DNA from: a virus | Strand: one strand, 5' to 3' | DNA length: 64,000 nucleotides | Virus record (IMG/VR): IMGVR_UViG_3300025426_000014 | Shown here: in pieces, positions 1 to 64,000 of the stretch | Numbering within the stretch: position 1 is the first letter of the stretch | How the letters are laid out: the number at the start of each line of letters is the position of its first letter | Notes under the pieces: generated by a model | Told to the model about the DNA's origin: nothing | The model's database searches: none | Seen by the model: the letters and a program-made list of their open reading frames with translations, nothing else | Program-made: the position numbers and the translations under genes

Positions 1-483
1 TGGTGCGCCAAACCCGCCTGTTGATGAACCGAATCCGCCATTACTTGCTCCCCCGAAACCACCGCCTGCTGGTGCGCCAAACCCGCCTGAACTTCCTCCG
101 AAACCACCGCCACCCATTCCGCCTTGACCACTACCGAAACCGCCAGCAACATTTCCTGACATATTTTGATTATTGGTTATAGTTTGACTTGAAGAAGTTG
201 GATTAGCTGCTGTACCTGCTAGTTTTTCTTGTGTACGGCCAAATGCACTAATACCCAATACTGCACCCATAGCAATGTGGAATAATCCTGCACCTTGAAG
301 TGTTAGGGGATTCCATTGTGTAATAGGCACGTGATTAATACCTTGCCATAACGCCCACAATACTGGAAATACTATCATGTCGGCCATACAGATTAACATA
401 TACATCCAACCCATTGCTGGACGCCATAGTTTTTGCATCCATTCTGCACCGCCACCGCTGTCTTTTTCTTGTTCGTCTGCCAT
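1..483 (-). CDS. 3-TM holin (GTA-holin-like) with Gly/Phe-rich C-terminal tail; runs off window start
   Basis: Not in ORF track. ATG at 483 with GGAG SD. Translates MADEQEKDSGGGAEWMQKLWRPAMGWMYMLICMADMIVFPVLW...QWNPLTLQGAGLFHIAMGAVLGISAFGRTQEKLAG, the WRP..GW and LG...GRT.EK pattern of 3TM holins, followed by GGFG repeats. Last gene of the endolysin-spanin cassette. Confidence 0.8.
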   Translation of the reverse strand, partial: MADEQEKDSGGGAEWMQKLWRPAMGWMYMLICMADMIVFPVLWALWQGINHVPITQWNPLTLQGAGLFHIAMGAVLGISAFGRTQEKLAGTAANPTSSSQTITNNQNMSGNVAGGFGSGQGGMGGGGFGGSSGGFGAPAGGGFGGASNGGFGSSTGGFGAP

Positions 484-516
484 TTAGTTCGCTCCTTTTG
501 GCTGTTATATACGTAT

Positions 517-786
517 TTATTTCACGTTGTTAAATATCTTCTGTTGGGTATTATACCAATCGATCCAATTATCTACACGATCTTTGCAAGTATAATATTC
601 TCCATAATTAACTACTACAGTATCTATTACTTCGCTGAGTTTTCCAGTTGCCGGATCTACAGGTTTCAAATCAGGGCAAGCAGTAGTTAAATCTGCTGGA
701 ACCGATGGAAACGACATTTTTACAGGAGCATTACTAGCACATCCTACTAGAGTAGTAGCAAGTATTAAAGAGATTAATTTTTTCAT
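517..786 (-). CDS. o-spanin (Rz1-like lipoprotein)
   Basis: Signal peptide with lipobox LVGC, Pro-rich segment and further Cys; overlaps upstream i-spanin by 4 nt. Confidence 0.8.
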   Translation of the reverse strand: MKKLISLILATTLVGCASNAPVKMSFPSVPADLTTACPDLKPVDPATGKLSEVIDTVVVNYGEYYTCKDRVDNWIDWYNTQQKIFNNVK

Positions 787-1241
787 TTAGTCGCCTTTAA
801 CGGATTACGTGCTGCATCGTTGATAATTTTAGGAACTTCAGAATCTAATTTACAATCGGCATCGATTTGTTTTTCTACTTCTTTAATTCTGTCCCTGTAT
901 ACCACAGTTACATCATGTACAACTTTTGCCTTAGCTTTACTTTTTTCAGCTAGTAAATCGTTAGCACCTTTGCTAGCCTGTTCCGCTAGTTCAACTTTGT
1001 GTTTCATTTCTTCTACTTGTGCTTGATAGATAGCTGTAACTCCAGCTCCACCAAACATAAAAATTCCACCAACACATATTACAGCACCTAATGGTTTGAT
1101 AAACATTGCATAGGGTTTAAATGCTGGAAAAGTTCCTAATACGGCAGATAATGAATATACAACAAACCCGCCACCAGCAATTGCTGGCCATATCCAACTA
1201 GGCAATCCACCTAGTATTAGTTCTATTATCCAACTAAACAT
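783..1241 (-). CDS. i-spanin (Rz-like)
   Basis: N-terminal TM helices, coiled-coil periplasmic part with C-terminal Cys; sits between endolysin and lipoprotein. Confidence 0.75.
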   Translation of the reverse strand: MFSWIIELILGGLPSWIWPAIAGGGFVVYSLSAVLGTFPAFKPYAMFIKPLGAVICVGGIFMFGGAGVTAIYQAQVEEMKHKVELAEQASKGANDLLAEKSKAKAKVVHDVTVVYRDRIKEVEKQIDADCKLDSEVPKIINDAARNPLKATK

Positions 1242-1870
1242 TACGCACCTAACACTTGCATGAAGTTTTGATAGTGTTGTTGACGTTCTGCAAGCCCTAG
1301 TGTGCCACCATTAATCTTTTTAGTCATAGTTAGGATATCACCGCTATCTGCGTATTGATTTAGATTATTAGTTTCCCAGAACCAGCAAGCTGATTGAATA
1401 GCACCTTCAAATGTTCCAAGAAATTCTGGAATTTCTTCTACTGGTGTATCAATGCTTTGTGCAAATGCACTATAGTTTGCCTTACCAGTCAATTGAATAA
1501 GTCCACGACCACAGTAACGGAAGCCATCGCCTGATTCTTCTGGACCGTTGCCCATGCGGTTAGCGTATGCTCTGTTAGCGATAGCTTCTTGGTTATGTGC
1601 ATATTGGTTGGCAACATCCATATTAGGGAAGTAATGTGGCCATACTTTACACAATGTTTCTGCACGATAGTTTAAATTTTCTTTAAGAGCTTTATACCCA
1701 CCAGACTCGTGTGCTGTTTGTGCTAAAAACGCACCAACACGTTGTGGAGTGCTGATGTCGTAGTCAGGGAGGATCTTACACAATGCTTCGTGCCAATGTT
1801 CGATATATGGGTTACCTGGTAGACAAGACGCTAGCTTATCTGGTGTAAAATTAAATGTAAAATCTGCCAT
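1241..1870 (-). CDS. Endolysin, glycoside hydrolase family 19
   Basis: FLAQTAHESGG, ENLNY, YCGRGLIQLTGKANY, SACWFW, TKKINGG motifs. Confidence 0.93.
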   Translation of the reverse strand: MADFTFNFTPDKLASCLPGNPYIEHWHEALCKILPDYDISTPQRVGAFLAQTAHESGGYKALKENLNYRAETLCKVWPHYFPNMDVANQYAHNQEAIANRAYANRMGNGPEESGDGFRYCGRGLIQLTGKANYSAFAQSIDTPVEEIPEFLGTFEGAIQSACWFWETNNLNQYADSGDILTMTKKINGGTLGLAERQQHYQNFMQVLGA

Positions 1871-2604
1871 TATTGTATCCTCTCTAGTGCAACGGCCCAG
1901 CCGTTATTTTCAAATATAAATGTACTACCTATTTTGGTAATATTGTAATTGCCAATAACTTTAGTTAAAAACATGACTTCGGCCATGTCCTTGCCTTCTA
2001 ATACAATTGGTCCACGTATACTATCATAAACATCAGTTTTATTACCGCTATTTACAATATTAAATGTTACAGTTCCACTATAAGGTCTTTTAAAACTAAT
2101 GCTTTCGTCCACAACATTTAATGTGTCTGCATAGCTGTTACTGAAAAAATTACTGAAATTGTCTAAATTATTTTTCTGAGTTGCAATGTTATATGCTTCT
2201 TTATCTTTAGGTATTGCAGCCATTAAGTTTTCTAAAGTAGCATCTTCGCTTTTAAAACTTTTAAAGTATCTAAAACGCATGTCTTCTAAACCGGTGATTT
2301 TTTTAACACCTTCTATTAGTTCAAAAACTTGCTCAGCTGAATTTCTGCTACGTTCTAATTCAACATACACACGATATGAACCATCATCTAATTCTCCAGG
2401 AGTGCAATCTGCGTCTAGCACAAAATTGTAACCCATTTCAAAAAAGTTTTCTAAGTCTTTAGCTGGATCTTCTTGATCTACACTAAAACTTAAAACAACA
2501 ATATCTTCGTCTTGACCTACTTTGCTTTTAAAACTGTCAATCTCAAATACTTTTTTAACTAGGTATCTAAGATCCTTAGCTCTTAAACTTTCAACTAAGC
2601 TCAT
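1870..2604 (-). CDS. Hypothetical phage protein
   Basis: 244-aa ORF translationally coupled to neighbours; no motif recognised. Confidence 0.7.
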   Translation of the reverse strand: MSLVESLRAKDLRYLVKKVFEIDSFKSKVGQDEDIVVLSFSVDQEDPAKDLENFFEMGYNFVLDADCTPGELDDGSYRVYVELERSRNSAEQVFELIEGVKKITGLEDMRFRYFKSFKSEDATLENLMAAIPKDKEAYNIATQKNNLDNFSNFFSNSYADTLNVVDESISFKRPYSGTVTFNIVNSGNKTDVYDSIRGPIVLEGKDMAEVMFLTKVIGNYNITKIGSTFIFENNGWAVALERIQ

Positions 2605-3164
2605 ACAGCTCCTCCTGCTGGTGCTCCGCTAGGTGCAGCCGGTGCAGCAGGTGCAGCAGGCGCAGCAGGCGCTTGCGGTGCAGCCGCAGCAGATGCTCCA
2701 GTAGATTCTGTAGGTTTAGAATCTTTATAATCGTTTTTCATTTTGTCCATGTAGCCTTTATAGATATCAAATGCTACTTTTTTAGGCATTTGTATTTCTA
2801 CAATCCAAACAGGTTTGCGATCGAGTTTACCTTTTTTGCTGTTAGGACGAATGTCTTCGGGTGTAAGAATTTCACGCGGTTCTAGCAAGTGACTTTTTTG
2901 ATACTTAACTTTACAACCTAATTCTGTTAATCTTTTTGCTGCTACAGGATTTGGCATCTTGTCACGGTCCCACATGAATCCTGCGGTGATCCAATGACGG
3001 TCTACTTTAGGTCCGTATGCTAATTCACCATCTTCCCAGTGTTCGTAGGCATACATGTCTGTTTCTTCAAAAACACGTTCAAAGTCTTTTAAAACAGCTA
3101 AACTGCTGTTGTTTTCATATAAATCTTGTATGTTACGTATAACATCTAAAATATCGTGGTACAT
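2601..3164 (-). CDS. Hypothetical phage protein with Ala/Pro-rich C-terminal tail
   Basis: 187-aa ORF; (AAP)n tail; TAAATA upstream on - strand (~3189-3194). Confidence 0.7.
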   Translation of the reverse strand: MYHDILDVIRNIQDLYENNSSLAVLKDFERVFEETDMYAYEHWEDGELAYGPKVDRHWITAGFMWDRDKMPNPVAAKRLTELGCKVKYQKSHLLEPREILTPEDIRPNSKKGKLDRKPVWIVEIQMPKKVAFDIYKGYMDKMKNDYKDSKPTESTGASAAAAPQAPAAPAAPAAPAAPSGAPAGGAV

Positions 3165-3241
3165 TTAATGTCCTAGTCTGCTTATACTTATTTAGCTGGT
3201 TCAAAATCATAACGTATTAGTTTATTATTCTGTAGATCCGT

Positions 3242-3323
3242 TAAATAATAGTGTAGGACCTCTGTAGTTATCAAGGGCGGTCACTACAAGTTCTACTTTA
3301 ACAGTAAAGTAGGAGCAACTTTA
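3242..3323 (+). promoter_or_regulatory. TAAATA late-type promoter and structured phoH leader
   Basis: TAAATA at 3242-3247; stem gtaggac(3253-59)/gttctac(3290-96) competes with ctacttta(3293-3300)/taaagtag(3305-12), which overlaps the AGGAG SD. Confidence 0.55.
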
Positions 3324-4043
3324 ATGAGTAAACAACGAGTGAAAAAGCGTTTTACATCAGAAGTTAACATAATCGATTTTGAGCCATATCTTCCTCAAAA
3401 GAAAAATCGTGTAATAATCAATGCACGAAATTCTAATCAGAAACTTTATCTCAGCAAACTGTATGCAGAATCCACTAGCATAGTACTTGCCATTGGCCCT
3501 GCTGGCACGGGTAAAACCATGTTGGCTGTACAGTACGGGATAAAGATGTTTCAGGAAGGTCTAGTTGACAAAATCGTTGTGACAAGACCCGCCGTGTCCG
3601 TAGATGAGGATTTAGGATTTTTACCAGGTGACTTAAATGAAAAAATGGCGCCATGGACAAGACCTATATTTGATGTCTTGGGCGAATATTACCAAAAGAA
3701 AGACATAGCTAAAATGCTGGAGGAAGGTGTTATTGAAATAAGTCCACTTGCCTATATGAGAGGCAGAACATTTAAAAACGCATATATAGTTGCAGATGAA
3801 ATGCAAAATGCTACAGTTAATCAAATGAAAATGCTACTGACCCGTTTAGGAGAAGGGTCTAAGATGGTAGTGACAGGAGATTTGGCACAAGCAGACCGAT
3901 TGAGCGATAACGGTTTGATTGATTTTTGCAAACTACTTGAACAAAAGGAATATTTAGAGCACATTGATATTATTCAATTTGATGCTCGCGACATCGAACG
4001 CCATAATGCCGTGAAGGAGGTGTTAGCGGTTTATGGAGAATAA
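3324..4043 (+). CDS. phoH: PhoH-family ATPase
   Basis: GPAGTGKT Walker A, TRPAV, LGFLPGDL.EKM.PW, YMRGRT, DEMQN, LTRLGEGSK.VVTGD..Q.D. Confidence 0.96.
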   Translation: MSKQRVKKRFTSEVNIIDFEPYLPQKKNRVIINARNSNQKLYLSKLYAESTSIVLAIGPAGTGKTMLAVQYGIKMFQEGLVDKIVVTRPAVSVDEDLGFLPGDLNEKMAPWTRPIFDVLGEYYQKKDIAKMLEEGVIEISPLAYMRGRTFKNAYIVADEMQNATVNQMKMLLTRLGEGSKMVVTGDLAQADRLSDNGLIDFCKLLEQKEYLEHIDIIQFDARDIERHNAVKEVLAVYGE

Positions 4044-4070
4044 AGTAGAAATACTTTAGATAGTCGTTGG

Positions 4071-4098
4071 AAAAAGGACTCTTTATGAGTCCTTTTTT
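4071..4098. terminator. Bidirectional intrinsic terminator
   Basis: aaaaaggactc-tttat-gagtccttttt hairpin between convergent phoH and dCMP deaminase. Confidence 0.8.
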
Positions 4099-4511
4099 AT
4101 TTGTGTAACAGTTACACTGCATTTTGTAAGAAACTGAATGCCATCTTCACTACGATACGAATCTCTGTAAAATACTTGAGATATGCCTGCTCCGTAAATG
4201 CTTTTAGCACATTCTAAACAAGGAGCATGGGTAATAAACATAGTAGATCCTAGTCCGCCTTCGTTGCCCTTTGCTAACTTGTCTAGGGCATTCCGCTCTG
4301 CATGTAAGACCTCTGGTTTTGTTTTTAACATATCATCTTCTAGCACATCTTCGCAATTATTATCCCAACCTGCAGGCATTCCATTATAACCAATACTGAT
4401 AATACGATCATCTTTAACAACAATAGCGCCAACATGTAGTCTACGTGCGTGACTCAGCTCTGCAAATGTTTCTGCAGTTTTCATGTAAGCGGTTATTAAT
4501 CGCTGTTTCAT
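4083..4511 (-). CDS. dCMP deaminase
   Basis: VGA, GYNG, HAERNAL, THAPCLECAK zinc-deaminase motifs. Confidence 0.93.
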   Translation of the reverse strand: MKQRLITAYMKTAETFAELSHARRLHVGAIVVKDDRIISIGYNGMPAGWDNNCEDVLEDDMLKTKPEVLHAERNALDKLAKGNEGGLGSTMFITHAPCLECAKSIYGAGISQVFYRDSYRSEDGIQFLTKCSVTVTQIKKDS

Positions 4512-5422
4512 AGATGGCTAAGTCGAATTAATGTTGCTGCAAGATTAATCTCAGGATCAATAACTAGTGCATGATCTACTAGACCTTGCTTGATAATTAG
4601 GATAGCTTTGTCCTGGGTTGCATTGTCACCGAAGATTTCGATATTATCATATAGCCAACGATAAATTTCTTCCATTTCTTCTGGACGAGCCTGGCTACAA
4701 ACTAATTTACGTGCTTCGGAAATTTTGCCAGCCTTAAACAATTCAACCATTCGAATTTTATAATCTGCTTCGCCTGTATCTCCAGAATTGGGACTCGATA
4801 ATTTACCATCATTACTGTTCATTTGCACCATATTGATACATTTACGTAAGTCCGGATATGTCGATCTCACATACGTATCTAATGTATCGATTTCAAATTC
4901 AACATTTTCTGTTAGTAAGATAGTAGCAACACGAGCGGTAAACTCTGTAATATCGACACGCTCAATATGAAAGCCTTGACATCTACTGTGTAATGCAGGA
5001 ATAATACGATTGGGATAGTTACAAGTGAGTATAAAACGAGCAGTAGTATGATATGTTTCCATGACTCCACGCAGAATAGCTTGTGCATTGGGTGTAAGAT
5101 AATCTGCCTCATCTAGCAATACAACTTTAAAATCACCAAATGGTATCATTTGTACAAAGTTTGTAATCTTATCTCGGATAGTTTCTGCGCTGTTTTCACG
5201 TGACGCATTAATTTCCATAACATCTAAGTCATTAATTTCTAATTCATTAAACAAGACTTTTGCTAGTGTTGTCTTACCGATACCAGCATTTCCGCTTAAT
5301 AGCAAATGTGGGATACTTTTATCCTTAATCCACTTTAGAATTTGAGACTTTTGATGACCATCTCTAAAAACATATTCGTCAACAGTGGAAGGACGGTATT
5401 TTTCTACCCACAATTCTTTCAT
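4508..5422 (-). CDS. Clamp loader small subunit (RFC/T4 gp44-like AAA+)
   Basis: LWVEKYRP, GNAGIGKT, EINAS, LDEAD, TCNY, SRC motifs. Confidence 0.94.
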   Translation of the reverse strand: MKELWVEKYRPSTVDEYVFRDGHQKSQILKWIKDKSIPHLLLSGNAGIGKTTLAKVLFNELEINDLDVMEINASRENSAETIRDKITNFVQMIPFGDFKVVLLDEADYLTPNAQAILRGVMETYHTTARFILTCNYPNRIIPALHSRCQGFHIERVDITEFTARVATILLTENVEFEIDTLDTYVRSTYPDLRKCINMVQMNSNDGKLSSPNSGDTGEADYKIRMVELFKAGKISEARKLVCSQARPEEMEEIYRWLYDNIEIFGDNATQDKAILIIKQGLVDHALVIDPEINLAATLIRLSHL

Positions 5423-5661
5423 ACTAATTCCTCAATAATGCCTAAAATTTCTGCCACTACTAACAACCCGCCCGCAGCTTGCAAATACGGATTCATTTCT
5501 AACCAGCCGCCACCGGCAAGTGCCAACCCTGCAGCAATCCTAACTCCACTTTTAATCATACTTACACTGGTATGCGTTAAAAACTTTTTACTAGTGGGTG
5601 CAGCTTCTAGTACGCTTTTTGCCTTCTTAATGTCTGCTACAGCTTCTTCATGTGTGCTCAT
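5419..5661 (-). CDS. Small membrane protein
   Basis: Two hydrophobic helices; AGGAG SD; own sigma70 promoter. Confidence 0.7.
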   Translation of the reverse strand: MSTHEEAVADIKKAKSVLEAAPTSKKFLTHTSVSMIKSGVRIAAGLALAGGGWLEMNPYLQAAGGLLVVAEILGIIEELV

Positions 5662-5679
5662 AAGATTCTCCTTTTGTAC

Positions 5680-5718
5680 AGTATACAGGTGAAAACAGGT
5701 TCTGTCAAGGAACCTGTT
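5680..5718 (-). promoter_or_regulatory. sigma70 promoter whose -35 lies in the loop of a terminator hairpin
   Basis: TTGACA (5708-5703)-17-TATACT (5685-5680); 9-bp inverted repeat aacaggttc/gaacctgtt (5694-5702/5710-5718) followed by T-run on - strand. Confidence 0.75.
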
Positions 5719-5738
5719 ACTCGAAAGATTAAAATATA

Positions 5739-6134
5739 TTAAAATGACGGTTGCATAAATGTGCTCGGGTCTACAGTAGCGTGTGTTACTGTACTATGAG
5801 CTCCGTAGATAATTTGATTGGGTTTTTCTTCGCTGACCATAAGAATGGCCTTTGTATCAGCACGACGAATAGTAATTTCAGTACCATCTTCTTCAACTAC
5901 AGTAACACCTCGAGTCCAGCGACCATGTTCTAGTAGTATCCATTCTCCAACTTTGACATCTTTTTGCTGCGGCCCAACGGCCCAAACACGACCCCAACGA
6001 CTTTTAACACCTTCGCTTTTGCCGTCGTCACTAAGAAGGACAATTCCGCTTGATGTTTTCTGCTCACCAAAATCCATATCTGTGATTAAAACATTATCAC
6101 GAATTGGTATAAGTTTGCCTGTTACCTTACTCAT
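5739..6134 (-). CDS. groES: Co-chaperonin GroES (Cpn10)
   Basis: LIPIRDNVLI, KTSSGIVL mobile loop, G.V.AVGP, VKVGE.IL; ~30-aa C-terminal extension. Confidence 0.88.
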   Translation of the reverse strand: MSKVTGKLIPIRDNVLITDMDFGEQKTSSGIVLLSDDGKSEGVKSRWGRVWAVGPQQKDVKVGEWILLEHGRWTRGVTVVEEDGTEITIRRADTKAILMVSEEKPNQIIYGAHSTVTHATVDPSTFMQPSF

Positions 6135-6481
6135 TCTTCTAGCCCTTCAGGATCTTGATCATTGATATCTTTCTTTGATTTAGCTGCCGGTACAACTGTT
6201 TCTGGAATAATCACAGGTGCTGGTTGAGCTACACTTGGAGCAGGTTTTGTTGCATGCGGTCTGCTGGTATTAATTTGTCCAGGGATACCTGACGATTCGT
6301 TGACAATTTCTTCTCTACGTTTAACAATTACACCACCTGGACCTAGTTTGTCACCGCGAGCATTTACCTTAGCATTGCCTACAGCTTGTACCAGTTCGTT
6401 CTTTTGTATCAGTTTCCCCATGTCGATTTCTCGACCTCTCGATGTTCTATATACAGTTCGTTGTTGTTCTTTGGCTGGCAT
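6131..6481 (-). CDS. Hypothetical protein
   Basis: 116-aa ORF with AGGAG SD, coupled to groES. Confidence 0.7.
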   Translation of the reverse strand: MPAKEQQRTVYRTSRGREIDMGKLIQKNELVQAVGNAKVNARGDKLGPGGVIVKRREEIVNESSGIPGQINTSRPHATKPAPSVAQPAPVIIPETVVPAAKSKKDINDQDPEGLEE

Positions 6482-6507
6482 TTCGATCTCCTTAATTATA
6501 CATGTAC

Positions 6508-7017
6508 TTATCTCAAGAATTCTTGCCAGTCTAAATTATATTTGACAGAATCAATTTGATGTACACCTAACAAATACAGTACAAAACTGGCTACGCTTGA
6601 TCCACGACCTACACCCCATACAATACCATTTTCGTTACAAGTATCTACAAAATGTTTAGTCCATTGAAGTAGCGGAATCATACCACGTTCTTCATATGCT
6701 TGGATTTCGGCTATAACACGTTTTTCCTGTTCTTCAGTGGTACACCGATCTAAACACCAACTAGCTACATCGAAATCTTTATATTCCTCGGGCATAAACC
6801 AGTCTGTTTGTAATGCACTATCGAAATCTTCAATTGAAATTGATTCTAACTGTTCGTTGAATCTTTGAAATGTAAATCCGGCTGTTTGTTCTAACTGTCT
6901 AATATCTTCTGTATAATCTACAGTGAGATCCTTGAGGTTAGTAAGTTTTCCTTGATACAGGAATTTAAATATATCTTGAGAATTAAAAATAGGATTACCG
7001 AATTTGTCTTGACGCAT
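6508..7017 (-). CDS. DNA polymerase III alpha (DnaE)-like stand-alone fragment
   Basis: WGVGRGSSVASFVLYLLGVHQIDSVKYNLDWQEFLR matches the DnaE GRGS..S.V.Y.LGIT.DP...L.FERFL block. Confidence 0.85.
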   Translation of the reverse strand: MRQDKFGNPIFNSQDIFKFLYQGKLTNLKDLTVDYTEDIRQLEQTAGFTFQRFNEQLESISIEDFDSALQTDWFMPEEYKDFDVASWCLDRCTTEEQEKRVIAEIQAYEERGMIPLLQWTKHFVDTCNENGIVWGVGRGSSVASFVLYLLGVHQIDSVKYNLDWQEFLR

Positions 7018-7026
7018 GCAGACAGT

Positions 7027-7251
7027 TTAGCTGACTTTTACTAATTTGTCAAGGTCTTTATTTGCCATTATTTTTGCTAAATTGGCATTGCGTCTTTTTT
7101 TGAGTTCTTCATTGTACGAATCTAACAACATACTCATTTGTTGTCGTACTTCGGGATTCACGGTCATAAAATATTTTTTGGTAAGATCAAAAATCTTGGT
7201 TTCTAATTCTTGATCTTTTATTTCTGACAAATTACCGGCCAACGGATGCAT
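7027..7251 (-). CDS. Hypothetical protein
   Basis: Likely start is the ATG at 7251 (TAATG overlap with upstream stop) rather than 7305. Confidence 0.65.
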   Translation of the reverse strand: MHPLAGNLSEIKDQELETKIFDLTKKYFMTVNPEVRQQMSMLLDSYNEELKKRRNANLAKIMANKDLDKLVKVS

Positions 7252-7862
7252 TAGTATTCGCCTACACTCTTTAAAAATACAGTACTTCCACCATCTACTG
7301 ACCATGCTTCAATAACTTCGTATTTTCCATTATTGGATAGTGTTACGGTTGGCACACTTGAATTTCCGCCAGTTGCAGGACCGCTTGTCCAACCTGTTGC
7401 TAATTTAAAATGGAAATTACTTACACCTACTCCGCCCGCTAGTGTAGCTGTATATGAACCAGTTTGATCACTGATTAACATTATTCTAATTACAGCGTAT
7501 GTACCAGGTGCTACACCCGACCAGTCAATGGTCAGAGTGGCATTTGAGGTAAGTGTAAATTGTTGTACCGGACCGTTGTTTAAAAATACAGTTATACCAC
7601 TAGAAGTAACTGACGGTACACTATAAAATACTCCGTTAAACTGTTTGTATAATCCGTTATACAGTGTATTACCTTGTAAATTATTTCCATTAGTATTTGT
7701 AACATCAATACCGTTAGTTTGCAGAGCTGTAATTTCTGTAGCAGCTTGTGCAAGTCCTGCTGAAATAGCTGCAAAATTATCTCTGAATCCTTGACTATTG
7801 TTATCTTGGCCCGGCACTGGGTAAGACTCATTTATAGCTGAATAGTTTATTTGACTGGTCAT
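7251..7862 (-). CDS. Virion structural protein (baseplate/fibre associated)
   Basis: YPVPGQDNNSQGFRDNF..I N-terminal motif, beta-rich C-terminus; located in tail cluster. Confidence 0.6.
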   Translation of the reverse strand: MTSQINYSAINESYPVPGQDNNSQGFRDNFAAISAGLAQAATEITALQTNGIDVTNTNGNNLQGNTLYNGLYKQFNGVFYSVPSVTSSGITVFLNNGPVQQFTLTSNATLTIDWSGVAPGTYAVIRIMLISDQTGSYTATLAGGVGVSNFHFKLATGWTSGPATGGNSSVPTVTLSNNGKYEVIEAWSVDGGSTVFLKSVGEY

Positions 7863-10444
7863 ACGGTTATCCTATTATTTTTGAATATTAAATATTTATC
7901 GCTAGCATATCCTGCCGCGGAAGTTATTGTGTATCTATCTATAGTATAGTCCAATTGAGTAAAATCAAATGGATTATGTTTTATGTTTAGTAAAATAGTA
8001 TCTGCTGTTCCTACTTTACAAAAACATAATGGAATAGCTAAAATATATCCTAACTGTTGTTTTTGTCCCGATTGTATTGTACGCATCCACAACGGCAGGT
8101 AATTTCTTTCAGTTGTACCAACTTGACTGATTCTAGTTTGCCAATTGGTTATACTGTTAGGAAAAACAGTATCAGGATTAGATGTATTAATTTCATAGCC
8201 TGTACTATCAACTGTAATAGTATAATTGGGTCTTTGTAAATCTGGATAGATACTATACAAGTCTGAAGGTTTATTGGTCCAAATTGAGTTGCTAAGATCC
8301 ACTGTTATTTTTTCAGATGCGTTTGTATTGGTTTTTATAGACAACGGTAAATGCTTACCGTTTGGTTCGAGTGGATCTACCATTTGCATATAGACTACTT
8401 CGTACACAGCGGAATTAGTTGCCGGATCAACAGCTACAGCTTTTTTTAAATTGCCAAATTGAAAACGTTTACGTTTCATGTTCAGCCCCATGGCACCGAC
8501 ATAAGCCGCTGCTGCCTCAGATTCTATTCCTGCATATACTAACATGGTTAAATCGGTTTGAATGCCAAAATTACTATCGTTAGGTCTGTAAATACTTTCA
8601 GGTGTGAATATATTACTATTACTGATAAAACTACTAAACAGAGTTCTTTGTTTAGGAACTAAGTAAGGTCTTGCTGTTATATTATTATAAATCACAGTAT
8701 TTGGACTGCTAATGGTTACTGAAAAAGTTCTTGTAATTGCACTATAACCGTATTGATCAGCGGCTTGAATACTAAAAGTATATATGCGGTCGAATGTTGT
8801 TAAACCTGAATCAAATGTGGTTGTAGAATTATCAAAACTAATAAGTCCTGCTACTCCTACTAACGAATTATTAAATTGATTAGGAATTCCAGTTAGCTCA
8901 CCGTCTGTTGTTAGTGTTATGCCTGGTGGCAGACTACCATCGACTAATTGATAAGTAACCACCGCATCAGCTATACTAGTTGTAGCAACAACACTTAATG
9001 TGGATATATAATCTGCCGGGATAACACCTAGATTTTCTGGTGTTATCCATGTAATAACACTATGCACACTGCCAAGTATTATTAGATAAAATGTTTTACT
9101 AGAACTCACTAGCTCTTCATTGGTATCTCCAGGTCGAGTTGCTGTAATTGTAAATGTGTATTTTTCAGAAACTGCAGGTTGATAAGGAACTATGCCGTAT
9201 AAATCTCCAGTTTCTCCATCAAAATTTACACCTGGAGGTAATTGACTAAGGCTTCCTATGTAAAATGCTGTATTGTTTGGTATTGTAATTGCCAATTTTG
9301 ATGATAATAATAATCTATATCTTGTAGATGATAACGGGGTTACTTGAAGTATTTGATATAATTGATCAGTAGCACCGTCTACATAAAAATCAAGTGTAAA
9401 ATATTGACCTACAATTGGCATTACAGATGCGTTATCAACAGTAATACTTGCACTGTTTAGTATGTTATCAGTCATAGAAATTTGATAAGCAACTGCATAA
9501 CAATCGTGATTTATTGGATCTATACGAAATACCACATTATTATTATCGTATAGCGCAACTGGTACCGTTAAATAATTATTTGATCTAAATACACCTAAAT
9601 TACTATCTGATAACCATTGAGGTTTTCTAACATAAGTACTATCGGCTGAAAAATTATCAGCAAGCCCGTCGTAGGTTGTACTATCAGCTCTAAATTCGTC
9701 AGTTCCTGCAACAAATATTTTAAAAACTCTTTGAGCATAATTGACACCGTCTGTAACTGTAATTTTAAACTGATAATTTAAACTTAAAGTTTGTGAAACT
9801 GTTGTAGGAATAAAATAATCAAATTGCACATCATCGTACTGATAACTATCAAATCCGTTATTGGATACTGCTCCAACATCAAATACGCTTGAATCATACC
9901 TGATATCATCATATCTTCCGCTTCCATCACTTATGCTAATTTTCGGCGCAGGCAGAATATATCCACTAATCAATCCTGAACTACTTAGACCAAGACCTGG
10001 AGGTAAACTTCCATCGCCCGATGCTATATAAAAATTTAAAGTTTTTCCGGTGACTACATTTAAATCACTAACTTCTATTTGATATTCTAAGTATGTTTGG
10101 TCTGTAGTATATAATTGTTGATTTGGACCTACAGGCAACAACCCTGCTGGTGTAACAAATATTGGAGGATTATTACCGTCGATAGTTATTGTAAAAGTTC
10201 TATCAGATACGTCTGATCTTAAACTTGCTCTAATACAGAATTCGTAACTAGTTATATTAGAAACAATATACGGGCTTCCGGTAATATGATTTCCAGAAAT
10301 ACTTAATCCACTAGGTAGCGATCCTGAAATTACTCGATATGATACTCCTGTGTCGTTTGTAACTGGTAATGGTATATTGACTGTAATTTGTTCTCGTAAG
10401 AACCCTAGAGAATATCCTGATAATTGTGTCCAGACGTTTAGCAT
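7859..10444 (-). CDS. Baseplate wedge-like protein with Ig-like (He_PIG) repeats
   Basis: Repeated G.LPPGL.L...G.I.G.P Ig motifs; C-terminal VYEVVY..MVD and YLPLWMRT.Q...LGY..AIPLCFCK typical of large-myovirus baseplate proteins. Confidence 0.7.
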   Translation of the reverse strand: MLNVWTQLSGYSLGFLREQITVNIPLPVTNDTGVSYRVISGSLPSGLSISGNHITGSPYIVSNITSYEFCIRASLRSDVSDRTFTITIDGNNPPIFVTPAGLLPVGPNQQLYTTDQTYLEYQIEVSDLNVVTGKTLNFYIASGDGSLPPGLGLSSSGLISGYILPAPKISISDGSGRYDDIRYDSSVFDVGAVSNNGFDSYQYDDVQFDYFIPTTVSQTLSLNYQFKITVTDGVNYAQRVFKIFVAGTDEFRADSTTYDGLADNFSADSTYVRKPQWLSDSNLGVFRSNNYLTVPVALYDNNNVVFRIDPINHDCYAVAYQISMTDNILNSASITVDNASVMPIVGQYFTLDFYVDGATDQLYQILQVTPLSSTRYRLLLSSKLAITIPNNTAFYIGSLSQLPPGVNFDGETGDLYGIVPYQPAVSEKYTFTITATRPGDTNEELVSSSKTFYLIILGSVHSVITWITPENLGVIPADYISTLSVVATTSIADAVVTYQLVDGSLPPGITLTTDGELTGIPNQFNNSLVGVAGLISFDNSTTTFDSGLTTFDRIYTFSIQAADQYGYSAITRTFSVTISSPNTVIYNNITARPYLVPKQRTLFSSFISNSNIFTPESIYRPNDSNFGIQTDLTMLVYAGIESEAAAAYVGAMGLNMKRKRFQFGNLKKAVAVDPATNSAVYEVVYMQMVDPLEPNGKHLPLSIKTNTNASEKITVDLSNSIWTNKPSDLYSIYPDLQRPNYTITVDSTGYEINTSNPDTVFPNSITNWQTRISQVGTTERNYLPLWMRTIQSGQKQQLGYILAIPLCFCKVGTADTILLNIKHNPFDFTQLDYTIDRYTITSAAGYASDKYLIFKNNRITV

Positions 10445-10462
10445 TATAAATTAAACTCCAGA

Positions 10463-11713
10463 TTATTGTCTGTACCAAGTATTGTATAAGTTACTATATA
10501 TAAATGTTATAGTAGTTGGATTGGTTACAGAAACAGACGTTAATCCGCCAACTATTGTACTTGTACCTGAAGGTGCTGTAGATACTGTTAAGGAATTAGT
10601 AGTTACCGTAAATTTACATATTTGGCCGTCTGTACTAGTTAGTGGTAATATTAAAATAGAATTTAAACTAGAAGAAGATACTAATAGTATATTTTCACTA
10701 ACTGTAGAACTTAAACGAACAAGACCTGAACTACTAATTGTAACAAAATTTGCAGGAGTTATATTAAGACCTTTTCTAGTTAATGATCCTCCTATTACAG
10801 TGTTGCCGGTTGCAGAATCCACTTCAAATTGTGTTCCGTTGACTGCAAAATTTCCAGTACAATAAATGTATCCACCTGCACTTATATTAGTTGCGCTAAC
10901 AGTTCCTGAAAAAATTGGATTAGTATTAAAAACTAAACTACCAGTACCAGTGTCATCGGAAATTACACTAGAAAGTTGTGCGCTAGTACTTGATGTAAAT
11001 TGACTTAATCCTGCTTCTCTTACAGCAACAGTTCCGCCAGTTGCCAATGATAAATTAATAACTCCTGATGCTGTTACACTTATATTGCCGCCTGTAGTTG
11101 TTAAATTGCCACCTAGGGTTAAAAAATGATTACCAACTTTTATATCATTTGGTGTGTCTAGTGATCCCAAATCATAATCATTTTTTAATGGATTTGCAAA
11201 CCCGTTAATATTAGTTCCGTTAAAATCTACAGAATATCCTTTAATGGATCGTTGATATCCAGTAGGGTATACTAATGTTCCAAAATCTAAATTTCCATCA
11301 CCTTCTATCATTACAGATAATAAATTATTATCTATTTGCATGTCATAATTAAACATTGTAGTTTGAACATCACCGCCAGAAATAATATGTCCATTAAGAT
11401 TTAAATCTCCACCTAACACAGGATTAGTTTGAGATTGTAAATTTGTTACAGCTGACAATAGCAATGTATTACCTTGATTGGTAATGTTAACACTACCATC
11501 GCTAACTAAGGTTTTAAATTCTAAATTTGATGTATTTGTGTTTTTTCCAGAAAACAGTGCTACGCCACTACCAAGATTAGCACCATTAGTTACAGCACCC
11601 TCGGCAAATAATGTTTGGAAGTTAGCATTAACTTTAAGAAATGCCGTGCGTAAGTCATCCCCAGTACCGTCGTTCGGGTAACTGCCTAGATTAATTGTTT
11701 GTATTGTTGTCAT
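10463..11713 (-). CDS. Baseplate/tail fibre protein
   Basis: INLGSYPNDGTGDDLRTAFLKVNANF (T4 gp9/gp10-like N-terminus); LGGDLNLNG motif. Confidence 0.7.
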   Translation of the reverse strand: MTTIQTINLGSYPNDGTGDDLRTAFLKVNANFQTLFAEGAVTNGANLGSGVALFSGKNTNTSNLEFKTLVSDGSVNITNQGNTLLLSAVTNLQSQTNPVLGGDLNLNGHIISGGDVQTTMFNYDMQIDNNLLSVMIEGDGNLDFGTLVYPTGYQRSIKGYSVDFNGTNINGFANPLKNDYDLGSLDTPNDIKVGNHFLTLGGNLTTTGGNISVTASGVINLSLATGGTVAVREAGLSQFTSSTSAQLSSVISDDTGTGSLVFNTNPIFSGTVSATNISAGGYIYCTGNFAVNGTQFEVDSATGNTVIGGSLTRKGLNITPANFVTISSSGLVRLSSTVSENILLVSSSSLNSILILPLTSTDGQICKFTVTTNSLTVSTAPSGTSTIVGGLTSVSVTNPTTITFIYSNLYNTWYRQ

Positions 11714-11744
11714 TTCGCGCTCTCTTTAGTATATTTACCCGTTT

Positions 11745-13109
11745 TTAAACATTGAATCTATTGCGCAACGCTGTATAGTTCTGCTGTATTTGTGTTGATG
11801 TTAGTTTAGTACTATACAAAAACATGTTAGCCACATAACCAAATGGTTGATCGCTGGCGCTTTGTATATTGCCCCAGGCGTAGTGATACTGCCCTGCTAC
11901 TGATTTAGCTACTGATGAACCTACCTGTTGTCCATTGATATAGAATGTTTGTCCACTAGCATCTCCTACTGTGGCCCATTGCGCCCAGACATCGCCGTAG
12001 GCACTTATATCATATCCTGAACTGTTAAATCCTGTGTTGCCAGGAAGATTGTCCCACATGCCCAATGTGTTAGTTCCATTGTTGACAATTATAGCGTGTC
12101 CCCCGGTTCCATAAGCTCTAAACAGAGTTCTATAACCACTGGTGGAGGATCTTACCCGTACCCAAGTGATATAGGTAAAATTTGAAGGTATCTGTATAGT
12201 GGTTGAATTGGAAAGAATAACTTGACCTGTAGAACTACAATTAAAACATCTCACTCCATTCAGTGTAGTATAGATATTGCTGTTGCTGAGTGTGTGGGTA
12301 TAGTTATTGCCCGACAGATCTTTCAAGCCAGTACCAGTGCCAGAATAGCTAGCATCATTGTTGGCGTCTAACCAGATAGCAAGATTAGTGGTAAGAATGT
12401 CAAAATACCCTCTACCAGCTATGTTATTGATATCTTGTTGTATTTCATTTAAGCTGAGAGCGCGGCCGTACACAGCACATGCCGCTATGTCTCCATTCCA
12501 ATAATTGTCTGCGTAACCTATGTTTTCATTACCGTTACTTACCCACTGGCTAAATGTTACACCTGTATTAGTTCCCGCAGGTTGTCCGTTAAAATAGTAT
12601 GATACAGTTCCATCTAAACTATGAGTAACCGCAACACTAAACCATTGTCCTAGTGTAAGAGGTATGTTGTTAGAAACACCACCTACTCCGTTGGCGCTGT
12701 AATGTATTTGATAAACGCCACTACTGGGGCTGTATATATAGGTGTTAAAGTTTCGTGTTCCTGCGGCTGTACCAAATAAACAACGATAAGTACCAGCAGT
12801 GATACTGGTCAATCTTGCTACCATAAACACGGTCTTGCCTGTGTAAGTTTGATTGTACTTGGCGGTAGCTGTACCAATATATTGCGAACCGCTACCATCC
12901 AAGCTAACATACCCACCATAACGATTGCTGTAAGTAGGGCTACCTGCGCTAGTGCCATTATTGCCGTTACCAGATAAGTCTGTATATGATGTGCCAGTGC
13001 CTGAATAGCTAGCTGACTTGCCTATGTCTATGTACAACAACGCACTTGCAGTATTGAAAGTGTTGTCGTACACACTGATGTTGGTTAGGGTTACGCCTTG
13101 TATGATCAT
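11745..13109 (-). CDS. Tandem LamG/ConA-like lectin-domain virion protein
   Basis: Two repeats of L..D.....SYSGTGT...DLSGN...Y.NGQ...Y...L...IQQ. Confidence 0.8.
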   Translation of the reverse strand: MIIQGVTLTNISVYDNTFNTASALLYIDIGKSASYSGTGTSYTDLSGNGNNGTSAGSPTYSNRYGGYVSLDGSGSQYIGTATAKYNQTYTGKTVFMVARLTSITAGTYRCLFGTAAGTRNFNTYIYSPSSGVYQIHYSANGVGGVSNNIPLTLGQWFSVAVTHSLDGTVSYYFNGQPAGTNTGVTFSQWVSNGNENIGYADNYWNGDIAACAVYGRALSLNEIQQDINNIAGRGYFDILTTNLAIWLDANNDASYSGTGTGLKDLSGNNYTHTLSNSNIYTTLNGVRCFNCSSTGQVILSNSTTIQIPSNFTYITWVRVRSSTSGYRTLFRAYGTGGHAIIVNNGTNTLGMWDNLPGNTGFNSSGYDISAYGDVWAQWATVGDASGQTFYINGQQVGSSVAKSVAGQYHYAWGNIQSASDQPFGYVANMFLYSTKLTSTQIQQNYTALRNRFNV

Positions 13110-13110
13110 A

Positions 13111-16100
13111 TTAGATATATTCCAATGCTACATGGCAGCACAACTGAGTTGAGATAGAGCCGCCGGTGGAAGCACCTACAGCAATCCAAGTCCCTGCCGG
13201 AGACCAGCTGGTAATATCAATTGCATTGTCACATACTCCACCAGTTCCTGTATAAACATAGGCATATCGTTTAACACCTATAGTACGGACCATTATACGA
13301 CTGGTTTGCCATATACCTTGATATGTAACACCTGCACGGAAGGGAACAGCATTGCCTGTAGTAGAACCATTATTAAACCATTGAGTTTTAAGATTGGTAT
13401 AAGTTAAGTATCTTAGACCAATAGCACCGTTAGTAGTTGGGCCAACTACGCCAGCACCATTAGAGCTTCCGCCAAATGTAGCCCAAACACCGTCGGCAGC
13501 ATTTGTACCAACCGAAGTAAACCAAGACCATTCCATTACAAAGTCTTTGGTAAAGTCGAACCCAGTTACATTCCAGGCCACAGATCCAGTTTGGTTAGTA
13601 GTGTTAGAAGTAAGTTGAACACCGTCGCTGGCATTTGAATATGTAGCATTATTCAGTATTGACCCAGTGATCGACCCGCCAGTTGCAGGTGTACCGTGAA
13701 TCATTGCTGTCCAATCGAACTTGCGTTGGTTGCCCCATACTGATCCGCCAACGGTTAGGTTAGCATTAGTCCCTGTCATTACAATATCGCCATTACTAGG
13801 CATTGTAAAGTTGCCAGTGTTGTCGAATAGATAAGAGTAGTTGCCAGCTACGAGTGTAACATTAGGCTGACTACCAACAATATTGGCTTGTTGTGTAACT
13901 GTAACATTGGTTAGGCTTGAGCCATCACCTACAAACTTGTTGGCAGTAACAGTGCCACCTACACCCACGCCGCCAGTAACTACCAATGCTCCAGTTGTGG
14001 TTGATATACTGGTATTAGTTGCATACATTAGTATCTGTGTACTAGTGGTAACAATCACATCTGCTAGTCCGTCAGGATTCAATACCAAGTTAGCATTAGA
14101 TCCTGCTGGAGTTGTTATCTGATTAGATACATTTAAGGTATTGGTAATAAATGTTCCAGTACCAGTTAGAGTAGCCAAAGTACTTGTACCGCCATACCAT
14201 TTGAAAGCATAGTTGCTAGTTGCACTAGGAATACTGGTCCATAATCCACCCGGTTCAATGCCAGTTGCGTAGTCAACAGTAGTAGGGGACTCTTGTTGAT
14301 AATAGGATATCTTAACACCAGTGCTAGTGGTAACGAAACTAGGAGGATTAACTCCTGTATTAGTAAAACTTATACTGGTAGACAAGTTATTTAGGCTAGC
14401 AGAACCACTTATACCTTGTACACCTTGTACACCGTTAGTTCCAGCAGTACCTTGGGCTCCAGTTGTTCCTTGTGTGCCATTAGTTCCAATACTACCAGCA
14501 GTACCTTGGGCTCCAGTTGTTCCTTGTGTGCCATTAGTTCCAATACTACCAGCAGTACCTTGGGAACCAGTAGAACCAGTTGTTCCTTGTGCGCCATTGG
14601 TGCCATTTGATCCAGCAGTACCTTGAGCACCAGTAGTACCCTGAGCTCCATGACTACTAAAAGAAACACCATTTAATGTTACAGAACCAGTTGAACTAAC
14701 AGCAAATGTATATGTTCCGCTGACCAGTGTAGATGTAGTACCACCGCTTACTGGCTGTCCGTTGATATAGATAGTAGTAGCACTGACCACATTGAATACA
14801 GTTGTGCCTGTACTATCAACCACAGGAGCATTGGTAACATTGCTGTAGTCTACGGTTCCTGTCCAGGCTGTATATTGTATAGAAGAATCGGGGAATGTTA
14901 TTCCGGCATTACCACTATTCGTTGTTAATCCAAATGTCCAAGTATTGTAAGTATAAGTACCTACTGGGTTACCAGAACCTAGACCAAATTGTGTGTCAGG
15001 ATTCCATGTAGTTAACGGATTAGTTAGTGTGCCTGTGTTTACATATAAAGGATGTGAAAAGTTTGGGTTATTAAGTTGCCACCCGCCATCATATGTGATA
15101 GAAGAATCACTACTGGGATTATAGTTAGCAGGTGCCCACTTAGGTGGTGTTTGGCCATTTAATCTTGTATATGTGCCTAATGCGCCACCCCAAACCAGTC
15201 CGCTATTATCTGAAATAGTTATTGTAATAGGAGCACCTTGTATAACTACAGGATCACCGGTTAAACTTCCTGGCAACTCTAAAATACCATTCCAGCCAAA
15301 AGTCCAAGTACTATAAGCAACATCAACGCTATCGCCTGTGGTGATTTTAACAGGATAGTAACTGTTGATATCAAAATGTCCGCTACCGCCTAACCCCGGA
15401 ACTTGATAGTTTAATGATCCGGGTAATGATGTACTGCCATCTGTATTAAATGACCAAGAATGTGTTTCTCCGTTAGTGTTTATCTGTACAGGTCCGTTAT
15501 CAAACAACCATACTTCACTATAGTTGGTTCCACCAGTATAGATATCTATGGCTGTTCCTGTAGAATTTGCGTAAATGTACTGTACATTATTCAATTGAAG
15601 ACCTTGACTACCGTCTAGGGCTATTGATTGGTTACCGTTGACTAATGTATTTGTTGATGTGATGTAACCTAGATCGTTAGTGAACGCCGAAATGTGAGTG
15701 GGCACAGAAGGTTCAGGAGCCGCATCAACCCAAGTGCCGTCGTAGTAAACATAACTTCTACCACTGCCGATATCATACCATAGTGTACTGGTACTTGCAG
15801 GAACAGGAGGAGTACTGCTTTGTATAACACCACCACTGTGGAATAGTTCACCGTTTAGTGTAATAGAACCAGATGTGGTTAGTGTAAATCTATAAGGACC
15901 GTTGATCAGTGTGCCACCTGGAAACTCTGCTGGACTTCCGTCTGCGTGTTCAATAATAGCACCTGCGGGAATAACAAAGTTACCTGCTGTATTTACAGAC
16001 ACGGTGTATGTACCGTAACCGATTGTACTGATAGTGCTGCCTGTAACAGCACCTAACCATTTAACCCCGTCCCAGGTATATACTATACCATTTGCGTTTG

Positions 16101-16149
16101 CGTATTGTTGTCCAACTGTGGGGTTGCTTGGAAAATGTAGTAATGACAT
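13111..16149 (-). CDS. Tail fibre with collagen-like segment and C-terminal lectin-like domain
   Basis: FPSNPTVGQ.Y...YTWDGVKW N-terminus; (Gly-X-Y)n tract; VQLT....Q.GS.W...ADG...GASTGG legume-lectin-like C-terminus. Confidence 0.75.
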   Translation of the reverse strand: MSLLHFPSNPTVGQQYANANGIVYTWDGVKWLGAVTGSTISTIGYGTYTVSVNTAGNFVIPAGAIIEHADGSPAEFPGGTLINGPYRFTLTTSGSITLNGELFHSGGVIQSSTPPVPASTSTLWYDIGSGRSYVYYDGTWVDAAPEPSVPTHISAFTNDLGYITSTNTLVNGNQSIALDGSQGLQLNNVQYIYANSTGTAIDIYTGGTNYSEVWLFDNGPVQINTNGETHSWSFNTDGSTSLPGSLNYQVPGLGGSGHFDINSYYPVKITTGDSVDVAYSTWTFGWNGILELPGSLTGDPVVIQGAPITITISDNSGLVWGGALGTYTRLNGQTPPKWAPANYNPSSDSSITYDGGWQLNNPNFSHPLYVNTGTLTNPLTTWNPDTQFGLGSGNPVGTYTYNTWTFGLTTNSGNAGITFPDSSIQYTAWTGTVDYSNVTNAPVVDSTGTTVFNVVSATTIYINGQPVSGGTTSTLVSGTYTFAVSSTGSVTLNGVSFSSHGAQGTTGAQGTAGSNGTNGAQGTTGSTGSQGTAGSIGTNGTQGTTGAQGTAGSIGTNGTQGTTGAQGTAGTNGVQGVQGISGSASLNNLSTSISFTNTGVNPPSFVTTSTGVKISYYQQESPTTVDYATGIEPGGLWTSIPSATSNYAFKWYGGTSTLATLTGTGTFITNTLNVSNQITTPAGSNANLVLNPDGLADVIVTTSTQILMYATNTSISTTTGALVVTGGVGVGGTVTANKFVGDGSSLTNVTVTQQANIVGSQPNVTLVAGNYSYLFDNTGNFTMPSNGDIVMTGTNANLTVGGSVWGNQRKFDWTAMIHGTPATGGSITGSILNNATYSNASDGVQLTSNTTNQTGSVAWNVTGFDFTKDFVMEWSWFTSVGTNAADGVWATFGGSSNGAGVVGPTTNGAIGLRYLTYTNLKTQWFNNGSTTGNAVPFRAGVTYQGIWQTSRIMVRTIGVKRYAYVYTGTGGVCDNAIDITSWSPAGTWIAVGASTGGSISTQLCCHVALEYI
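14441..14564. repeat. Exact 54-bp tandem repeat (~2.3 copies) in collagen-like tract
   Basis: ccagcagtaccttgggctccagttgttccttgtgtgccattagttccaatacta at 14441 and 14495, partial at 14549; encodes GTAGSIGTNGTQGTTGAQ. Confidence 0.9.
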
Positions 16150-16166
16150 TATTGTGTTTCCTGTTA

Positions 16167-18818
16167 TTACATTAGTTGTTCTATGCTAATGAAGTTTGTA
16201 TTGTAAGAAGATCCTGTTATAGCAGTTATTCTATAGGCTTTTTGACTATTAGGTATTGTTAATACCATTTCTGCTCGATCTCCAGGATTTAGCGATGTAC
16301 CGCCTAGTACTGTTCCGGCTGTTGTAAAGGCAACTGAGTTTCCGTTTACAACATTGATCGAACCAGCATAGAATGTTGACAAGTTGTATGTAGCAGTGAA
16401 TACTCCAGTTACTGCTCCTACTTTCAAGTTGTTACCAACTCCTGACCATTCTGCGTAGACATTGTCAAATGTTACAGGATTTCCTGAAATGACAAATGAC
16501 GACAACTTGGTCACTGCTGTAGATGTATTAGCCGCTGTGGTAAATGGGACCTTGCCCCATACATTAGTGGTCCCACTTGGATTAACCAGTGTGTATGTCA
16601 ATCCAGGAATGTAGTTATTGAGATAAGTTGATTCACCAACTCTCCAATATGGAGTATTATAAGGTCCAAACAAACCGCTGGTCACATTGGTAATAGTCAT
16701 CAACGGACCACCGATTGGATCGTGTATTTCCCAACCTATTTGTGGCTGTGGATATGAGCCTTGAATAATATCAATGTAGAAAACATTTGTACCTGTATCA
16801 ACAGTGGTTACATTATAGTTAGTTTGAACATAGTTTTCATAACAAATGTATAGATCTGAACCATCATAGGCAAAATCACCTATTGTATCTCCAGGATTAC
16901 CTACCAATGATGGTGGAGGACTAACCGGTCTTAACTTAACACCATTGTTTAATAGGCTAACTGCTGTTGTAGCTGATATAGCATAAGAAGCTGTTACAGA
17001 GTAAGAACTACTAGAAGCAAAGGCAGATGTAATGCCTGTACCTGTGTAGGCTGTGGTTTGAACAGTGCCATCTGGAAACTGAACACTACCGGTAGATAGC
17101 ACTGCTAGTGTGTAAGTTCCGTAGTTGATGTGATTAGTTAGTGTGCCTGCTGCTATTGTGGCTGTGGTTGCGCTGGCCTGAACGCTACCATCGGGCCATG
17201 TAATACTACCGTCAGGATTGAACTGCCATGTATAGGTAGTGCCGCCATTAAATGTTGACAGTTTTACAGGCGCTGCCGAAACATCGCTGGCAATCAATCC
17301 GCCGCCGCTTGTTGCTGTAACTGTGATAGTGGGTGTTGTTCCGTAATCTATAACTAGGCCGCCTGGTAATATAAAGTTACCCGCTGTGGTCAATGTTGCA
17401 GTATGATTATTGTTAGTTAATGAGTTAGCACTTACATATTGATTAATAGTACTGGTTGTTACATATCCCAAACTATAAACATTGGCATATGTGAGATAAC
17501 CTTTGTCATTAATAAATGTAGATATGTTAGTAGTTGTTAGTGATGCCGTGGTAACGATGTTGGCTGTACCAGTGATGTTGTTCCATGCCACAGTGCCAGT
17601 ATAAGCAGTGGTTTGGAAAGTGCTATCAGCAAACTCGATGTTACCGTGTGGTCCACCATTTAGCACAGTTGATACCACAAATGTAGCACTGGTTCCGCTG
17701 TTAGAGTTATTAATATAAACAACATCTCCAATAGAGTAACCACCGCCTCGATTATTAATACTCAAGGAGTTAATACTTCCTCCCGGAGCATGGAAATCAA
17801 CTGTCAAGCCTGTTCCGCTACCGCCTGTAGTTTGTACATTGGTTCCAGTTGAAGGATAGTTAGTACCACTTGTGGCTAATGTTATCGATGTAGGAGGTCC
17901 GGAAACATTATTGTAACCCACTCTTAAATAGGTTAGATTTATTTCCCCCATTTCTGGATTAATGGAAACATTGTTAGTTGAATATAATGTAGCGGTATTG
18001 CCAATACCATCTGCCAATAATATTCTCAAAAAGGTATTATAAGCATTACCCTCTTGTGGTATTGTGTAGGCTGTATCTTGTACAGTTCCATTGTTAAATG
18101 TAACACTACCGTTGGCGTTTAATGTAAATGTACTAGTACCGTTTTCTAAACTACTATGTGTTGGTTCAACCCAATGATATCCGCCAGCACCGTCGTCATA
18201 TAAGAAACCAGCAGTGCTAGTTGTAGGGGCAATGGTAGAAGTAATAGTGATACTTTGGTGTCCAGGAGTATCGTTGGTAGCAAGTTCTATACCGTTACCA
18301 GCAACAAATGTCAATGTATCCAGCCCAACCGCAGTTAGTGTATTGGCATTGGCAATCTCGATGTATTTAAAAGTAGAGTTCATGCCAATCAATACCGCGC
18401 CATTGCCCTGATCAGTTACACTAAAAGCAGATTCAGTATCAAAATTTAAGTGTGTAACATTGGTAACTGTGTTAGAACCTGTGCCAGTTATACTATTAAA
18501 CAAGCCAACTTCTTGAATATATCCGGCATATTGCCCAATGGTAGCAGTGGTAATAAATGAACTTTGTTGACTTTGTTCGCTAGGACTAGCATCGATCCAA
18601 GTTCCATCGTAATATACATAGGTTCTACCACTTACAGTATCATACCATAGTGTTGTTGTACTGGCAGGAACCGGAGGTTGATCACTTTGAACAAGTTGAT
18701 TAATAGCACCATCGTATAATAGGCCAAAATTGGCATTAATTTTATTAAATGCTGTTCTTAATGTGTCACCGTCGCCCGCATTTGGGGCAGATCCGGTGTT
18801 AATATACGAAATTGTCAT
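16167..18818 (-). CDS. Tail fibre protein
   Basis: INTGSAPNAGDGDTLRTAFNKINANF N-terminus; repeated G.I.F.DG..Q.TAYTG modules; Thr/Ser/Gly-rich. Confidence 0.75.
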   Translation of the reverse strand: MTISYINTGSAPNAGDGDTLRTAFNKINANFGLLYDGAINQLVQSDQPPVPASTTTLWYDTVSGRTYVYYDGTWIDASPSEQSQQSSFITTATIGQYAGYIQEVGLFNSITGTGSNTVTNVTHLNFDTESAFSVTDQGNGAVLIGMNSTFKYIEIANANTLTAVGLDTLTFVAGNGIELATNDTPGHQSITITSTIAPTTSTAGFLYDDGAGGYHWVEPTHSSLENGTSTFTLNANGSVTFNNGTVQDTAYTIPQEGNAYNTFLRILLADGIGNTATLYSTNNVSINPEMGEINLTYLRVGYNNVSGPPTSITLATSGTNYPSTGTNVQTTGGSGTGLTVDFHAPGGSINSLSINNRGGGYSIGDVVYINNSNSGTSATFVVSTVLNGGPHGNIEFADSTFQTTAYTGTVAWNNITGTANIVTTASLTTTNISTFINDKGYLTYANVYSLGYVTTSTINQYVSANSLTNNNHTATLTTAGNFILPGGLVIDYGTTPTITVTATSGGGLIASDVSAAPVKLSTFNGGTTYTWQFNPDGSITWPDGSVQASATTATIAAGTLTNHINYGTYTLAVLSTGSVQFPDGTVQTTAYTGTGITSAFASSSSYSVTASYAISATTAVSLLNNGVKLRPVSPPPSLVGNPGDTIGDFAYDGSDLYICYENYVQTNYNVTTVDTGTNVFYIDIIQGSYPQPQIGWEIHDPIGGPLMTITNVTSGLFGPYNTPYWRVGESTYLNNYIPGLTYTLVNPSGTTNVWGKVPFTTAANTSTAVTKLSSFVISGNPVTFDNVYAEWSGVGNNLKVGAVTGVFTATYNLSTFYAGSINVVNGNSVAFTTAGTVLGGTSLNPGDRAEMVLTIPNSQKAYRITAITGSSYNTNFISIEQLM

Positions 18819-18861
18819 CTTGGGAATCCTTGGGTTTGGCTACGGTTCATCCAGTATTTAG

Positions 18862-18890
18862 TTGCTCTTTGAACAAACCTATGCTATAAT
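18862..18890 (+). promoter_or_regulatory. sigma70-type promoter for HNH gene
   Basis: TTGCTC-17-TATAAT with TG extension; TAAATA also present just downstream (~18913). Confidence 0.55.
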
Positions 18891-18942
18891 AAAATGGTAA
18901 CATTTACACAGATAAATATTGGTATATGAAAGAAAGTAGAAA

Positions 18943-19452
18943 ATGTCGACATTGATTTTGAACGCCGACGCAAGTCCAGTAAGCCTACTTCCTTTGAGCA
19001 CTATCTCTTGGGAGGAAGCAATCCGTTATTTGGTATCTGACAAGGCCATTGTATTAGATTGGTACGAAGATTGGATAGTTCGCAGTGAAAAGTGGAGTAC
19101 TCCCGTCCCTGCTGTTATGATTTTGAAAGAATACCAAAAGAAGAAAACCACAGTTCGCTTTAGTAAGCATAATGTGTTTCTTCGTGACGGCTATACTTGC
19201 CAATACTGTGGTGAAGATGTTGCCCGTAAAACTGCTACATTGGACCATGTGTTGCCAGTATCACACGGCGGTAAGACTACTTTTGAAAACTGCGTTTGTG
19301 CCTGCGCTAGTTGTAATGCCAGCAAGGGCAACAACAAGAAGATTGTTCCAAAGGTTAAACCAACCAAACCTACATACTTTCAGTTAGCTGAAAAGCGTAA
19401 GAAGTTGGATTGGAATGTTCCGCATCCTAGCTGGACAGCATATCTAGGATAG
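18943..19452 (+). CDS. HNH endonuclease (McrA-like)
   Basis: LILNAD N-terminus; RDGYTCQYCG, TLDHVLPVSHGG, NCVCACASCNASKGN. Confidence 0.92.
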   Translation: MSTLILNADASPVSLLPLSTISWEEAIRYLVSDKAIVLDWYEDWIVRSEKWSTPVPAVMILKEYQKKKTTVRFSKHNVFLRDGYTCQYCGEDVARKTATLDHVLPVSHGGKTTFENCVCACASCNASKGNNKKIVPKVKPTKPTYFQLAEKRKKLDWNVPHPSWTAYLG

Positions 19453-19455
19453 CAC

Positions 19456-19479
19456 AAAAGCCCCGTAAGGGGCTTTTTT
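19456..19479. terminator. Bidirectional intrinsic terminator
   Basis: aaaagcccc-GTAA-ggggctttttt between convergent HNH and infA. Confidence 0.88.
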
Positions 19480-19696
19480 ATTTCTCACGGAAAATAATGC
19501 GACATTTGGTTAAATCATAGACCGACATTTCTGTGCGAACACGGTCACCAAGAAGAATTTGGATTTTATTTTGGCGTATTCTGCCACTGATGTGTCCTAG
19601 TACTAGAGCATTATTCTCTAGTCGAACACGGAACATCGAGTTAGGGAGGGCTTCTTCTACCACTCCCATCATCTCTATCAAATTGTCTTTTGCCAC
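19478..19696 (-). CDS. infA: Translation initiation factor IF-1
   Basis: [28 protein letters not shown]...[32 protein letters not shown]; 72 aa; GTG start with AGGAG SD. Confidence 0.95.
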
Positions 19697-19711
19697 TTGG
19701 CTTACATCTCC

Positions 19712-21034
19712 TTAAATTTTCTCACCTGCCGCAAATCCACGCCAAACCTTAAAGCGTGGAAAACGCAAACTATACACATTATCGCTGTCTTGATTCAATG
19801 TAGCAACATCCGCACGAACTTCGCCAACTTGCCCAACTACTTGATCTTTAACAGCCCAAATCTCTTCACGATCCTTGTCGCTCCATCCACTGCCAACACT
19901 GACACGAATGAACTTGCCATCATCTTCGCCTTCAAACAAGATAGCACCCATTTTACCCACATTCTTACCAGTGCCTTCTTCCACTGCTACTGCTGTAAGA
20001 CTGACTTCGATAAACGGTTTCATCTTGAGCCAACTCACACTTCGCTTGGCTTCATATACGGCATCAATATCTTTGATCATAATGCCTTCAAAACCTGATT
20101 CAATGGCATCTTTGTTATACTGTTTGAACTCTAGTTCGCCCACATAGGTATCCAAATCAACTGCTGTTTGCGGAATAATGTCAATGCTACCAATCCTGTC
20201 AAACACATCTTTCATATTGCGTAGCATTTTACTACGATGCTGTTGACCCAAACTAGATTTACCTGCTTGGAACTCTGTCAAGGACAGGATGTCAAACAAC
20301 ATCAGTCGAGCATCTTCGCTTTGAACATCACTTTTACGATGTACCTGTTTCATTAGTGCTTGGAAACTAGAGCTAACCATTTCGCCGTCTAACACTAGAG
20401 AACGATTAAACAAATCGATATTTTTTTCAATAGCTTCTGTAATGTGGGCAAAGTTTTCCAACAACTTACCATTACGGCTGTACATTGTGGCTGTCTTGTT
20501 ATTGATATTGATCACAGTAATAACACGAACACCATCCAACTTGGGTTCTAGCAACTTCTTACCCACAATCTTCTTTTCGTGATTAGCACCGTCATGTGCC
20601 AACATACACTCGAACAAAGGAATACCTTGAATCTTACTAAATCGACCTGACAAGACCTTGTTTACAGTCTTTTCACTGACACCGCAACGAAGGTCTTTGA
20701 TAAGGATACGGCGATACCAATCATTCCATTGTGCCTTGGTGCTTGCTGACAGCGCCAGTTCAATGGCATCACGAGCGGCATGTCCGGTAAGTTCACGAGC
20801 AGCCAAACTACGGGCTAGTTCTTTAAAGACTACCCAAGGTAAACCCTGTCCTTCTCCGCCACCGTGTGTGGGCACTTTCTTGACACCAAAAGTAATCATA
20901 GGGTCAAGGGCCAAACGGAAACCTTCAAACAGCTCTTGATTGTCTGCTTCGGCCTCAGCTTCAATAATTGCTTCTTTGTTTAAACGACTTGCGTGTTCTT
21001 CAAGGCTACGAATAACGCTATCACAATGACTCAT
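19712..21034 (-). CDS. ATP-dependent DNA ligase
   Basis: KLDGVR (motif I), LDGE, EGIMIK, WLKMKP, VGSG, SLRFPRF. Confidence 0.95.
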   Translation of the reverse strand: MSHCDSVIRSLEEHASRLNKEAIIEAEAEADNQELFEGFRLALDPMITFGVKKVPTHGGGEGQGLPWVVFKELARSLAARELTGHAARDAIELALSASTKAQWNDWYRRILIKDLRCGVSEKTVNKVLSGRFSKIQGIPLFECMLAHDGANHEKKIVGKKLLEPKLDGVRVITVININNKTATMYSRNGKLLENFAHITEAIEKNIDLFNRSLVLDGEMVSSSFQALMKQVHRKSDVQSEDARLMLFDILSLTEFQAGKSSLGQQHRSKMLRNMKDVFDRIGSIDIIPQTAVDLDTYVGELEFKQYNKDAIESGFEGIMIKDIDAVYEAKRSVSWLKMKPFIEVSLTAVAVEEGTGKNVGKMGAILFEGEDDGKFIRVSVGSGWSDKDREEIWAVKDQVVGQVGEVRADVATLNQDSDNVYSLRFPRFKVWRGFAAGEKI

Positions 21035-21059
21035 GGCATTCCTGTGTGTTAAAAACTAT

Positions 21060-21088
21060 ATTATACAGGAATTTTAGTCATTTGTCAA
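21060..21088 (-). promoter_or_regulatory. sigma70 promoter for ligase-infA
   Basis: TTGACA (21088-83)-17-TATAAT (21065-60); -35 overlaps the erpA stop. Confidence 0.8.
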
Positions 21089-21414
21089 ACACTAAATGAG
21101 CTACCGCATCCACATTGGCTAACAGCATTGGGGTTTTTTATGTTAAAACTGCTACCCATTAGATCTTCTTTGTAATCAATGACAGCACCATTAAGATACA
21201 TCATGCTCATACTATCAACTAATACTCGAAACTTACCAGCTTCTAGTACGAAATCGTCTTCGTTTTGTTCTTCATCAATGGTAAATCCATATTGGAAACC
21301 ACTGCACCCTCCGCCTTGTACAAAAGTGCGTAAGGCAACATTGGGATTATCTTCTTCTAAAAGAATATCCGATATTTTTGATTTGGCAGCATCTGTAATA
21401 GTTAGTTGATCCAT
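21085..21414 (-). CDS. erpA: A-type Fe-S carrier ErpA
   Basis: [40 protein letters not shown]. Confidence 0.9.
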
Positions 21415-21422
21415 GATGATAT

Positions 21423-21749
21423 TTATACCCTAAAACTTTCGCCACAACCACATTCACCACGAGAGTTTGGATTATGGAATTCAAATCCTTCATTAAGTCC
21501 TTGGCGGACATAATCTATTTCTAGCCCATCTAAATAAACAGAATCACGTCCATTTACCCAAACAGTGGCTCCGTTGTGTTCGTATTTGAACCAATCACGA
21601 GTTGCAGGAGCACTATCCATATATTCTAGCACATAGGCCAAGCCACTGCAACCTGTGGTTTTTACACCTACCCTAACACCAACTCCTTGCCCTCTTCGAG
21701 CAATTTGTTGTTTGATTTTATTAGAAGCTGTTTCTGTTAAGGTAATCAT
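21423..21749 (-). CDS. iscA: A-type Fe-S carrier IscA
   Basis: [31 protein letters not shown]...CGCGESF. Confidence 0.92.
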
Positions 21750-22101
21750 TTATCGCGGCTTTGACAGCATCTTCTGCCAAAATTGAGCAATGTATTTTAA
21801 CGGGTGGAAGTGCCAACTCTTCGGCAATGTCGCTGTTTTTAATACTTCCCGCTTGATCAAGTGTTTTCCCTTTAACCCACTCTGTAACCAGGGATGAACT
21901 AGCAATAGCGGATCCGCATCCATATGTTTTAAATCTCGCATCTGTAATAATCCCATCTTCAACTTTTATACTTAACTGTAAAACATCTCCGCAACTAGGT
22001 GCCCCCACGAGTCCAACTCCAACACCTTCCTCGTCTTTGGCAAAACTGCCAACATTACGAGGATTTTCATAGTGATCAACCACCTGTGCTGAATAACTCA
22101 T
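21721..22101 (-). CDS. iscU: Fe-S scaffold IscU
   Basis: YS..VVDHYENPRNVG, GAPSCGDV, FKTYGCGSAIASSS, LPPVKIHCSILAEDA. Confidence 0.96.
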   Translation of the reverse strand: MSYSAQVVDHYENPRNVGSFAKDEEGVGVGLVGAPSCGDVLQLSIKVEDGIITDARFKTYGCGSAIASSSLVTEWVKGKTLDQAGSIKNSDIAEELALPPVKIHCSILAEDAVKAAINDYLNRNSF

Positions 22102-22151
22102 ACAATATTTCCTTTGAAATTAAACATTTAGTCCGTTACTAAAATCTGCCA

Positions 22152-22409
22152 TTAGTCTCTAGAACCGGGATAGTATTTTTGGTTGCCGCCAAACTTAACA
22201 CTTTTAACTTTGCGACCTTTAAGCGTTTTACCGCTACCTTTAACACCTTGTGTACCCGTTCCGTCTGTATTATCTGTATCATGCGGACGCATACCACGGG
22301 CAACACATTGGCTATAACGAACATTAGACAAACGAGCGCCACGCACATCACACTGAGCCTGTGTAGGAGCGGCTATTTTCTTTTCAGCAAGTAAGTCTAA
22401 TATTTTCAT
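22152..22409 (-). CDS. Small basic hypothetical protein
   Basis: 85 aa; TAAATA 5 nt upstream of ATG. Confidence 0.6.
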   Translation of the reverse strand: MKILDLLAEKKIAAPTQAQCDVRGARLSNVRYSQCVARGMRPHDTDNTDGTGTQGVKGSGKTLKGRKVKSVKFGGNQKYYPGSRD

Positions 22410-22417
22410 ACTTTTAT

Positions 22418-22744
22418 TTATTTAAAAAGAATGATACCCATCATCAAAGTCTGTGCAACAAAACCAATAGTGATCGTAGCAATATACAAGATATCTTTTT
22501 CCAGGAGGGATTTAACAAACAAGGTAGTTAGAGCGGCCCAGATAAACACCATCAAGTCAATATTAGGTAGTTTATCGCTATTGCCCACAATCACTGCCCA
22601 AAGCGTAGGAACACTGGCAAAGTGTAGCATAACAATAGCAATCCAACCTAGCGCATGAGCACTGATGTTTACAGCATGATTTTTGATAAAGTTGTAAATG
22701 GCTGTGTAACCTTTGACGAACAAGTTAATGATTTTTGAAAACAT
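22418..22744 (-). CDS. Membrane protein
   Basis: 3-4 hydrophobic helices; AAGGA SD. Confidence 0.7.
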   Translation of the reverse strand: MFSKIINLFVKGYTAIYNFIKNHAVNISAHALGWIAIVMLHFASVPTLWAVIVGNSDKLPNIDLMVFIWAALTTLFVKSLLEKDILYIATITIGFVAQTLMMGIILFK

Positions 22745-22752
22745 ATATTTCC

Positions 22753-23331
22753 TTAGTTATAAAAAATGTGATGACCGATGTGTGCTACAGGCTTCTTGCC
22801 CCAATGTGGGTCAATATAGTCTGCATGATAATAAAGTGCCCGTTCTAGGCTAGGTAATCGATAGTTTTCCATTAGAACTTTTTGTGCGGCAATAACGCTT
22901 TGTTCATAGTTAACTTTGTTAACGGCATTGAACTTAACGACTCTATCGCAGGCCCACGAAAACTGGCATACGACCTTATCATAGAACACATTCTTTTGGT
23001 AAATGGTTTTACATACATCCCCGGGAAACTTGCCCGAGTTAACACGATTCATAGTAACAATGGCCACTGCGGCTTTGCCTTCAAATGGTTCGCTACCAGC
23101 TTCAAAGTAAATGTTCTTAGCCAAACATCCCATTTGGCGTTCTCTAAACTCTGCTGTAATATCGCTGGTTTCTTGTGCATCGCTGTGGGATAGTTTAGTG
23201 TCTACTGCCCAATGTAGCAAATGTACTGTGCCCCATAGGAATAATCCCATTAGCACAAAAGATATAAATTTGAGAATTGAATTGGGTATCTCAACCCCTT
23301 CCACTCCTCGCTTGTTCGCAATCGTAGTCAT
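22753..23331 (-). CDS. Cell-wall hydrolase, SleB/CwlJ (Hydrolase_2) family with N-terminal TM
   Basis: CLAKNIYFEAGSEP..GK.AVA.VTMNRV, CQFSW, ALYYHA, IGHHIFY. Confidence 0.9.
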   Translation of the reverse strand: MTTIANKRGVEGVEIPNSILKFISFVLMGLFLWGTVHLLHWAVDTKLSHSDAQETSDITAEFRERQMGCLAKNIYFEAGSEPFEGKAAVAIVTMNRVNSGKFPGDVCKTIYQKNVFYDKVVCQFSWACDRVVKFNAVNKVNYEQSVIAAQKVLMENYRLPSLERALYYHADYIDPHWGKKPVAHIGHHIFYN

Positions 23332-23418
23332 AAGACCTCCTTTTGTTTAATAGCGCGGTAAGAATAGTTATCTTCAACTCGTAAGTTTATAGCAAAAAGT
23401 GCCTAAAGTCAAGTGTTT

Positions 23419-23742
23419 TTAAGGTTTACGCTCGATATCGGACTCTTCGCAACGAGTTCCGTATTGTATTTCAACAATCTTTAAGGGGTTATCAGTGTTG
23501 TTGATCAACTGATGCCATTCGCCCACAAGTATAGTTTTGCTTTGTTGTTCTTTAAGGGTTGTTCTACCAGGATTCCAATCTATAGTAGCAGTGCCTTCAC
23601 TGACAATCCAGTATTCATTACGATGTTCGTGTCGTTGCATACTCAACTGTTGTCCCGGCATAACAGTTAATTCTTTAACTTTCATACCCGGTACTTCGTG
23701 TAATACTTGATAGTAGCCCCACGGGCGATTTGTTTTTGTCAT
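23419..23742 (-). CDS. Cupin, mannose-6-phosphate isomerase type II C-terminal-like
   Basis: RPWGYY, VKEL.V.PG..LS.QRH.HR.EYW, IVEIQYG...E.DIER. Confidence 0.88.
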   Translation of the reverse strand: MTKTNRPWGYYQVLHEVPGMKVKELTVMPGQQLSMQRHEHRNEYWIVSEGTATIDWNPGRTTLKEQQSKTILVGEWHQLINNTDNPLKIVEIQYGTRCEESDIERKP

Positions 23743-24290
23743 TTTTCACCTATAATCATAAAGCGTGTAAAACTCCAATTCGGATATACAAACGCTTTTT
23801 CACCACTATACATCAGCTGTCGAACTGGGTACATTTTTACAAAATCTTCAAGACAACTCGAATGAACATGATGGTCTTCATGAGGCATATTGTTACCTTG
23901 TAGAACAACTGCGGTTCCTTTGGGAATGTTATTCCACCAATCCATGTTATCAAAATGTTCTGTACTGGTGTTTATGATCATATCCATATTACGCAAAGAT
24001 GTTATTGATTTATTACAATCTTCTGTAAAGGCTTTAAACTGCCAATCCTGCCATACCCAGTTTTCATTTATCATATCTGCCACAGGTTGGCACGTTGGAT
24101 CCATATCTAAACTAACACAGCGATCTATTTGTATGTTGCCACGAACTTTGAGTAGGAAATGTGTTATACCATACCAACCGCCGTAGATACCTAAGTAATC
24201 TATTTGTGTGTAAATTTTTTCTAGTTCTTCACACAACCAAATCTTACTGCCTATTTGTCCACTGCTAAATGCGTCTGGATTAATTTCCAT
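23739..24290 (-). CDS. Putative class I SAM-dependent methyltransferase
   Basis: GGWYG glycine loop, acidic LDMD, INTSTEH. Confidence 0.6.
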   Translation of the reverse strand: MEINPDAFSSGQIGSKIWLCEELEKIYTQIDYLGIYGGWYGITHFLLKVRGNIQIDRCVSLDMDPTCQPVADMINENWVWQDWQFKAFTEDCNKSITSLRNMDMIINTSTEHFDNMDWWNNIPKGTAVVLQGNNMPHEDHHVHSSCLEDFVKMYPVRQLMYSGEKAFVYPNWSFTRFMIIGEK

Positions 24291-24826
24291 TATACGTAGT
24301 ATAGTTCCGGGTATTCGATTAATACATGCACACCGCCCTGTTTATAGGCTTTCTTATAGGTATCTACAATCTTGGCATGATCTTTTAAATCATAAAACTT
24401 AATGTTTGGGCACATAGATTTGAACTCTTTTAAATAGTTGCCTTTATGCTGATGACCAGGATCTAATGGCTTGTCTGAACCTTTGCCCAATCTAATGATC
24501 ATGTTGGCCTGTTGACCAGTCATTAGTTCATACTTGTCTACATGGTTAATCAGTTGATTAGCAGCCAATATAATAAAGTCCCAACGAGGATAGAATGTAA
24601 CCACGGTCTTACCAGTCATAGCAATACCTAAACTCATGCCCATTTGTGTTTCTTCCATGACGGGTAGCTCAATCATTTTATCTTTGGACACATTACCCAA
24701 TGTAGTACTCATAGGATTACCAGCATAAACAATCTGTTGTCCTATAAACACTGTGTTGTTTTGCTCTCCCAAATAGGTCATTGCCTGTGTTAAAGCATCT
24801 TTATACGGTTGCGTTGTTGTTGTCAT
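24290..24826 (-). CDS. ThDP enzyme, E1-beta/transketolase pyrimidine-binding domain only
   Basis: ALTQAM, VFIGQ, IELPVMEETQMGMSLGIA, DF...A.NQLINH..K, GHQH; lacks the C-terminal domain. Confidence 0.85.
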   Translation of the reverse strand: MTTTTQPYKDALTQAMTYLGEQNNTVFIGQQIVYAGNPMSTTLGNVSKDKMIELPVMEETQMGMSLGIAMTGKTVVTFYPRWDFIILAANQLINHVDKYELMTGQQANMIIRLGKGSDKPLDPGHQHKGNYLKEFKSMCPNIKFYDLKDHAKIVDTYKKAYKQGGVHVLIEYPELYYV

Positions 24827-25682
24827 TTTCTATTCGTCTAATAATGTTTTGAGCCATAACTCTGTGGCAAGTTAAACTTGGATGATGATCTTTAGGAGTT
24901 ACTTCAAACGAAAACTCATCCCATTTAACTGTGAGTTCTGGATTATAACCTTTACTGTGCATGGCACCAGGCCACATTAAATCTGTAATGCTTTTATAGT
25001 TTTTACCATTGTAGTTAAATGTAACAAATCTTTGAGATAACCAAAGATCCTGCTCAATCAAGGGAATATACTCTTCAGGCCAAGTAAAGATTAGGGTCTT
25101 TATTCCTTTACTTTCACAAGTTTGCAGGAACTGTTTGACATTGTCAAGACCCTTTTGAATGTATTGTGCTAAAAACTGATCTAATGACAAACCTTGATCT
25201 TCTAAATACTTTAGGAAATGCTGTTTATGTTCGTCTTTATTAATTTCGTGAAAAGGTAAGTAATGCGTTTTTCCGCTGTGTTCAAATACAACATGATCCC
25301 GCTGCCATTGAGTTAGTTGAAATACAACATGGGACACTTCTTCGTATTCAATAAATGGAATACTATGTCCACTATACCAAGCACCTTCAGATCTATCAGT
25401 AAAACACTTGGTCCACCATGTAACAGCACCTTCATTAGATCCACCATTTTGAGGATGAACAAACTCAAAACTATTAAAATGGTCAGCAACTATTCTAGGA
25501 TAGCGAACGCTTTCCATAAACTTGATGTGTGCATGTTTAACTAGTTTAGGATCGTATTGATCCGGAGGAGGTTCTCCTATAGTGGGCAGGTTACTATAAT
25601 AATATAGACCCTGTCCCCACGTAAAGGAACATCCAGCAAATATCATGCCTTTGGTAATTCTACAGTTTTCTTTACTTTGCAT
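24801..25682 (-). CDS. SGNH/GDSL-like hydrolase or acyltransferase
   Basis: FAGCSFTWGQG (block I), NGGSN, DHHPS (block V). Confidence 0.7.
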   Translation of the reverse strand: MQSKENCRITKGMIFAGCSFTWGQGLYYYSNLPTIGEPPPDQYDPKLVKHAHIKFMESVRYPRIVADHFNSFEFVHPQNGGSNEGAVTWWTKCFTDRSEGAWYSGHSIPFIEYEEVSHVVFQLTQWQRDHVVFEHSGKTHYLPFHEINKDEHKQHFLKYLEDQGLSLDQFLAQYIQKGLDNVKQFLQTCESKGIKTLIFTWPEEYIPLIEQDLWLSQRFVTFNYNGKNYKSITDLMWPGAMHSKGYNPELTVKWDEFSFEVTPKDHHPSLTCHRVMAQNIIRRIENDNNNATV

Positions 25683-26613
25683 TATCTTGTTCTATTCTTT
25701 TAATAATGTTGTCAGCCACAACTCGATGACACTTTAAACTAGGATGGTCATCCAAAGTTGGGACTTCGAAATTATCAGTATCAGTGGACAATTTAAACCC
25801 GGGTACAGTCATTAAATCATCCATAGATAGATAGTTCTTACCTTCGTAGTCGAAAGTAATAAATCTTTCAGAAAACCAACTATCCTTTTTAATATATTCT
25901 AAAAAATCATTAGGCCAAGTTAGAATATAAGTTTTAATATTTTTATCTTCTAGTTGTTGTAATAAAGTTTTTACCGATGCTAAACTGTTTAGCAATACTT
26001 CTTCATTGTGTTGACCCACGGTTTTATTGTTCAAATTTAACCAATCCAAATATAAATCTCTAAAAGGTCCATCTGGATTCCATAGTAAACTAAGAGTAAT
26101 TTCTTTCTGTATATTGCCTACCTTCAACTGTACCGTATCTCGGTTATAAGGAGTTAGTTGAAGAATAAAGTGTGATATATCATTAGTATCAATATATTCT
26201 ATCTTATCAAACCATTTTGGATGTGATTCAAAAGTTTCTTTTCCGGAGTCTTTAAAATAATCATAGGCATAGGCATGAACATATTTTGTCGGTTTTCCTG
26301 GATTAAGTAAAACAGAGTTTTGTCTACTAAAACATTCAGACCAATACTCATACATTTTTTTATTACTGCCACCATTTTTGGCGTGTACTATTTCATAGGT
26401 ATTAAAATGATTGGCAACAAGTCTAGGATATCGTACAGCATCTTTAAAAGCAACATGTGCCCTGGTTATAAAAATAGGGTTAAAATTATAAGGCTTGTCT
26501 TCTATAACAGTTTTAGAGTTAGTATAATAATGTAGATTTTGTCCCCATGTAAAGGAACATCCTGCAAATACCATGCCCTTTATAGGAGTTGCATCTGGTT
26601 TATATTTCATCAT
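25672..26613 (-). CDS. SGNH/GDSL-like hydrolase or acyltransferase (paralog)
   Basis: FAGCSFTWGQ, NGGSN, DDHPS; clear paralog of 24801 and 27304. Confidence 0.7.
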   Translation of the reverse strand: MMKYKPDATPIKGMVFAGCSFTWGQNLHYYTNSKTVIEDKPYNFNPIFITRAHVAFKDAVRYPRLVANHFNTYEIVHAKNGGSNKKMYEYWSECFSRQNSVLLNPGKPTKYVHAYAYDYFKDSGKETFESHPKWFDKIEYIDTNDISHFILQLTPYNRDTVQLKVGNIQKEITLSLLWNPDGPFRDLYLDWLNLNNKTVGQHNEEVLLNSLASVKTLLQQLEDKNIKTYILTWPNDFLEYIKKDSWFSERFITFDYEGKNYLSMDDLMTVPGFKLSTDTDNFEVPTLDDHPSLKCHRVVADNIIKRIEQDNAK

Positions 26614-27311
26614 ATATTAAAATGTTGCATTATTTCAATAGCCAGCGCCCTAGCTGATTCTAACCCAGGATGTTTTTGATTATGAAATAACGAAGTATCC
26701 TGTGTTGCTGCAATAATTTCTTCTTTAATAGACAACTCTCGTTGTATGATATCCTCGGATATATCGGGCCAATCCCACAAAGAACCTTTACCTCTTTCTA
26801 AAAATTCAAATGCTTGACTAGCGGGCACATCTTTTCCAGTTATTTTAGAACGCAGATTATCTACTGTATAATCTGCCCAATCTAACATATGCTTTTTAGA
26901 TTTGTGTAGGGGGGCATGGCCGCCCATTATAGCCCATTTGACAGTAGGATGATTATTTTTAATATCAGTGGCCCATTGATACATTCTTTCGGCAGTAAGA
27001 TCTATTACTGCATCATATCCTAATGTAGAAAACTTTTCTACTTCTGGAGGGGTAAAATCTCTAATCAACTCAGTATGAAACCAAATAACGATATCTGGAT
27101 ACATTGTGGTATCTTTAGTGGCATATAACAATGTTTCTAGTTGTTGAAACTGATAGTTATTACTATTACCTCCCCAAGATTTATTAAATGTAGGATGTCC
27201 TTTCTTGAGAAACTGATATTCAAACCACTCTGCAATAGAGGTATCTCCTCGTGGCCAAAGATGACAAGGAACGGTTCCCCATGTATCCCCTATTATAACT
27301 ATATTAGCCAT
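26610..27311 (-). CDS. SGNH-like protein (divergent)
   Basis: IIGDTWG, GGNSN, KHPG; Thr at the nucleophile position. Confidence 0.55.
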   Translation of the reverse strand: MANIVIIGDTWGTVPCHLWPRGDTSIAEWFEYQFLKKGHPTFNKSWGGNSNNYQFQQLETLLYATKDTTMYPDIVIWFHTELIRDFTPPEVEKFSTLGYDAVIDLTAERMYQWATDIKNNHPTVKWAIMGGHAPLHKSKKHMLDWADYTVDNLRSKITGKDVPASQAFEFLERGKGSLWDWPDISEDIIQRELSIKEEIIAATQDTSLFHNQKHPGLESARALAIEIMQHFNI

Positions 27312-28251
27312 TTTTATCCTTTTCTATTTTTTTAATAATGCTGTCTGCAAATAAACGATGGCAATGTAGACTCGGATGACTATCCACTGGTGGAGTTTCA
27401 AAATGTTCATAATCACCTAATATCTCTAACCCAGGGTTTTTTTGAAACATATCTTCGATACATTCGTAGGTAGAATTGTTATATTCAAATGTTATAAGTT
27501 TATCTGCCAAAAGTTCATCTTGTTTGATTAACGGTACATAGTGGGGAGACCATGTCATGATGTAGGTCTTTATTCCTTTTTCTTCTAAACCTTGTAAAAA
27601 GGTTTTAACATTGTTAAAATCGTTGGCAATAAATTCATTGTGGAACTGAAAAAGATCCATATTTTTATTCAACAACCATTCAGAAAATAAATCTTTATAG
27701 TGTTGACTAGGATTCCAAACATCAAATAGTCTCAACGGACGACCTACTCTATAGATAAAATCAAAGTTTGTAATACGACTTCTCGGCCAATAGGTCAGTT
27801 GAAAAACTACATGCGAAATCTCTTGGTGTTTGGTTTTTGTTAGTTGATCAAACCAAGTGGGATAATCTTGAGCAATTTGAACATCTGTCTTACCTGCAAT
27901 ATCCGGAGCTAGATGATCGTATAAAGTATTCCTTATAAAGGATCCATGATTATTATCATCGTTAAGGCTTTCTGTCCAATACTCAACCATCAAGTCATTT
28001 GCACCACCGTTACTGGGATGAACTATTTCAAAAGAATCAAAATGATCAGCAACTAGTCTAGGAAATCTATGCCTGTTTTTAAACTTTAGATTAGCAGTAG
28101 TATAAAGCCAAGGGGAATATCCCTGTTCTTGTTCTTTATAAGTTTCTAACACAGGAGAAAAACTATACCACCAAAGTCCTTGACCCCAGGTAAAAGAATC
28201 ACCTATAAACAACATGCCCTTTTTAGATTCAGGGTTTCCACGATATTTCAT
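27304..28251 (-). CDS. SGNH/GDSL-like hydrolase or acyltransferase (paralog)
   Basis: FIGDSFTWGQG, NGGAN, DSHPS. Confidence 0.7.
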   Translation of the reverse strand: MKYRGNPESKKGMLFIGDSFTWGQGLWWYSFSPVLETYKEQEQGYSPWLYTTANLKFKNRHRFPRLVADHFDSFEIVHPSNGGANDLMVEYWTESLNDDNNHGSFIRNTLYDHLAPDIAGKTDVQIAQDYPTWFDQLTKTKHQEISHVVFQLTYWPRSRITNFDFIYRVGRPLRLFDVWNPSQHYKDLFSEWLLNKNMDLFQFHNEFIANDFNNVKTFLQGLEEKGIKTYIMTWSPHYVPLIKQDELLADKLITFEYNNSTYECIEDMFQKNPGLEILGDYEHFETPPVDSHPSLHCHRLFADSIIKKIEKDKNG

Positions 28252-28682
28252 TTTTTCTTTTTCTTAGGTTCGCTGGATTCGCCCCAACTGATTTCCCAAT
28301 CTTTAAAGTCAGCGGCAAGACAATCCACTTTATAATCCAATCTGCCACCTACTACTTCTTGTATTTTGTTTTTAGCAGTATTACGAATACCATTTAATCC
28401 GTGTGTAAGTGCTAGATTACCTTCTTTAAGTCCGCGACGGTAAGCAGATTCATTGTGCCAAATATGTAAATTCATTTGACTCACTACCACAATAGCACGA
28501 ATAGTTTCTGCTGTGATCTCAGCATCTGCTTCATTGAGTATAAGCTGAATATCGTGTACAATATCCGCAATCTCCTGCGAATATTCTGCCTTGTGTTCTG
28601 TAATGAAAACTTCTTTTAGTTGAACAATGCTCAATCTATCAATAAGGTCGCCTAGTGTATGCAAGTATCTTCTCTCAGTCAT
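28248..28682 (-). CDS. DUF4254-like helical protein
   Basis: GDLIDRLSIVQLK motif and N..IWH.E...R...N..RN pattern. Confidence 0.55.
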   Translation of the reverse strand: MTERRYLHTLGDLIDRLSIVQLKEVFITEHKAEYSQEIADIVHDIQLILNEADAEITAETIRAIVVVSQMNLHIWHNESAYRRGLKEGNLALTHGLNGIRNTAKNKIQEVVGGRLDYKVDCLAADFKDWEISWGESSEPKKKKK

Positions 28683-29614
28683 AAGTTTGTAAAGTTCCTG
28701 TTATTGTTAGTTATTACAATCGGATATGCGGCCATTAACTGTTTGATTCCGTAATCCAAATCATATTGAGGTTTCCATCCCAGTGCTTCAATCTTGTCAT
28801 TAGACACAATATAGTTACGTTTATCAAAGTCTTCCTTAAAGTCGTCTTGTTTGATAACCAGTTTGGGAATGTACTCTTTGATCTTTTCGGCTAACTCTAG
28901 TTTACTTAGATTGGCAGTACTTAGCCCTACATTGTATGCTTGACCGCTAGACTTTTCATAGTTTTCAATCATAAACTCAAAAGCCCGAGCAATGTCTTGT
29001 ACATGAATATAGTTACGTTTAAAATGTGCTTCAAATAACACAAGATACCCGTCTACCATACTTTTGTAAACAAAATCGTTTACCAACAAGTCTTGGCGCA
29101 TACGGGGACTTACACCAAACACTGTTGCCAAGCGCATGGCAATACCACCTGCGGCAATCGCAGCATCCTCGGCCTTACACTTTGTTTCAGCATACAGACT
29201 CAAAGGTTTAAATGGGCTTTCTTCTGTGATGATTTGATCCGATGATCCATATTGACTATTTGTATTGGGCATAATCAACATTTGATCTTTATGTAGGTAT
29301 TTGGCAATCGCTTCTACATGTAAAAAGTTAACATCAATGGCTAGTTGTGGATTAGCCTTACAGGCAGGCATACCTACAATAGCAGCCAAGGGGATAATGA
29401 CTTGATGCTGTTGAGTTTGATCTAATAATAGTTCGGTATCACGTACATCGCCTTGTACAAACTTAAAATGTTCGTGCTTAAACAAATGAAATAAAGATGC
29501 TTGTTTATATAACAGATTATCAAATACTGTTACTGCATAGCCTTTATTCAATAGATGTTCTGCTAAGGTGGATCCTAGATATCCAGCCCCGCCTGTGATC
29601 AAAACAGTTTTCAC
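28679..29614 (-). CDS. NAD-dependent nucleotide-sugar epimerase/dehydratase (extended SDR)
   Basis: ITGGAGYLGS, LAAIVG, YAETK, RLATVFG.SPRMR.DL.VN. Confidence 0.9.
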   Translation of the reverse strand: MKTVLITGGAGYLGSTLAEHLLNKGYAVTVFDNLLYKQASLFHLFKHEHFKFVQGDVRDTELLLDQTQQHQVIIPLAAIVGMPACKANPQLAIDVNFLHVEAIAKYLHKDQMLIMPNTNSQYGSSDQIITEESPFKPLSLYAETKCKAEDAAIAAGGIAMRLATVFGVSPRMRQDLLVNDFVYKSMVDGYLVLFEAHFKRNYIHVQDIARAFEFMIENYEKSSGQAYNVGLSTANLSKLELAEKIKEYIPKLVIKQDDFKEDFDKRNYIVSNDKIEALGWKPQYDLDYGIKQLMAAYPIVITNNNRNFTNL

Positions 29615-30579
29615 TGGAACTCATCCTTGTTGGCAAGATACCAATCGTGGGCTTTCTTAAGTCCAACTTCCAACGGAGTTGTAGCTTCCCAACCTAACTG
29701 TGCTTTGATCTTGTTAGAGTCAATGCGGCGTGTGGGAATCATACTGGGCTTGCCAGTAACATATTCAATAGGGTTAGTATTGTTAACAAGATTTTTCATA
29801 ATAGACAGAACATCATTAACAGAGTAAACATTGTTACAGCCTACATTGTAAACATCATAAGTCTCTTGTTTTTCCATTACTAACTGTACTGCTTCAACAA
29901 AGTCATCAATATATAACAAGTCACGTAGTTCTGTACCATCGCCCCATACTGGGATAGGATTCATATTGTCTGCAACCTTACGAATAGTTGCTGGTGTAAC
30001 GTGGCACTTGGCAAAGTCATACTTGTCGTGAGGGCCGTACAAGTTAGCAGGACGAATAACCACTGTGGTCATTGGTGTGGGCAAATACTTGGCGTAAAGT
30101 TCGCATTGAACTTCTGCATAACGTTTCATCCAACCCACTGGGAAGTAAACAGGATATGGAGCATCAAACAAGAAGTCTGTTTCAACCACCGGTTCGTCGC
30201 CTTTTGGTGGATATACTGTGTTGCTACTGATAAAAATATACTTAGTAACCTTGTTACGATAAGCACTATCGATTAGGAAGTTATTCATAGCCACATTAGG
30301 TGTAACGTGTGCAAGTGGGGATTGAACTGTGTCCACAGCATTACTGGTACTTGCGGCAGCATGAATAACCACATCACAGTCTTTGGTAACATCTAGGCAA
30401 GTGTGGTAATCTGTTAGGTCACCATTTACATATTCAACACCATTGTGCATATCACGCGGCATACGAGTATGTAAATGTACACGAATATCGGTATAGCCAT
30501 CAGCTACCAGTTTGTTGGTTAGATTTTGTCCGACTAGGCCAGATCCACCTGTGATTAAAATTTTAGAAGTCTTTTCCAT
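29611..30579 (-). CDS. GDP-L-fucose synthase-like epimerase/reductase
   Basis: ITGGSGLVG, SSNTVYP, RPANLYGPHD, HVTPA.IRK, VWGDG...RD.LY; YxxxK replaced by VGWMK. Confidence 0.82.
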   Translation of the reverse strand: MEKTSKILITGGSGLVGQNLTNKLVADGYTDIRVHLHTRMPRDMHNGVEYVNGDLTDYHTCLDVTKDCDVVIHAAASTSNAVDTVQSPLAHVTPNVAMNNFLIDSAYRNKVTKYIFISSNTVYPPKGDEPVVETDFLFDAPYPVYFPVGWMKRYAEVQCELYAKYLPTPMTTVVIRPANLYGPHDKYDFAKCHVTPATIRKVADNMNPIPVWGDGTELRDLLYIDDFVEAVQLVMEKQETYDVYNVGCNNVYSVNDVLSIMKNLVNNTNPIEYVTGKPSMIPTRRIDSNKIKAQLGWEATTPLEVGLKKAHDWYLANKDEFQ

Positions 30580-30590
30580 ATAGTCCTTTT

Positions 30591-31286
30591 TTAGTTTGAT
30601 TTGATTAGCATTACTTTTAAACCTGGATCAGTAGGGAACATATCCACTATTTTGACCAGTTTAAAGTTTTCTTGTGTTAGTATATCTTCTAATATACCTT
30701 TTTGATTTAGCTGTGCAGTTATAAAAATATCTGCATCATCTGTTAGATGAGGGCGTATGTTGGCAAAAAACTCTTTATGAGCAACAAAATCAGTGTCAAT
30801 CATTAATCTTTTGCCTAGATCATACATTTCCTTAGGCATATTGGGATCTACTACATATCCGCCGTCGTTAATCGCATTAGGGGGATTACCGACTACTAGG
30901 TCCCATATTTCAGTGTCCGGAATACCCGAAATGGTAGGTGTTACATATCCTGTAAACACTTGATCGTAGTTTAGTTTTTTTGCATTTTGAAATCCAGTAT
31001 ACACAGCAAGATCATATATATCAGAAAATGTGAGTTCGTTACTGATGTCTTGTGTTAATATTTCCCAGCCTATTCTGCCATGTCCGCAACACCATTCAAA
31101 ACATCTATTATATTTTTTCTTGGCGCCGTATTTGTCGATAGCTTCTAAAAAGTAAGGAAGGTGGAAATCACCGCCACCTTTAAGATACCATTTATGGTCT
31201 ATAAACTTGCCGTTGGTTAAACAGGTACGATTATGCTCGTTTAGATTTAATCCATCCAGTACAGGATTGGTAGGTACAAGGTTCAT
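30591..31286 (-). CDS. Class I SAM-dependent methyltransferase (HemK/N6-like NPP motif)
   Basis: FEWCCGHGRIG, SDI, DLVVGNPP. Confidence 0.78.
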   Translation of the reverse strand: MNLVPTNPVLDGLNLNEHNRTCLTNGKFIDHKWYLKGGGDFHLPYFLEAIDKYGAKKKYNRCFEWCCGHGRIGWEILTQDISNELTFSDIYDLAVYTGFQNAKKLNYDQVFTGYVTPTISGIPDTEIWDLVVGNPPNAINDGGYVVDPNMPKEMYDLGKRLMIDTDFVAHKEFFANIRPHLTDDADIFITAQLNQKGILEDILTQENFKLVKIVDMFPTDPGLKVMLIKSN

Positions 31287-31322
31287 ATTATATAGTTTAA
31301 TGTGTTAGAACAAGAATGTCAA

Positions 31323-31976
31323 TCAATCTTTTACAGTGATAAATGACAAATAAGAAACTCTTTTAAATCCATTTTTAACAGTTACTACCGAATGGCTTGG
31401 ATTGTTTTTTGTAAAATCTAACAATACAAAATTACCTAAAACTGGTTGCACTAATATGTCATTATCCTGATCGTGGAGTACTAGGTGTCCTCCAAACGAA
31501 TCATTATATTCTGAGACATCGTTTAAGTATATCAGTATTGCACAAATTCTTCCGGGATTATTTCCATCTTCGTGTTTCATTATACCATCGCCGTTTGTAT
31601 AGTATGTAATACTATCGTCAAACTTCATATTTTTTAAAGTTGTTACATGATTGGGATAGATATTTTTTAAATATTCGTAGATTTTAGAACGTATATGGTT
31701 ATGATTTTCATAACTATTTGTATAATACCAACTTTGAAAAACAGATTTTCCCTGAGACTTTGCTTGTTTTTTTTGTTCTTCAACTTTATCTAATGGAAAA
31801 CTCCAAGAGCTGCCTGCTTGCGGGATAACTTGAAATGTACATAACCATTGATCAGGATCTTTAATAAAAGAATCCAAAGAGCTAGATCTTATCTCTTTTA
31901 AGATATTAACATCTAGACCTATCTCATCAATATTACCTATATGGTAACCCAATGTGGTCAAACTTTTAGTTGCCAT
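31323..31976 (-). CDS. 2OG-Fe(II) oxygenase
   Basis: H-x-D (KHEDG), LIYLN, GG.L, HSV..V...KRVS. Confidence 0.85.
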   Translation of the reverse strand: MATKSLTTLGYHIGNIDEIGLDVNILKEIRSSSLDSFIKDPDQWLCTFQVIPQAGSSWSFPLDKVEEQKKQAKSQGKSVFQSWYYTNSYENHNHIRSKIYEYLKNIYPNHVTTLKNMKFDDSITYYTNGDGIMKHEDGNNPGRICAILIYLNDVSEYNDSFGGHLVLHDQDNDILVQPVLGNFVLLDFTKNNPSHSVVTVKNGFKRVSYLSFITVKD

Positions 31977-32654
31977 TTATTTTTCTATGTCCATTAAATT
32001 TTTATTTGAAACAAAATCTACGTAAGCATATCTATTAAATGAATTTTTTACTTCTTCCACTGAATGATGAATATTATGATGTTTAAAATCTAACATAACA
32101 AAAGTACCGCGAACTGGTGAAATTTCCTCATGTAGTTCACCGTCATCTATAATAAGTCGGCCACCGTCTTCTGCATTATAAGTGTCATTCAAATATATAA
32201 GAAAGACGCACAATCTGCCCGGATTGTTTCCGTCCCTATGCCTTTTAGAAAAATCCCCAGGTTCGTATAAAGTCAACATATCATTATGAAACATTTCAGC
32301 TGTTTCTAACTCTGGGTATATAGAAAGAATATATTCTGATATATATTTTCTAAAAGTTATACACACAGCATAGACTTCACTACCGCCAAACTGCCACCAT
32401 TTTTGATCCAATGCTAGATTCTTTTCTATTGTTTCCTGTCGTCTAGAATCGACTTCATTAAATTTAAGACGAGGTTCGTAGGTGTTTCCTATTTGACCAC
32501 TTATGCAATGCCAATAAATTCCATTTTTTTCTTTATCAATAGATAAACTTATTGTTTTATCAATCAAAGAATCTACTATCTGATTATCGGGAATTATTTC
32601 ATTCAAATTTCCTACATAATACCCTGTCTTTAAGTATTGTTCAACATCGATCAT
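31977..32654 (-). CDS. 2OG-Fe(II) oxygenase (paralog)
   Basis: RHRDGNNPGR, LIYLN, DGGRL, HHSVEEV...NR. Confidence 0.85.
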   Translation of the reverse strand: MIDVEQYLKTGYYVGNLNEIIPDNQIVDSLIDKTISLSIDKEKNGIYWHCISGQIGNTYEPRLKFNEVDSRRQETIEKNLALDQKWWQFGGSEVYAVCITFRKYISEYILSIYPELETAEMFHNDMLTLYEPGDFSKRHRDGNNPGRLCVFLIYLNDTYNAEDGGRLIIDDGELHEEISPVRGTFVMLDFKHHNIHHSVEEVKNSFNRYAYVDFVSNKNLMDIEK

Positions 32655-33637
32655 ATTTTATAGTTTTTTGCGTAATTTTTAATAGTACTACGTAGTCCAT
32701 CTTTTAACGAAGTTTTTGGTAGTATATTATATTTACGCTGTTTTTCAGCACCTAGACAACGAAGGAGATCGCCATTGGGCTTGGTTTCATCCCAAATAAT
32801 GTTCTTGGTTTTGCCAGTTAGTTCCTTATATACATCAACGATAGTTTCAATAGTATCCTTAATAGTAACTGCTTCTCCGCAACCAAAGTTAATAACGTCA
32901 TTGACTTCATTAACTACACAATCAATAGTAGCCTGTGCAACGTCATCTCCGAACACAAAGTCTCTACGTGCAGATCCGTTACCCCAACATATCATTTCGC
33001 TGCCTTCTACATTGAACAGTTTCCATACATTGGATCCAATAACTGTGGCATCTTGTGAGAACTTGTCATTTACACCGTAGATATTACTAGGTCGAATGAT
33101 TGTCCATTTGGTCCAGCCATGCTGTACTTTTAATGCATCAATAGCCAGCTCGCCCATGCGTTTAGTCCAGCCGGGGTGCCAATCATTCTTACTGGGCATA
33201 GTACTCCACACAGTATCTTCTTCCATTACATCAGCAGGAGCATATACTCCCACAGATGACAGATATACAAACCAATCTACCTTGGCATCAAACGCTGCCT
33301 TAATCACATTGGTATTAAACATCATCATGGGAAACACATAATCAGCAGGGCTTTTAGCAGTTCGGCTAGGACTGCCTTTGATTCCAGCAATGTGTAACAC
33401 CACATCTACATGACGTTTTTTAAAGAAAGACTCAACTTGATCCATATAGGTTAAATCAATCTTTACGCCGATACAACGGCCGGCAAACTCTGCTTCTAGG
33501 CTATGTATCTCTGGTGTAATGTTAATGTCCATGGCATAGACAATGTCAGCACCCTGTTCTAGGCACTTGCGTATTGTAGGAAGGCCAACAAGTCCTGCGG
33601 CTCCGGTTACTACTACTCGTTTGTTTGTTAGTTTCAT
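32651..33637 (-). CDS. GDP-L-fucose synthase-like epimerase/reductase
   Basis: VTGAAGLVG, SSVGVY, PGWTK (no catalytic Tyr), RPSNIYG.ND, WGNGSA.RDF, WDETKPNG. Confidence 0.82.
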   Translation of the reverse strand: MKLTNKRVVVTGAAGLVGLPTIRKCLEQGADIVYAMDINITPEIHSLEAEFAGRCIGVKIDLTYMDQVESFFKKRHVDVVLHIAGIKGSPSRTAKSPADYVFPMMMFNTNVIKAAFDAKVDWFVYLSSVGVYAPADVMEEDTVWSTMPSKNDWHPGWTKRMGELAIDALKVQHGWTKWTIIRPSNIYGVNDKFSQDATVIGSNVWKLFNVEGSEMICWGNGSARRDFVFGDDVAQATIDCVVNEVNDVINFGCGEAVTIKDTIETIVDVYKELTGKTKNIIWDETKPNGDLLRCLGAEKQRKYNILPKTSLKDGLRSTIKNYAKNYKI

Positions 33638-33641
33638 ATGA

Positions 33642-35060
33642 TTATAATGTTGAAAAGAAATCTTCTAAAGGGTTATAGTTCTTTAGACTTAAAAAATGTT
33701 GTTGGTTATAGATTAATATATCAGTTAATGAGTAATACCAGTTATGGAGTTCTTCCATACTCATTGCCTTAAATCTATTAATTTCTGCCACAATCATTTT
33801 GAGGCGGGTTTTAGGATCTGCTTCTAGGGCATAACTTTCGTCAATGTAGGGATGAAATGTTTTAAATCCCAATCGTCGAATTTCATCTAGGCCATTGTGA
33901 TTGCCTAGATAGATAAATGGTTGTAGATTAAGGATAGGCCTAAATGTTTTTTCAGATAAAAATGGACTCCATTTAACACCATTATCAAACTGTGTTTCAG
34001 ATGTAATGTGTAAGTAGGTGTCTAGGTAGTATTCCTTTTTATTGTTCTCATTGGTTTGGAATCCTTCTTTGCCCTGCGGAGTTAACTCTTGTGTATCTAT
34101 TTCATAGGGCAACATATCGATGATAGTTTTTACTCCCTGAGCTATTTCTTCCTTTGTACCATCGATTAACTTTGCCATTTCTGATTCAGGTTCCCGATGC
34201 ACTGTAGTTAAGAAACTAAACAAACTATCATCCAACCAGTTATTACGAATAGCTTCATGCATTAGTGCAAGTCTATGAGCTCTATTCATGCTTCGATTCC
34301 AAGATAAGAATCGTTTGGGACGAACGACTGAAGAGTCTAAATCAGAAACTTTTACATAATCGCTTTCATAACTAAGTGATGATCTTGGAATAGGATAGCG
34401 ATGTGCTATGGCAACTTGTTGTTCCATCGATGCATGTGAAGTACCTAGTTTTGCTTTACCAAAGTTTCTAGAGTGATAATCGTTTCGAATATTACCTTGT
34501 AGTAACAAAACATTCTCACCGGGTACACCCAATCGTCCTAAAGCAATTTCCATAAAGTTTGTGGTATATTCACAAACAGCAGGTTCAGTTAAACAAGAAA
34601 TTAAAACTTTGATTTTACCTTTGGCAAAAACTTCCCGAGTTTTAGGAGATAATGTATCTGGAAAATGATAGTTATGAGTTTCGCCATCTAATGTAAACTT
34701 AAAATCGCCATAAATCGCATCTGTACTCCAGTGATGAAGTTCAATAGGATAAAGATAAATGCAATCATCGTTTTCATCAACATCATCTATAGACACTATG
34801 TTTTCAATACCGTAGTGTTTATGAAAGTAATAAAAAACATTCGAGTGTACAAATATATCTCCATCCTGAGGACCTATATGATAGTTATTAAATCTAAAAT
34901 ACATATTACCATCCAGATTAACTTCAACAGTATTAGTTGTTAACCAGTTTTTTATATATTCTAAAATAACAGGATGAGTACCATTAGCCAATGGCATTTG
35001 TTTGTTATCTGTTGTAGTGAACCAGTTAGAGTAAACTAACTTATATTTGCTTTGACTCAT
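33642..35060 (-). CDS. Putative glycosyltransferase (GT10/GT-B-like C-terminal motif)
   Basis: FLSWNR...HR, YLHITSET, FLSEKTFRPILNLQPFIYLG, LGFKTFHPYIDESY. Confidence 0.55.
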   Translation of the reverse strand: MSQSKYKLVYSNWFTTTDNKQMPLANGTHPVILEYIKNWLTTNTVEVNLDGNMYFRFNNYHIGPQDGDIFVHSNVFYYFHKHYGIENIVSIDDVDENDDCIYLYPIELHHWSTDAIYGDFKFTLDGETHNYHFPDTLSPKTREVFAKGKIKVLISCLTEPAVCEYTTNFMEIALGRLGVPGENVLLLQGNIRNDYHSRNFGKAKLGTSHASMEQQVAIAHRYPIPRSSLSYESDYVKVSDLDSSVVRPKRFLSWNRSMNRAHRLALMHEAIRNNWLDDSLFSFLTTVHREPESEMAKLIDGTKEEIAQGVKTIIDMLPYEIDTQELTPQGKEGFQTNENNKKEYYLDTYLHITSETQFDNGVKWSPFLSEKTFRPILNLQPFIYLGNHNGLDEIRRLGFKTFHPYIDESYALEADPKTRLKMIVAEINRFKAMSMEELHNWYYSLTDILIYNQQHFLSLKNYNPLEDFFSTL

Positions 35061-36438
35061 AGTTTAATAGTTCTTGAAAGGGGTTATAGTTTTTAAAAGT
35101 ATGTAGATGGTTCTGATTGTGTACAAGTACATCAGTAATAGAATGGTACCAATCATTTAACTGACCAATAGGTAGTTGAGCAATCTTTAATATTTCTTGT
35201 TTGATTAATGCAAATCTCTTTTTATGATCTTTTTCTAGATCGTAACTTTCGTCGATGAATGGATGAAAAGTTTTAAATCCCAGTTGATGTAGTTTATTTA
35301 ATGCGGCATAGTTACCCATGTAAATAAATGGCTGTAGGTTCAATATAGGTCTCCATGTCTTTTCAGAGAAGAATGGAGTTTCATCTTTATCAAAATCTGT
35401 TTCAGTTGTGATGTGTACATAACTGTATCGATAAAACTCTTTTTTATTACTGTATACAGGAAAGAATGTAAATCGCTGTTCGTCAGGCAAATGATCAGTA
35501 TCTAAATGATAAGGTACGATACTAGCAATATCTTCTACCATTTCATCTGTGCCTTCCATGACCCTGTTTAACATATCAACGGTATCATGTTTAACATCAA
35601 ATAGGAAACTAAAAAACCCTTCCCGTAACAACTTATGTTCTATAGCCAGTTGACATAGGCCTATGCGGTGGGGGCGGCCCATTCTATTAAAACTTAAAAA
35701 TCTTTTAGATCTAATAGAGTATCGACTAATATCACCGGGTTTAACATAATCACTAACATAGTTTAGTCCTGTATCAAACGGATACTTATCCATAAGATTT
35801 GCTGTTTGATATAAGGCAATATCGCTACCTAATAGGGTCATGCTAGTTTTAATATCGTATCTTACATTACCCTGTAAGCATACAATGTTACTACCTTTTA
35901 TTCCTAGGTTCAATAGCAGTTTCTCCACATCTTCTAAAATAGATGGTTCGATAGAAGGATCAATCATGTTAACCAATAATAGTTTAACACGACCTGTTTG
36001 GAGTAGTTCTAATATTTTAGGAGTTAATGAGTTCCCGATAGAATGACGGTATTCGGTACCATCGACCATTATATCTGTTTCATTTAAAACAAACTGTACA
36101 GTATTACATTCTAACTCAATGGGATAATAGTAACTGCCATCTGTAACTTGATCTTCACTTACTATATTATCTAACCCAAATGACTCTTTAAAATGATAAA
36201 AGAAGTTAGAGTTTCTAAAATAATATCCAGATTTAGGATTGTTATAGTAATAACAGTCATCGATTTCTTTTATTCTTAGAAAATCGTCACTGTGCTGTAA
36301 ATGATCGTTGATTATTTTATCCTGCATCCAGTTAACTAGTGCAGGATGTAATCCGTTAGCTAATGGGTATCTTATATTATCTATAGTATACCAGTTAGAA
36401 TAAACTAACTTAAAAGGCGATCCACTTGCCTGAACCAT
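35041..36438 (-). CDS. Putative glycosyltransferase (paralog of 33642)
   Basis: KLVYSNW N-terminus shared with 33642; FFSEKTWRPILNLQPFIYMG. Confidence 0.55.
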   Translation of the reverse strand: MVQASGSPFKLVYSNWYTIDNIRYPLANGLHPALVNWMQDKIINDHLQHSDDFLRIKEIDDCYYYNNPKSGYYFRNSNFFYHFKESFGLDNIVSEDQVTDGSYYYPIELECNTVQFVLNETDIMVDGTEYRHSIGNSLTPKILELLQTGRVKLLLVNMIDPSIEPSILEDVEKLLLNLGIKGSNIVCLQGNVRYDIKTSMTLLGSDIALYQTANLMDKYPFDTGLNYVSDYVKPGDISRYSIRSKRFLSFNRMGRPHRIGLCQLAIEHKLLREGFFSFLFDVKHDTVDMLNRVMEGTDEMVEDIASIVPYHLDTDHLPDEQRFTFFPVYSNKKEFYRYSYVHITTETDFDKDETPFFSEKTWRPILNLQPFIYMGNYAALNKLHQLGFKTFHPFIDESYDLEKDHKKRFALIKQEILKIAQLPIGQLNDWYHSITDVLVHNQNHLHTFKNYNPFQELLNYESKQI

Positions 36439-37036
36439 AGTGCGGGTATTTTGATTTATATTTGTAGTAGACTACATCTTCCGGAATATCGCGTTGCTTT
36501 TTCCAAGTTGCCTTAGTAGGTGTATAGGTTGATACTCCGTTGTCTTCTACAACAAAATACAATGGTAAATCAAAGTTTCTAGCATACTTGTGTGCTTCGT
36601 AAAAAGCACCAGTTTCAAAACTCATATCGCCGATAAAACACCATACCTTTTCGTCGCTGCCAGAGTCCTTGATACTTTTTGCCACACCCAGAGCAATAGC
36701 AATAGTAGAAGATACAATGGCGCTAGAATAAAAGTGTTCATCGATATTGCAGATAGTAATGCTCTTACCAGCAAGGATTTCATCTTCTAGCCATACAGGG
36801 TCAATGCCTTTAAGCAATGCATGATAATGACTGCGCCAAGTAGAAAACACCCAGTCAGTGGCCTTAATGCGCTTAAAGATATCGATCAAGGGTTTTTCGT
36901 TGCCGTCCGACAAATGCACCGGGCCACGAATCTTGGCATCTTCCCAATGCTCCACAATGCGTTGCTCGAACGCCTGTAGTTGTTCTACTGTATATCCGTG
37001 TTTACGGACAACGGGATATTGTTTTAAGTTTTTCAT
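36410..37036 (-). CDS. ThDP enzyme, E1-alpha-like diphosphate-binding subunit (compact)
   Basis: GPVHLS.G.E, STWRSHYHAL, GDMS..TG.FYE...VVEDN (GDG-x24-N ThDP motif variant); start corrected to ATG 37036 (ATGA overlap with rmlC stop). Confidence 0.88.
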   Translation of the reverse strand: MKNLKQYPVVRKHGYTVEQLQAFEQRIVEHWEDAKIRGPVHLSDGNEKPLIDIFKRIKATDWVFSTWRSHYHALLKGIDPVWLEDEILAGKSITICNIDEHFYSSAIVSSTIAIALGVAKSIKDSGSDEKVWCFIGDMSFETGAFYEAHKYARNFDLPLYFVVEDNGVSTYTPTKATWKKQRDIPEDVVYYKYKSKYPHYGSGKWIAF

Positions 37037-37572
37037 CTGTCTCTTTTTTGTAATATAGGAGTTGTGGTTGGCCAATCAATGTCAAAGGACTTCCAGTTAA
37101 TAACACCTTGTTTGTTTTCATCAACATAGTCACCTTGATAAAACAAGTTGTAATGGAAGACACAGTCAGTTAACGCATAGTGTCCATTGGCAAACCCCGG
37201 AGGGACTAATACTTGATCGCGTGTTCGTTCACTGATAATATATGATTCCCATTTGCCATAGTTAGCCGAATCGGGTCTAGCATCGAGTACAACTAGATAG
37301 ATATCTCCTACTAATGCCTGTACAAGTTTCCAAGTTTTATCATCATAATGTAATCCACGAAGCACACCCTGATATGACTTTGAAAATCTAACATGTGTAT
37401 TGACATCGTTGGGCATTAATGCATTAACAGGATGTGCCGTGTTATGATATGTTGTAAAGATTTCGCCACGGTATTCTCTGTATACACTGGGAGTATACAC
37501 AGGCACTTCATTACCAAATGTTTTTAGATAGGATGTGCTGAACTCATCCCATTTTTTATCTTTATAACTCAT
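37033..37572 (-). CDS. rmlC: dTDP-4-dehydrorhamnose 3,5-epimerase-like (RmlC cupin)
   Basis: RG.F, S..GVLRGLHY, KLV....G.I..V..D.R..S..YGKW, VPPGFANG. Confidence 0.88.
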   Translation of the reverse strand: MSYKDKKWDEFSTSYLKTFGNEVPVYTPSVYREYRGEIFTTYHNTAHPVNALMPNDVNTHVRFSKSYQGVLRGLHYDDKTWKLVQALVGDIYLVVLDARPDSANYGKWESYIISERTRDQVLVPPGFANGHYALTDCVFHYNLFYQGDYVDENKQGVINWKSFDIDWPTTTPILQKRDR

Positions 37573-40013
37573 CCTTTTACTACCCTATCAGAAAGATATC
37601 TAACCAGTTCTTTACTATGGGCTTCATCTTTATAAATGCCCAATAGGTGATTACGATTATGCACTAATATTTCTTCCATCTGCCAGTACCATTTGTGTAT
37701 TTCTTCTTTGCTCATAGAACAAATTCGTTTGATTTCAGCAAACATCATTCGCATACGAAGATCGTTGTCTAATACATTATCAAAACTTTCGTCAATCCAA
37801 GGATCAAATGTCCTAAACCCAATATTACGCAGTTCTGCTAATGCACCCGGGAAGGCAATGAAGATAAAGGGATGGAAGTTGGCAATGGCCTTGAATACTT
37901 TTTCAGTAAACGATTTATATTCACCGTGTATGTATCCTTCGGAAGCAATATACAAGTAAGCATTTTTACTAGATTTACTGCCGTACTTGTCTCCCCAACC
38001 ACTGGTATTATGATATCCTGCATCGGGTTCGTCCTGCATACGGTGTGGCAAAACTTCATGTAATCGATCTATCACTGAGTTATCGCAATCAAATCCGTAG
38101 CTTTTAGACACATAATAGCCATAGTCTCTACCACGATAATCTAACATAGACCAATCACCTAGATCTAACAAGTTTTCTTTAGCCATTTGGTAAATCATTG
38201 CCACTCTATGATCTCTGCTTCTTCTATTAGGAAACATAAAATGATTACGTCTTAGATAGTTTCTACTGTCATAGAACTGTTGTTCTGTTAGCCCCGAACC
38301 AGTTTTGTTTTTAAAGTGTGCAGATATATTAACCAACAGGAATGGCATGTTTTTAACTATCATGCATCGTTCGTGTTCGGGGAACCAAGAGTTATATACT
38401 TGTTCTGCGTTAAAACTGTTGATAGATAGAACAATCTGTTCTTTAGGAATACCGCTACGTTGTAGACCTCTGTGGAAGTCCTCAAACTCATAACGTTCAA
38501 TACACGGCTCGTTGGCCCAATCTAAAAAGATAATAGCGTTCTTTTTACGAACATCTTCCAATGCCTGTGCAGACATATGTTTCCAAAAGTATTCGCCATT
38601 TAGTTTACTGCCTACATGATCGGTCCCTGTAAACTTACCAAAGTGCAAAGTCACTTTAATAGGATAGATATATTTGTGATATCCATCTGCATGTAGAGTT
38701 TGATTTCCAAAGTATAAAGAGTTTTCATAGATATCTACTAGTTCTTTATAGGACCAATGCCGTAAGTGAGATCCTCCCATACGTAGGCTATTAGGCCAAT
38801 CTCCCATTTGATCACCAAACATTTGTTTCAATGGACTATTGGGAGAATCTAACTGTTCTTCGTAAAAACTTTCAGAACTAAGTCTATTTGAATAGAGTGT
38901 GTGCAAATAGTTTACAATGCCCATTTCTGGTGCCAGAGCGTTAGGCAATACAATATTAGGCATTACATAATCGTAAAAGAACGGTAATCTAGGTTTTTTT
39001 TCGACCACGGTTATTTGACTATTAGGTACTGGTACAGGCACTGGTGCTGAAACTAAAGTCTGTACTGGGGCAGGTGCAGGCACCGGAGTAGGGGCCGGAG
39101 TTGTATTAATAACTACTACAGGGGGTAGTTGATTAGAACTTCCTCGCATCTCTGTAGGAGGAGTGATCAAAGAGTATGGATCTATCGTTCTTTCCTGAGT
39201 AGGCACTGCTGGTGTATTAGCTACAATAGCCGGTAGTTGTATAGGTGATGGAACTTCGTTTGTAACAGAAGAAGGATAGGCTTTATAATAAAAATCCCGT
39301 AGTTTTTCTGCAAACAGTTTATGTGGTTCAGCACCGTGATGCCAAAACTCAGGACCTGCATTTCTATACCCTTCGTTTTTATATTTCCAATAAAAACTTT
39401 CTTTATTGTTCATAATGTCCATATAGACATCTTTATCAATTTGATTTATATAAAAGTTTAGATGTGGGCTTTCGCTGAACATCTCCATGGTATTGCACAT
39501 CAAATACCTGATATTTTTAGTTTGTAAAAAATATTGTAGTTGTAGTACAAGGTTAGCACTTGCTATTTCCATGTAAACAACATTCTTTGCTATAAATTCT
39601 TGGCATCCCGCAATAATAGTTTTTTCTTCTTCGTGGCCGCCTTTATACCCCATGTTAACACGGAGGAAATCCATATCAACTTTTGATATATAATCGCTAT
39701 AAGGATTCCATTTATCATACCAAATAGGTCTGTCAACAGGCACCTCCATTCGAAAACTCTCAGTCCATGCAACTAATATTTCCAAATCCATTTTTTCAGG
39801 ATCGTAAAAAGTATTAACCCATTCAATAATGACACGGGTAATAGTTGCGTTGGTAGATCCGTGAGATGCAATATTAAGTGCTTTACGGCCAATCTTTTCC
39901 GCAAATAGATTACCAAAAGAATTTTTTCTATTATATTCGCTGTCTTGAGTTCCGTCCATTTCTGATCCGGATGCATGACTACAGCCTGCAATTAATAATA
40001 ACTTTTCTTTCAT
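37569..40013 (-). CDS. Fusion: SGNH domain + Pro-rich linker + GT10-like domain
   Basis: AGCSHASG...HGSTN...WHHG; PAPTPVPAPAP linker; FTEKVFKAIANFHPFIFI..GFRTFDPWIDESFD. Confidence 0.65.
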   Translation of the reverse strand: MKEKLLLIAGCSHASGSEMDGTQDSEYNRKNSFGNLFAEKIGRKALNIASHGSTNATITRVIIEWVNTFYDPEKMDLEILVAWTESFRMEVPVDRPIWYDKWNPYSDYISKVDMDFLRVNMGYKGGHEEEKTIIAGCQEFIAKNVVYMEIASANLVLQLQYFLQTKNIRYLMCNTMEMFSESPHLNFYINQIDKDVYMDIMNNKESFYWKYKNEGYRNAGPEFWHHGAEPHKLFAEKLRDFYYKAYPSSVTNEVPSPIQLPAIVANTPAVPTQERTIDPYSLITPPTEMRGSSNQLPPVVVINTTPAPTPVPAPAPVQTLVSAPVPVPVPNSQITVVEKKPRLPFFYDYVMPNIVLPNALAPEMGIVNYLHTLYSNRLSSESFYEEQLDSPNSPLKQMFGDQMGDWPNSLRMGGSHLRHWSYKELVDIYENSLYFGNQTLHADGYHKYIYPIKVTLHFGKFTGTDHVGSKLNGEYFWKHMSAQALEDVRKKNAIIFLDWANEPCIERYEFEDFHRGLQRSGIPKEQIVLSINSFNAEQVYNSWFPEHERCMIVKNMPFLLVNISAHFKNKTGSGLTEQQFYDSRNYLRRNHFMFPNRRSRDHRVAMIYQMAKENLLDLGDWSMLDYRGRDYGYYVSKSYGFDCDNSVIDRLHEVLPHRMQDEPDAGYHNTSGWGDKYGSKSSKNAYLYIASEGYIHGEYKSFTEKVFKAIANFHPFIFIAFPGALAELRNIGFRTFDPWIDESFDNVLDNDLRMRMMFAEIKRICSMSKEEIHKWYWQMEEILVHNRNHLLGIYKDEAHSKELVRYLSDRVVKG

Positions 40014-42250
40014 ACTTTACTGCTTCTTTTTTTAATATTATCAAATACTATAGCATATACAGGAACTTCAGGACTAGAGGGAATTTCTTTAGTAGTTGAT
40101 TTATCCGGTATGGCTACTTCATATTGTCTATAATCGCCCCAATCTCCCTCGCCTATATATCTATAGGTAAAGGAAAAATCAAGTTTATTAAATGTTGCTT
40201 CTTCATGAAGCATATGCGAAAAACTTCTATCACTTCTGCCAGTATCACCCCATTCTTCAGGCTTGGCTAGTTTACGTGCTCGTTTGGCAGTATTACTTTG
40301 CATACGACTAAAATCTTGTGCATAGAAAGGCCCGCGCCGAGGATCGTCCTCGTCTCTATCATCATAGGGATTTTCAATTTGATTAAACTCATAATCAAAG
40401 TCTGCTTGCCAGCGTCCTTCATCTGTGATATCAAACTTAAATGTAGCGGTATACATACCAGGACCAAACTGTCCACCGAACTCATTTTGATCAATATCTG
40501 GATTAAACTTAATCTTAGCAGAATATCCGCCTCTAGCACGCCATAACATTCTAAAGAAAGGCCACATTTCATTTACTAATGTGTCAGCAAATGGATTAAT
40601 ATCAGGTTTGATAATGTTGTAGTCAAACTTTTCATATCCCACTTCGCGCACTGTACTAGGATTATCTAACACAACCTTATAGTGATCTACTGCTAACTTA
40701 TGACGTCGTGGATAACTAAAAGGAACTTCCACTGTGTCAATAATCATATCTAAGAATATAGAAAATGCTTTGACACGGGTCATAACATGGGTACCGCCTA
40801 GCTTAAAGTCCTGTGTAATCCAATGATTTTGATACTTGTGATCACTTAGTCCAAACTTTTTAGGATTCTGTCCGATAATAGTTTCTGGTCCAAGACCAAA
40901 GCCAAATCCAGACCCTACATTATTGATATTCATGTTACGAACACGCCATAATAATGTCATACTGTCGGCTGCATCTTGGAAATCTTCTGTAGGGAAACCC
41001 ATGATCCAGTTAGTGGCAGCATAGATTCCTACTTCTTTGCCGTCACGGAAGTTCTGTTCCATTTCAGCAATAGTAACACCTTTGTCCATGTCATCTAATA
41101 CTTTCTGACTACCACTTTCGATACCATAGTTCAGAATGATACAACCACCTGCTTTAAGGTCTTTGAAGTATTCAAGATCCATGCGGCCGTCGCAACGAGC
41201 ATAACCAGTCCAATGAATCTTTAAGTCTTTGGCCACAACAGCCTTACAGAACGCACGTAGTTCTTTTAGGTTACCATTAACTAAACTGTCAATGAACCAA
41301 ATAATGTCTGTGCCTTTGTTGTAGTACAGCCATTCTACTTCGGTGATAAGGTCCACAGCCTGACGCTGACGATACTTCCAAAAGTGTGTTTCTTCACAGA
41401 ATGTACATTTAGCAGTACAGCCACGACTAATCTCACTGTTAACACCGTTAGGCAACTTATACTGATTGAAGTCAATACTTTCATAATCAGGCATAGGTAA
41501 GCCATTGATATTGATACGTTGATCTTCAGGCTGTGTTACATACTTTGGTCCTTTGAGAACAACACCGTTTTCTACTTCATCTAAAATCTCTAACAGTACT
41601 TGCTCACCCTCTCCGTTGACAACATAGTCAAAGTAATCCTCAATCTCGAACCAGCCCTTTTGTACATTACTACCACCGATAGCGATTCTAATGTTAGGAT
41701 TACGGCGTTTGAGTTCCTTACACATCCATTTAGTAGGAAGCTCATTGATATTGTATACACTAAATCCTATAATGTCAGCACCATATTCTTCAAGCTCATC
41801 ACAGGCTTTCATTAACAACGGTTCAAGCACAGGATGAATGTGTTCATAATATGTACTGCCAGTCCAATGCCAGATAGCACTAGGATCCCACAACGGAAAT
41901 GGTATTAATTTTCTAGGGCGCCAGATTTTTTGATATTCATTATAAGCACGAATATTCAAATCTTTAATAACTGTTTCGTAGCCTGCACTTTTGGCAACAC
42001 CACTAAGTCGAGCTAGATTAAACGGAGGCATGTCAGGTGCCCACTCGGGACACATTACCAATGCTAGTTTTGTTTTGCGTGTTTTGTAATCGATATAAAC
42101 AGGAGTAACGTTTTTTTGCTCTGTTTTTTTAGCATAAGGTGCAATAGCATCCATCATGGCACGATGTCGTGCATCTGCGAGATCCTCAGGAGGCTGTTCT
42201 CGCGGACCAATATCTTTTCTTGCTAACTGTGTTAAATTGAAATCAATCAA
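40010..42250 (-). CDS. Cobalamin-binding radical SAM enzyme (class B methyltransferase-like)
   Basis: PPFNLARL, DIIGFS, IAIGG, VVNGEGE (B12 domain); SRGCTAKCTFC; GIESGSQKVLDDMDKG; IMGFPTE; TTG start. Confidence 0.88.
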   Translation of the reverse strand: MIDFNLTQLARKDIGPREQPPEDLADARHRAMMDAIAPYAKKTEQKNVTPVYIDYKTRKTKLALVMCPEWAPDMPPFNLARLSGVAKSAGYETVIKDLNIRAYNEYQKIWRPRKLIPFPLWDPSAIWHWTGSTYYEHIHPVLEPLLMKACDELEEYGADIIGFSVYNINELPTKWMCKELKRRNPNIRIAIGGSNVQKGWFEIEDYFDYVVNGEGEQVLLEILDEVENGVVLKGPKYVTQPEDQRININGLPMPDYESIDFNQYKLPNGVNSEISRGCTAKCTFCEETHFWKYRQRQAVDLITEVEWLYYNKGTDIIWFIDSLVNGNLKELRAFCKAVVAKDLKIHWTGYARCDGRMDLEYFKDLKAGGCIILNYGIESGSQKVLDDMDKGVTIAEMEQNFRDGKEVGIYAATNWIMGFPTEDFQDAADSMTLLWRVRNMNINNVGSGFGFGLGPETIIGQNPKKFGLSDHKYQNHWITQDFKLGGTHVMTRVKAFSIFLDMIIDTVEVPFSYPRRHKLAVDHYKVVLDNPSTVREVGYEKFDYNIIKPDINPFADTLVNEMWPFFRMLWRARGGYSAKIKFNPDIDQNEFGGQFGPGMYTATFKFDITDEGRWQADFDYEFNQIENPYDDRDEDDPRRGPFYAQDFSRMQSNTAKRARKLAKPEEWGDTGRSDRSFSHMLHEEATFNKLDFSFTYRYIGEGDWGDYRQYEVAIPDKSTTKEIPSSPEVPVYAIVFDNIKKRSSKV

Positions 42251-43297
42251 TTAATCTACCTTCTTTTTAGTTCTAGTTTTTTTAGGTTTAACAGGTTCTT
42301 CGGCAACAACTGGTATAACAGGAATAACTTTGCGATCGGGGTTATGTTTGGGAATAATAATATCTGTACCGCAATGGCAGTGTTCTTTTTCGCAGGTAAT
42401 CACTTTAGGACCAATCTCAGCAATATCTCTTAGAATATTACCGCCATAACCGCCTTCACCACAACTAGCTAGTCCAATATCTCCCATAGGATTGATAAAC
42501 AAGCTATCGCCTACATTACAGCGCCAGCCTTTGAAAAAGTTCTGTCTATTAATAATAACATCATTGCTATTAGTATACAACTCTTCTCCATCCTCATGAA
42601 TAGAATAACTTACACAGTTATCCGGAGTAGTGGGTTTAGGTAGTGTAAACTTCATATCCACCGAATGTGTTTTTAAGAAATCTACTTTTTTCTTGCTACG
42701 ATACTTCCAAGGACTAGCATAGATTGTCATCTCATCAAACAACGGAGTCCATTCAATAAAGTAGTTAGGCATAACTTTTTTCAAGTGTTCGCCGTATTCA
42801 ACAACTTCCCAAAAGCGTTCATCATGCATCAACATCTTTGTGGCAAGATAGTTTACCTTGTCACATAAGAAGATACTATTCTTTTCGTATTCTTCTTTGT
42901 TACTAAACTCCACATGATAACTAGCAACAATATCATCAAACAAATGATAATGTTTCTTCCACCAAGCCAATGGGCGACTTAGATTAGTGTTTACTGCTAA
43001 TGTACAGTTAGGCAGTTCACGCTTCAACCATTCGCATACAGGAATAAAGTTACGCCATGCTGTAGGTTCTCCTCCACTAAAGAAGAACTTAAAGTGTTCA
43101 TAACCTTCTTCCTTGTAACGATTAATAATAGTTTCAAGGTTAGTTAGGTACTTGGTCAAGTTACCATTATTGGTTTCAGTACCACTCCAGTTGCCTGGAT
43201 TACAATAACTACATTTAAAGTTACAGTAGTTGTTAACTTGCCAAGTGACTGCAAGGTATTTTTGTTTCCCTACAATCTCGATTATTTCTTTGCCCAT
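42251..43297 (-). CDS. Radical SAM enzyme with C-terminal twitch/SPASM Cys cluster
   Basis: CNFKCSYC, SGGEP, NTN; C..G..LFINP.G....C...C....CHC. Confidence 0.88.
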   Translation of the reverse strand: MGKEIIEIVGKQKYLAVTWQVNNYCNFKCSYCNPGNWSGTETNNGNLTKYLTNLETIINRYKEEGYEHFKFFFSGGEPTAWRNFIPVCEWLKRELPNCTLAVNTNLSRPLAWWKKHYHLFDDIVASYHVEFSNKEEYEKNSIFLCDKVNYLATKMLMHDERFWEVVEYGEHLKKVMPNYFIEWTPLFDEMTIYASPWKYRSKKKVDFLKTHSVDMKFTLPKPTTPDNCVSYSIHEDGEELYTNSNDVIINRQNFFKGWRCNVGDSLFINPMGDIGLASCGEGGYGGNILRDIAEIGPKVITCEKEHCHCGTDIIIPKHNPDRKVIPVIPVVAEEPVKPKKTRTKKKVD

Positions 43298-44577
43298 TGA
43301 TAGACCTCTTTTAATTCTGGAACAACGTCCAATAACTTTTCTTTTCTATTAACATCCATTTCATTATTATGGAAAATGAATTCTAATATACCGCCTTTGT
43401 CCTCATGACTGACATGATCACCGTATCTATGACTGCCTGCTTTTAAGTTCTGTTGTATAAGTTTAAACCCATTTGCAATGCCGGGCAAGTGTTCATACTT
43501 CCTAACATGCATTTCATACGTTTTGATTAACTTTTCTTTAATATGGTCTGGCAATATAAAGATATTGGCCCACCAAGGATGTGTAAGCAAGTTAAATCTA
43601 GGATCAACTTTTTTACTAATCAACTCATTGTCATATAGATAATCAAAGAACTCAGGGAAGGACCAAACATTCCATGTACTGATCGTAGGACTAATCTGGA
43701 ACTCTGCATGTGGAACTTCTTTCTTTAGTTTTTTCATGTTCTTAACAATGGTATCCCATTTGGTACCTTTGCGTACAAGTTCAGCAACATCGCCACTGGC
43801 ATCGAGACTTGCCCAAATCTTGATGTTGGGAAACTTCTTCCACAACTCAATCAAGTTTCTATCTTTGTATTTCAATACACTAAAGTTAGTAGTATATGTT
43901 AGTTCAACCTTATGGGTCAGACCTTTTTCAATCCAATAATCTAAACATTCATAATGCTCGGGTGTAATAATAGCTTCTCCACCTGCAAAGTAAACTTCTT
44001 CAACGTGATCGAGATAGGGTTTTAGTTTAGTCATAAACACTTGGTCTTCGTTGGTATTAACAACAAATGATTTTAATCCAAAGTATTTTTCTAACTTATC
44101 ATGCCCTTTAGTCTTAGCGTATTCTTCTGCCCATTGACTACTACAAGCAGGTCCACATGTACGACATTTCATGTTACATAGGTTACTAAAACGAATGTCC
44201 ATATACTTCATTTTAAACTCGTCAATGCTGCCGTCTTTCTTAGTCTTACTAATAAGATCAACATAGTCAAGTCCCCTACGGGTATTATGACTATTACGCA
44301 TAGTCCAAGCACCTAGTTGTTCTACGCTGGTGCAACGGAAACAAGTTTCAAGCGGCTGATCTTTTAACATAGCCACACGCATCTTTTTGTACTCGTCACT
44401 ATTCATCATTTGAATAATAGATTCTTCTGATTTAATCTTAGACACTGGCTTAGAGCTATCTGCCATACAGCAGGGCATAACATCCCCATTAGGGAACGAA
44501 TGGAAGTGTATCCAAGGTAGAACACAAAAGTTCTTGCCTTCTTTGATCAGTTTAGTTACATGTGCTTTTGTTACCAT
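43282..44577 (-). CDS. N-terminal twitch-domain radical SAM enzyme
   Basis: FCVLPW.H...NG.V.PCC...C..C; SNLCNMKCRTC; FAGGE. Confidence 0.9.
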   Translation of the reverse strand: MVTKAHVTKLIKEGKNFCVLPWIHFHSFPNGDVMPCCMADSSKPVSKIKSEESIIQMMNSDEYKKMRVAMLKDQPLETCFRCTSVEQLGAWTMRNSHNTRRGLDYVDLISKTKKDGSIDEFKMKYMDIRFSNLCNMKCRTCGPACSSQWAEEYAKTKGHDKLEKYFGLKSFVVNTNEDQVFMTKLKPYLDHVEEVYFAGGEAIITPEHYECLDYWIEKGLTHKVELTYTTNFSVLKYKDRNLIELWKKFPNIKIWASLDASGDVAELVRKGTKWDTIVKNMKKLKKEVPHAEFQISPTISTWNVWSFPEFFDYLYDNELISKKVDPRFNLLTHPWWANIFILPDHIKEKLIKTYEMHVRKYEHLPGIANGFKLIQQNLKAGSHRYGDHVSHEDKGGILEFIFHNNEMDVNRKEKLLDVVPELKEVYQWAKK

Positions 44578-44578
44578 A

Positions 44579-45823
44579 TTAATCCATCATTGAAGCAAGT
44601 TCGGGAAATACTTTGGTAAAGTCTTCGCCGCGGACTTTGTCTAATACTGCAATCTCTTCTTGGAACTTGGCTTTATTATCTGCCCAGGTATGTTGAGCAT
44701 TTGCCCAAGCCATAGTAGATTCTACCACAGGCAGTTTATAATCGAGGAATCCCTTGCTTTGCATAAACTTTACCAACGATTTAATCTTAAATGTAGCTTC
44801 ACGTTTAAGTTTAGCTGGCATTACTTGAGATGTAAAATGTGTCGGTGATGTCATATTATAGATACCAAATGTTGTGTAACTCCAAGAGGTATAGATTTTC
44901 TTTTCAATCAAGTAATGATAGAATTCTAACATAGTATGATAGTTAAACACACTACATACAGTATTTAGACCAAATCTAACATTATCCATTGAGCTGAGTT
45001 TGATAAGGTTCTTTTCTACCTGTCCCCAATCAGTGCCATGTCTAATATACTCAGCACGTTCACCGTGATGATCAATACTGGCTTCTAGAGAAATAGGTTT
45101 GGTAAAATGACTCCATAACTCAATAATATCCTTGTTCTTAAACTTCAAGTTACTGACATTTGAGTTGTATACAAGATTAATATCTGTACGACCTTGTTTA
45201 ATCATTTCTTCTAGAACAATATAATGTTCTTCGGTAATCAACGGTTCACCACCAGCAAAATACGCATACTCCATATGTGGAATATGTTCAATGACTTCTT
45301 CCAATAGTTGAGGAGTATTGTTCTTAGGGTGAATAGTAGCCCAAGGTACTTTACGTTTGATATCTTCCTGTTCCCATAATGTACTAAATGCCGCATTACA
45401 AGTTCTACATTTAAAGTTACATACGTTATTAAAACGCACATCAAAATATCGCATTTTAAAGTCAGCAAGAGTGCCATCTTCTAGCGTATTAGCCATAGCT
45501 TCATCAAAGTGATGTTTAAATCGTTTAGCAAACTGATCTTTACTAGAACTAATACCCTGCGCCTGATGTTCATGACAACCAGCACATGCGGGATTAAAAC
45601 GTTCGTTCAGCATATCCAAACGTAGTTGTTTCATCTTATCACCATTGATGATAGACTCAATAGTTTGTTCTGTTGTATTCCCCACAACATCCCTAGCAAT
45701 ACAACAGGCTGCTGCTTCTCCTACTGGAGATGTGTATAGGTGAATCCAGGGAGACATACAAAATGTCTTGCTTTCATTTAAAAGAAAGTCTTTATTTACA
45801 GTTACAGTTTTTTGTTTTTTCAC
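44579..45823 (-). CDS. N-terminal twitch-domain radical SAM enzyme
   Basis: FCMSPW.H...CC...CAGC; NNVCNFKCRTC; FAGGEP; AEYIRHGTDW. Confidence 0.9.
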   Translation of the reverse strand: MKKQKTVTVNKDFLLNESKTFCMSPWIHLYTSPVGEAAACCIARDVVGNTTEQTIESIINGDKMKQLRLDMLNERFNPACAGCHEHQAQGISSSKDQFAKRFKHHFDEAMANTLEDGTLADFKMRYFDVRFNNVCNFKCRTCNAAFSTLWEQEDIKRKVPWATIHPKNNTPQLLEEVIEHIPHMEYAYFAGGEPLITEEHYIVLEEMIKQGRTDINLVYNSNVSNLKFKNKDIIELWSHFTKPISLEASIDHHGERAEYIRHGTDWGQVEKNLIKLSSMDNVRFGLNTVCSVFNYHTMLEFYHYLIEKKIYTSWSYTTFGIYNMTSPTHFTSQVMPAKLKREATFKIKSLVKFMQSKGFLDYKLPVVESTMAWANAQHTWADNKAKFQEEIAVLDKVRGEDFTKVFPELASMMD

Positions 45824-47073
45824 TTTGGTTCCATCAATGGGTATAGTTCTGGGAATGTTCTAACAAATGATTCCCCTCGTACTCTGTCACGCTCTTTAGT
45901 ATGATGTATGAATTCTTTTCTAGCCGTTTTCCAGTTATCTTCACTGTTAACAAAAGGAATAGCCAAATCTAAGTATTGTTTTACAATATGTCCATTTTGC
46001 AAGGTTGGAGCATATTTCATTATCTTTTCTGTTCCAATATCTTTTAAATGTCTAGGCAATGCAGTAGCAGTATAATATGGCGGATGTGTAGTCATAGACA
46101 AATAAGTTTGATAATCCTCTTGTCTAATCAAATCTTTATCTAACATATAACTATAGAAATCAGTTATTGTTAGATAGTTAAACACACTCAATACTGTGGC
46201 TACTCCTAACTTTACATTATCTAGTTTTCTAAAGTTAATCAAGTTACTTTCAACTACGCCCCATTCGGTTCCATGTCTAATGTATTCAGCACGTTCTCCG
46301 TAATGGTCAACGCTTACCTGTAGCTCAATCTTTTTAAAGTTCTTCCAAAGATCTAATAAGTCTTTATTCTTATAGTTAATAGTACTACCATTTGTGTTAT
46401 AACGCAACATTACATCTGTTCGACCCCGACGAATCATTTCTTCAAGGATAATGTAATGTTCGTCCATGATCAATGGTTCGCCACCAGCAAAGTAAAGAAT
46501 GTCTGCGTGATCTAAATGTGTTTTTACTTCTTCAATCAGTGTGCCTTTATGATTGTCTGCATGGATAGTGACCCAGTCTTCCAGGCCCAGTTTCTTTTGT
46601 TCAGCGGCCCATTTACTACTAAAGTCAGCACCACAAGTTCTGCAAGCAAAGTTACAGATATTACTGAATCTAATATCAATAAGATGTAGTTTAAACTCAT
46701 CCAAAGATCCATCTTCATTGGTATTAGGTACTAACTCATCAAACCGTTTTCCAAAATGATCTTTGCCAAATGTTCTGTAAGTGTGAGGACTGATTTTTTC
46801 ACGGTCGTAACACATTTTACAGCAGTCCGAAGGAACATCATTTAACATATCTAATCTCAGCTTCTTAGCAGCATCACTGTTAAAGATTTCCTTTAGGGAG
46901 TTTTCTCTAACATTCCCTAACTGTAAAGATCTATCAGTGGTACAGCATGGAAACACTTCACCGCCGGGACTTACAAAAAGATGCATCCAAGGAAGCATAC
47001 AAAATGTCTTACTGTCCTCCATTAGATAATCTTTGTTAATCGGTATTACTTTATTCATATTCACTACATTCAT
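45820..47073 (-). CDS. N-terminal twitch-domain radical SAM enzyme
   Basis: FCMLPW.H...PCC...CKMC; SNICNFACRTC; FAGGEP; AEYIRHGTEW. Confidence 0.9.
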   Translation of the reverse strand: MNVVNMNKVIPINKDYLMEDSKTFCMLPWMHLFVSPGGEVFPCCTTDRSLQLGNVRENSLKEIFNSDAAKKLRLDMLNDVPSDCCKMCYDREKISPHTYRTFGKDHFGKRFDELVPNTNEDGSLDEFKLHLIDIRFSNICNFACRTCGADFSSKWAAEQKKLGLEDWVTIHADNHKGTLIEEVKTHLDHADILYFAGGEPLIMDEHYIILEEMIRRGRTDVMLRYNTNGSTINYKNKDLLDLWKNFKKIELQVSVDHYGERAEYIRHGTEWGVVESNLINFRKLDNVKLGVATVLSVFNYLTITDFYSYMLDKDLIRQEDYQTYLSMTTHPPYYTATALPRHLKDIGTEKIMKYAPTLQNGHIVKQYLDLAIPFVNSEDNWKTARKEFIHHTKERDRVRGESFVRTFPELYPLMEPK

Positions 47074-48433
47074 TATAAAAATCTGTCATCTCGGGGAACG
47101 TTTCCAAAAAGTTTGTGTCCCTGCGTTCATCTAACGCATTAAACCAGTTATAAAAATCCTTGCGACCTTCTGCGACGCGAGCATCATCATATGTTGTTGA
47201 TTCCATATAATCAACGACACGTCTAAACTTTTCATATTCAAAAGTTGTAAACTTTGCCAAATCGTTTTCGTCTGTGTTGTCTTTCATAAACTTTAACGAC
47301 TCGTGCATGTAAGGCAAAAACTCTGTCTTGGGCAATATATTCATATCATACTGCAATGGTTCTTTGAGATAGGGTGTATCAAATCTAACCATTTGCGGTT
47401 GATCAGTTCTATTGTACTGATTATACTTGGCACGCCATTCTAAGATCTTTTCCAATAGGCTCTTGAATGTTGTCACACACAAGATATTAAACGTAATCAT
47501 AAAACTGATCGGCTGTCCAGTACCTATTAGGTACGCATCGAGGTTGCGTTCCCAAATGGACAAATCTAATCCTGTTCGAATATATTCTGCTCGTGGGCCC
47601 CATGTATCAATGCTAGTAAACAACTTAAATCTACGGATTCCTTTGTTGTCTGTAACATAGTTTACACTATCAATCATCTTATCTACCAATGCTGGTTTGA
47701 CACCAATATTGCTATTGATATTTAATTCTAATTGAGGCATGGGGTCATTTTTCAGGCTATCAAACAGTTTCCAAGTACTGGTATGCATCAATGGTTCCCC
47801 ACCAGTAACTCGTAGAATGTTCAGTGTCTTACTCATTTCAGGCCACCAACGCCACCAAGCATCCACAAATGGATTACTTTCTTCACGCTCGTAGATCTTT
47901 AGGTAATCGATATCACAACGATGATTGCTCACTGTTTCTACAGGACCGTGCTGTTTAATCTCGTTGTAGAAACGACTGCTGGCTTTGGGGTGGCAATAGC
48001 CGCATTTGAAGTTACATTCATTACCGAACGATACTTCAATATATTCTGGGTTGATGTTCTTATTGTATGAACCTGTAGTTGCTTCTTCCCACCGAGAAGG
48101 AGTATAGATGGATGTTGTTCTAATGTGGCGGTCACTGATGTAACCTTCGCCCATATTTTCAATATTCCAGCAGTATTGGCAACCTTTGGTTTGTACGCCC
48201 AATAACATATCCCTACGCTCTAACTTTTTAATAGGAGTATTGTGCAGGGCGCTGGGATTACGTCTAATCTCTTCTTTGTTTATCTTGTGTGGAGGCGGGT
48301 GATAACAACTGTGTGTTTCACCTGTTTGTAGGTACAAGGTAGTATGATGCCATTTAGCCAAACAAAATGTTGGACTAACTTTGTTCATAATGGGTATGAG
48401 TTTTCTAACTTTCTTCTCGTCCGAATCTGACAT
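47051..48433 (-). CDS. N-terminal twitch-like radical SAM enzyme
   Basis: FCLAKW...HSCYHP...CQYCW; NECNFKCGYC; TGGEP; AEYIR.GL. Confidence 0.88.
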   Translation of the reverse strand: MSDSDEKKVRKLIPIMNKVSPTFCLAKWHHTTLYLQTGETHSCYHPPPHKINKEEIRRNPSALHNTPIKKLERRDMLLGVQTKGCQYCWNIENMGEGYISDRHIRTTSIYTPSRWEEATTGSYNKNINPEYIEVSFGNECNFKCGYCHPKASSRFYNEIKQHGPVETVSNHRCDIDYLKIYEREESNPFVDAWWRWWPEMSKTLNILRVTGGEPLMHTSTWKLFDSLKNDPMPQLELNINSNIGVKPALVDKMIDSVNYVTDNKGIRRFKLFTSIDTWGPRAEYIRTGLDLSIWERNLDAYLIGTGQPISFMITFNILCVTTFKSLLEKILEWRAKYNQYNRTDQPQMVRFDTPYLKEPLQYDMNILPKTEFLPYMHESLKFMKDNTDENDLAKFTTFEYEKFRRVVDYMESTTYDDARVAEGRKDFYNWFNALDERRDTNFLETFPEMTDFYNECSEYE

Positions 48434-50414
48434 TATATTCCTTTAATAACCATTCTTCGTCATTGATATTCTTTAGTTGATCAGGACGAGCATTATCTAT
48501 AAACTCTCTAGCATGTTGAGCACCTAGCTGTGCATACTCACCAAATGGTTTATTTGAACCTTTTGTAAGCCAATCATTGTATCTTTCTTCATGTTCAGAG
48601 TTATCTGAATCATAGACCATGTTATAGCATAACTTAACACATTCTCTAAAGGCACTGCGCCAAGTAGCATACTCACTGGTATTAAAACGGGTTGTGTTAC
48701 TAACTTCTTCTATGACTTTGAGTTTTTTAGTCACAGTAGTAGAAAAGTCTAATGTAGTCCAAGTTTTACGATGTAATACATAAGCACGTGGTAATAGTTT
48801 AACACCGCCATTGCCATAAGTCAAACCATTGATAGGATTACGACTGTGCCAAATATAAGCACAGTCTCTATCAAAGATGCCTGGCTGGAAGTTAAACGAC
48901 CAATCGTCTTCCAAATATGCATCACCGTCTACTACAAAGAACATGTCTGTTTCACATAGTTCGGCGGCGGCTTTATGTGCAGCCATGATACCTTTGACTC
49001 CATCTACTCGTTGTGCATATGGAGCAAACTCTAAAACTCTTTGCCAGTTTTCTTCTGCATTGTCTTCGTTGTAACTGATAAACACCACATCGAGTGGTTC
49101 AAACAATGGAGTAACAATACCCATTTCCTTTGTACCTGCGGGATTATCAACTAGACTCATGGTCAATGCCCATACATTGTCTTGATTCCATTCTGGATCA
49201 AGATACCAAACATGCTTGAAGTCTTTGTCGTGATAAGGAATGTTGTAGTCAACTTCCATTTCCAATCTAGGCAACTTGGGATTCTTTTGAATGTTGACTG
49301 CGGGAAATACTGTGCCCACATACTTGTCGCCTTTGGGTTTATCCACATAGGAGCCAGTAACAGCAACTATGTCATAGCCTGTACTAGTAACTGTATCCAG
49401 TTTCCAACAATGCCTATATTCAAACTCTTTATGATGTGCTACATGTTCTTCTATGCCTTCAAACTGCATTCCTTCTAGATCAGGATGTAGTTCGTAGGTC
49501 ATTATGGGACTAACATAGTCAACAATAATCCGTTGTTTGGTTTTGGCTGATGCTTTTATCTTAAATGCCCAAATCTCTTTTTCTTCAGTCTTTTTATGTT
49601 TGTTGTCTAACATCCAAACATGTTCGTAATTTAAGTTATCCCACGACACAGAATAACTAACATCATAGTCTAACTTTGGAAGTTTAGGATTGTATTCGAT
49701 TATGAGTTCAGGACTCACCGTACCCACAACTTTGGCAGGCATGGGCTTTCTATATTCGGGAGTAAACTTTACGGCCCAAACATCCCCGTCTGTATTATAT
49801 TCTGGATCTAGATTGTAAACACATTCATAGGCCAAATCCCAATAGGGAGGGCATAGTTCATCTATGTTTAGATTGAAGTCTGGAAGGTCTGGGTTAAATG
49901 ACACTTTGACATTTGGGGTTAGATCCTCCATTACATGTGTGCCTTTAACTGCTATACCGGAAGGTATGCATTTGTACACCCATACACGATCTTCTAGTGG
50001 ATTGAACCTAGTATCCATATACCAAACTAGTTCTCGTTGCCTGTGCCATGTACCAGGATCGTAGGTGTTTACTGGATCATCGACAAAAGTCATCATGCGA
50101 TCTAGATCTGGATTCTTACGCCAAATCAGCTTGGGCTTTTCCAATATGATTTCTTCATAGCCATCACTGGGTTTCCAATAGCTATTAAAACATTTGGCAA
50201 TCCACTCTCCGTCCATGCCCCAAACTATACATTTGTCAGATGCAGGAACATTATGAATATAGTGATGTAGATCCGGATCTACTAGCCAAGGGTTGATAAC
50301 TAGAAAACGCTCTTCATCGCATAGTTGTTGTAGCTCAAGGTCATAGGCAACAGGGTCGCCTTGCCATTTTATCTTTTTAACCAGTTCGGGATCTACTCTG
50401 TAAATGTCTGCCAT
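48405..50414 (-). CDS. GT-A glycosyltransferase with ~5 N-terminal ~67-aa repeats
   Basis: C-terminal DVVFISYNE, RVDGVKG...AH..AA, FFVVDGD (DxD), NPINGLTYGNGGVKL, WRSAFRECVKL; repeats NP.LP...VW.LD...VWA......G.V.P. Confidence 0.72.
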   Translation of the reverse strand: MADIYRVDPELVKKIKWQGDPVAYDLELQQLCDEERFLVINPWLVDPDLHHYIHNVPASDKCIVWGMDGEWIAKCFNSYWKPSDGYEEIILEKPKLIWRKNPDLDRMMTFVDDPVNTYDPGTWHRQRELVWYMDTRFNPLEDRVWVYKCIPSGIAVKGTHVMEDLTPNVKVSFNPDLPDFNLNIDELCPPYWDLAYECVYNLDPEYNTDGDVWAVKFTPEYRKPMPAKVVGTVSPELIIEYNPKLPKLDYDVSYSVSWDNLNYEHVWMLDNKHKKTEEKEIWAFKIKASAKTKQRIIVDYVSPIMTYELHPDLEGMQFEGIEEHVAHHKEFEYRHCWKLDTVTSTGYDIVAVTGSYVDKPKGDKYVGTVFPAVNIQKNPKLPRLEMEVDYNIPYHDKDFKHVWYLDPEWNQDNVWALTMSLVDNPAGTKEMGIVTPLFEPLDVVFISYNEDNAEENWQRVLEFAPYAQRVDGVKGIMAAHKAAAELCETDMFFVVDGDAYLEDDWSFNFQPGIFDRDCAYIWHSRNPINGLTYGNGGVKLLPRAYVLHRKTWTTLDFSTTVTKKLKVIEEVSNTTRFNTSEYATWRSAFRECVKLCYNMVYDSDNSEHEERYNDWLTKGSNKPFGEYAQLGAQHAREFIDNARPDQLKNINDEEWLLKEYNVRFGREES

Positions 50415-50462
50415 ATACTAGTAATTATACTAGCATAAAATAGAAAGTCAAGTTATAGATTA

Positions 50463-52820
50463 TCAGTTAGGTGGGGTAGCAGTGATTGTAGTAGGATTAC
50501 CCGAAGCGTCAAATCCAATAAAATATTGAGTAGTAGGTCCGGATGGGCCGATTTGTGTAATTCTATTTGGATCATTGGAATAGTAATACATCAAATACTG
50601 CACAGAAGTCAAAGTGGTATCAACAATATTATCTCCACTAGTAGTAGACAATGAAGGGTTCACGCCCACTGTTAAGTTGCCGTAACCATCTGAAGAAAAA
50701 TGTGCTATATATTGTCCGCTGAAATAGTTTGAATAGCTTTGTCCAGCAGCAATAGGATAGGATAAACTGGGCGGTACAGGTATATCGAGATTAGGTTGAG
50801 CTCCGGTAACTTTGACTCTACCTATCTCTGCCCAAGTGTGATTTAGAGCATACAAAGTACTCCAAACAATGTTTCCTTGACTATCAGTTATTTTTATAGC
50901 TGCGGCACCTGGACCAGCTTGATTTGTCACTGTCCAACTCGGACTGTGTATTCCGGCTGATAAAGAAATAGTTCCAGTTAACGAAGTGTTCCATCCGTTA
51001 CTATCAGTTTGAGTAGCTATTACCGTTCTATCTAAACTGAATGATCCTATGTTATCACAAGAAAACTCCCAAGTAAAGGTATCAGCATTTCTAACAACAA
51101 AGGGACTATAGTATTGACTATATGTACCGGTAAGTCTTACATCCGAAAACCAAACACCGTAGGTTTTTAAGAATGTAGACCAGTTGCCAGCGCCCGGACC
51201 ACCCCCAGGACCAGCATAATATAAACTCCACTGTTCGTTTAGATTAGGAGATCTTAACTGTGTTACAGGTGTTAGGGATTGTAATACGTTTTGATCATAT
51301 TGGTAGACCTGGTTAGTGCCGCCGCCGCCCCAACCAAACCCGTAGGTCAAATATGTTTGACCGTTTATCATATCATAACTAAATGCTATCAATCCGTTGT
51401 AGTTATTTTCTGCACTTATCCAACTGCCTATGTTATGATCGACAGGTACGTTTACATTAAAGGTACAAGGTAAAGATCCTACCGCAATCTGTGTAGCATC
51501 CGGATCTAGATAGTTTACAGTAAGTGTTAATGTAGGAGTATAGGTACCATTTCCGCTTTGTGAAGTATCTATGTTTATAACCATTACAAGCGGATTAGCA
51601 GCATAGTTAGTAGAATAGTAAGGGAAAGAAGTACCAAGACTCAATGAACCCAGATTAGACCACGATGCATCGATGTAGTAGTTAGGATTAACAACTCCTC
51701 CGTAGAGACCTACTGCAAGATTGATGTTTTGTGAAGTAGTAATAAGTTCAGAAAGGCTAGTAATCGGAGTGCCGCCGACAAAGAATCCAATACCAAAGTT
51801 AGCCTGTACCGGATTGACCACTTGTATTGTACCTATGTTCGTTACAATGTCTATAATGTTATTATATAGGCCGCCGCTTGCCCCTAGGTTATTATTTTGC
51901 CAAGTCAATGTTAGTGTAGTACTGGCATTTGGAGCCAATGTTGCAGTACCTAATGAAGATGTAAATGTTATATTATACGATTTTGTAGGATCATTAATAT
52001 AGTTTATACTGCTAATAGTTATGTTACTATTACCGTTGTTAGTCAGTGTTAATACTGCGGTATTGGCTGTATTTCCTGTAAGTGTTTGTAAGACCACTGA
52101 AGAAACAGTTAGTCCTACACCTAAACTAGGTGCAACGGCAAATATACCTGCATTGTTAGGACTTATACTGGTCTTGTAAATTGCATTACCAGATATAGTA
52201 GTATTCACTCCGGGGGTATTAGGAGTAACCGTTGTGGTAATAGCAAATCCGCTGCCATAGCCAGTGATGGACACAGATTGATGCCCTAGGTTATCAGTTG
52301 TTGGGCCTGTTATAGGACCCACAGTATGAGATATAGTAGGATTGTAGTTAGTTGCTGAAAATGATAATCCTGTAACTAAATCCGTTGTCAGTGAGCCACC
52401 TAGATTAAAGAATCCATTCGCTAATGCGTTTGAAGACCAGTTAAAATCAACTGTATAGGTTGTAGTAGTGCTAGTAGTAAATGATATCGGTGTGTTTACA
52501 GTTGCTATTTGACTAGGATGTGCATTAAGATAATAAGTTATTCTATTACCTATTTCTGTTGTCAAAATAGTATACATCGATGTAGACACAGCAGAACCAA
52601 TAGTTGCAGGACTGATTGATGTAGTTTGATTACTTTGGTGTACATCTGCTCGATTAGTATCTGCTAGTAATCTATTCCAATCGCTGGCTCTGATCAGTTG
52701 ACCCGATGTTACTGCGGTACTAACGGCTTGGCCGGCGGCATCATAGGTATTTCCATATAACGAACTTATGGAGTTTTGTAAAGTATTAAAACTGTCTGCA
52801 CTGGCGATTGTATTTGGCAT
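50463..52820 (-). CDS. Virion structural/adhesion protein (Ig-like and PA14-like modules)
   Basis: T/S/G/N-rich; LTLTNNGNSNITISSI Ig-like segment; FSCDN.G...LD....LSAGIH PA14-like segment; TAAATA 7 nt before ATG. Confidence 0.6.
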   Translation of the reverse strand: MPNTIASADSFNTLQNSISSLYGNTYDAAGQAVSTAVTSGQLIRASDWNRLLADTNRADVHQSNQTTSISPATIGSAVSTSMYTILTTEIGNRITYYLNAHPSQIATVNTPISFTTSTTTTYTVDFNWSSNALANGFFNLGGSLTTDLVTGLSFSATNYNPTISHTVGPITGPTTDNLGHQSVSITGYGSGFAITTTVTPNTPGVNTTISGNAIYKTSISPNNAGIFAVAPSLGVGLTVSSVVLQTLTGNTANTAVLTLTNNGNSNITISSINYINDPTKSYNITFTSSLGTATLAPNASTTLTLTWQNNNLGASGGLYNNIIDIVTNIGTIQVVNPVQANFGIGFFVGGTPITSLSELITTSQNINLAVGLYGGVVNPNYYIDASWSNLGSLSLGTSFPYYSTNYAANPLVMVINIDTSQSGNGTYTPTLTLTVNYLDPDATQIAVGSLPCTFNVNVPVDHNIGSWISAENNYNGLIAFSYDMINGQTYLTYGFGWGGGGTNQVYQYDQNVLQSLTPVTQLRSPNLNEQWSLYYAGPGGGPGAGNWSTFLKTYGVWFSDVRLTGTYSQYYSPFVVRNADTFTWEFSCDNIGSFSLDRTVIATQTDSNGWNTSLTGTISLSAGIHSPSWTVTNQAGPGAAAIKITDSQGNIVWSTLYALNHTWAEIGRVKVTGAQPNLDIPVPPSLSYPIAAGQSYSNYFSGQYIAHFSSDGYGNLTVGVNPSLSTTSGDNIVDTTLTSVQYLMYYYSNDPNRITQIGPSGPTTQYFIGFDASGNPTTITATPPN

Positions 52821-52897
52821 AGAATAATATTTACCTAAAAATGTATTTGTGCATTTAGTGTGTTGTAAATATAGTTAACCTAGCATATAATAAGAAT

Positions 52898-53656
52898 ATG
52901 AATAAATTTAAACATTCCGGAGCCTTTGGCGACCTCATTTATAGTCTCCCCATTATGAAACATTTTGGTGGAGGTGAGTTTTATCTGCATCTTAACCAAA
53001 TCGATTGGATTGGCATGCACTACTATGGTAGTCCTCCAAACCCATTCCATAAGGGCAGATTAACTCCCAGTGATTTCAAATATATGAAGTCATTTATGGA
53101 AGCACAAGCGTATGTTACCAAGTTTGATGCGTTAACTCCTCAAACTGAAATAACTCATAATCTAGATAGATTCCGTGTGCCATTTGTTGGACACCCCGGA
53201 AACTATGTGGACATCTACAGTGATGTGTTCAACATTCAAGATAAAGACACAGTGCGTAACACCCCTTGGTTAACCGTACCTAATCCGCAAACTATTGAAG
53301 GTCGAACTATTGTTATCAATCGTACAGAACGATGGATTCCCACCCAACTATCCACAGTTTGGGAAGATTGGCGTTCACAAGGCATGGACCAAGAAGCTGT
53401 GTTTGTTGGCTTGCCCAACGAATATGAAAAGTTTAAGAAAGACATCGGTTGGGATATTCCTTATCATGAAACCAAAACAATGTTAGATTTGGCAGAAGTT
53501 ATTGCAGGCTGCGATCAGTTTGTGGGTAACCAAAGTCAAGCTCTAGCATTGGCCATCGGGCTAGGCGTTCCTGTGTGTTGTGAAGCAAGACAAGATTTGC
53601 CTATTGAACGCAACGAATGTTACTTCCCCGATTTAGAACGTATCCAATACTTTTGA
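52898..53656 (+). CDS. GT9 (heptosyltransferase)-like glycosyltransferase
   Basis: HSGAFGDLIYSLP; LDLAEVIAGCDQFVGNQS..LALAIGLG.P. Confidence 0.75.
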   Translation: MNKFKHSGAFGDLIYSLPIMKHFGGGEFYLHLNQIDWIGMHYYGSPPNPFHKGRLTPSDFKYMKSFMEAQAYVTKFDALTPQTEITHNLDRFRVPFVGHPGNYVDIYSDVFNIQDKDTVRNTPWLTVPNPQTIEGRTIVINRTERWIPTQLSTVWEDWRSQGMDQEAVFVGLPNEYEKFKKDIGWDIPYHETKTMLDLAEVIAGCDQFVGNQSQALALAIGLGVPVCCEARQDLPIERNECYFPDLERIQYF

Positions 53657-53685
53657 TTGACTTTTGAATAGACTCATATTATAAT
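53657..53685 (+). promoter_or_regulatory. sigma70 promoter
   Basis: TTGACT-17-TATAAT, then AGGGAG SD. Confidence 0.8.
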
Positions 53686-53715
53686 ATGTTTTTAACTATC
53701 CTTAGGGAGATTGCT

Positions 53716-53862
53716 ATGAACACATATCGAGTTTGGGTTGCTATTCAAGGCCGTCAGGTTACTACCCACGTTCTACTTAATGCGGGCAACTACATTGAAG
53801 CCCAACAGATTGCCGAATCTATGTACGGACACGGCAATGTATTAAACGTAACTCTAGCATGA
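53716..53862 (+). CDS. Small hypothetical protein (48 aa)
   Basis: Not in track; MNTYRVWVAIQGRQVTTHVLLNAGNYIEAQQIAESMYGHGNVLNVTLA with own promoter and SD. Confidence 0.7.
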   Translation: MNTYRVWVAIQGRQVTTHVLLNAGNYIEAQQIAESMYGHGNVLNVTLA

Positions 53863-53866
53863 GCAA

Positions 53867-53977
53867 TTAATCTTTTTGAAGAGACTTTATATGGGCTTTT
53901 CTAAATCCAAAATAATATTGTCCCGAAGGTATATGTCTAATTTTATAGACATAGGCTGGAATGGTGTTTAAATACAT
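53867..53977 (-). pseudogene. Truncated GIY-YIG homing endonuclease remnant (36 aa)
   Basis: MYLNTIPAYVYKIRHIPSGQYYFGFRKAHIKSLQKD*: Y-V-Y...Y-Y-F-G bipartite motif; SD AAGGA, 5' hairpin and TAAATA (54044-54039) upstream. Confidence 0.65.
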
Positions 53978-54059
53978 TGCTGATAAGGTCCTTTCTTGTT
54001 AGAGTAGTTGGGAACGCCAATTCCGCGAACTACACCAATATTTATGCAGGAAATGAGAT

Positions 54060-54828
54060 ATGATTAAGAAACAAAGACTGGGCATTATCCAGTCGAGGGG
54101 GTTGGGGTGACATTCTTATCTCCCTTCCTATTGCGAAACATTATTATGACGAGGGTTGGGAAATCCTGTGGCCCGTGGCTGATGTATTTCTCGACAATGT
54201 AGTCAATCATGTACCCTGGGTCAAATGGATTCCAGTTCCAGTAGACCCCGGCCCATTCTTCTATGACGTTCCCATGCAACGTCTTAAAAACTTCAAGGTC
54301 GACGAAGTCCTGTGCCTATACAATGCCCTAACCGGACATCCTGAGTTCACAGCCCGACCTGAGTTCCAACTCATGAAGTTTGATCAATATAAGTATTCTG
54401 TAGCAGGGGTTCCTTTCCTTAAGAAGTGGACTTTGGCTGATTGCATTACAAGGGATTATGATGCTGAAGGTACGCTTTACAAAAAACTTGGGAGTCCTGA
54501 ACATTTTGCCATTCTTCATTTGGATGGTAGCGATTACCGTGCTGGGTTTGACACTAGTATTATCCCAGAGGATTGGCAACAGATTGAAATCAAAGAAGGA
54601 ATGACGCCCAGCGTGTTTAACTGGATTGGTATGCTATCTAACGCAGAGTCTATTATATGTGTAGACAGTGTGTTTAGCAACCTAGTTGATCAAATGAACC
54701 TGGGCACGGATAGATATTTTATTCCACGCAGTCATATCCAACTCACCCCGGTATTGGGCAATGATTGGACTATCATGGACTTTGACGATGCCACAAAGAA
54801 ACGCGTAACTATTTTTGGAGCAAGTTAA
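54060..54828 (+). CDS. GT9-like glycosyltransferase interrupted by a +1 frameshift at 54105-54110
   Basis: ATG 54060 (AGGA SD) gives MIKKQRLGIIQSRGLG then TGA; the +1 frame continues DILISLPIAKHYYDEGWEILWPV into track ORF 54175..54828 (ICVDS.FSNL). Joined product 255 aa with RGLGD motif. Confidence 0.75.
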
Positions 54829-54829
54829 A

Positions 54830-55537
54830 ATGACAAAACCTATTATCGTAGGAGATAGCAATGATGCTACAGTATGCACTGCCTCCAACAACCAGTTAGA
54901 AACCTACATCTATTTTCCTACACCCGTTTACAAGATCAATAAGCCCGAATATCTAAACGATGTTAGGGCTGTAATGACAGACAAAATCGACGACGTCAAA
55001 AAGAATAATACACTGCACCCAATCTACCCTGTATATCAAACTGATACCCTATTAGGCATTGAACAAGTCAAACCCTTTCTGGACTACATTGGTTCTACTT
55101 CCTGGAATGTATTAGAATCACAGGGCTATGACATGGACAATTTCAGTGTGTACTTTCATGAAATCTGGGGTCAAGAACACTATAAACACAGCCTGCACGA
55201 AGAACATGTACACGGCCATGGGTGTCAACTTGTGGGCTTTTACTTTTTAGATACCCCCATGGACTGTGGCCGATTGGTAATTCATGACCCCCGACCAGCC
55301 AAACGTCTAGTAAATCCTCCCGAAAAGGATGCATCACTAGTGAGTATGGGCAGTACCGCCATTAACTTTGAAACTACGCCCGGGGATCTATTCATAGTGC
55401 CCAGCTGGGTACCGCATAGTTTTAGTAGACATGGCTCCGAGAGCCCCCTACGATTTATTCACTTTACCATTGGGCTTGGTCCCAATGCACCTTCTATCGA
55501 CACAGACCACCCACCCCCAGCCGTAGAAATAGTATGA
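54830..55537 (+). CDS. 2OG-Fe(II) oxygenase-like protein (TIGR02466/2OG-FeII_Oxy_5 type)
   Basis: FPTPVY, W......H..HVH, GFYFL, DPRP, G.L...PSW.PH; start corrected to ATG 54830. Confidence 0.78.
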   Translation: MTKPIIVGDSNDATVCTASNNQLETYIYFPTPVYKINKPEYLNDVRAVMTDKIDDVKKNNTLHPIYPVYQTDTLLGIEQVKPFLDYIGSTSWNVLESQGYDMDNFSVYFHEIWGQEHYKHSLHEEHVHGHGCQLVGFYFLDTPMDCGRLVIHDPRPAKRLVNPPEKDASLVSMGSTAINFETTPGDLFIVPSWVPHSFSRHGSESPLRFIHFTIGLGPNAPSIDTDHPPPAVEIV

Positions 55538-55788
55538 GCACCAATACATACCACATAAGATTCAACAAAAGCCGAGGACAACCTGGCAGGGGCAGTCAAG
55601 ATCATGTATGGCGTGTGTTTGAAAACGGCCAAGAATACTTGTTTAAACACTTCAGGATCGAAGGCCTAACGGTAACAGACAGCGTTACTGGTAACGGTAC
55701 CAATGACGATTGGAATATGAGCTGTGAGGGTTATATGACTATAGACCGTGACACATCCACTGCTGTCATTACTTCAACACCAAATTAA
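55534..55788 (+). CDS. Hypothetical protein
   Basis: YHIRFNKSRGQPGRG..HVWRVFENG; coupled ATGA start. Confidence 0.7.
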   Translation: MSTNTYHIRFNKSRGQPGRGSQDHVWRVFENGQEYLFKHFRIEGLTVTDSVTGNGTNDDWNMSCEGYMTIDRDTSTAVITSTPN

Positions 55789-56282
55789 GATACAACGTCC
55801 CAAGTCCAGGTATCAAAATTCCAAGTATAGTTTTGGCCATCTGAAGGCATAATCGAAGCTATTTGCCAATCGTTTATTTTACCATTCCAACGATATGCTT
55901 GACCATCAGGTGGTGTTGGTCTTGGCGTGGGTGGGACCATTGTACAAGTTGTTTTATCCAGTGTCCATGCTGTGAAATTATCAGCAAAAGGCCTATTAGC
56001 CCACGTTTGAATTACATTGTTTTGTTTACGGGCAATTTCTTCATCCGTCATGGGCACCGCAGACCAGTTATCTTGCCAAGTTTGGCCGTCACTGGATAAT
56101 ATGTATGAAGTTGCGGGTTTTTCATAAACACCCAGAGTTATTCCAGCATTGGCAAATGGTGTTCTTGTAAATGGTGCCCAATCGTCGGGAATTTTGCCAA
56201 ATGCTTGTATTAGATTTGTATCTACTGCTGGATGATTAACCGTAGTACCATTCACTATTTGAATGTATAAATTTGTGCTCAT
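55785..56282 (-). CDS. Tail fibre-associated protein
   Basis: PPTPRP..DG..Y.W...W C-terminal modules; follows the Gly-rich fibre gene. Confidence 0.55.
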   Translation of the reverse strand: MSTNLYIQIVNGTTVNHPAVDTNLIQAFGKIPDDWAPFTRTPFANAGITLGVYEKPATSYILSSDGQTWQDNWSAVPMTDEEIARKQNNVIQTWANRPFADNFTAWTLDKTTCTMVPPTPRPTPPDGQAYRWNGKINDWQIASIMPSDGQNYTWNFDTWTWDVVS

Positions 56283-56299
56283 TGTATTTTTTTACCTTG

Positions 56300-57223
56300 T
56301 TAACCAACATTTGTTGATGGGAATGAACGCGAAGTTCCTGGCCAAACGATTCGAACCACACCATTTCCACCCGATGCTGCTCCGCTGCCGCCACCCCCAC
56401 CCCCGCCGCCCCCGTAGTTGCCGCCTTGTCCTCCACTGGAATTGCTGCCGCCCGAGCCACCCTGACCAGGACCACCACTGGCTCCTTGGCCCCTATAACC
56501 AACGCCCCCGCCGCCATGATTGCTGTTGCTACCTGCGCCCCCGCCGCCGCCGCTACCGGATTGATATCCGGGTTGACCAGTACCACCACTGCCACTATAA
56601 CCGCCAGCGCCGCCTGCCCAGCCTAGTGAGCCTCCATTGCCGCCATAGCCACCGCCACCCCCGGCATAGGATCCACCGTTACCACCATAAGCATAACTAC
56701 TGCCGCAGCAACAACCTGCTGCTGCGCCGCCACCGCCGAGGCCAGCTACTTGCCCGCAGCTAATGAACCAAGAATCAAAACCATTGCCGCCCCCACCAGA
56801 ACCATTGCCTACCTGCAGGTTATAACCAGAGCCGGGCGTAACAGAAATGTTATTTCGCCAACCCAGACCTCCACCCCCACCGCCTGCGTAGAAACTTCCA
56901 TTATAACAAGCGCCGCCACCTCCACCACCAATAGCAACCACACTCACTGAGGTAACCCCAGCAGGAGCAAACCATGTGTAGAGTGACGAAGCGCCGCATG
57001 AAAAGTAAGTCGCACACCCACTAGAACTCTTTCCATAAAAGTCACTGAAACTAATACGGGTACCACTGCCCGCTTTTCCCGCCAAACTGCGTAGCGTGGA
57101 GCAGTTCAAACTCAGTGTGGTACGGGCGGTGTCGCCTACTTCAGCGCCGATTTGGTTACGGGATCCACTGCCGCCGGTGCAGTTATTATTCAATCCCAAT
57201 GTGCCTGATGATTTAATGGTCAT
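56300..57223 (-). CDS. Glycine-rich tail fibre/adhesin protein
   Basis: ISFSDFYGK N-terminal module; PAGVTSVSVVAIGGGGGG, GGGGGLGW.NNISVTPG; poly-Gly loops; GVVRIVW. Confidence 0.75.
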   Translation of the reverse strand: MTIKSSGTLGLNNNCTGGSGSRNQIGAEVGDTARTTLSLNCSTLRSLAGKAGSGTRISFSDFYGKSSSGCATYFSCGASSLYTWFAPAGVTSVSVVAIGGGGGGACYNGSFYAGGGGGGLGWRNNISVTPGSGYNLQVGNGSGGGGNGFDSWFISCGQVAGLGGGGAAAGCCCGSSYAYGGNGGSYAGGGGGYGGNGGSLGWAGGAGGYSGSGGTGQPGYQSGSGGGGGAGSNSNHGGGGVGYRGQGASGGPGQGGSGGSNSSGGQGGNYGGGGGGGGGSGAASGGNGVVRIVWPGTSRSFPSTNVG

Positions 57224-57283
57224 ATGTATGTGGCCGCCCTATAATATATCTCATGGTATTTATCGACTTTAAATACAAGTACA

Positions 57284-57502
57284 ATGAAAGCCTGGGAACC
57301 CATAGACACCACACCAGTGGCACGCCTTTACAATCAAAATGGCCGTGGCATCAGCATATACCTCAACGATCTCACAATCCTAGCATGGTTTGAAGCCACT
57401 CAGCCCCACAATGAGTGGACTTGGTTTGACTACCCAAGAACACTGACCATGACCGCCCGAGTCTATACCATGTTCTTGCTCAAATTTGGCAGCGGTATAT
57501 AA
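57284..57502 (+). CDS. Hypothetical protein
   Basis: 72 aa; TAAATA 8 nt before ATG. Confidence 0.55.
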   Translation: MKAWEPIDTTPVARLYNQNGRGISIYLNDLTILAWFEATQPHNEWTWFDYPRTLTMTARVYTMFLLKFGSGI

Positions 57503-57549
57503 AAAACACACATTATAACCCCAAAAATATATCATGTGTGTATGTGTGG

Positions 57550-57578
57550 TTGACTAGGTGCCCCGAATCCAGTATAAT
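57550..57578 (+). promoter_or_regulatory. sigma70 promoter
   Basis: TTGACT-17-TATAAT followed by CA-rich leader. Confidence 0.75.
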
Positions 57579-57616
57579 ATTAACTTCTAAACACACACAC
57601 GCATATATACACGCAT

Positions 57617-58090
57617 ATGACTGAACAAGAAATAGACAGCATTTTGGCTTTGGGCGACCGAGTAATCATGGACATGGCCTGGGATGTTTTGATGTCGGGC
57701 AACAGCAAGTGGTTGTACCAAAGAATCGATGAGGAAACTGGCACCAAGCTCAGTACCGTGCTACATGGCATGAAACTGCGTGCCACCAAGTGCTGGAATC
57801 GTAGTCAACGCATGGGTTTTGACTACGGTCTAGACATGCAGGATCTAACCCGACTGTGGATCACGCAACGGGGACGATGCGTTATAACCGGTATAGCCAT
57901 GAGCTTTGAAACATCAGCTGACCGTAATCCCCGTAGCTGTAGTGTGGACAGGATTCTCAGCTACAGGGGCTATACCAAGGACAACATTAGACTATGCAGT
58001 TTTTGGGCCAACAATGCCATGAATGCGTGGGGACGAGACCTCCTAGAAGAAATGATTAGAGCCAGCGCACAGCAAATGAACTTGGTATGA
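57617..58090 (+). CDS. HNH-like endonuclease domain protein
   Basis: LW..Q.GRC.ITG, SVDRI.S..GYTKDNIRLC...N. Confidence 0.7.
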   Translation: MTEQEIDSILALGDRVIMDMAWDVLMSGNSKWLYQRIDEETGTKLSTVLHGMKLRATKCWNRSQRMGFDYGLDMQDLTRLWITQRGRCVITGIAMSFETSADRNPRSCSVDRILSYRGYTKDNIRLCSFWANNAMNAWGRDLLEEMIRASAQQMNLV

Positions 58091-58272
58091 CAACATCAAT
58101 ACCCACTGTGATACTGAGTTTTTGGCTAGCAGTAAATGGTGTACCACAATGGGTTGAACAGGGGCGATATGCCACACCAGAAGCCTGTAGTCGCGCTGCG
58201 CGAAGCGCAACGAAAAACAATCCAACCCAAAACCCACCAGTGTGGCGCTGTATATACGCACAGCAACAATAA
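58087..58272 (+). CDS. Small Cys-pair hypothetical protein
   Basis: Coupled ATGA start; Y.T.EAC...WRC. Confidence 0.5.
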   Translation: MTTSIPTVILSFWLAVNGVPQWVEQGRYATPEACSRAARSATKNNPTQNPPVWRCIYAQQQ

Positions 58273-58315
58273 CAGTAACTCAGTCACACACACACAATAT
58301 AAGTAATGTGTATAT

Positions 58316-58600
58316 ATGTCAAGAATCACTAGCTTTGAACCCACTAACTACATCCAGCAACAACAGCATCAACAACAGTACGTGCCTGTGAAGTTTGAGT
58401 TTACAACAACAACGACGTCCACAGAACAGGAAGTGGCTAATAGACAAATACAGGAAAATATACGGCAAGCACTGGCCTATGTGGAACATGTACACGCTGA
58501 TCAAGAGTGGCAAGATCACGTATACAGTGACCTAGTGAGCCAAAGACAACATCAAGCCTACATAGCGAGCACCTACGGACTACTGGATATCACAGTGTAA
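58316..58600 (+). CDS. Gln/Thr-rich hypothetical protein
   Basis: 94-aa ORF. Confidence 0.5.
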   Translation: MSRITSFEPTNYIQQQQHQQQYVPVKFEFTTTTTSTEQEVANRQIQENIRQALAYVEHVHADQEWQDHVYSDLVSQRQHQAYIASTYGLLDITV

Positions 58601-58616
58601 GAAACTCCCTACTAGA

Positions 58617-59286
58617 TATATACACTATATACACAGCGTAAAAACCCCGCTGTAGAGGTCTAGTGTGAGAACGGTGAAACTATGGTTGAAGAACGGTGAA
58701 ACTATGGTTGACCATTCTACGATAGCCTCCCAACCTGTCAACCACGGTTCAACATTTTAGCCACAGATTTTCTCAAGTTTTTTCACCTTTTCGAGTCATT
58801 TTGGAGGGCATTCTGGCCTGTTTTACCACCTTTAGGCCGGGTTTTTTCACCGTTGATCATCGTGGTTATAAGCAGGTTTAAACACCCTAAATACAGTGAG
58901 TCCACAGTGAGTCTACGGTGACGACAACCCCCTGATTGCCCAAACCGTGGACTGATGTTATACTATATACAGTACATGAAAACCCCGCTGTAGACTTTAT
59001 ACTATATACTATATGACACTAAGCAAGGAAGAAGCAGATATACTAGCACTTAAACAGTATACACATGACTATGAGGATGCTGCTATACTGGCCTTTAGAG
59101 GAGACTTCTATACACTATACCAAGTGTTCCAGGAGCAGTTTGAAGCGCTAATCAACTATGACAGCACGGAAGACTGCATGGGCACCATAGTATACCGTAG
59201 CGGTGGGCGCATGATTGCCTACTATGACTGGGAGCGGTTCGCTGGCGCTGTACTATAAAACCCCGCTGTAGTATATAGTGTATATA
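58617..59286. repeat. Repeat-rich locus: 3x AAAACCCCGCTGTAG, 22-bp tandem, 16-bp inverted repeat
   Basis: 15-mer at 58641, 58979, 59257; agaacggtgaaactatggttga x2 at 58668/58690; tatatacactatatac (58617-32) / gtatatagtgtatata (59271-86). Confidence 0.85.
59013..59258 (+). CDS. Hypothetical protein
   Basis: 81 aa, flanked by two copies of the 15-mer; TTGCCC-17-TATACT at 58936-58964. Confidence 0.6.
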   Translation: MTLSKEEADILALKQYTHDYEDAAILAFRGDFYTLYQVFQEQFEALINYDSTEDCMGTIVYRSGGRMIAYYDWERFAGAVL

Positions 59287-59293
59287 GTGTGTA

Positions 59294-59455
59294 CTAGACC
59301 ACTAGATCCATGAACTGCTGTAGGACCTGATGATAAGCTTCTAGTTCCTGCTCTGAGAAGTCTTCCCTATGAGTTTCTATATACTGTAGAGTTTCTAGCA
59401 GGGGCATGTCTAGTTCCCAGCGGATGCTCATTATGGTGTTTAGGGCTTCACTCAT
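59294..59455 (-). CDS. Small hypothetical protein (53 aa)
   Basis: Not in track; GAGGAG SD; MSEALNTIMSIRWELDMPLLETLQYIETHREDFSEQELEAYHQVLQQFMDLVV, resembling 59894..60079. Confidence 0.65.
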   Translation of the reverse strand: MSEALNTIMSIRWELDMPLLETLQYIETHREDFSEQELEAYHQVLQQFMDLVV

Positions 59456-59458
59456 GGT

Positions 59459-59737
59459 TCACTCCTCGATCAAGTTCAGCATGTTGGCAGGCACTTTCCA
59501 AAGTCCTTCAATGGTTCTTACTGTTACGTACTTTTGAGCGATCTTGTTGACAGTGCCATTAACTGTGCGGCCCGTTTTAGTACTAGTAAAGTACACACTG
59601 TCGCCCAACATAAGGCTGCGGATCCGGTTTTTGCCCAGACGTGATTTGGCATACTTAATGGCTTCTTGTATACTGTTAAGTTCATCGTTGGTGTAGTTGC
59701 CGGCGATGATTGTGCTAGCGACGGTGTTTGCGTTCAT
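59459..59737 (-). CDS. Hypothetical early protein (SH3-like C-terminus)
   Basis: GD.V.F...G.V.KI..KYV.V....WKVP..ML; promoter TTGACA(59796-91)-17-TACAAT. Confidence 0.7.
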   Translation of the reverse strand: MNANTVASTIIAGNYTNDELNSIQEAIKYAKSRLGKNRIRSLMLGDSVYFTSTKTGRTVNGTVNKIAQKYVTVRTIEGLWKVPANMLNLIEE

Positions 59738-59833
59738 AGCGAGTGCCTTTCTAGTGTTGATGTGTGTATTGTACTACAGTGAGCTCAAAGTGTCAAGAGG
59801 TTTACAAAACTTTACATTCCGTTGTTTTTCTGC

Positions 59834-59891
59834 GATAATGGGGATAATCATTATCCAATACGATTATCGGGGATTATCTCCCCGGATTATC
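59834..59891. promoter_or_regulatory. Fur-box-like GATAAT/ATTATC hexamer array
   Basis: Six hexamers in 58 bp, including perfect 7-1-7 palindrome GGATAAT-C-ATTATCC (59841-59855). Confidence 0.5.
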
Positions 59892-59893
59892 AT

Positions 59894-60079
59894 TTAATCA
59901 ATAACCATATTAGCAAACTGCATTAACTCCGAATATGTTTCATCGTATGCGATAATCAAATCATTATCGATCTCAGCAAGTTCGTCATAATGATCGCCAA
60001 TATAACGTACAGCTTCAATTAATGTAAATCCAGTATCTCTAACATAATTTGCAAATACTACTAAATGATGACGTGACAT
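59894..60079 (-). CDS. Small acidic early protein
   Basis: AGGAG SD; promoter TTGCTC(60142-37)-17-TATAAT(60119-14). Confidence 0.7.
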   Translation of the reverse strand: MSRHHLVVFANYVRDTGFTLIEAVRYIGDHYDELAEIDNDLIIAYDETYSELMQFANMVID

Positions 60080-60267
60080 AATACTCCTATAATGTTTTAG
60101 TGTTTAAGCGTGTATTATACTGCGTTTTGGCTCAATGAGCAAGCAACTTTACAATTCGTTGTGTTTTTACAACGGTAGCTCACTTTACATAACTTTACAA
60201 TAAACTTGTTGACACGCTGGGCAAGAGCTTGTATAATACACACATACACTAAAAAGGAGCACTCACT

Positions 60268-60525
60268 ATGCTTACAAACTGCACTGCTTACGCTAAAATT
60301 GTAACTGTAAAGCGCACTAATACTCAGCGTGTTTTAGTAACTTTTGATAATACAAAAAAGGATAAACATAACTGCATTATAGTTAATAGCCATAATGCTG
60401 TATATAAAAGCGGGGACATTATAAATTTGGAAACTTATAATGCACAACAACGGGCCCATGCTATTGCTACAACTATGCAAAGTGTTAGAGATACCCTGCG
60501 TGTCAAAAACATTGTGCTAGTTTAA
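60268..60525 (+). CDS. Early hypothetical protein
   Basis: Own promoter and AGGAG SD. Confidence 0.75.
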   Translation: MLTNCTAYAKIVTVKRTNTQRVLVTFDNTKKDKHNCIIVNSHNAVYKSGDIINLETYNAQQRAHAIATTMQSVRDTLRVKNIVLV

Positions 60526-60588
60526 AAAAAGACTTGACAGCGGCGCCGTTCCGCTGTATAATACACACTTAAACACTAAAGGAGCACT

Positions 60589-60816
60589 ATGTCAAAAGCA
60601 CTTAACAAACGCATTGCCGACGCCTTCGCTACAATTTACGACCAGGGCGACAACGGGCTAGAATACATGGACGGCCATATTGCAATGGACCATGTGTTAA
60701 TGGAGCATTTTTACAACGACACGCTAGAGACTCTAAACAAAGAGGACAAAACAAAAATGGCAGTAATGTTAGAGGAAGTTGTAAGCGATATGTCGTTTGA
60801 CTTAGAGTCTTTTTGA
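60589..60816 (+). CDS. Early hypothetical acidic protein
   Basis: Own promoter and SD. Confidence 0.75.
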   Translation: MSKALNKRIADAFATIYDQGDNGLEYMDGHIAMDHVLMEHFYNDTLETLNKEDKTKMAVMLEEVVSDMSFDLESF

Positions 60817-60852
60817 TGTTATAATACACACATACACTAAAAGGAGCTGACA

Positions 60853-61068
60853 ATGTCTAACTACCCAAATATGAGCTATTGTATGTGCGAGAACACGCTG
60901 GCGGCCCTGCGTCAAGTGTTGAGCGCTATGCAGGAGGAAGGGCCCATGTTCCTGCAGGATATGAGCAGGGACGAGCGACGGGCTTTTGAACAGTTGTTCA
61001 ACGCTTGCGAAACTTTTGTCAATGTGGCAGAAGAGTTGGAAGAAGAGCTTGACACCGCTGAGTTTTGA
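60853..61068 (+). CDS. Early hypothetical protein
   Basis: NMSYCMCENT..AL N-terminal motif; own promoter and SD. Confidence 0.75.
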   Translation: MSNYPNMSYCMCENTLAALRQVLSAMQEEGPMFLQDMSRDERRAFEQLFNACETFVNVAEELEEELDTAEF

Positions 61069-61105
61069 TAGTATAATACATTTTTAACACACAAAGGAGC
61101 TGACT

Positions 61106-61246
61106 ATGGATTGGATAGAACTTGCGCTAGAGCAGATAGTTCGAGATGTTGAAGCAGGCGACTTGAGCGCCGTTGCTGAACTGTTGAAGTTTGTGCCCGA
61201 AGAGAATCTTATTGCTTTTTTACCTGAGGAGATCCAAAATGCCTAA
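61106..61246 (+). CDS. Early small protein (46 aa)
   Basis: Not in track; MDWIELALEQIVRDVEAGDLSAVAELLKFVPEENLIAFLPEEIQNA after promoter and AGGAG. Confidence 0.72.
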   Translation: MDWIELALEQIVRDVEAGDLSAVAELLKFVPEENLIAFLPEEIQNA

Positions 61247-61835
61247 TTGGTGCTATAACACTGTGGAACTGACCCACGAAGATCCCACTATGATTGCTCG
61301 TGCAAAGTCCGCGTTCTTAGACAAAGGCTTGCTCAATGAGTTCGTGCCCATTCCTGAAGAACTCAAGATCACCGCAGGCTGCTTAGGAGAAGGTGCTGAA
61401 CAAGCGGCTCTCGAAGCACGAGAAGCAGCCAACTTGGAGAAGCATGGCTACCGCAACTGGTATGACTACTGCGTCAACGAGTGGGGTACCAAGTGGGATG
61501 TCACTGGACAAGAAGTCAACGATATCCCCAACGGTGTGATCCTGACCTTTGATTCGGCTTGGGCACCTCCCACTGGTGCCTATGACAAGCTCTTGGATTT
61601 GGGCTTTGAAGTTCGTGCTATGTATTACGAACCCGGCATGGGTTTCTGCGGTGTTTGGGACAATGGACAGGACGATGAGTATAGTTTGGGCGGCTTGAAC
61701 AGCGATGAAGTAGCGGAGCTCTTGCCCCCTGAACTCGATGAAGCCTATGGTATCTCTGAGTCCATTGCTGAGTATGAGGACGAGGAAAATATCGACATCG
61801 AGTTAAACGGCGGTATTGACAGCATCAACGAATGA
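61239..61835 (+). CDS. DUF1281/Api92-like (YubB ferredoxin-like) protein
   Basis: MPNWC.N start (corrected to ATG 61239), WY.Y....WGTKWD, F.SAWAPP, YYEPGMGFCG. Confidence 0.8.
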   Translation: MPNWCYNTVELTHEDPTMIARAKSAFLDKGLLNEFVPIPEELKITAGCLGEGAEQAALEAREAANLEKHGYRNWYDYCVNEWGTKWDVTGQEVNDIPNGVILTFDSAWAPPTGAYDKLLDLGFEVRAMYYEPGMGFCGVWDNGQDDEYSLGGLNSDEVAELLPPELDEAYGISESIAEYEDEENIDIELNGGIDSINE

Positions 61836-61872
61836 CTGTATAATACATACTTACACACTAAGGAGCACCACT

Positions 61873-62247
61873 ATGCAATACTATGACACACTGACTAAGT
61901 TTGAACGCAACGGTTTGACTGTCATCGTTGACAAGACCTATGAGGACTTGAGCCCACGGGACTTGTTTGAAGAATCGGATGTTGATGAGATCATCCGCAA
62001 GATTGATCGTGGCATCTACGATTGGTTTATGTTGCGTGTTCGTGTTATGTTTGAAGACTTGGAACTGGCTAGTGAGTATTTGGGTGGATGTTGCTATGAA
62101 GACGCCAAGGAAGTGCTCACTGACGGTGTTGCCGAAGACTTGATCTTCGAGGCCATGGCTCACGCCCAAAAGCGAGTCTCAGACTTGGCCAATAAGTTCA
62201 CATTGAAAACTTGGGAACTGGCAATGGTTGACAAAGAGTTGGCTTGA
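61873..62247 (+). CDS. Early hypothetical protein
   Basis: Start corrected to ATG 61873 after promoter/AGGAG; SEYLGGCCYED motif. Confidence 0.75.
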   Translation: MQYYDTLTKFERNGLTVIVDKTYEDLSPRDLFEESDVDEIIRKIDRGIYDWFMLRVRVMFEDLELASEYLGGCCYEDAKEVLTDGVAEDLIFEAMAHAQKRVSDLANKFTLKTWELAMVDKELA

Positions 62248-62282
62248 TAGTATAATACATACTTCACAACAAGGAGAGGGCT

Positions 62283-62495
62283 ATGGCATATCGCGTTTTG
62301 GACACTGTGGATCGTATGCGCGACAAGTATGGCCCCCGTAAGGGGCTGGAAGGTCCCTTTAACTTCTCGGGTCGTGTGTTGTACTATGATCCCAAGGAAG
62401 GGCAGTACTATGATCCTACCACAGACTTCTATGTGAGCCAAGAGGATATGGATTTTATCAACAAAGAGTTTATGGATAGGTTTCGAGCGGCATGA
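62283..62495 (+). CDS. Early hypothetical protein
   Basis: GLEGPF..SGRVLYYDPKEGQYYDPTTDFYV; own promoter. Confidence 0.75.
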   Translation: MAYRVLDTVDRMRDKYGPRKGLEGPFNFSGRVLYYDPKEGQYYDPTTDFYVSQEDMDFINKEFMDRFRAA

Positions 62496-62713
62496 ATGAA
62501 CGACTACAGTGGGCCGGCACGGCCTGCTTCATGGTGATGTACGTGTTAATGAGCTTCTTCCCTGAACTGCATCCTTGGAATGTGGTAGCGGGAACGTTAG
62601 GGGGCTTATTCTATATGGCATGGAGTCTGCGTGTCAAGAATCGGCCGCAGATCATTACAAACGGCGTAGGCATCACTGTCTGCGTCTGTGGATTAATAAA
62701 ATATTTTGGTTGA
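62492..62713 (+). CDS. Small membrane protein
   Basis: Three hydrophobic segments; ATGA-coupled. Confidence 0.7.
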   Translation: MNERLQWAGTACFMVMYVLMSFFPELHPWNVVAGTLGGLFYMAWSLRVKNRPQIITNGVGITVCVCGLIKYFG

Positions 62714-62759
62714 CAAAGCAGCGTTTTGGTTGTATAATACAATTTTAGGAGCAGCAGAA

Positions 62760-62996
62760 ATGATTCTAGCACACACTCTCAAGACACTTATCTCATTTGA
62801 AGCACCCATGCTGAGTAGTTTGGCTGGGGAAGAATACACTGGCGCTGAGTTCCTGGGTATCACCAACGGCGGCGAGTTTTGCTATACCGTAAACTTCCTG
62901 GTCAAAGGTGGCACTGACAGCAAAAAAGTATTCCTGAGATTTGATGCAGGCAGCGTGAAATTGGTTGACAAAGAACACGCTTGGCACTATAATTAA
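62760..62996 (+). CDS. Early hypothetical protein
   Basis: Start corrected to ATG 62760; FLGITNGGEFCY motif. Confidence 0.7.
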   Translation: MILAHTLKTLISFEAPMLSSLAGEEYTGAEFLGITNGGEFCYTVNFLVKGGTDSKKVFLRFDAGSVKLVDKEHAWHYN

Positions 62997-63020
62997 GACT
63001 TACACACACTAGGAGCACAC

Positions 63021-63260
63021 ATGAAAGTATCAGCACTCATCGAAATGTTGCGTGACTTCCCAGAAGATGCCGAAGTCCATTTCTCGTATAACTACGGCGA
63101 TCACTGGCGTACTGAAGTCGCTCCCCGTGTGAACCAAGTGTTCGAGGGCATTGTCAAACATAGTGACTATCACCGTATGGACAAGCTCATGGACGAGCAT
63201 GACATGTACGAAGATGAAGGCGACTTCGAAGGTACTCGCCGTGTAGTAGTTATTGGTTGA
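63021..63260 (+). CDS. Early hypothetical protein
   Basis: MKV..LIE.L...P.DAEV motif; own promoter. Confidence 0.75.
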   Translation: MKVSALIEMLRDFPEDAEVHFSYNYGDHWRTEVAPRVNQVFEGIVKHSDYHRMDKLMDEHDMYEDEGDFEGTRRVVVIG

Positions 63261-63315
63261 CAGTTGAGCAAAACGGCGTTATAATATACACTTAAACACA
63301 CTAGGAGTATTACAA

Positions 63316-63783
63316 ATGGGAACACGAAGCACTATCGCATTGGAATTCGCAGACGGTACCGTAGAGCAGATCTACTGCCACTGGGATGGCTACTTGGAAC
63401 ACAATGGCGCTATCCTGCGCGATCACTATTCAGATCCATTCGTATTGCGCGATTTGATTGACATGGGTGATATGAGTTCGCTGGGCAAGGTCATTGGTGA
63501 GGCACATCCGTTCAGCCCGCACTCTAGCCCAGAAGACAAGGCCCTGTACGAAGCCGCTCGTGAAGCAGGCTACTGCACATTCTACGCACGAGATCGTGGC
63601 GAGACTGGTGTAAGTGCCAAGAAGTTCGCAGACTTTGAGGACTACAGAAAGAATCACCAGTATGAAGAATACGAATACATCCTGCGCAACATCGACGGCC
63701 GGGCCACTTGGTTCGTTGATGATCACGGCGGCGGCTATGTAACATTGGCAGAAGCATTTCAAAAGGAAGAGGTCGCAGCATGA
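63316..63783 (+). CDS. Early hypothetical protein
   Basis: MGTRS.I, IYCHWDGY, FYARDRGE, EEYEY motifs. Confidence 0.78.
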   Translation: MGTRSTIALEFADGTVEQIYCHWDGYLEHNGAILRDHYSDPFVLRDLIDMGDMSSLGKVIGEAHPFSPHSSPEDKALYEAAREAGYCTFYARDRGETGVSAKKFADFEDYRKNHQYEEYEYILRNIDGRATWFVDDHGGGYVTLAEAFQKEEVAA

Positions 63784-63953
63784 GCAAGATGAATGAACTG
63801 AACTACGAGATTGAACAACTCTACATCGAGGGCTATCGCCCTTCGACCATAGCCACAAGGCTTGGCATCGCTGTGGACATTGTCTATCAGTGGATTGAAA
63901 ACGAGAGCCTGGCTCAAAGTGAGTATGATCCCTACGAAACAATCAATTCATAA
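63780..63953 (+). CDS. Small helix-turn-helix-like protein (57 aa)
   Basis: Not in track; ATGA-coupled; IEQLYIEGY.PSTIATRLGIAVDIVYQWI resembles an HTH. Confidence 0.6.
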   Translation: MSKMNELNYEIEQLYIEGYRPSTIATRLGIAVDIVYQWIENESLAQSEYDPYETINS

Positions 63954-64000
63954 GTGTTGTGAAAATACAACACAAAAAGAGTTGACAGATAAACCATTTG

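Follow-up and report, generated by a model that had tools for sequence, protein, structure and literature searches.

A conserved phage island of candidate sugar-tailoring and glycosyltransferase genes

Gene content and layout of the island

The window, the whole stretch of 64,000 nucleotides analysed from IMG/VR record IMGVR_UViG_3300025426_000014, derives from a large freshwater myophage. On its minus strand 26 co-oriented ORFs (g01 to g26, Table 1) run from position 50414 down to 23419, forming a 27-kb island. Neighbouring genes overlap at 18 of the 25 junctions, over 1-43 nt, and the widest gap measures 36 nt, in agreement with the approximately 26 co-oriented, mostly overlapping genes of a preliminary description. 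The enzyme families listed in that description were mostly recovered; for five SGNH domains and one methyltransferase support was weak or limited to motifs. None of the island proteins contains a transmembrane segment. Fibre-like proteins with approximately 25% Ser+Thr flank the island on both sides, and the genes coding for IscU and two A-type carriers, 1.3 kb downstream of it, likely supply clusters for the six radical SAM enzymes.

Table 1 Features of the island and its surroundings, with positions in the window
Feature	Position	Strand	Assignment	Basis
g01	48405..50414	-	~435 aa of ~65-aa repeats, then C-terminal GT-A domain with DGD motif	predicted model and Foldseek
g02	47051..48433	-	N-terminal-twitch radical SAM, B/D-type paralogue	NF033640 297 bits; CxxxCxxC motif
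g03	45820..47073	-	N-terminal-twitch radical SAM, A-type	NF033640 381 bits
g04	44579..45823	-	N-terminal-twitch radical SAM, A-type	NF033640 355 bits; g03 paralogue, 44% identity
g05	43282..44577	-	N-terminal-twitch radical SAM, A-type	NF033640 367 bits
g06	42251..43297	-	radical SAM with C-terminal Cys-rich tail	PF04055 1.7e-6 (below cut-off); radical SAM PHROGs match
g07	40010..42250	-	B12-binding radical SAM, class B methylase-like	PF02310 1e-9; PF04055 7e-16
g08	37569..40013	-	DUF6071-like N-terminal domain, Pro-rich linker, GT-B C-terminal domain	fold inferred from family model
g09	37033..37572	-	RmlC-like NDP-4-keto-sugar 3,5-epimerase cupin	PF00908 1.7e-29
g10	36410..37075	-	ThDP diphosphate-binding (E1-alpha-like) half, 221 aa	PF00676 (E1_dh) 1.5e-13; GD...N ThDP motif
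g11	35041..36438	-	GT-B fold glycosyltransferase, GT10-like at best	predicted model
g12	33642..35060	-	GT-B fold glycosyltransferase	g11 paralogue, 38% identity
g13	32651..33637	-	extended SDR, GDP-fucose-synthase-like	PF01370 7e-34; NF047922 133 bits, below cut-off
g14	31977..32654	-	2OG-Fe(II) oxygenase	PF13640 5e-11
g15	31323..31976	-	2OG-Fe(II) oxygenase	PF13640 2.4e-9; g14 paralogue, 34% identical
g16	30591..31286	-	class I methyltransferase, NPPN motif (amino-methylase type)	PDB 9l4q 5e-11; PrmC-like 7e-8
g17	29611..30579	-	extended SDR, GDP-fucose-synthase-like	PF01370 1e-45; PDB 1bws 3e-30
g18	28679..29614	-	extended SDR, candidate NDP-sugar C4-dehydrogenase	PF01370; PDB 6vo6
g19	28248..28682	-	144-aa protein	weak DUF4254 match only
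g20	27304..28251	-	SGNH-like candidate, G(D/C)S...NGG...D-x-H-P-S pattern	Atlas score 0.96
g21	26610..27311	-	GDT...GGN...H-P pattern protein	pattern only
g22	25672..26613	-	g20 paralogue	38% identical to g20
g23	24801..25682	-	g20 paralogue	38% identical to g20
g24	24290..24826	-	ThDP pyrimidine-binding (E1-beta-like) half, 178 aa	PF02779 (Transket_pyr) 5.7e-8
g25	23739..24290	-	possible class I methyltransferase	motif and Atlas lead only
g26	23419..23742	-	stand-alone PMI-type cupin	PF01050 ~1e-29 to 7e-29; TIGR01479 positions 358-460
promoter-like site	50424..50451	-	sigma-70-like, TTGACT-16-TATAAT; ends 9 nt ahead of g01 start codon	consensus match only
second promoter-like site	31294..31322	-	sigma-70-like, TTGACA-17-TAAACT; sole sizeable internal gap, before g16	consensus match only
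IscU and two A-type Fe-S carriers	21085..22101	-		PF01592 9e-50; PF01521 1e-20 and 3e-18

Sugar-nucleotide and tailoring enzymes

The PMI-type cupin, the RmlC and the three extended SDRs reported earlier all matched their Pfam families, the SDRs g13, g17 and g18 with E-values of 1e-33 to 1e-45 for PF01370. The cupin g26 resembles the C-terminal PMI domain of GMP/PMI, and g09 scored 99 bits with the rmlC equivalog TIGR01221, under its cut-off of 156. The g18 protein aligned full-length (residues 2-308, E 7e-98, 331 bits) with PDB 6vo6, which is titled 'putative sugar-nucleotide epimerase/dehydratase' and which we take to be the Campylobacter GDP-heptose C4-dehydrogenase Cj1427. If this identity holds, g18 probably provides the 4-keto intermediate, rendering a 4,6-dehydratase unnecessary. 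A reductase role of g13 and g17 is uncertain, since the canonical SDR tyrosine is missing in the alignment: g17 has Val at the catalytic Tyr136 and Asn at Cys109 of E. coli GDP-fucose synthase, and g13, in which the motif was located by eye, lacks the Tyr of YxxxK and has the same GW(T/M)KR stretch as g17.

As in the preliminary description, no match to nucleotidyltransferase or 4,6-dehydratase families reached a curated cut-off anywhere in the island. Five large records of related phages likewise contained no nucleotidyltransferase, which makes the host the probable source of the activated sugar. The earlier proposal that precursors come from the host or from elsewhere in the genome was refined for the 4-keto step, which is probably encoded in the island by g18. 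The similarity of g26 to the PMI part of GMP/PMI, of g13 and g17 to GDP-fucose synthase and of g18 to 6vo6, together with GT10 structural matches (see below), points to a GDP-linked sugar. For the GDP-heptoses of Campylobacter, a scheme in which a C4-dehydrogenase is followed by a C3/C5-epimerase and then a C4-reductase is established (PMC10680097; PMC7949155).

The E1-alpha- and E1-beta-like ThDP subunits were identified as E1_dh in g10, which has 179 viral relatives (62-78% identity), and as Transket_pyr in g24, which has no Transketolase_C domain. The two genes are on the same strand in 64 of 64 loci, at a median distance of 6.6 kb. They are separate here, whereas in the cyanophages P-TIM68 and S-SM2 the g10-like and g24-like parts form a single fused ORF inside heptose/LPS-type sugar clusters.

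Four of the five twitch/SPASM radical SAM proteins expected (g02-g05) scored 297-381 bits with NF033640 (cut-off 170 bits); the fifth, g06, is a radical SAM protein with a C-terminal Cys cluster recognised by eye only, and was found in just 10 of 80 syntenic loci. In g03, which has >5000 homologues, the SPASM domain (residues 25-88) precedes the radical SAM core (135-285). The closest viral paralogue group of g02 is D (37.5% identity). Both domains of the predicted B12-radical SAM enzyme were found in g07, followed by a C-terminal extension of approximately 300 aa; its top NCBIfam matches, the RiPP C-methyltransferase and PhpK families, were both below cut-off. Peptide-modifying enzymes are among the closest solved relatives of the radical SAM proteins, which counts against the pathway proposed below.

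The two 2OG-Fe(II) oxygenases described earlier, g14 and g15, both matched PF13640. Of two proposed methyltransferases, g16 was supported by its PDB match, and g25, a candidate from its motif and Atlas lead, had no Pfam or PDB match; L065:184-3039 encodes g25 as a fusion with a GT-A protein. The five SGNH domains were not established. No Pfam or PDB matches were obtained for g20, g21, g22 or g23, the motifs are non-canonical, and the Atlas target of g20 is a viral cluster auto-named SGNH/GDSL. A weak profile link connects g20 with the N-terminal family of g08, relatives of which carry DUF6071 (PF19547), and Lipase_GDSL was touched by just 1 of 59 members of this family (E 0.008). For g21, no family was matched and comparison with the DUF6071 profile was also empty. 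The best-conserved gene of the block is g19 (median 79%, maximum 89% identity, 32 loci), which had no match among cultured phages.

Glycosyltransferases, gene context and candidate acceptors

The predicted models bore out the folds of the four transferases, three GT-B and one GT-A; the GT10 family suggested for the three in the preliminary description was not confirmed. Residues 435-669 of g01 gave a GT-A model (pLDDT 88) with Foldseek matches to SunS/ThuS (4e-5) and PBCV-1 A64R (2e-4); its BFVD matches were GT-A enzymes of viruses, among them the Che8 glycosyltransferase. No Pfam match was obtained for g01, nor for the C-terminal domain shared by the paralogous g08, g11 and g12. The model of g11 residues 200-465 (pLDDT 81) corresponds to the half of a GT-B enzyme that binds the nucleotide, and the invariant columns are those with Arg, Glu and Glu-Lys. 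The top VIA matches of g11 were nearly all GT-B and included FUT11, H. pylori FucT and FUT9 (Z 8.0-8.7); for the shared domain, GT10 fucosyltransferases were among the tied best (Z 8.0-8.8). T4 DNA glucosyltransferases scored as well as fucosyltransferases on this model, and DNA-modifying phage GT-A enzymes likewise match PBCV-1 A64R. Similarity at the GT-A/GT-B level does not distinguish protein, lipid-linked and DNA acceptors, and the host envelope (LPS) and DNA are possible targets beside virion protein.

Gene context bears on the same question. N-terminal-twitch radical SAM arrays in 72 viral loci were accompanied by a GT-A domain of the g01 type (65/72), carbamoyltransferase (52/72), SDRs (29/72) or DegT sugar aminotransferase (25/72), and in 49 of the 72 adjoined tail-fibre genes with an IMC (intramolecular chaperone) domain. 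Seven fibre genes on the same strand lead directly into the radical SAM array in a 98%-complete 354-kb phage. The best promoter-like site of the island, which fits the consensus at 11 of 12 positions and is the top minus-strand match within 36-55 kb, resembles early (host sigma-70) and not late promoters, whereas the fibre genes carry TAAATA-like sequences instead, so the island is perhaps not co-expressed with the virion genes.

The synteny check suggested earlier showed that the block recurs as a unit in many uncultured viral contigs, at least 60-80 in IMG/VR. Syntenic loci numbered 80 for g10, 77 for g08 and 66 for g24, and g13 (median 64% identity), g18 and g09 (median 69%) were present in 72, 71 and 67-68 of 80, respectively.

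Proposed pathway

The sugar-nucleotide enzymes, both glycosyltransferase folds, the recurrence of the block as a unit and the sugar genes neighbouring radical SAM genes in related phages support the original interpretation as sugar tailoring and glycosyl transfer, and it is quite probable that the island encodes some sugar or glycan pathway. Most likely, the 26 soluble enzymes convert an activated sugar made by the host into an unusual one, which they attach to a target. The orthosomycin parallel drawn before (AviB1/B2, AviO, AviX12) may serve as an analogy only.

We infer the following order of steps and substrates. An activated sugar, probably GDP-linked and of the mannose or heptose type, would be taken from the host, as no nucleotidyltransferase is encoded, and oxidised at C4 by g18 to a 4-keto sugar, with no 4,6-dehydratase required. 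The RmlC-like g09 would epimerise C3 and/or C5, the split ThDP enzyme (g10 and g24) would extend the keto position by a two-carbon branch, and the Fcl-like SDRs g13 and g17 would finish the ring. Further edits may be made by the four N-terminal-twitch radical SAM proteins, g06 and the B12 methylase g07, each by a reaction that is presumed here, and by the two 2OG oxygenases, the methyltransferase(s) and the esterase-like proteins. The GT-A protein g01 and the GT-B proteins g08, g11 and g12 would then transfer the product to an acceptor in the cytoplasm. As this acceptor we favour proteins of the virion, whether of the phage fibres or others, and for the complete reading, a conserved soluble pathway of nucleotide-sugar tailoring and transfer to virion protein, we estimate a probability of roughly 0.45.

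The best-conserved part of the block is the sugar-nucleotide core (RmlC, ThDP and SDR genes) with g19, at a median of 64-79% identity, whereas the transferases, radical SAM and esterase-like genes diverge (24-44% identity), a pattern that would be expected if the sugar is kept while the acceptor changes.

Gene block and its flanks

The island consists of 26 minus-strand ORFs (g01 to g26), with 18 of the 25 junctions overlapping and a largest gap of 36 nt, bearing out the preliminary description of co-oriented, mostly overlapping genes. The source of the window is a large myophage. Its clamp loader is of the T4 type and shares 57 % identity with its counterpart in the Pseudomonas jumbo phage PA5oct, and the window also encodes baseplate, collagen-like and other fibre proteins, a DNA ligase and a cell-wall hydrolase. 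A nucleotide search with the island against 50,697 phage records gave no match. The same DNA is present in 24 freshwater metagenome runs from 2017, among which the source sample may be included, and no RNA runs are listed among the sequencing runs containing it. The G+C content is 34-39 % in the island and 40-44 % in the adjoining fibre region. Fibre-like proteins with approximately 25 % Ser+Thr flank the island, and the order fibre-like gene, g01, radical SAM genes is retained in the nearest syntenic relative. Genes for IscU and two A-type Fe-S carriers, confirmed with Pfam, are located 1.3 kb from the island.

The gene pair after the island codes for a protein of 108 amino acids with about four hydrophobic segments and then a SleB-type cell-wall hydrolase, which has an N-terminal hydrophobic segment and its own TTGACT-17-TAAACT site; together they may form a lysis cassette. 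Between the fibre genes and the ligase, the opposite strand carries an HNH endonuclease gene with a strong terminator-like hairpin behind it.

Within the 36-55 kb region, the minus strand has its best sigma-70-like site, the near-consensus TTGACT-16-TATAAT, ending 9 nt before the ATG of g01, and a second sigma-70-like site is found in the sole internal gap, before g16. The fibre genes have TAAATA-like sequences instead of such sites. Judged by its motif, the early-type site before g01 would count against a purely late, virion-linked role. No Shine-Dalgarno sequence was visible before g01, and the mRNA from which it is translated may be leaderless or almost so. The T4-type late promoter TATAAATA occurs once in the 64 kb, compared with 8.3 ± 2.6 expected, and this site is not at the island but directly before an erpA-like gene. 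Such strong avoidance suggests that TATAAATA is a functional late-type signal in this phage.

Coordinates of the features in the window and in related viral sequences
Feature	Record	Position	Strand
Island, 26 ORFs	window	23419-50414	-
Sigma-70-like site before g01	window	50424-50451	-
g01	window	48405-50414	-
g13	window	32651-33637	-
g17	window	29611-30579	-
g19	window	28248-28682	-
108-aa protein and SleB-type hydrolase	window	22418-23331	-
IscU and two A-type Fe-S carriers	window	21085-22101	-
Sole TATAAATA site	window	21420-21427	-
Terminator-like hairpin	window	19456-19477	
HNH endonuclease	window	18943-19452	+
Fused g10-like and g24-like ORF	phage P-TIM68 (L177)	12067-13212	
Fused g10-like and g24-like ORF	phage S-SM2 (L178)	12001-13209	
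ThyS-family, SDR and DegT genes	L094	15048-18078	
The same locus (L094)	G404	85047-88078	
Genes shared with the island or with N-twitch loci	RsoM2USA (MG752970.1)	126.8-129.0 kb; 216.7-217.3 kb	

The enzyme families assigned to the island are collected below, together with their retention in syntenic loci. The PMI-type cupin, the RmlC protein, the three extended SDRs, the two ThDP halves, the two 2OG-Fe(II) oxygenases and the single B12-radical SAM protein read from the sequence in the preliminary description were all recovered by family searches, whereas the two methyltransferases fared differently: g16 was confirmed, while for g25 only a Rossmann-like motif and an Atlas lead point to methyltransferase clusters, with no meaningful PDB match. 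In one viral contig g25 is fused to a GT-A protein. Ten island proteins had no family in Pfam, NCBIfam or PHROGs. The island is almost certainly a sugar-tailoring and transfer pathway, and its enzymology could be categorically new.

Family assignment of island genes, their presence in 80 syntenic loci and their median identity
Gene	Assignment	Basis	Loci (of 80)	Median identity
g02, g03, g04, g05	N-terminal-twitch radical SAMs (NF033640)	297, 381, 355 and 367 bits (cut-off 170)	60-64	
g06	further radical SAM	family search	10 (g06/g07)	
g07	B12-binding radical SAM	family search	10 (g06/g07)	
g08			77	
g09	RmlC-like cupin	family search	68	69 %
g10	E1-alpha-like ThDP half	family search		70 %
g11/g12			76	
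g13	extended SDR	family search	72	64 %
g14/g15	2OG-Fe(II) oxygenases	family search	28	
g16	small-domain methyltransferase	family search; PDB 9l4q at 5e-11		
g17	extended SDR	family search	74	
g18	extended SDR	family search	71	
g19			32	79 %
g20/g22/g23			~30	
g24	E1-beta-like ThDP half	family search	66	72 %
g26	PMI-type cupin	family search		
Transferases, radical SAMs, esterase-like genes (lowest)				24-44 %

The paralogues g20, g22 and g23 (38 % identity) belong to a family with invariant Gly17 and Ser19 in block I (G-x-S) and an almost invariant NGG stretch. The C-terminal acid-His pair is D-x-H, within a D-x-H-P-S block, rather than DxxH, and no GxND block was recognisable. Neither the g20-type proteins nor profiles of 31 and 26 sequences matched Pfam or the PDB, and in the Atlas the g20 type was placed at 0.96 with a cluster automatically named SGNH/GDSL. 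Among relatives of the g08 N-terminal domain, 17 of 59 match DUF6071 and one matches Lipase_GDSL (E 0.0077). The g20 and DUF6071-like families align weakly over blocks I-II (E 0.002, probability 14 %); the g21 profile found nothing in the DUF6071 family, and g21 matches neither SGNH-like family. On these motifs, the five SGNH domains proposed earlier are a reasonable guess.

Sugar-nucleotide enzymes and the ThDP pair

The E1-alpha-like gene g10 has 179 relatives in IMG/VR (62-78 % identity), of which 80 loci were kept for the synteny counts, and most island genes retain their order in them. Median identities, calculated only from matches spanning at least half of each protein, separate a stable core from fast-changing transferases, the pattern expected of a constant sugar passed to varying acceptors. 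Conservation within the block is highest for g19, a protein of 144 amino acids with only a weak match to DUF4254; it is 74-89 % identical across phages, and no match to it was found in cultured phages.

The candidate C4-dehydrogenase g18 matches PDB 6vo6 over residues 2-308 of 311 (E 7e-98, 331 bits; next chain 78 bits). The title of this PDB entry is 'putative sugar-nucleotide epimerase/dehydratase', and we take it to be Cj1427, the GDP-heptose C4-dehydrogenase of Campylobacter which is recycled by 2-oxoglutarate. The Campylobacter GDP-heptose route combines Cj1427 with an RmlC-like C3/C5-epimerase and a GDP-fucose-synthase-like C4-reductase (PMC10680097; PMC7949155). All three enzyme types of this C. 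jejuni trio (Cj1427, Cj1430, Cj1428) are present in the island, which would explain the absence of a 4,6-dehydratase. The likeness has limits, as the C. jejuni capsule pathway lacks the ThDP, radical SAM and B12 steps of the island, while the island lacks heptose-synthesis genes and its Fcl-like SDRs, g13 and g17, lack the canonical Tyr. Compared with the E. coli GDP-fucose synthase, g17 keeps Lys140 and His179 but has Val at Tyr136 and Asn at Cys109; g13 has a Pro/His context at the Tyr of YxxxK and has the motif GW(T/M)KR in common with g17. Both are well conserved across phages although the catalytic Tyr of YxxxK is absent, and these residue changes suggest that they may work differently from textbook reductases.

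The two ThDP halves, g10 and g24, share a strand in every one of 64 loci, at a median distance of 6.6 kb. In the cyanophages P-TIM68 and S-SM2, g10-like and g24-like domains are fused in an ORF of approximately 390 amino acids, annotated as "transketolase central region" and 39-46 % identical to g10/g24. The fusion shows g10 and g24 to be two parts of a single enzyme and links the island with known cyanomyophage sugar clusters. Those around the fused ORF contain GmhA (phosphoheptose isomerase), nucleotidyltransferases and a sugar kinase, along with epimerases and glycosyltransferases of family 11. Pyruvate dehydrogenase E1 subunits are larger, with an alpha subunit of about 320-360 amino acids and a beta subunit of about 325 that includes Transketolase_C. 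The half g10 (221 amino acids) scores 85 bits vs a cut-off of 394, and g24 (178 amino acids) scores 38 bits vs a cut-off of 321 and has no Transketolase_C.

E1-alpha-like and E1-beta-like proteins beside NDP-4-keto-sugar enzymes also recall AviB1/AviB2 and similar proteins, a likeness of gene content. These are E1-like ThDP enzymes for two-carbon branching of deoxysugars in orthosomycin and macrolide pathways; g10 and g24 differ from E1 subunits in being far shorter and lacking Transketolase_C. This inventory, in which C2 branching by a ThDP enzyme would go with a B12 methylase and BtrN-type twitch radical SAMs, recalls natural-product sugar pathways, and all the enzymes are soluble. Both points would also suit a product made during infection that stays free as a small molecule, for example a glycoside or a metabolite resembling a cyclitol, rather than decorating a macromolecule. 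Such a free product is quite unlikely: the four fast-evolving glycosyltransferase domains and the link to fibres suit a macromolecular acceptor better, and no PKS, NRPS, cyclase scaffold-former or exporter was found in the island.

The N-terminal-twitch radical SAM family

The preliminary description counted five twitch/SPASM radical SAM proteins. Four of them, g02-g05, are members of NF033640 (hereafter N-twitch), while g06 is a radical SAM protein outside this family (37 bits). In all four members a Cys-rich N-terminal domain stands in front of the CxxxCxxC core. In g03-g05 the Pfam SPASM domain (residues 18-88) precedes Radical_SAM (approximately 130-310), and the N-terminal part of the family aligns to the twitch domain of BtrN with E 2.4e-6. 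Cys25, Cys43, Cys88, Cys140, Cys144 and Cys147 are invariant in 26 N-twitch sequences. The possibility that the SPASM-first order arises from mis-called gene borders or a recoded stop was rejected, as neighbouring frames differ and overlap by 4-29 nt, and it is also contradicted by the end-to-end fit of the whole proteins to NF033640. To our knowledge, neither a reaction nor a solved structure has been reported for this family.

A scan with g03 identified 72 viral loci, most of them with 4-7 tandem paralogues, falling into about six conserved types per phage. The window has one B/D-type copy (g02) and three A-type copies (g03-g05), the latter a lineage-specific triplication. Neighbours of the arrays in the 72 loci include GT-A domains (65 loci), carbamoyltransferases (52), tail-fibre proteins with an IMC (intramolecular chaperone) domain (49), SDRs (29), DegT sugar aminotransferases (25) and g11-like GT-B proteins (21). 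In a 98 %-complete phage of 354 kb, seven fibre genes immediately precede the array operon and share its strand. No nucleotidyltransferase was found in five large related phage records, so the activated sugar is probably made by the host. The commoner type of N-twitch operon has a carbamoyltransferase and an aminotransferase, both lacking in the window, which instead goes beyond that type in its ThDP, RmlC and 6vo6-like core, its B12 methylase and its 2OG oxygenases.

The family is large, with more than 5000 matches in one search. The genome-contig scan returned only three short MAG contigs, each with several N-twitch copies, which are probably binned phage DNA. In one bacterial phylum 4 of 401 sampled genomes passed the cut-off, and B12-radical SAM and carbamoyltransferase genes adjoin the hits. 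For this family in phages, the literature searches yielded only a passing reference to T4-like marine genomes, in which Nishimura et al. noted as many as 12 radical SAM genes together with genes for Fe-S assembly (PMC5332604). The window resembles them in that Fe-S assembly genes accompany the radical SAM genes.

A conserved ORF of 33-39 amino acids (MLLNTSLNI(K/R)GEP...) was considered as a RiPP precursor or independent peptide and rejected. Its near-invariant NTSLN..GEP motif is found just after the carbamoyltransferase (e.g. in loci L022 and L027, and also in the phage RsoM2USA, L001), and the Pfam match of the preceding carbamoyltransferase ends about 13 positions short of the end of the model. 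From its sequence, the ORF looks like the detached C-terminal motif of a NodU/CmcH-type carbamoyltransferase. RsoM2USA was the only cultured phage found with an N-twitch radical SAM, a DUF6071-like protein, a g01-type GT-A domain and the carbamoyltransferase tail motif, all annotated as hypothetical. As a cultured Ralstonia phage with three of the families, it is a possible experimental handle.

The PDB sequence nearest to the N-twitch profile (A7) is 8vpo (1e-12), and the best solved relatives of the profile include anSME (3e-11) and SkfB (3.5e-9), both peptide-modifying enzymes. These matches would suit a pathway in which the radical SAMs, the B12 methylase and the 2OG oxygenases modify a fibre protein or a RiPP-like peptide by epimerisation, C-methylation, cross-linking or hydroxylation, with sugars entering only in a final glycosylation. 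Further, g07 is best matched by RiPP C-methyltransferase families, g14 weakly matches a peptide-maturation 2OG oxygenase, and the best structural matches of the GT-A domain of g01 include the peptide S-glycosyltransferases SunS and ThuS. All these scores, however, are far under the family cut-offs, and the same profile matches viperin, BlsE and BtrN, which act on sugars or nucleotides. As the profile touches both classes, it cannot tell peptide substrates from sugars or nucleotides. The constant companions of the family are sugar enzymes, and no conserved precursor-like small gene was found, the ORF of about 33 amino acids being more like a piece of carbamoyltransferase. Modification of a protein or peptide as the main chemistry is unlikely.

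Glycosyltransferases, acceptor and meaning

Two glycosyltransferase folds were obtained in models. The C-terminal domain common to g08, g11 and g12 was modelled from an alignment with 21 relatives on viral contigs (pLDDT 81), and nearly all structural matches of the model are GT-B glycosyltransferases. At the level of the model, the GT-B fold of this domain is established. In a search independent of Foldseek, the Z scores were 8.7 for plant FUT11, 8.5 for the H. pylori alpha-1,3-fucosyltransferase (FucT) and 8.0 for FUT9, with EXT1, T4 beta-glucosyltransferase and glycogen synthase tied with the fucosyltransferases; the Foldseek E-values were only 3e-3 or weaker. The three proteins matched nothing in Pfam or NCBIfam, even at E up to 10, and a profile of 24 sequences of the domain matched no PDB chain. 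The family alignment has invariant columns at Arg59, Glu147 and Glu160-Lys161, which may correspond to the donor-binding Arg and Glu-Lys residues of GT10 enzymes such as that of H. pylori. Of the three GT10-like transferases proposed in the preliminary description, the glycosyltransferase fold was thus upheld by the model, whereas GT10 membership was not found by sequence; a GT10-like identity is possible.

The last 235 residues of g01 gave a GT-A fold model (pLDDT 88), whose best matches, besides SunS and ThuS, are PBCV-1 A64R, WrtF, ArnC and RmlT. There were 37 PDB matches at E ≤ 1e-3, and among the matches listed nearly all are GT-A. In BFVD the domain matches viral GT-A enzymes, including the Che8 glycosyltransferase. 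A DGD motif follows the third strand by inspection; in alignment A3 of the domain Thr55 does not vary and the neighbouring Asp56 hardly does. The one GT-A transferase which had been expected is supported by both the fold and this motif. Sequence and profile searches of the PDB gave nothing meaningful for the GT-A domain or the g11 family. The preliminary description had named a lack of GT folds in these proteins as an observation against it; both folds were modelled, and this objection does not apply. A64R (2e-4) and the Che8 model (1.4e-4) come, like the island, from viruses with their own transferases, the chlorovirus PBCV-1 and a mycobacteriophage, but the likeness is at the generic GT-A level and their systems lack radical SAM, B12 and ThDP enzymes. 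Residues 1-435 of g01 consist of about six repeats of approximately 65 amino acids with a W-x-L-D ... V-W-A-x-K pattern; they matched no family and are common only to the closest relatives (L007 and L008). They could be the acceptor-binding part.

The GT-B model matches the T4 beta- and alpha-glucosyltransferases (Z 8.6 and 8.2) as well as it does fucosyltransferases, and a variety of glycans can be placed on phage DNA by transferases of the GT-A and GT-B folds (bioRxiv 10.1101/2023.12.21.572611), both of which are in keeping with attachment of the sugar to phage DNA bases as an anti-nuclease hypermodification. The early-type promoter would suit such a role, and replication genes (ligase, clamp loader) are within the window. 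In four of the five large related phages, a thymidylate-synthase-family gene a few kb from the array is coupled to SDR and DegT genes. In the phage record G404, and likewise in G405-G407, the ThyS-family gene and the SDR overlap by 4 nt and the SDR overlaps DegT, which may hint at nucleotide metabolism or base modification. However, a thymidylate-synthase-family gene is absent from all 80 syntenic loci up to a distance of 10 kb from g10, the ThyS protein of G404 matches no ORF of the window, and the thymidylate-synthase genes of the relatives score about 350 bits, as an ordinary ThyA would. The oxygenases g14 and g15 match prolyl-hydroxylase-type 2OG families and not Tet_JBP; Tet/JBP was unmatched in the five related records, where the control was silent too. 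DNA as the acceptor is very improbable.

A pelagimyophage hypervariable host recognition cluster, containing fibres, glycosyltransferases, LPS-type genes and radical SAM cassettes, was described by Zaragoza-Solas et al. (2020) and proposed to modify the host O-chain (PMC7029224). The island resembles this cluster and those of the cyanophages S-SM2 and P-TIM68 as a block of sugar enzymes and glycosyltransferases near fibres in a large aquatic myophage, and it has T4-type matches, fibre flanks and transferases at 24-44 % identity vs 64-79 % in the core. It differs in that two genes about 12 kb apart, rather than one ORF, encode its ThDP enzyme, in lacking the GmhA, sugar kinase and nucleotidyltransferase genes of the cyanophage clusters, and in adding six radical SAM genes, a B12 methylase, two 2OG oxygenases and five esterase-like domains. 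We know of no product for any of these pelagimyophage and cyanophage sugar clusters.

The same sugar chemistry could be directed at a host envelope glycan (O-antigen, capsule, S-layer glycan or a lipid-linked intermediate); expressed early, it would alter the cell surface and keep competing phages from superinfecting. This alternative is rather unlikely. It would agree with the interpretation of the pelagimyophage cassettes (PMC7029224), with the heptose/LPS-like content of the cyanophage fused-ThDP clusters (GmhA, kinase, nucleotidyltransferases, GT11) and with the resemblance of g18 to a capsule-pathway enzyme, and the sigma-70-like promoter directly before g01 suits a function before assembly. 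Against it, none of the 26 island proteins has a transmembrane segment, so the island encodes no priming transferase, flippase, polymerase or exporter, nor did Pfam find a priming polyprenyl-phosphate transferase, flippase, polymerase, ligase or transporter; every membrane step would need host machinery, which weakens this reading. In relatives, moreover, the arrays are tightly linked to tail-fibre genes.

The most far-reaching reading, with a probability of roughly 0.3, is that the N-twitch proteins would be a new radical class acting on nucleotide sugars or nascent glycans which, together with a minimal ThDP branching enzyme and the B12 methylase, would give a heavily edited, phage-specific sugar on the receptor-binding fibres, helping to set host range or shielding the virion. 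The N-twitch enzymes might epimerise unactivated carbons, carry out oxidations or form C-C bonds. If true, this would be a widespread, previously unseen layer of phage surface chemistry. Large aquatic phages repeatedly devote 15-30 kb to this gene set. The core of g18, g09, g10+g24, g13, g17 and g19 is small enough for in vitro reconstitution. Finding the product would assign a chemistry to the thousands-strong N-twitch family, define a minimal ThDP sugar-branching enzyme and show whether custom sugars are placed on fibres, the host surface or DNA, each of which bears on host range, superinfection and defence evasion.

Follow-up and report, generated by a model that had tools for sequence, protein, structure and literature searches.

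Layout of the locus and of the frame break

The window, by which we mean the whole 64,000-nt stretch of viral DNA that was analysed (IMGVR_UViG_3300025426_000014), carries on its plus strand a gene for a predicted GT9-like glycosyltransferase (54060–54828) whose reading frame is broken after 16 codons. Upstream of it lie the leader and the remnant of an endonuclease gene, both on the minus strand. We use the word cassette for the mobile unit that would be formed by a Seg-like GIY-YIG endonuclease gene with its leader and a replacement for the 5′ end of the gene next to it; the four cassette lineages are those of the window, L109, L178 and L249. The features are:

53867–53977, minus strand: remnant (36-aa ORF) of a putative free-standing Seg-like GIY-YIG (DUF7487) homing endonuclease gene; ~688 nt deleted, junction at 53882–53889 (blastn)
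53882–54128, no strand: 247-nt tract with 100% identity between haplotype A (the window) and haplotypes B, C and D; flanks 76–86% identical
53978–54046, minus strand: endonuclease leader, with a hairpin containing the SD (53978–53998), a 37-nt hairpin block (53999–54035) and a late-promoter-like CATAAATA (54039–54046; TATTTATG on the plus strand)
54060–54107, plus strand: ORF0, the first 16 codons of the GT9-like gene, with the start supplied by the cassette; the peptide is the same in four cassette lineages
54096–54101, plus strand: internal SD-like AGGGGG, codons Arg13-Gly14, 3 nt before the shift codon; invariant in the window, L109, L178 and L249
54102–54104, plus strand: spacer codon TTG (Leu15), which would be in the E site with GGG in the P site; invariant in four lineages
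54104–54108, plus strand: putative shift site, a G4 run that includes the added G and is followed by T; the spelling in continuous orthologs is (C/T)TN GGN GAY
54105–54107, plus strand: GGG that would re-pair as GGT (54106–54108) in the +1 frame, as read from the sequence
54108–54111, plus strand: frame-0 stop TGA and the C after it; L109 has TGA T, the other three lineages (window, L178, L249) TGA C
54109–54828, plus strand: +1 frame, 239 codons and a stop, the body of the GT9-like glycosyltransferase; 62 of the 63 residues with at least 95% conservation are kept

From the ATG at 54060 the sequence continues with ATT AAG AAA CAA AGA CTG GGC ATT ATC CAG TCG AGG GGG TTG GGG TGA, the stop occupying 54108–54110 with a C directly after it; the 16 codons of ORF0 encode MIKKQRLGIIQSRGLG. 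The +1 frame is open from 54064, contains no ATG, GTG or TTG upstream of the motif, and from the GAC at 54109 onward spells DILISLPIAK... over 239 codons to a natural stop at 54826–54828. Joined, ORF0 and the +1 frame give a protein of 255 aa (16 + 239), and what ORF callers see is a 217-aa ORF starting at the GTG at 54175. An earlier sequence-only reading had claimed the break at AGG GGG TTG GGG TGA C behind the ATG at 54060, a +1 frame devoid of start codons before the motif and a joined product of this length, and all three claims hold. Homologs read the motif in a single frame, as K(R/K)LGIIQSRGLGDI(V/I/L)IALPIA, which places the break exactly at GGG-T-GAC, between Gly16 and Asp17. The window allele equals the ancestral TTG GGT GAC with one G added, and the joined product restores the conserved SRGLGD motif.

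The same reading likened the site to the frameshift signal of prfB, and rightly so: the prfB motif has been described as AGGGGG, a 3-nt spacer, the shift codon and TGA C (PMC12421855), and the window has this layout, with an SD-like purine run 3 nt 5′ of the shift codon and 6 nt 5′ of the stop. GGG-U, judged from the sequence alone, would permit two G:C pairs in the +1 frame and is not the canonical CUUU. An AGGGGG at this place is more than chance would provide. The window holds 8 copies against 15.2 expected, a roughly two-fold depletion, with 0 on the sense strand of 59 crudely called genes, and the copy at 54096–54101 is the sole sense-strand AGGGGG in the window's called genes; GGG accounts for 6% of the window's glycine codons. 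SD-like sequences precede about half of the phage's genes in the window, and the one before the 54060-type ATG is weak in three lineages. The AGGGGG is followed after 5 nt by a third-frame GTG at 54107, which opens a 31-aa ORF (54107–54202, plus strand), and the internal SD could also drive spurious initiation there.

Spread of the break and the endonuclease cassette

That the frame break is real, old and conserved is close to certain. The same broken sequence was present in 27 of the 27 contigs inspected, which represent clusters of 217-, 209-, 205- and 184-aa ORFs; the contigs with the break stem from JGI, ENA and Logan assemblies of many samples and several studies. The break is identical in L001–L010, L011–L017, L089–L091, L099–L101 and L102–L107, and six additional JGI contigs also carry it. 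AGG GGG TTG GGG TGA is found, between different neighbouring codons, in L109 (a 103.6-kb contig), in L178 (a 107-kb contig) and in L249/L250 (from two studies). Single-base indels in G runs are common artefacts, and this prior is all that speaks for a sequencing or assembly error or for a private recent mutation of this genome; against it stands the identity of dozens of independently assembled contigs and of four lineages with different surroundings, which leaves such an error next to no probability. Sequencing error or recent pseudogenisation had been the mundane alternative in the sequence-only reading, and it falls with the 27 contigs and the three further lineages, since a break that recurs unchanged in so many samples is neither an error nor a young pseudogene. 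A scan of IMG/VR and JGI contigs for G3 or G4 behind the window's flank returned G4 alone, with no G3 allele, and no in-frame cassette-type start was found in either set; the scan of IMG/VR for cassette-type starts yielded two frameshifted contigs and nothing else. Recurrent independent G insertions were considered as well and rejected, given that the MIKKQR start and a spelling specific to the cassette are common to all carriers.

But how is the gene read elsewhere? About 66 of the 67 orthologs sampled in IMG/VR are continuous, and these alleles spell the motif in many ways, e.g. AGA GGT CTA GGC GAC or CGT GGA CTG GGT GAC: AGG GGG is used in four of them, GGT GAC in many, and the position of Leu15 is CTN, TTG or ATT. 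Among 5.8 billion proteins 661 relatives were found, the continuous ones being 238–261 aa long. Searching the GenBank phages with the DNA of the locus gave no match, and a protein search gave only cyanophage ORFs of ~26–30% identity.

The endonuclease gene next to the broken alleles is intact on the minus strand of L099, L089 and L088 (haplotypes B and C and one A contig), where it encodes 268 aa; the window retains its first 32 codons and its last 23 nt. In L099, L089, L088, L178 and L249 it begins about 80 nt from the transferase ATG. The protein matches PF24308 (DUF7487) above the cut-off (E 3e-10) and PF19835 (SegE_GIY-YIG) just under it (E 1.6e-4; 22.3 bits for a cut-off of 25), and its N terminus, YVYKIRH...YYFGFRK, is GIY-YIG-like by eye. 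L109, L178 and L249/L250 have endonucleases of 76–79% identity in the same place, that of L109 being a 100-aa stump. The endonuclease has decayed twice, by the deletion in the window and to the stump in L109, with the transferase frames intact. Continuous relatives have no endonuclease at this position, and their upstream gene overlaps the transferase start. More distant endonuclease homologs (72% and 62% identity) occupy the same place beside continuous genes, indicating that the extra G is not required to keep the nuclease there. In the nuclease tree, one branch (support 83/96) parts the break-linked from the continuous-linked genes, a split that is consistent with one origin of the break.

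The leader of the endonuclease gene is a module of about 75 nt, made up of ATAAATA, a 37-nt block GTAGTT...AACTAC with an inner GGAA/TTCC, and a variable SD hairpin before CAGC(A)ATG. Exact copies of the core 23-mer occur in 69 IMG/VR contigs, in which the longer module is near-identical, and the leader precedes free-standing endonuclease genes of both the GIY-YIG and the HNH type at many loci (L111–L177). Both stems show compensatory changes (GCAGTT/AACTGC and GATA/TATC); a comparison with Rfam returned no family. Because this leader is typical of free-standing endonuclease genes, it marks the broken 5′ end as the flank of a homing endonuclease.

Haplotypes A to D diverge from 54129, 54151 or 54165 onward and are only 76–86% identical further upstream; their transferase bodies share 80% (B), 94% (C) and 96% (D) of amino acids with haplotype A. 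We read 53882–54128, the stretch common to all four, as a probable co-conversion tract. The extra G lies within ~3 nt of the distal end of the cassette DNA in L109 and L178, 8 nt from it in L249 and 21–58 nt from it in haplotypes B, C and D. The break has a single origin: every allele with the break has the 5′ end of the cassette, and these 5′ ends have a spelling in common that resident alleles do not have. It is very likely that the broken 5′ end belongs to a mobile homing-endonuclease cassette.

This edge, missed by the sequence-only reading, changes what the site can be taken to mean. That reading had proposed an adaptive sensor, the glycosyltransferase being made only when RF2 termination in the host is weak, and the comparison of related phages that it called for turned out as it expected: the break and AGG GGG TTG GGG TGA are conserved in four lineages, with synonymous flanks and intact halves. 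Most sampled orthologs are continuous, however, and the site is thus not a family-wide regulatory device. A sensor would fit the full prfB layout, the reading of UGA by RF2 only and the conservation of the core in four lineages. However, close relatives from shared samples are among the continuous alleles (JGI 3300006112 is the source of both L097 and L004), the site is confined to the cassette 5′ end, the TGA arises automatically when GGT GAC receives a G, and no link of the enzyme to termination is known. The TGA T of L109 also argues against weak-stop tuning, TGA T being a stronger stop context than TGA C in E. coli. We consider an RF2 sensor improbable; with the site at the edge of a mobile cassette, compensated hitch-hiking or a 'savior' indel is the simpler account.

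Selection around the break and the encoded enzyme

Comparison of the lineages shows the imprint of purifying selection on both sides of the break. On the upstream side, the four-lineage consensus is ATG ATT AAR AAA CAA AGA YTN GGN ATY ATC CAG TCR AGG GGG TTG GGG TGA. Codons 2–16 contain 6 variable sites with at least 8 substitutions between the four lineages, all of them synonymous in frame 0, where 32 of the 135 possible changes in these codons are synonymous (0.237^8 ~ 1e-5); in the other frames 5 or 6 of the 6 variable sites would change a residue. The 15-nt core is invariant in the four lineages. Its four codons are constant though each is four- or six-fold degenerate, and four comparably degenerate upstream codons took 6 of the 8 changes; the extra constraint on the core codons is marginal by a hand estimate (about 0.02, or 0.07–0.08 counting all codons). 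Between lineages, roughly 4–8 of the 13 positions of the non-coding spacer before the ATG differ by eye, and the endonuclease genes are separated by a dS of 1.2–2.2 with a dN/dS of about 0.1, from which it follows that the cassette is old. The evidence that postdates the origin of the break consists of the 16 upstream codons and the core, a small sample. Piecemeal copying of the synonymous ORF0 variants from resident alleles was also considered; it is out, as the nearest continuous alleles spell these codons differently.

On the downstream side, the gene bodies show mobility and no sign of decay. All 6 of the 6 frameshifted alleles reach the natural stop. Of the 63 residues that at least 95% of 40 continuous homologs have in common, their bodies keep 62–63. 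In a gene tree of 40 continuous and 6 broken alleles, the latter need at least 5 separate placements, beside continuous sisters; where a close continuous sister was sampled, the terminal branches are much alike in length (0.14 vs 0.12 and 0.41 vs 0.43). The body of L109 is 0.0044 changes/site from continuous P0133 in the tree, the N terminus of P0133 differs, and directly after the extra G the L109 sequence switches to the resident allele; this junction with P0133, like the state of the cassette at the P0229 locus, was read at the protein level. Since every transfer brings the cassette to a new body, the intact state and the low dN/dS of the bodies could be older than the invasion. The body evidence is weaker than that of the upstream codons, and the bodies may be young in their present context.

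Could the transferase simply be the casualty of a selfish cassette? In that case homing would inactivate a dispensable transferase each time, no full-length protein would be made, and the prfB look would be a by-product of AGG GGG and GGT GAC receiving a G. Much at the locus suits this account: the break lies within the co-converted flank, the bodies are freshly acquired at each transfer, the L109 body lies very close to continuous P0133 in the tree, a paralog-like gene sits next door, and since AGG GGG occurs in four continuous alleles and GGT GAC in many, one G insertion gives the motif. Yet 8 of the 8 upstream substitutions are synonymous while the spacer and the synonymous sites of the nuclease are heavily diverged, 0 of the 6 alleles have a secondary lesion or have lost a conserved residue, the nuclease decayed twice and the transferase did not, and the core codons are fixed although they vary freely in continuous alleles. 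We regard a mere casualty as unlikely, if still worth keeping in mind.

What enzyme would the joined frames encode? Pfam returned no family for the transferase at E up to 0.1, and a 16-sequence profile found no sequence match in the PDB. A model of the continuous homolog P0122 (pLDDT 90.5) has its best Foldseek matches in the PDB to 3tov, WaaC (2h1h), WaaF (1psw) and TibC, with a probability of 1.0 and TM values of 0.5–0.6; the transferase is about 70–90 residues shorter than these GT9 structures. The fold thus suggests that 54060–54828 encodes a compact GT9-like glycosyltransferase of the GT-B type. The earlier label GT9-like stands at the level of fold, where GT9 heptosyltransferases are the best PDB matches, and finds no counterpart in Pfam. 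The P0122 model puts the break in the loop joining strand 1 and helix 1. WaaC has a matching LGD motif, the Asp of which we take to be its catalytic base; if so, a protein made without ORF0 would be inactive.

One continuous homolog of 252 aa, P0071, has the cassette's N terminus with RGCGD in place of RGLGD (MIKKQRLGIIQSRGCGD...). Its sequence could have come from a cassette in which the loss of one base at a second site, together with a W-to-C change, put the frame right, and it suggests that the frame of the cassette can be, and has been, restored. If this is what happened, there was selection to make the enzyme without bringing back the original DNA spelling. Some continuous alleles replace the otherwise conserved Leu of RGLGD (P0004 by Ile, P0039 by Phe, P0131 by Asn); purely as speculation, such variation might let the target evade the endonuclease.

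The neighbouring gene at 52898–53656 (plus strand, 252 aa) had been called a paralog in the sequence-only reading. The likeness is real but weak: the two share only the N-terminal G-x-GD-(L/I)-I-x-x-LPI motif, with a local BLASTP match of 8/18 residues at E 0.003, and the neighbour has no Pfam match. It is kept (252–257 aa) beside the broken gene in most relatives, and the two may work as a transferase pair. Haplotype B has an extra 310-aa gene between the transferase and a 2OG-Fe(II) oxygenase gene (L011:1785–2717), which is absent from the window and has no Pfam match.

Proposed decoding of the break in the light of known systems

Several routes lead from a broken frame to a full-length product. 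Internal initiation is out, as no start codon in the +1 frame is conserved. A fix at the level of DNA or RNA, in which slipped-strand phase variation or slippage during transcription of the G4 run provides in-frame templates, or else expression in two pieces or by re-initiation, could draw on the position of the break in a homopolymer run and, for re-initiation, on the third-frame GTG 5 nt past AGGGGG. But a run of four G is far shorter than known slippage tracts, and every contig inspected has G4, none G3 or G5. Re-initiation, for its part, has no conserved ATG, GTG or TTG in the +1 frame near the site to work with and would leave the amino-acid sequence of ORF0 unconstrained. A repair of either kind is very improbable.

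The frame break is probably decoded by a +1 slip. Ribosomes arriving at GGG-UGA would slip one base forward and go on to make the full-length enzyme: the peptidyl-tRNA(Gly) would leave GGG and re-pair with GGU, aided by pairing of AGGGGG with the anti-SD 3 nt upstream and by slow RF2 termination at the UGA. GAC (Asp) would be decoded next, restoring ...SRGLGD..., and the expected trans-frame peptide is GLGDILISLPIAK. Both the slip and its efficiency are what we infer. The window and the 103.6-kb L109 record, both of them fragments, contain no tRNA genes, and nothing thus points to a quadruplet-reading tRNA of the phage. We know of no demonstration of GGG-UGA as a natural +1 site. The Atkins review makes no mention of GGG_UGA.

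A shade less firmly than the slip itself, we favour a wider explanation on the lines of mobA and gene 60: the extra G rides along with the cassette as an indel that may protect the cassette's target, and ribosomes make up for it by slipping into the +1 frame at GGG-UGA. Several transfers between phages would have joined the out-of-frame 5′ end of the cassette to another resident body on each occasion. The frameshift signal was probably born in one step, by insertion of the G. Whether the extra G also benefits the cassette is a matter of analogy: it may spoil the target of the endonuclease and so protect carriers of the cassette, a proposal that we put at somewhat under even chances. More tentatively again, the extra G could be the immunity determinant of the cassette, ruining the nuclease's target within a highly conserved motif and tolerated because one G put into AGG GGG TTG GGT GAC makes a full RF2-type +1 signal; a one-base insert with a slip might then be the general minimal counterpart of the T4 gene 60 hop, used by free-standing nucleases to invade coding DNA, the nucleases sharing one leader in these freshwater T4-like phages.

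If correct, the wider explanation would tie recoding to selfish DNA and make the locus the second instance, after T4 gene 60 and much simpler, of a homing-endonuclease cassette that comes with its own translational repair. Breaks of this type are annotated as pseudogenes or truncated ORFs (here as proteins of 217, 205 and 184 aa), which means that functional genes are under-called in the catalogues of uncultured phages. The site itself is short and well defined.

Finally, we would like to set the site beside the recoding systems that it resembles. To our knowledge, prfB is almost the only gene in which a +1 frameshift of its SD-stimulated type has been recognised. The present comparison adds evidence for such a signal in an unrelated gene, using tRNA(Gly), and shows a route by which a prfB-type signal can arise in one mutational step. 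In both sites precisely 3 nt separate the AGGGGG from the shift codon, UGA stands in frame (with C as the next base in 3 of the 4 lineages here), GAC is the first +1 codon, the core is conserved across lineages and the position is early in the gene, at codon 16 here and at codon 25/26 in prfB. They differ in the shift codon, which is GGG (re-pairing with GGU) here and CUU in prfB, and in the product, a GT9-like transferase instead of a release factor, with no autoregulatory loop. The present site is also confined to one mobile cassette rather than family-wide, and is known from sequence.

+1 frameshifting at CCC_UGA has been described in tail genes of Listeria phages and in E. coli pheL and other genes (PMC5009743). 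There, too, a homopolymeric P-site codon stands beside UGA, its tRNA re-pairs one base on, and phage genes are among the users; however, CCC_UGA sites employ tRNA(Pro) and have no upstream SD stimulator, and in the Listeria phages the shift adds a longer second product instead of rescuing a broken gene. Similar, too, are the 'savior indels', in which low-level compensatory frameshifting makes up for an indel, as in the G run of the herpesvirus thymidine kinase or in mitochondrial +1 inserts (PMC5009743). As we propose for our case, a one-base indel in a G run is kept because a translational slip yields enough product, but the indel described here goes with a selfish nuclease, is old and conserved, and has beside it a strong stimulator of the canonical kind.

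A further parallel is that of mobA and gene 60 in T4. MobA is an HNH homing endonuclease, and the gene 60 insert of 50 nt acts as a translational bypass (Bonocora 2011 as cited in PMC5009743; Manning and Atkins, bioRxiv 10.1101/2022.08.31.505936); the insert travels with MobA, blocks cleavage of carriers by MobA and outlives the nuclease (PMC5009743; bioRxiv 10.1101/2022.08.31.505936). In both systems a free-standing endonuclease, a replacement gene end and a recoding element (here a putative one) move as one unit, insert repeatedly into diverged alleles and bring a new N-terminal piece, and the recoding element stays where the nuclease has been lost from some carriers. Where T4 uses 50 nt and a hop, the present cassette has one base and a putative +1 slip; its nuclease is probably of the GIY-YIG/DUF7487 type instead of HNH, and it does not divide its target into two proteins. 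For MobA, protection of the target has been shown; here it would be the work of a single G.
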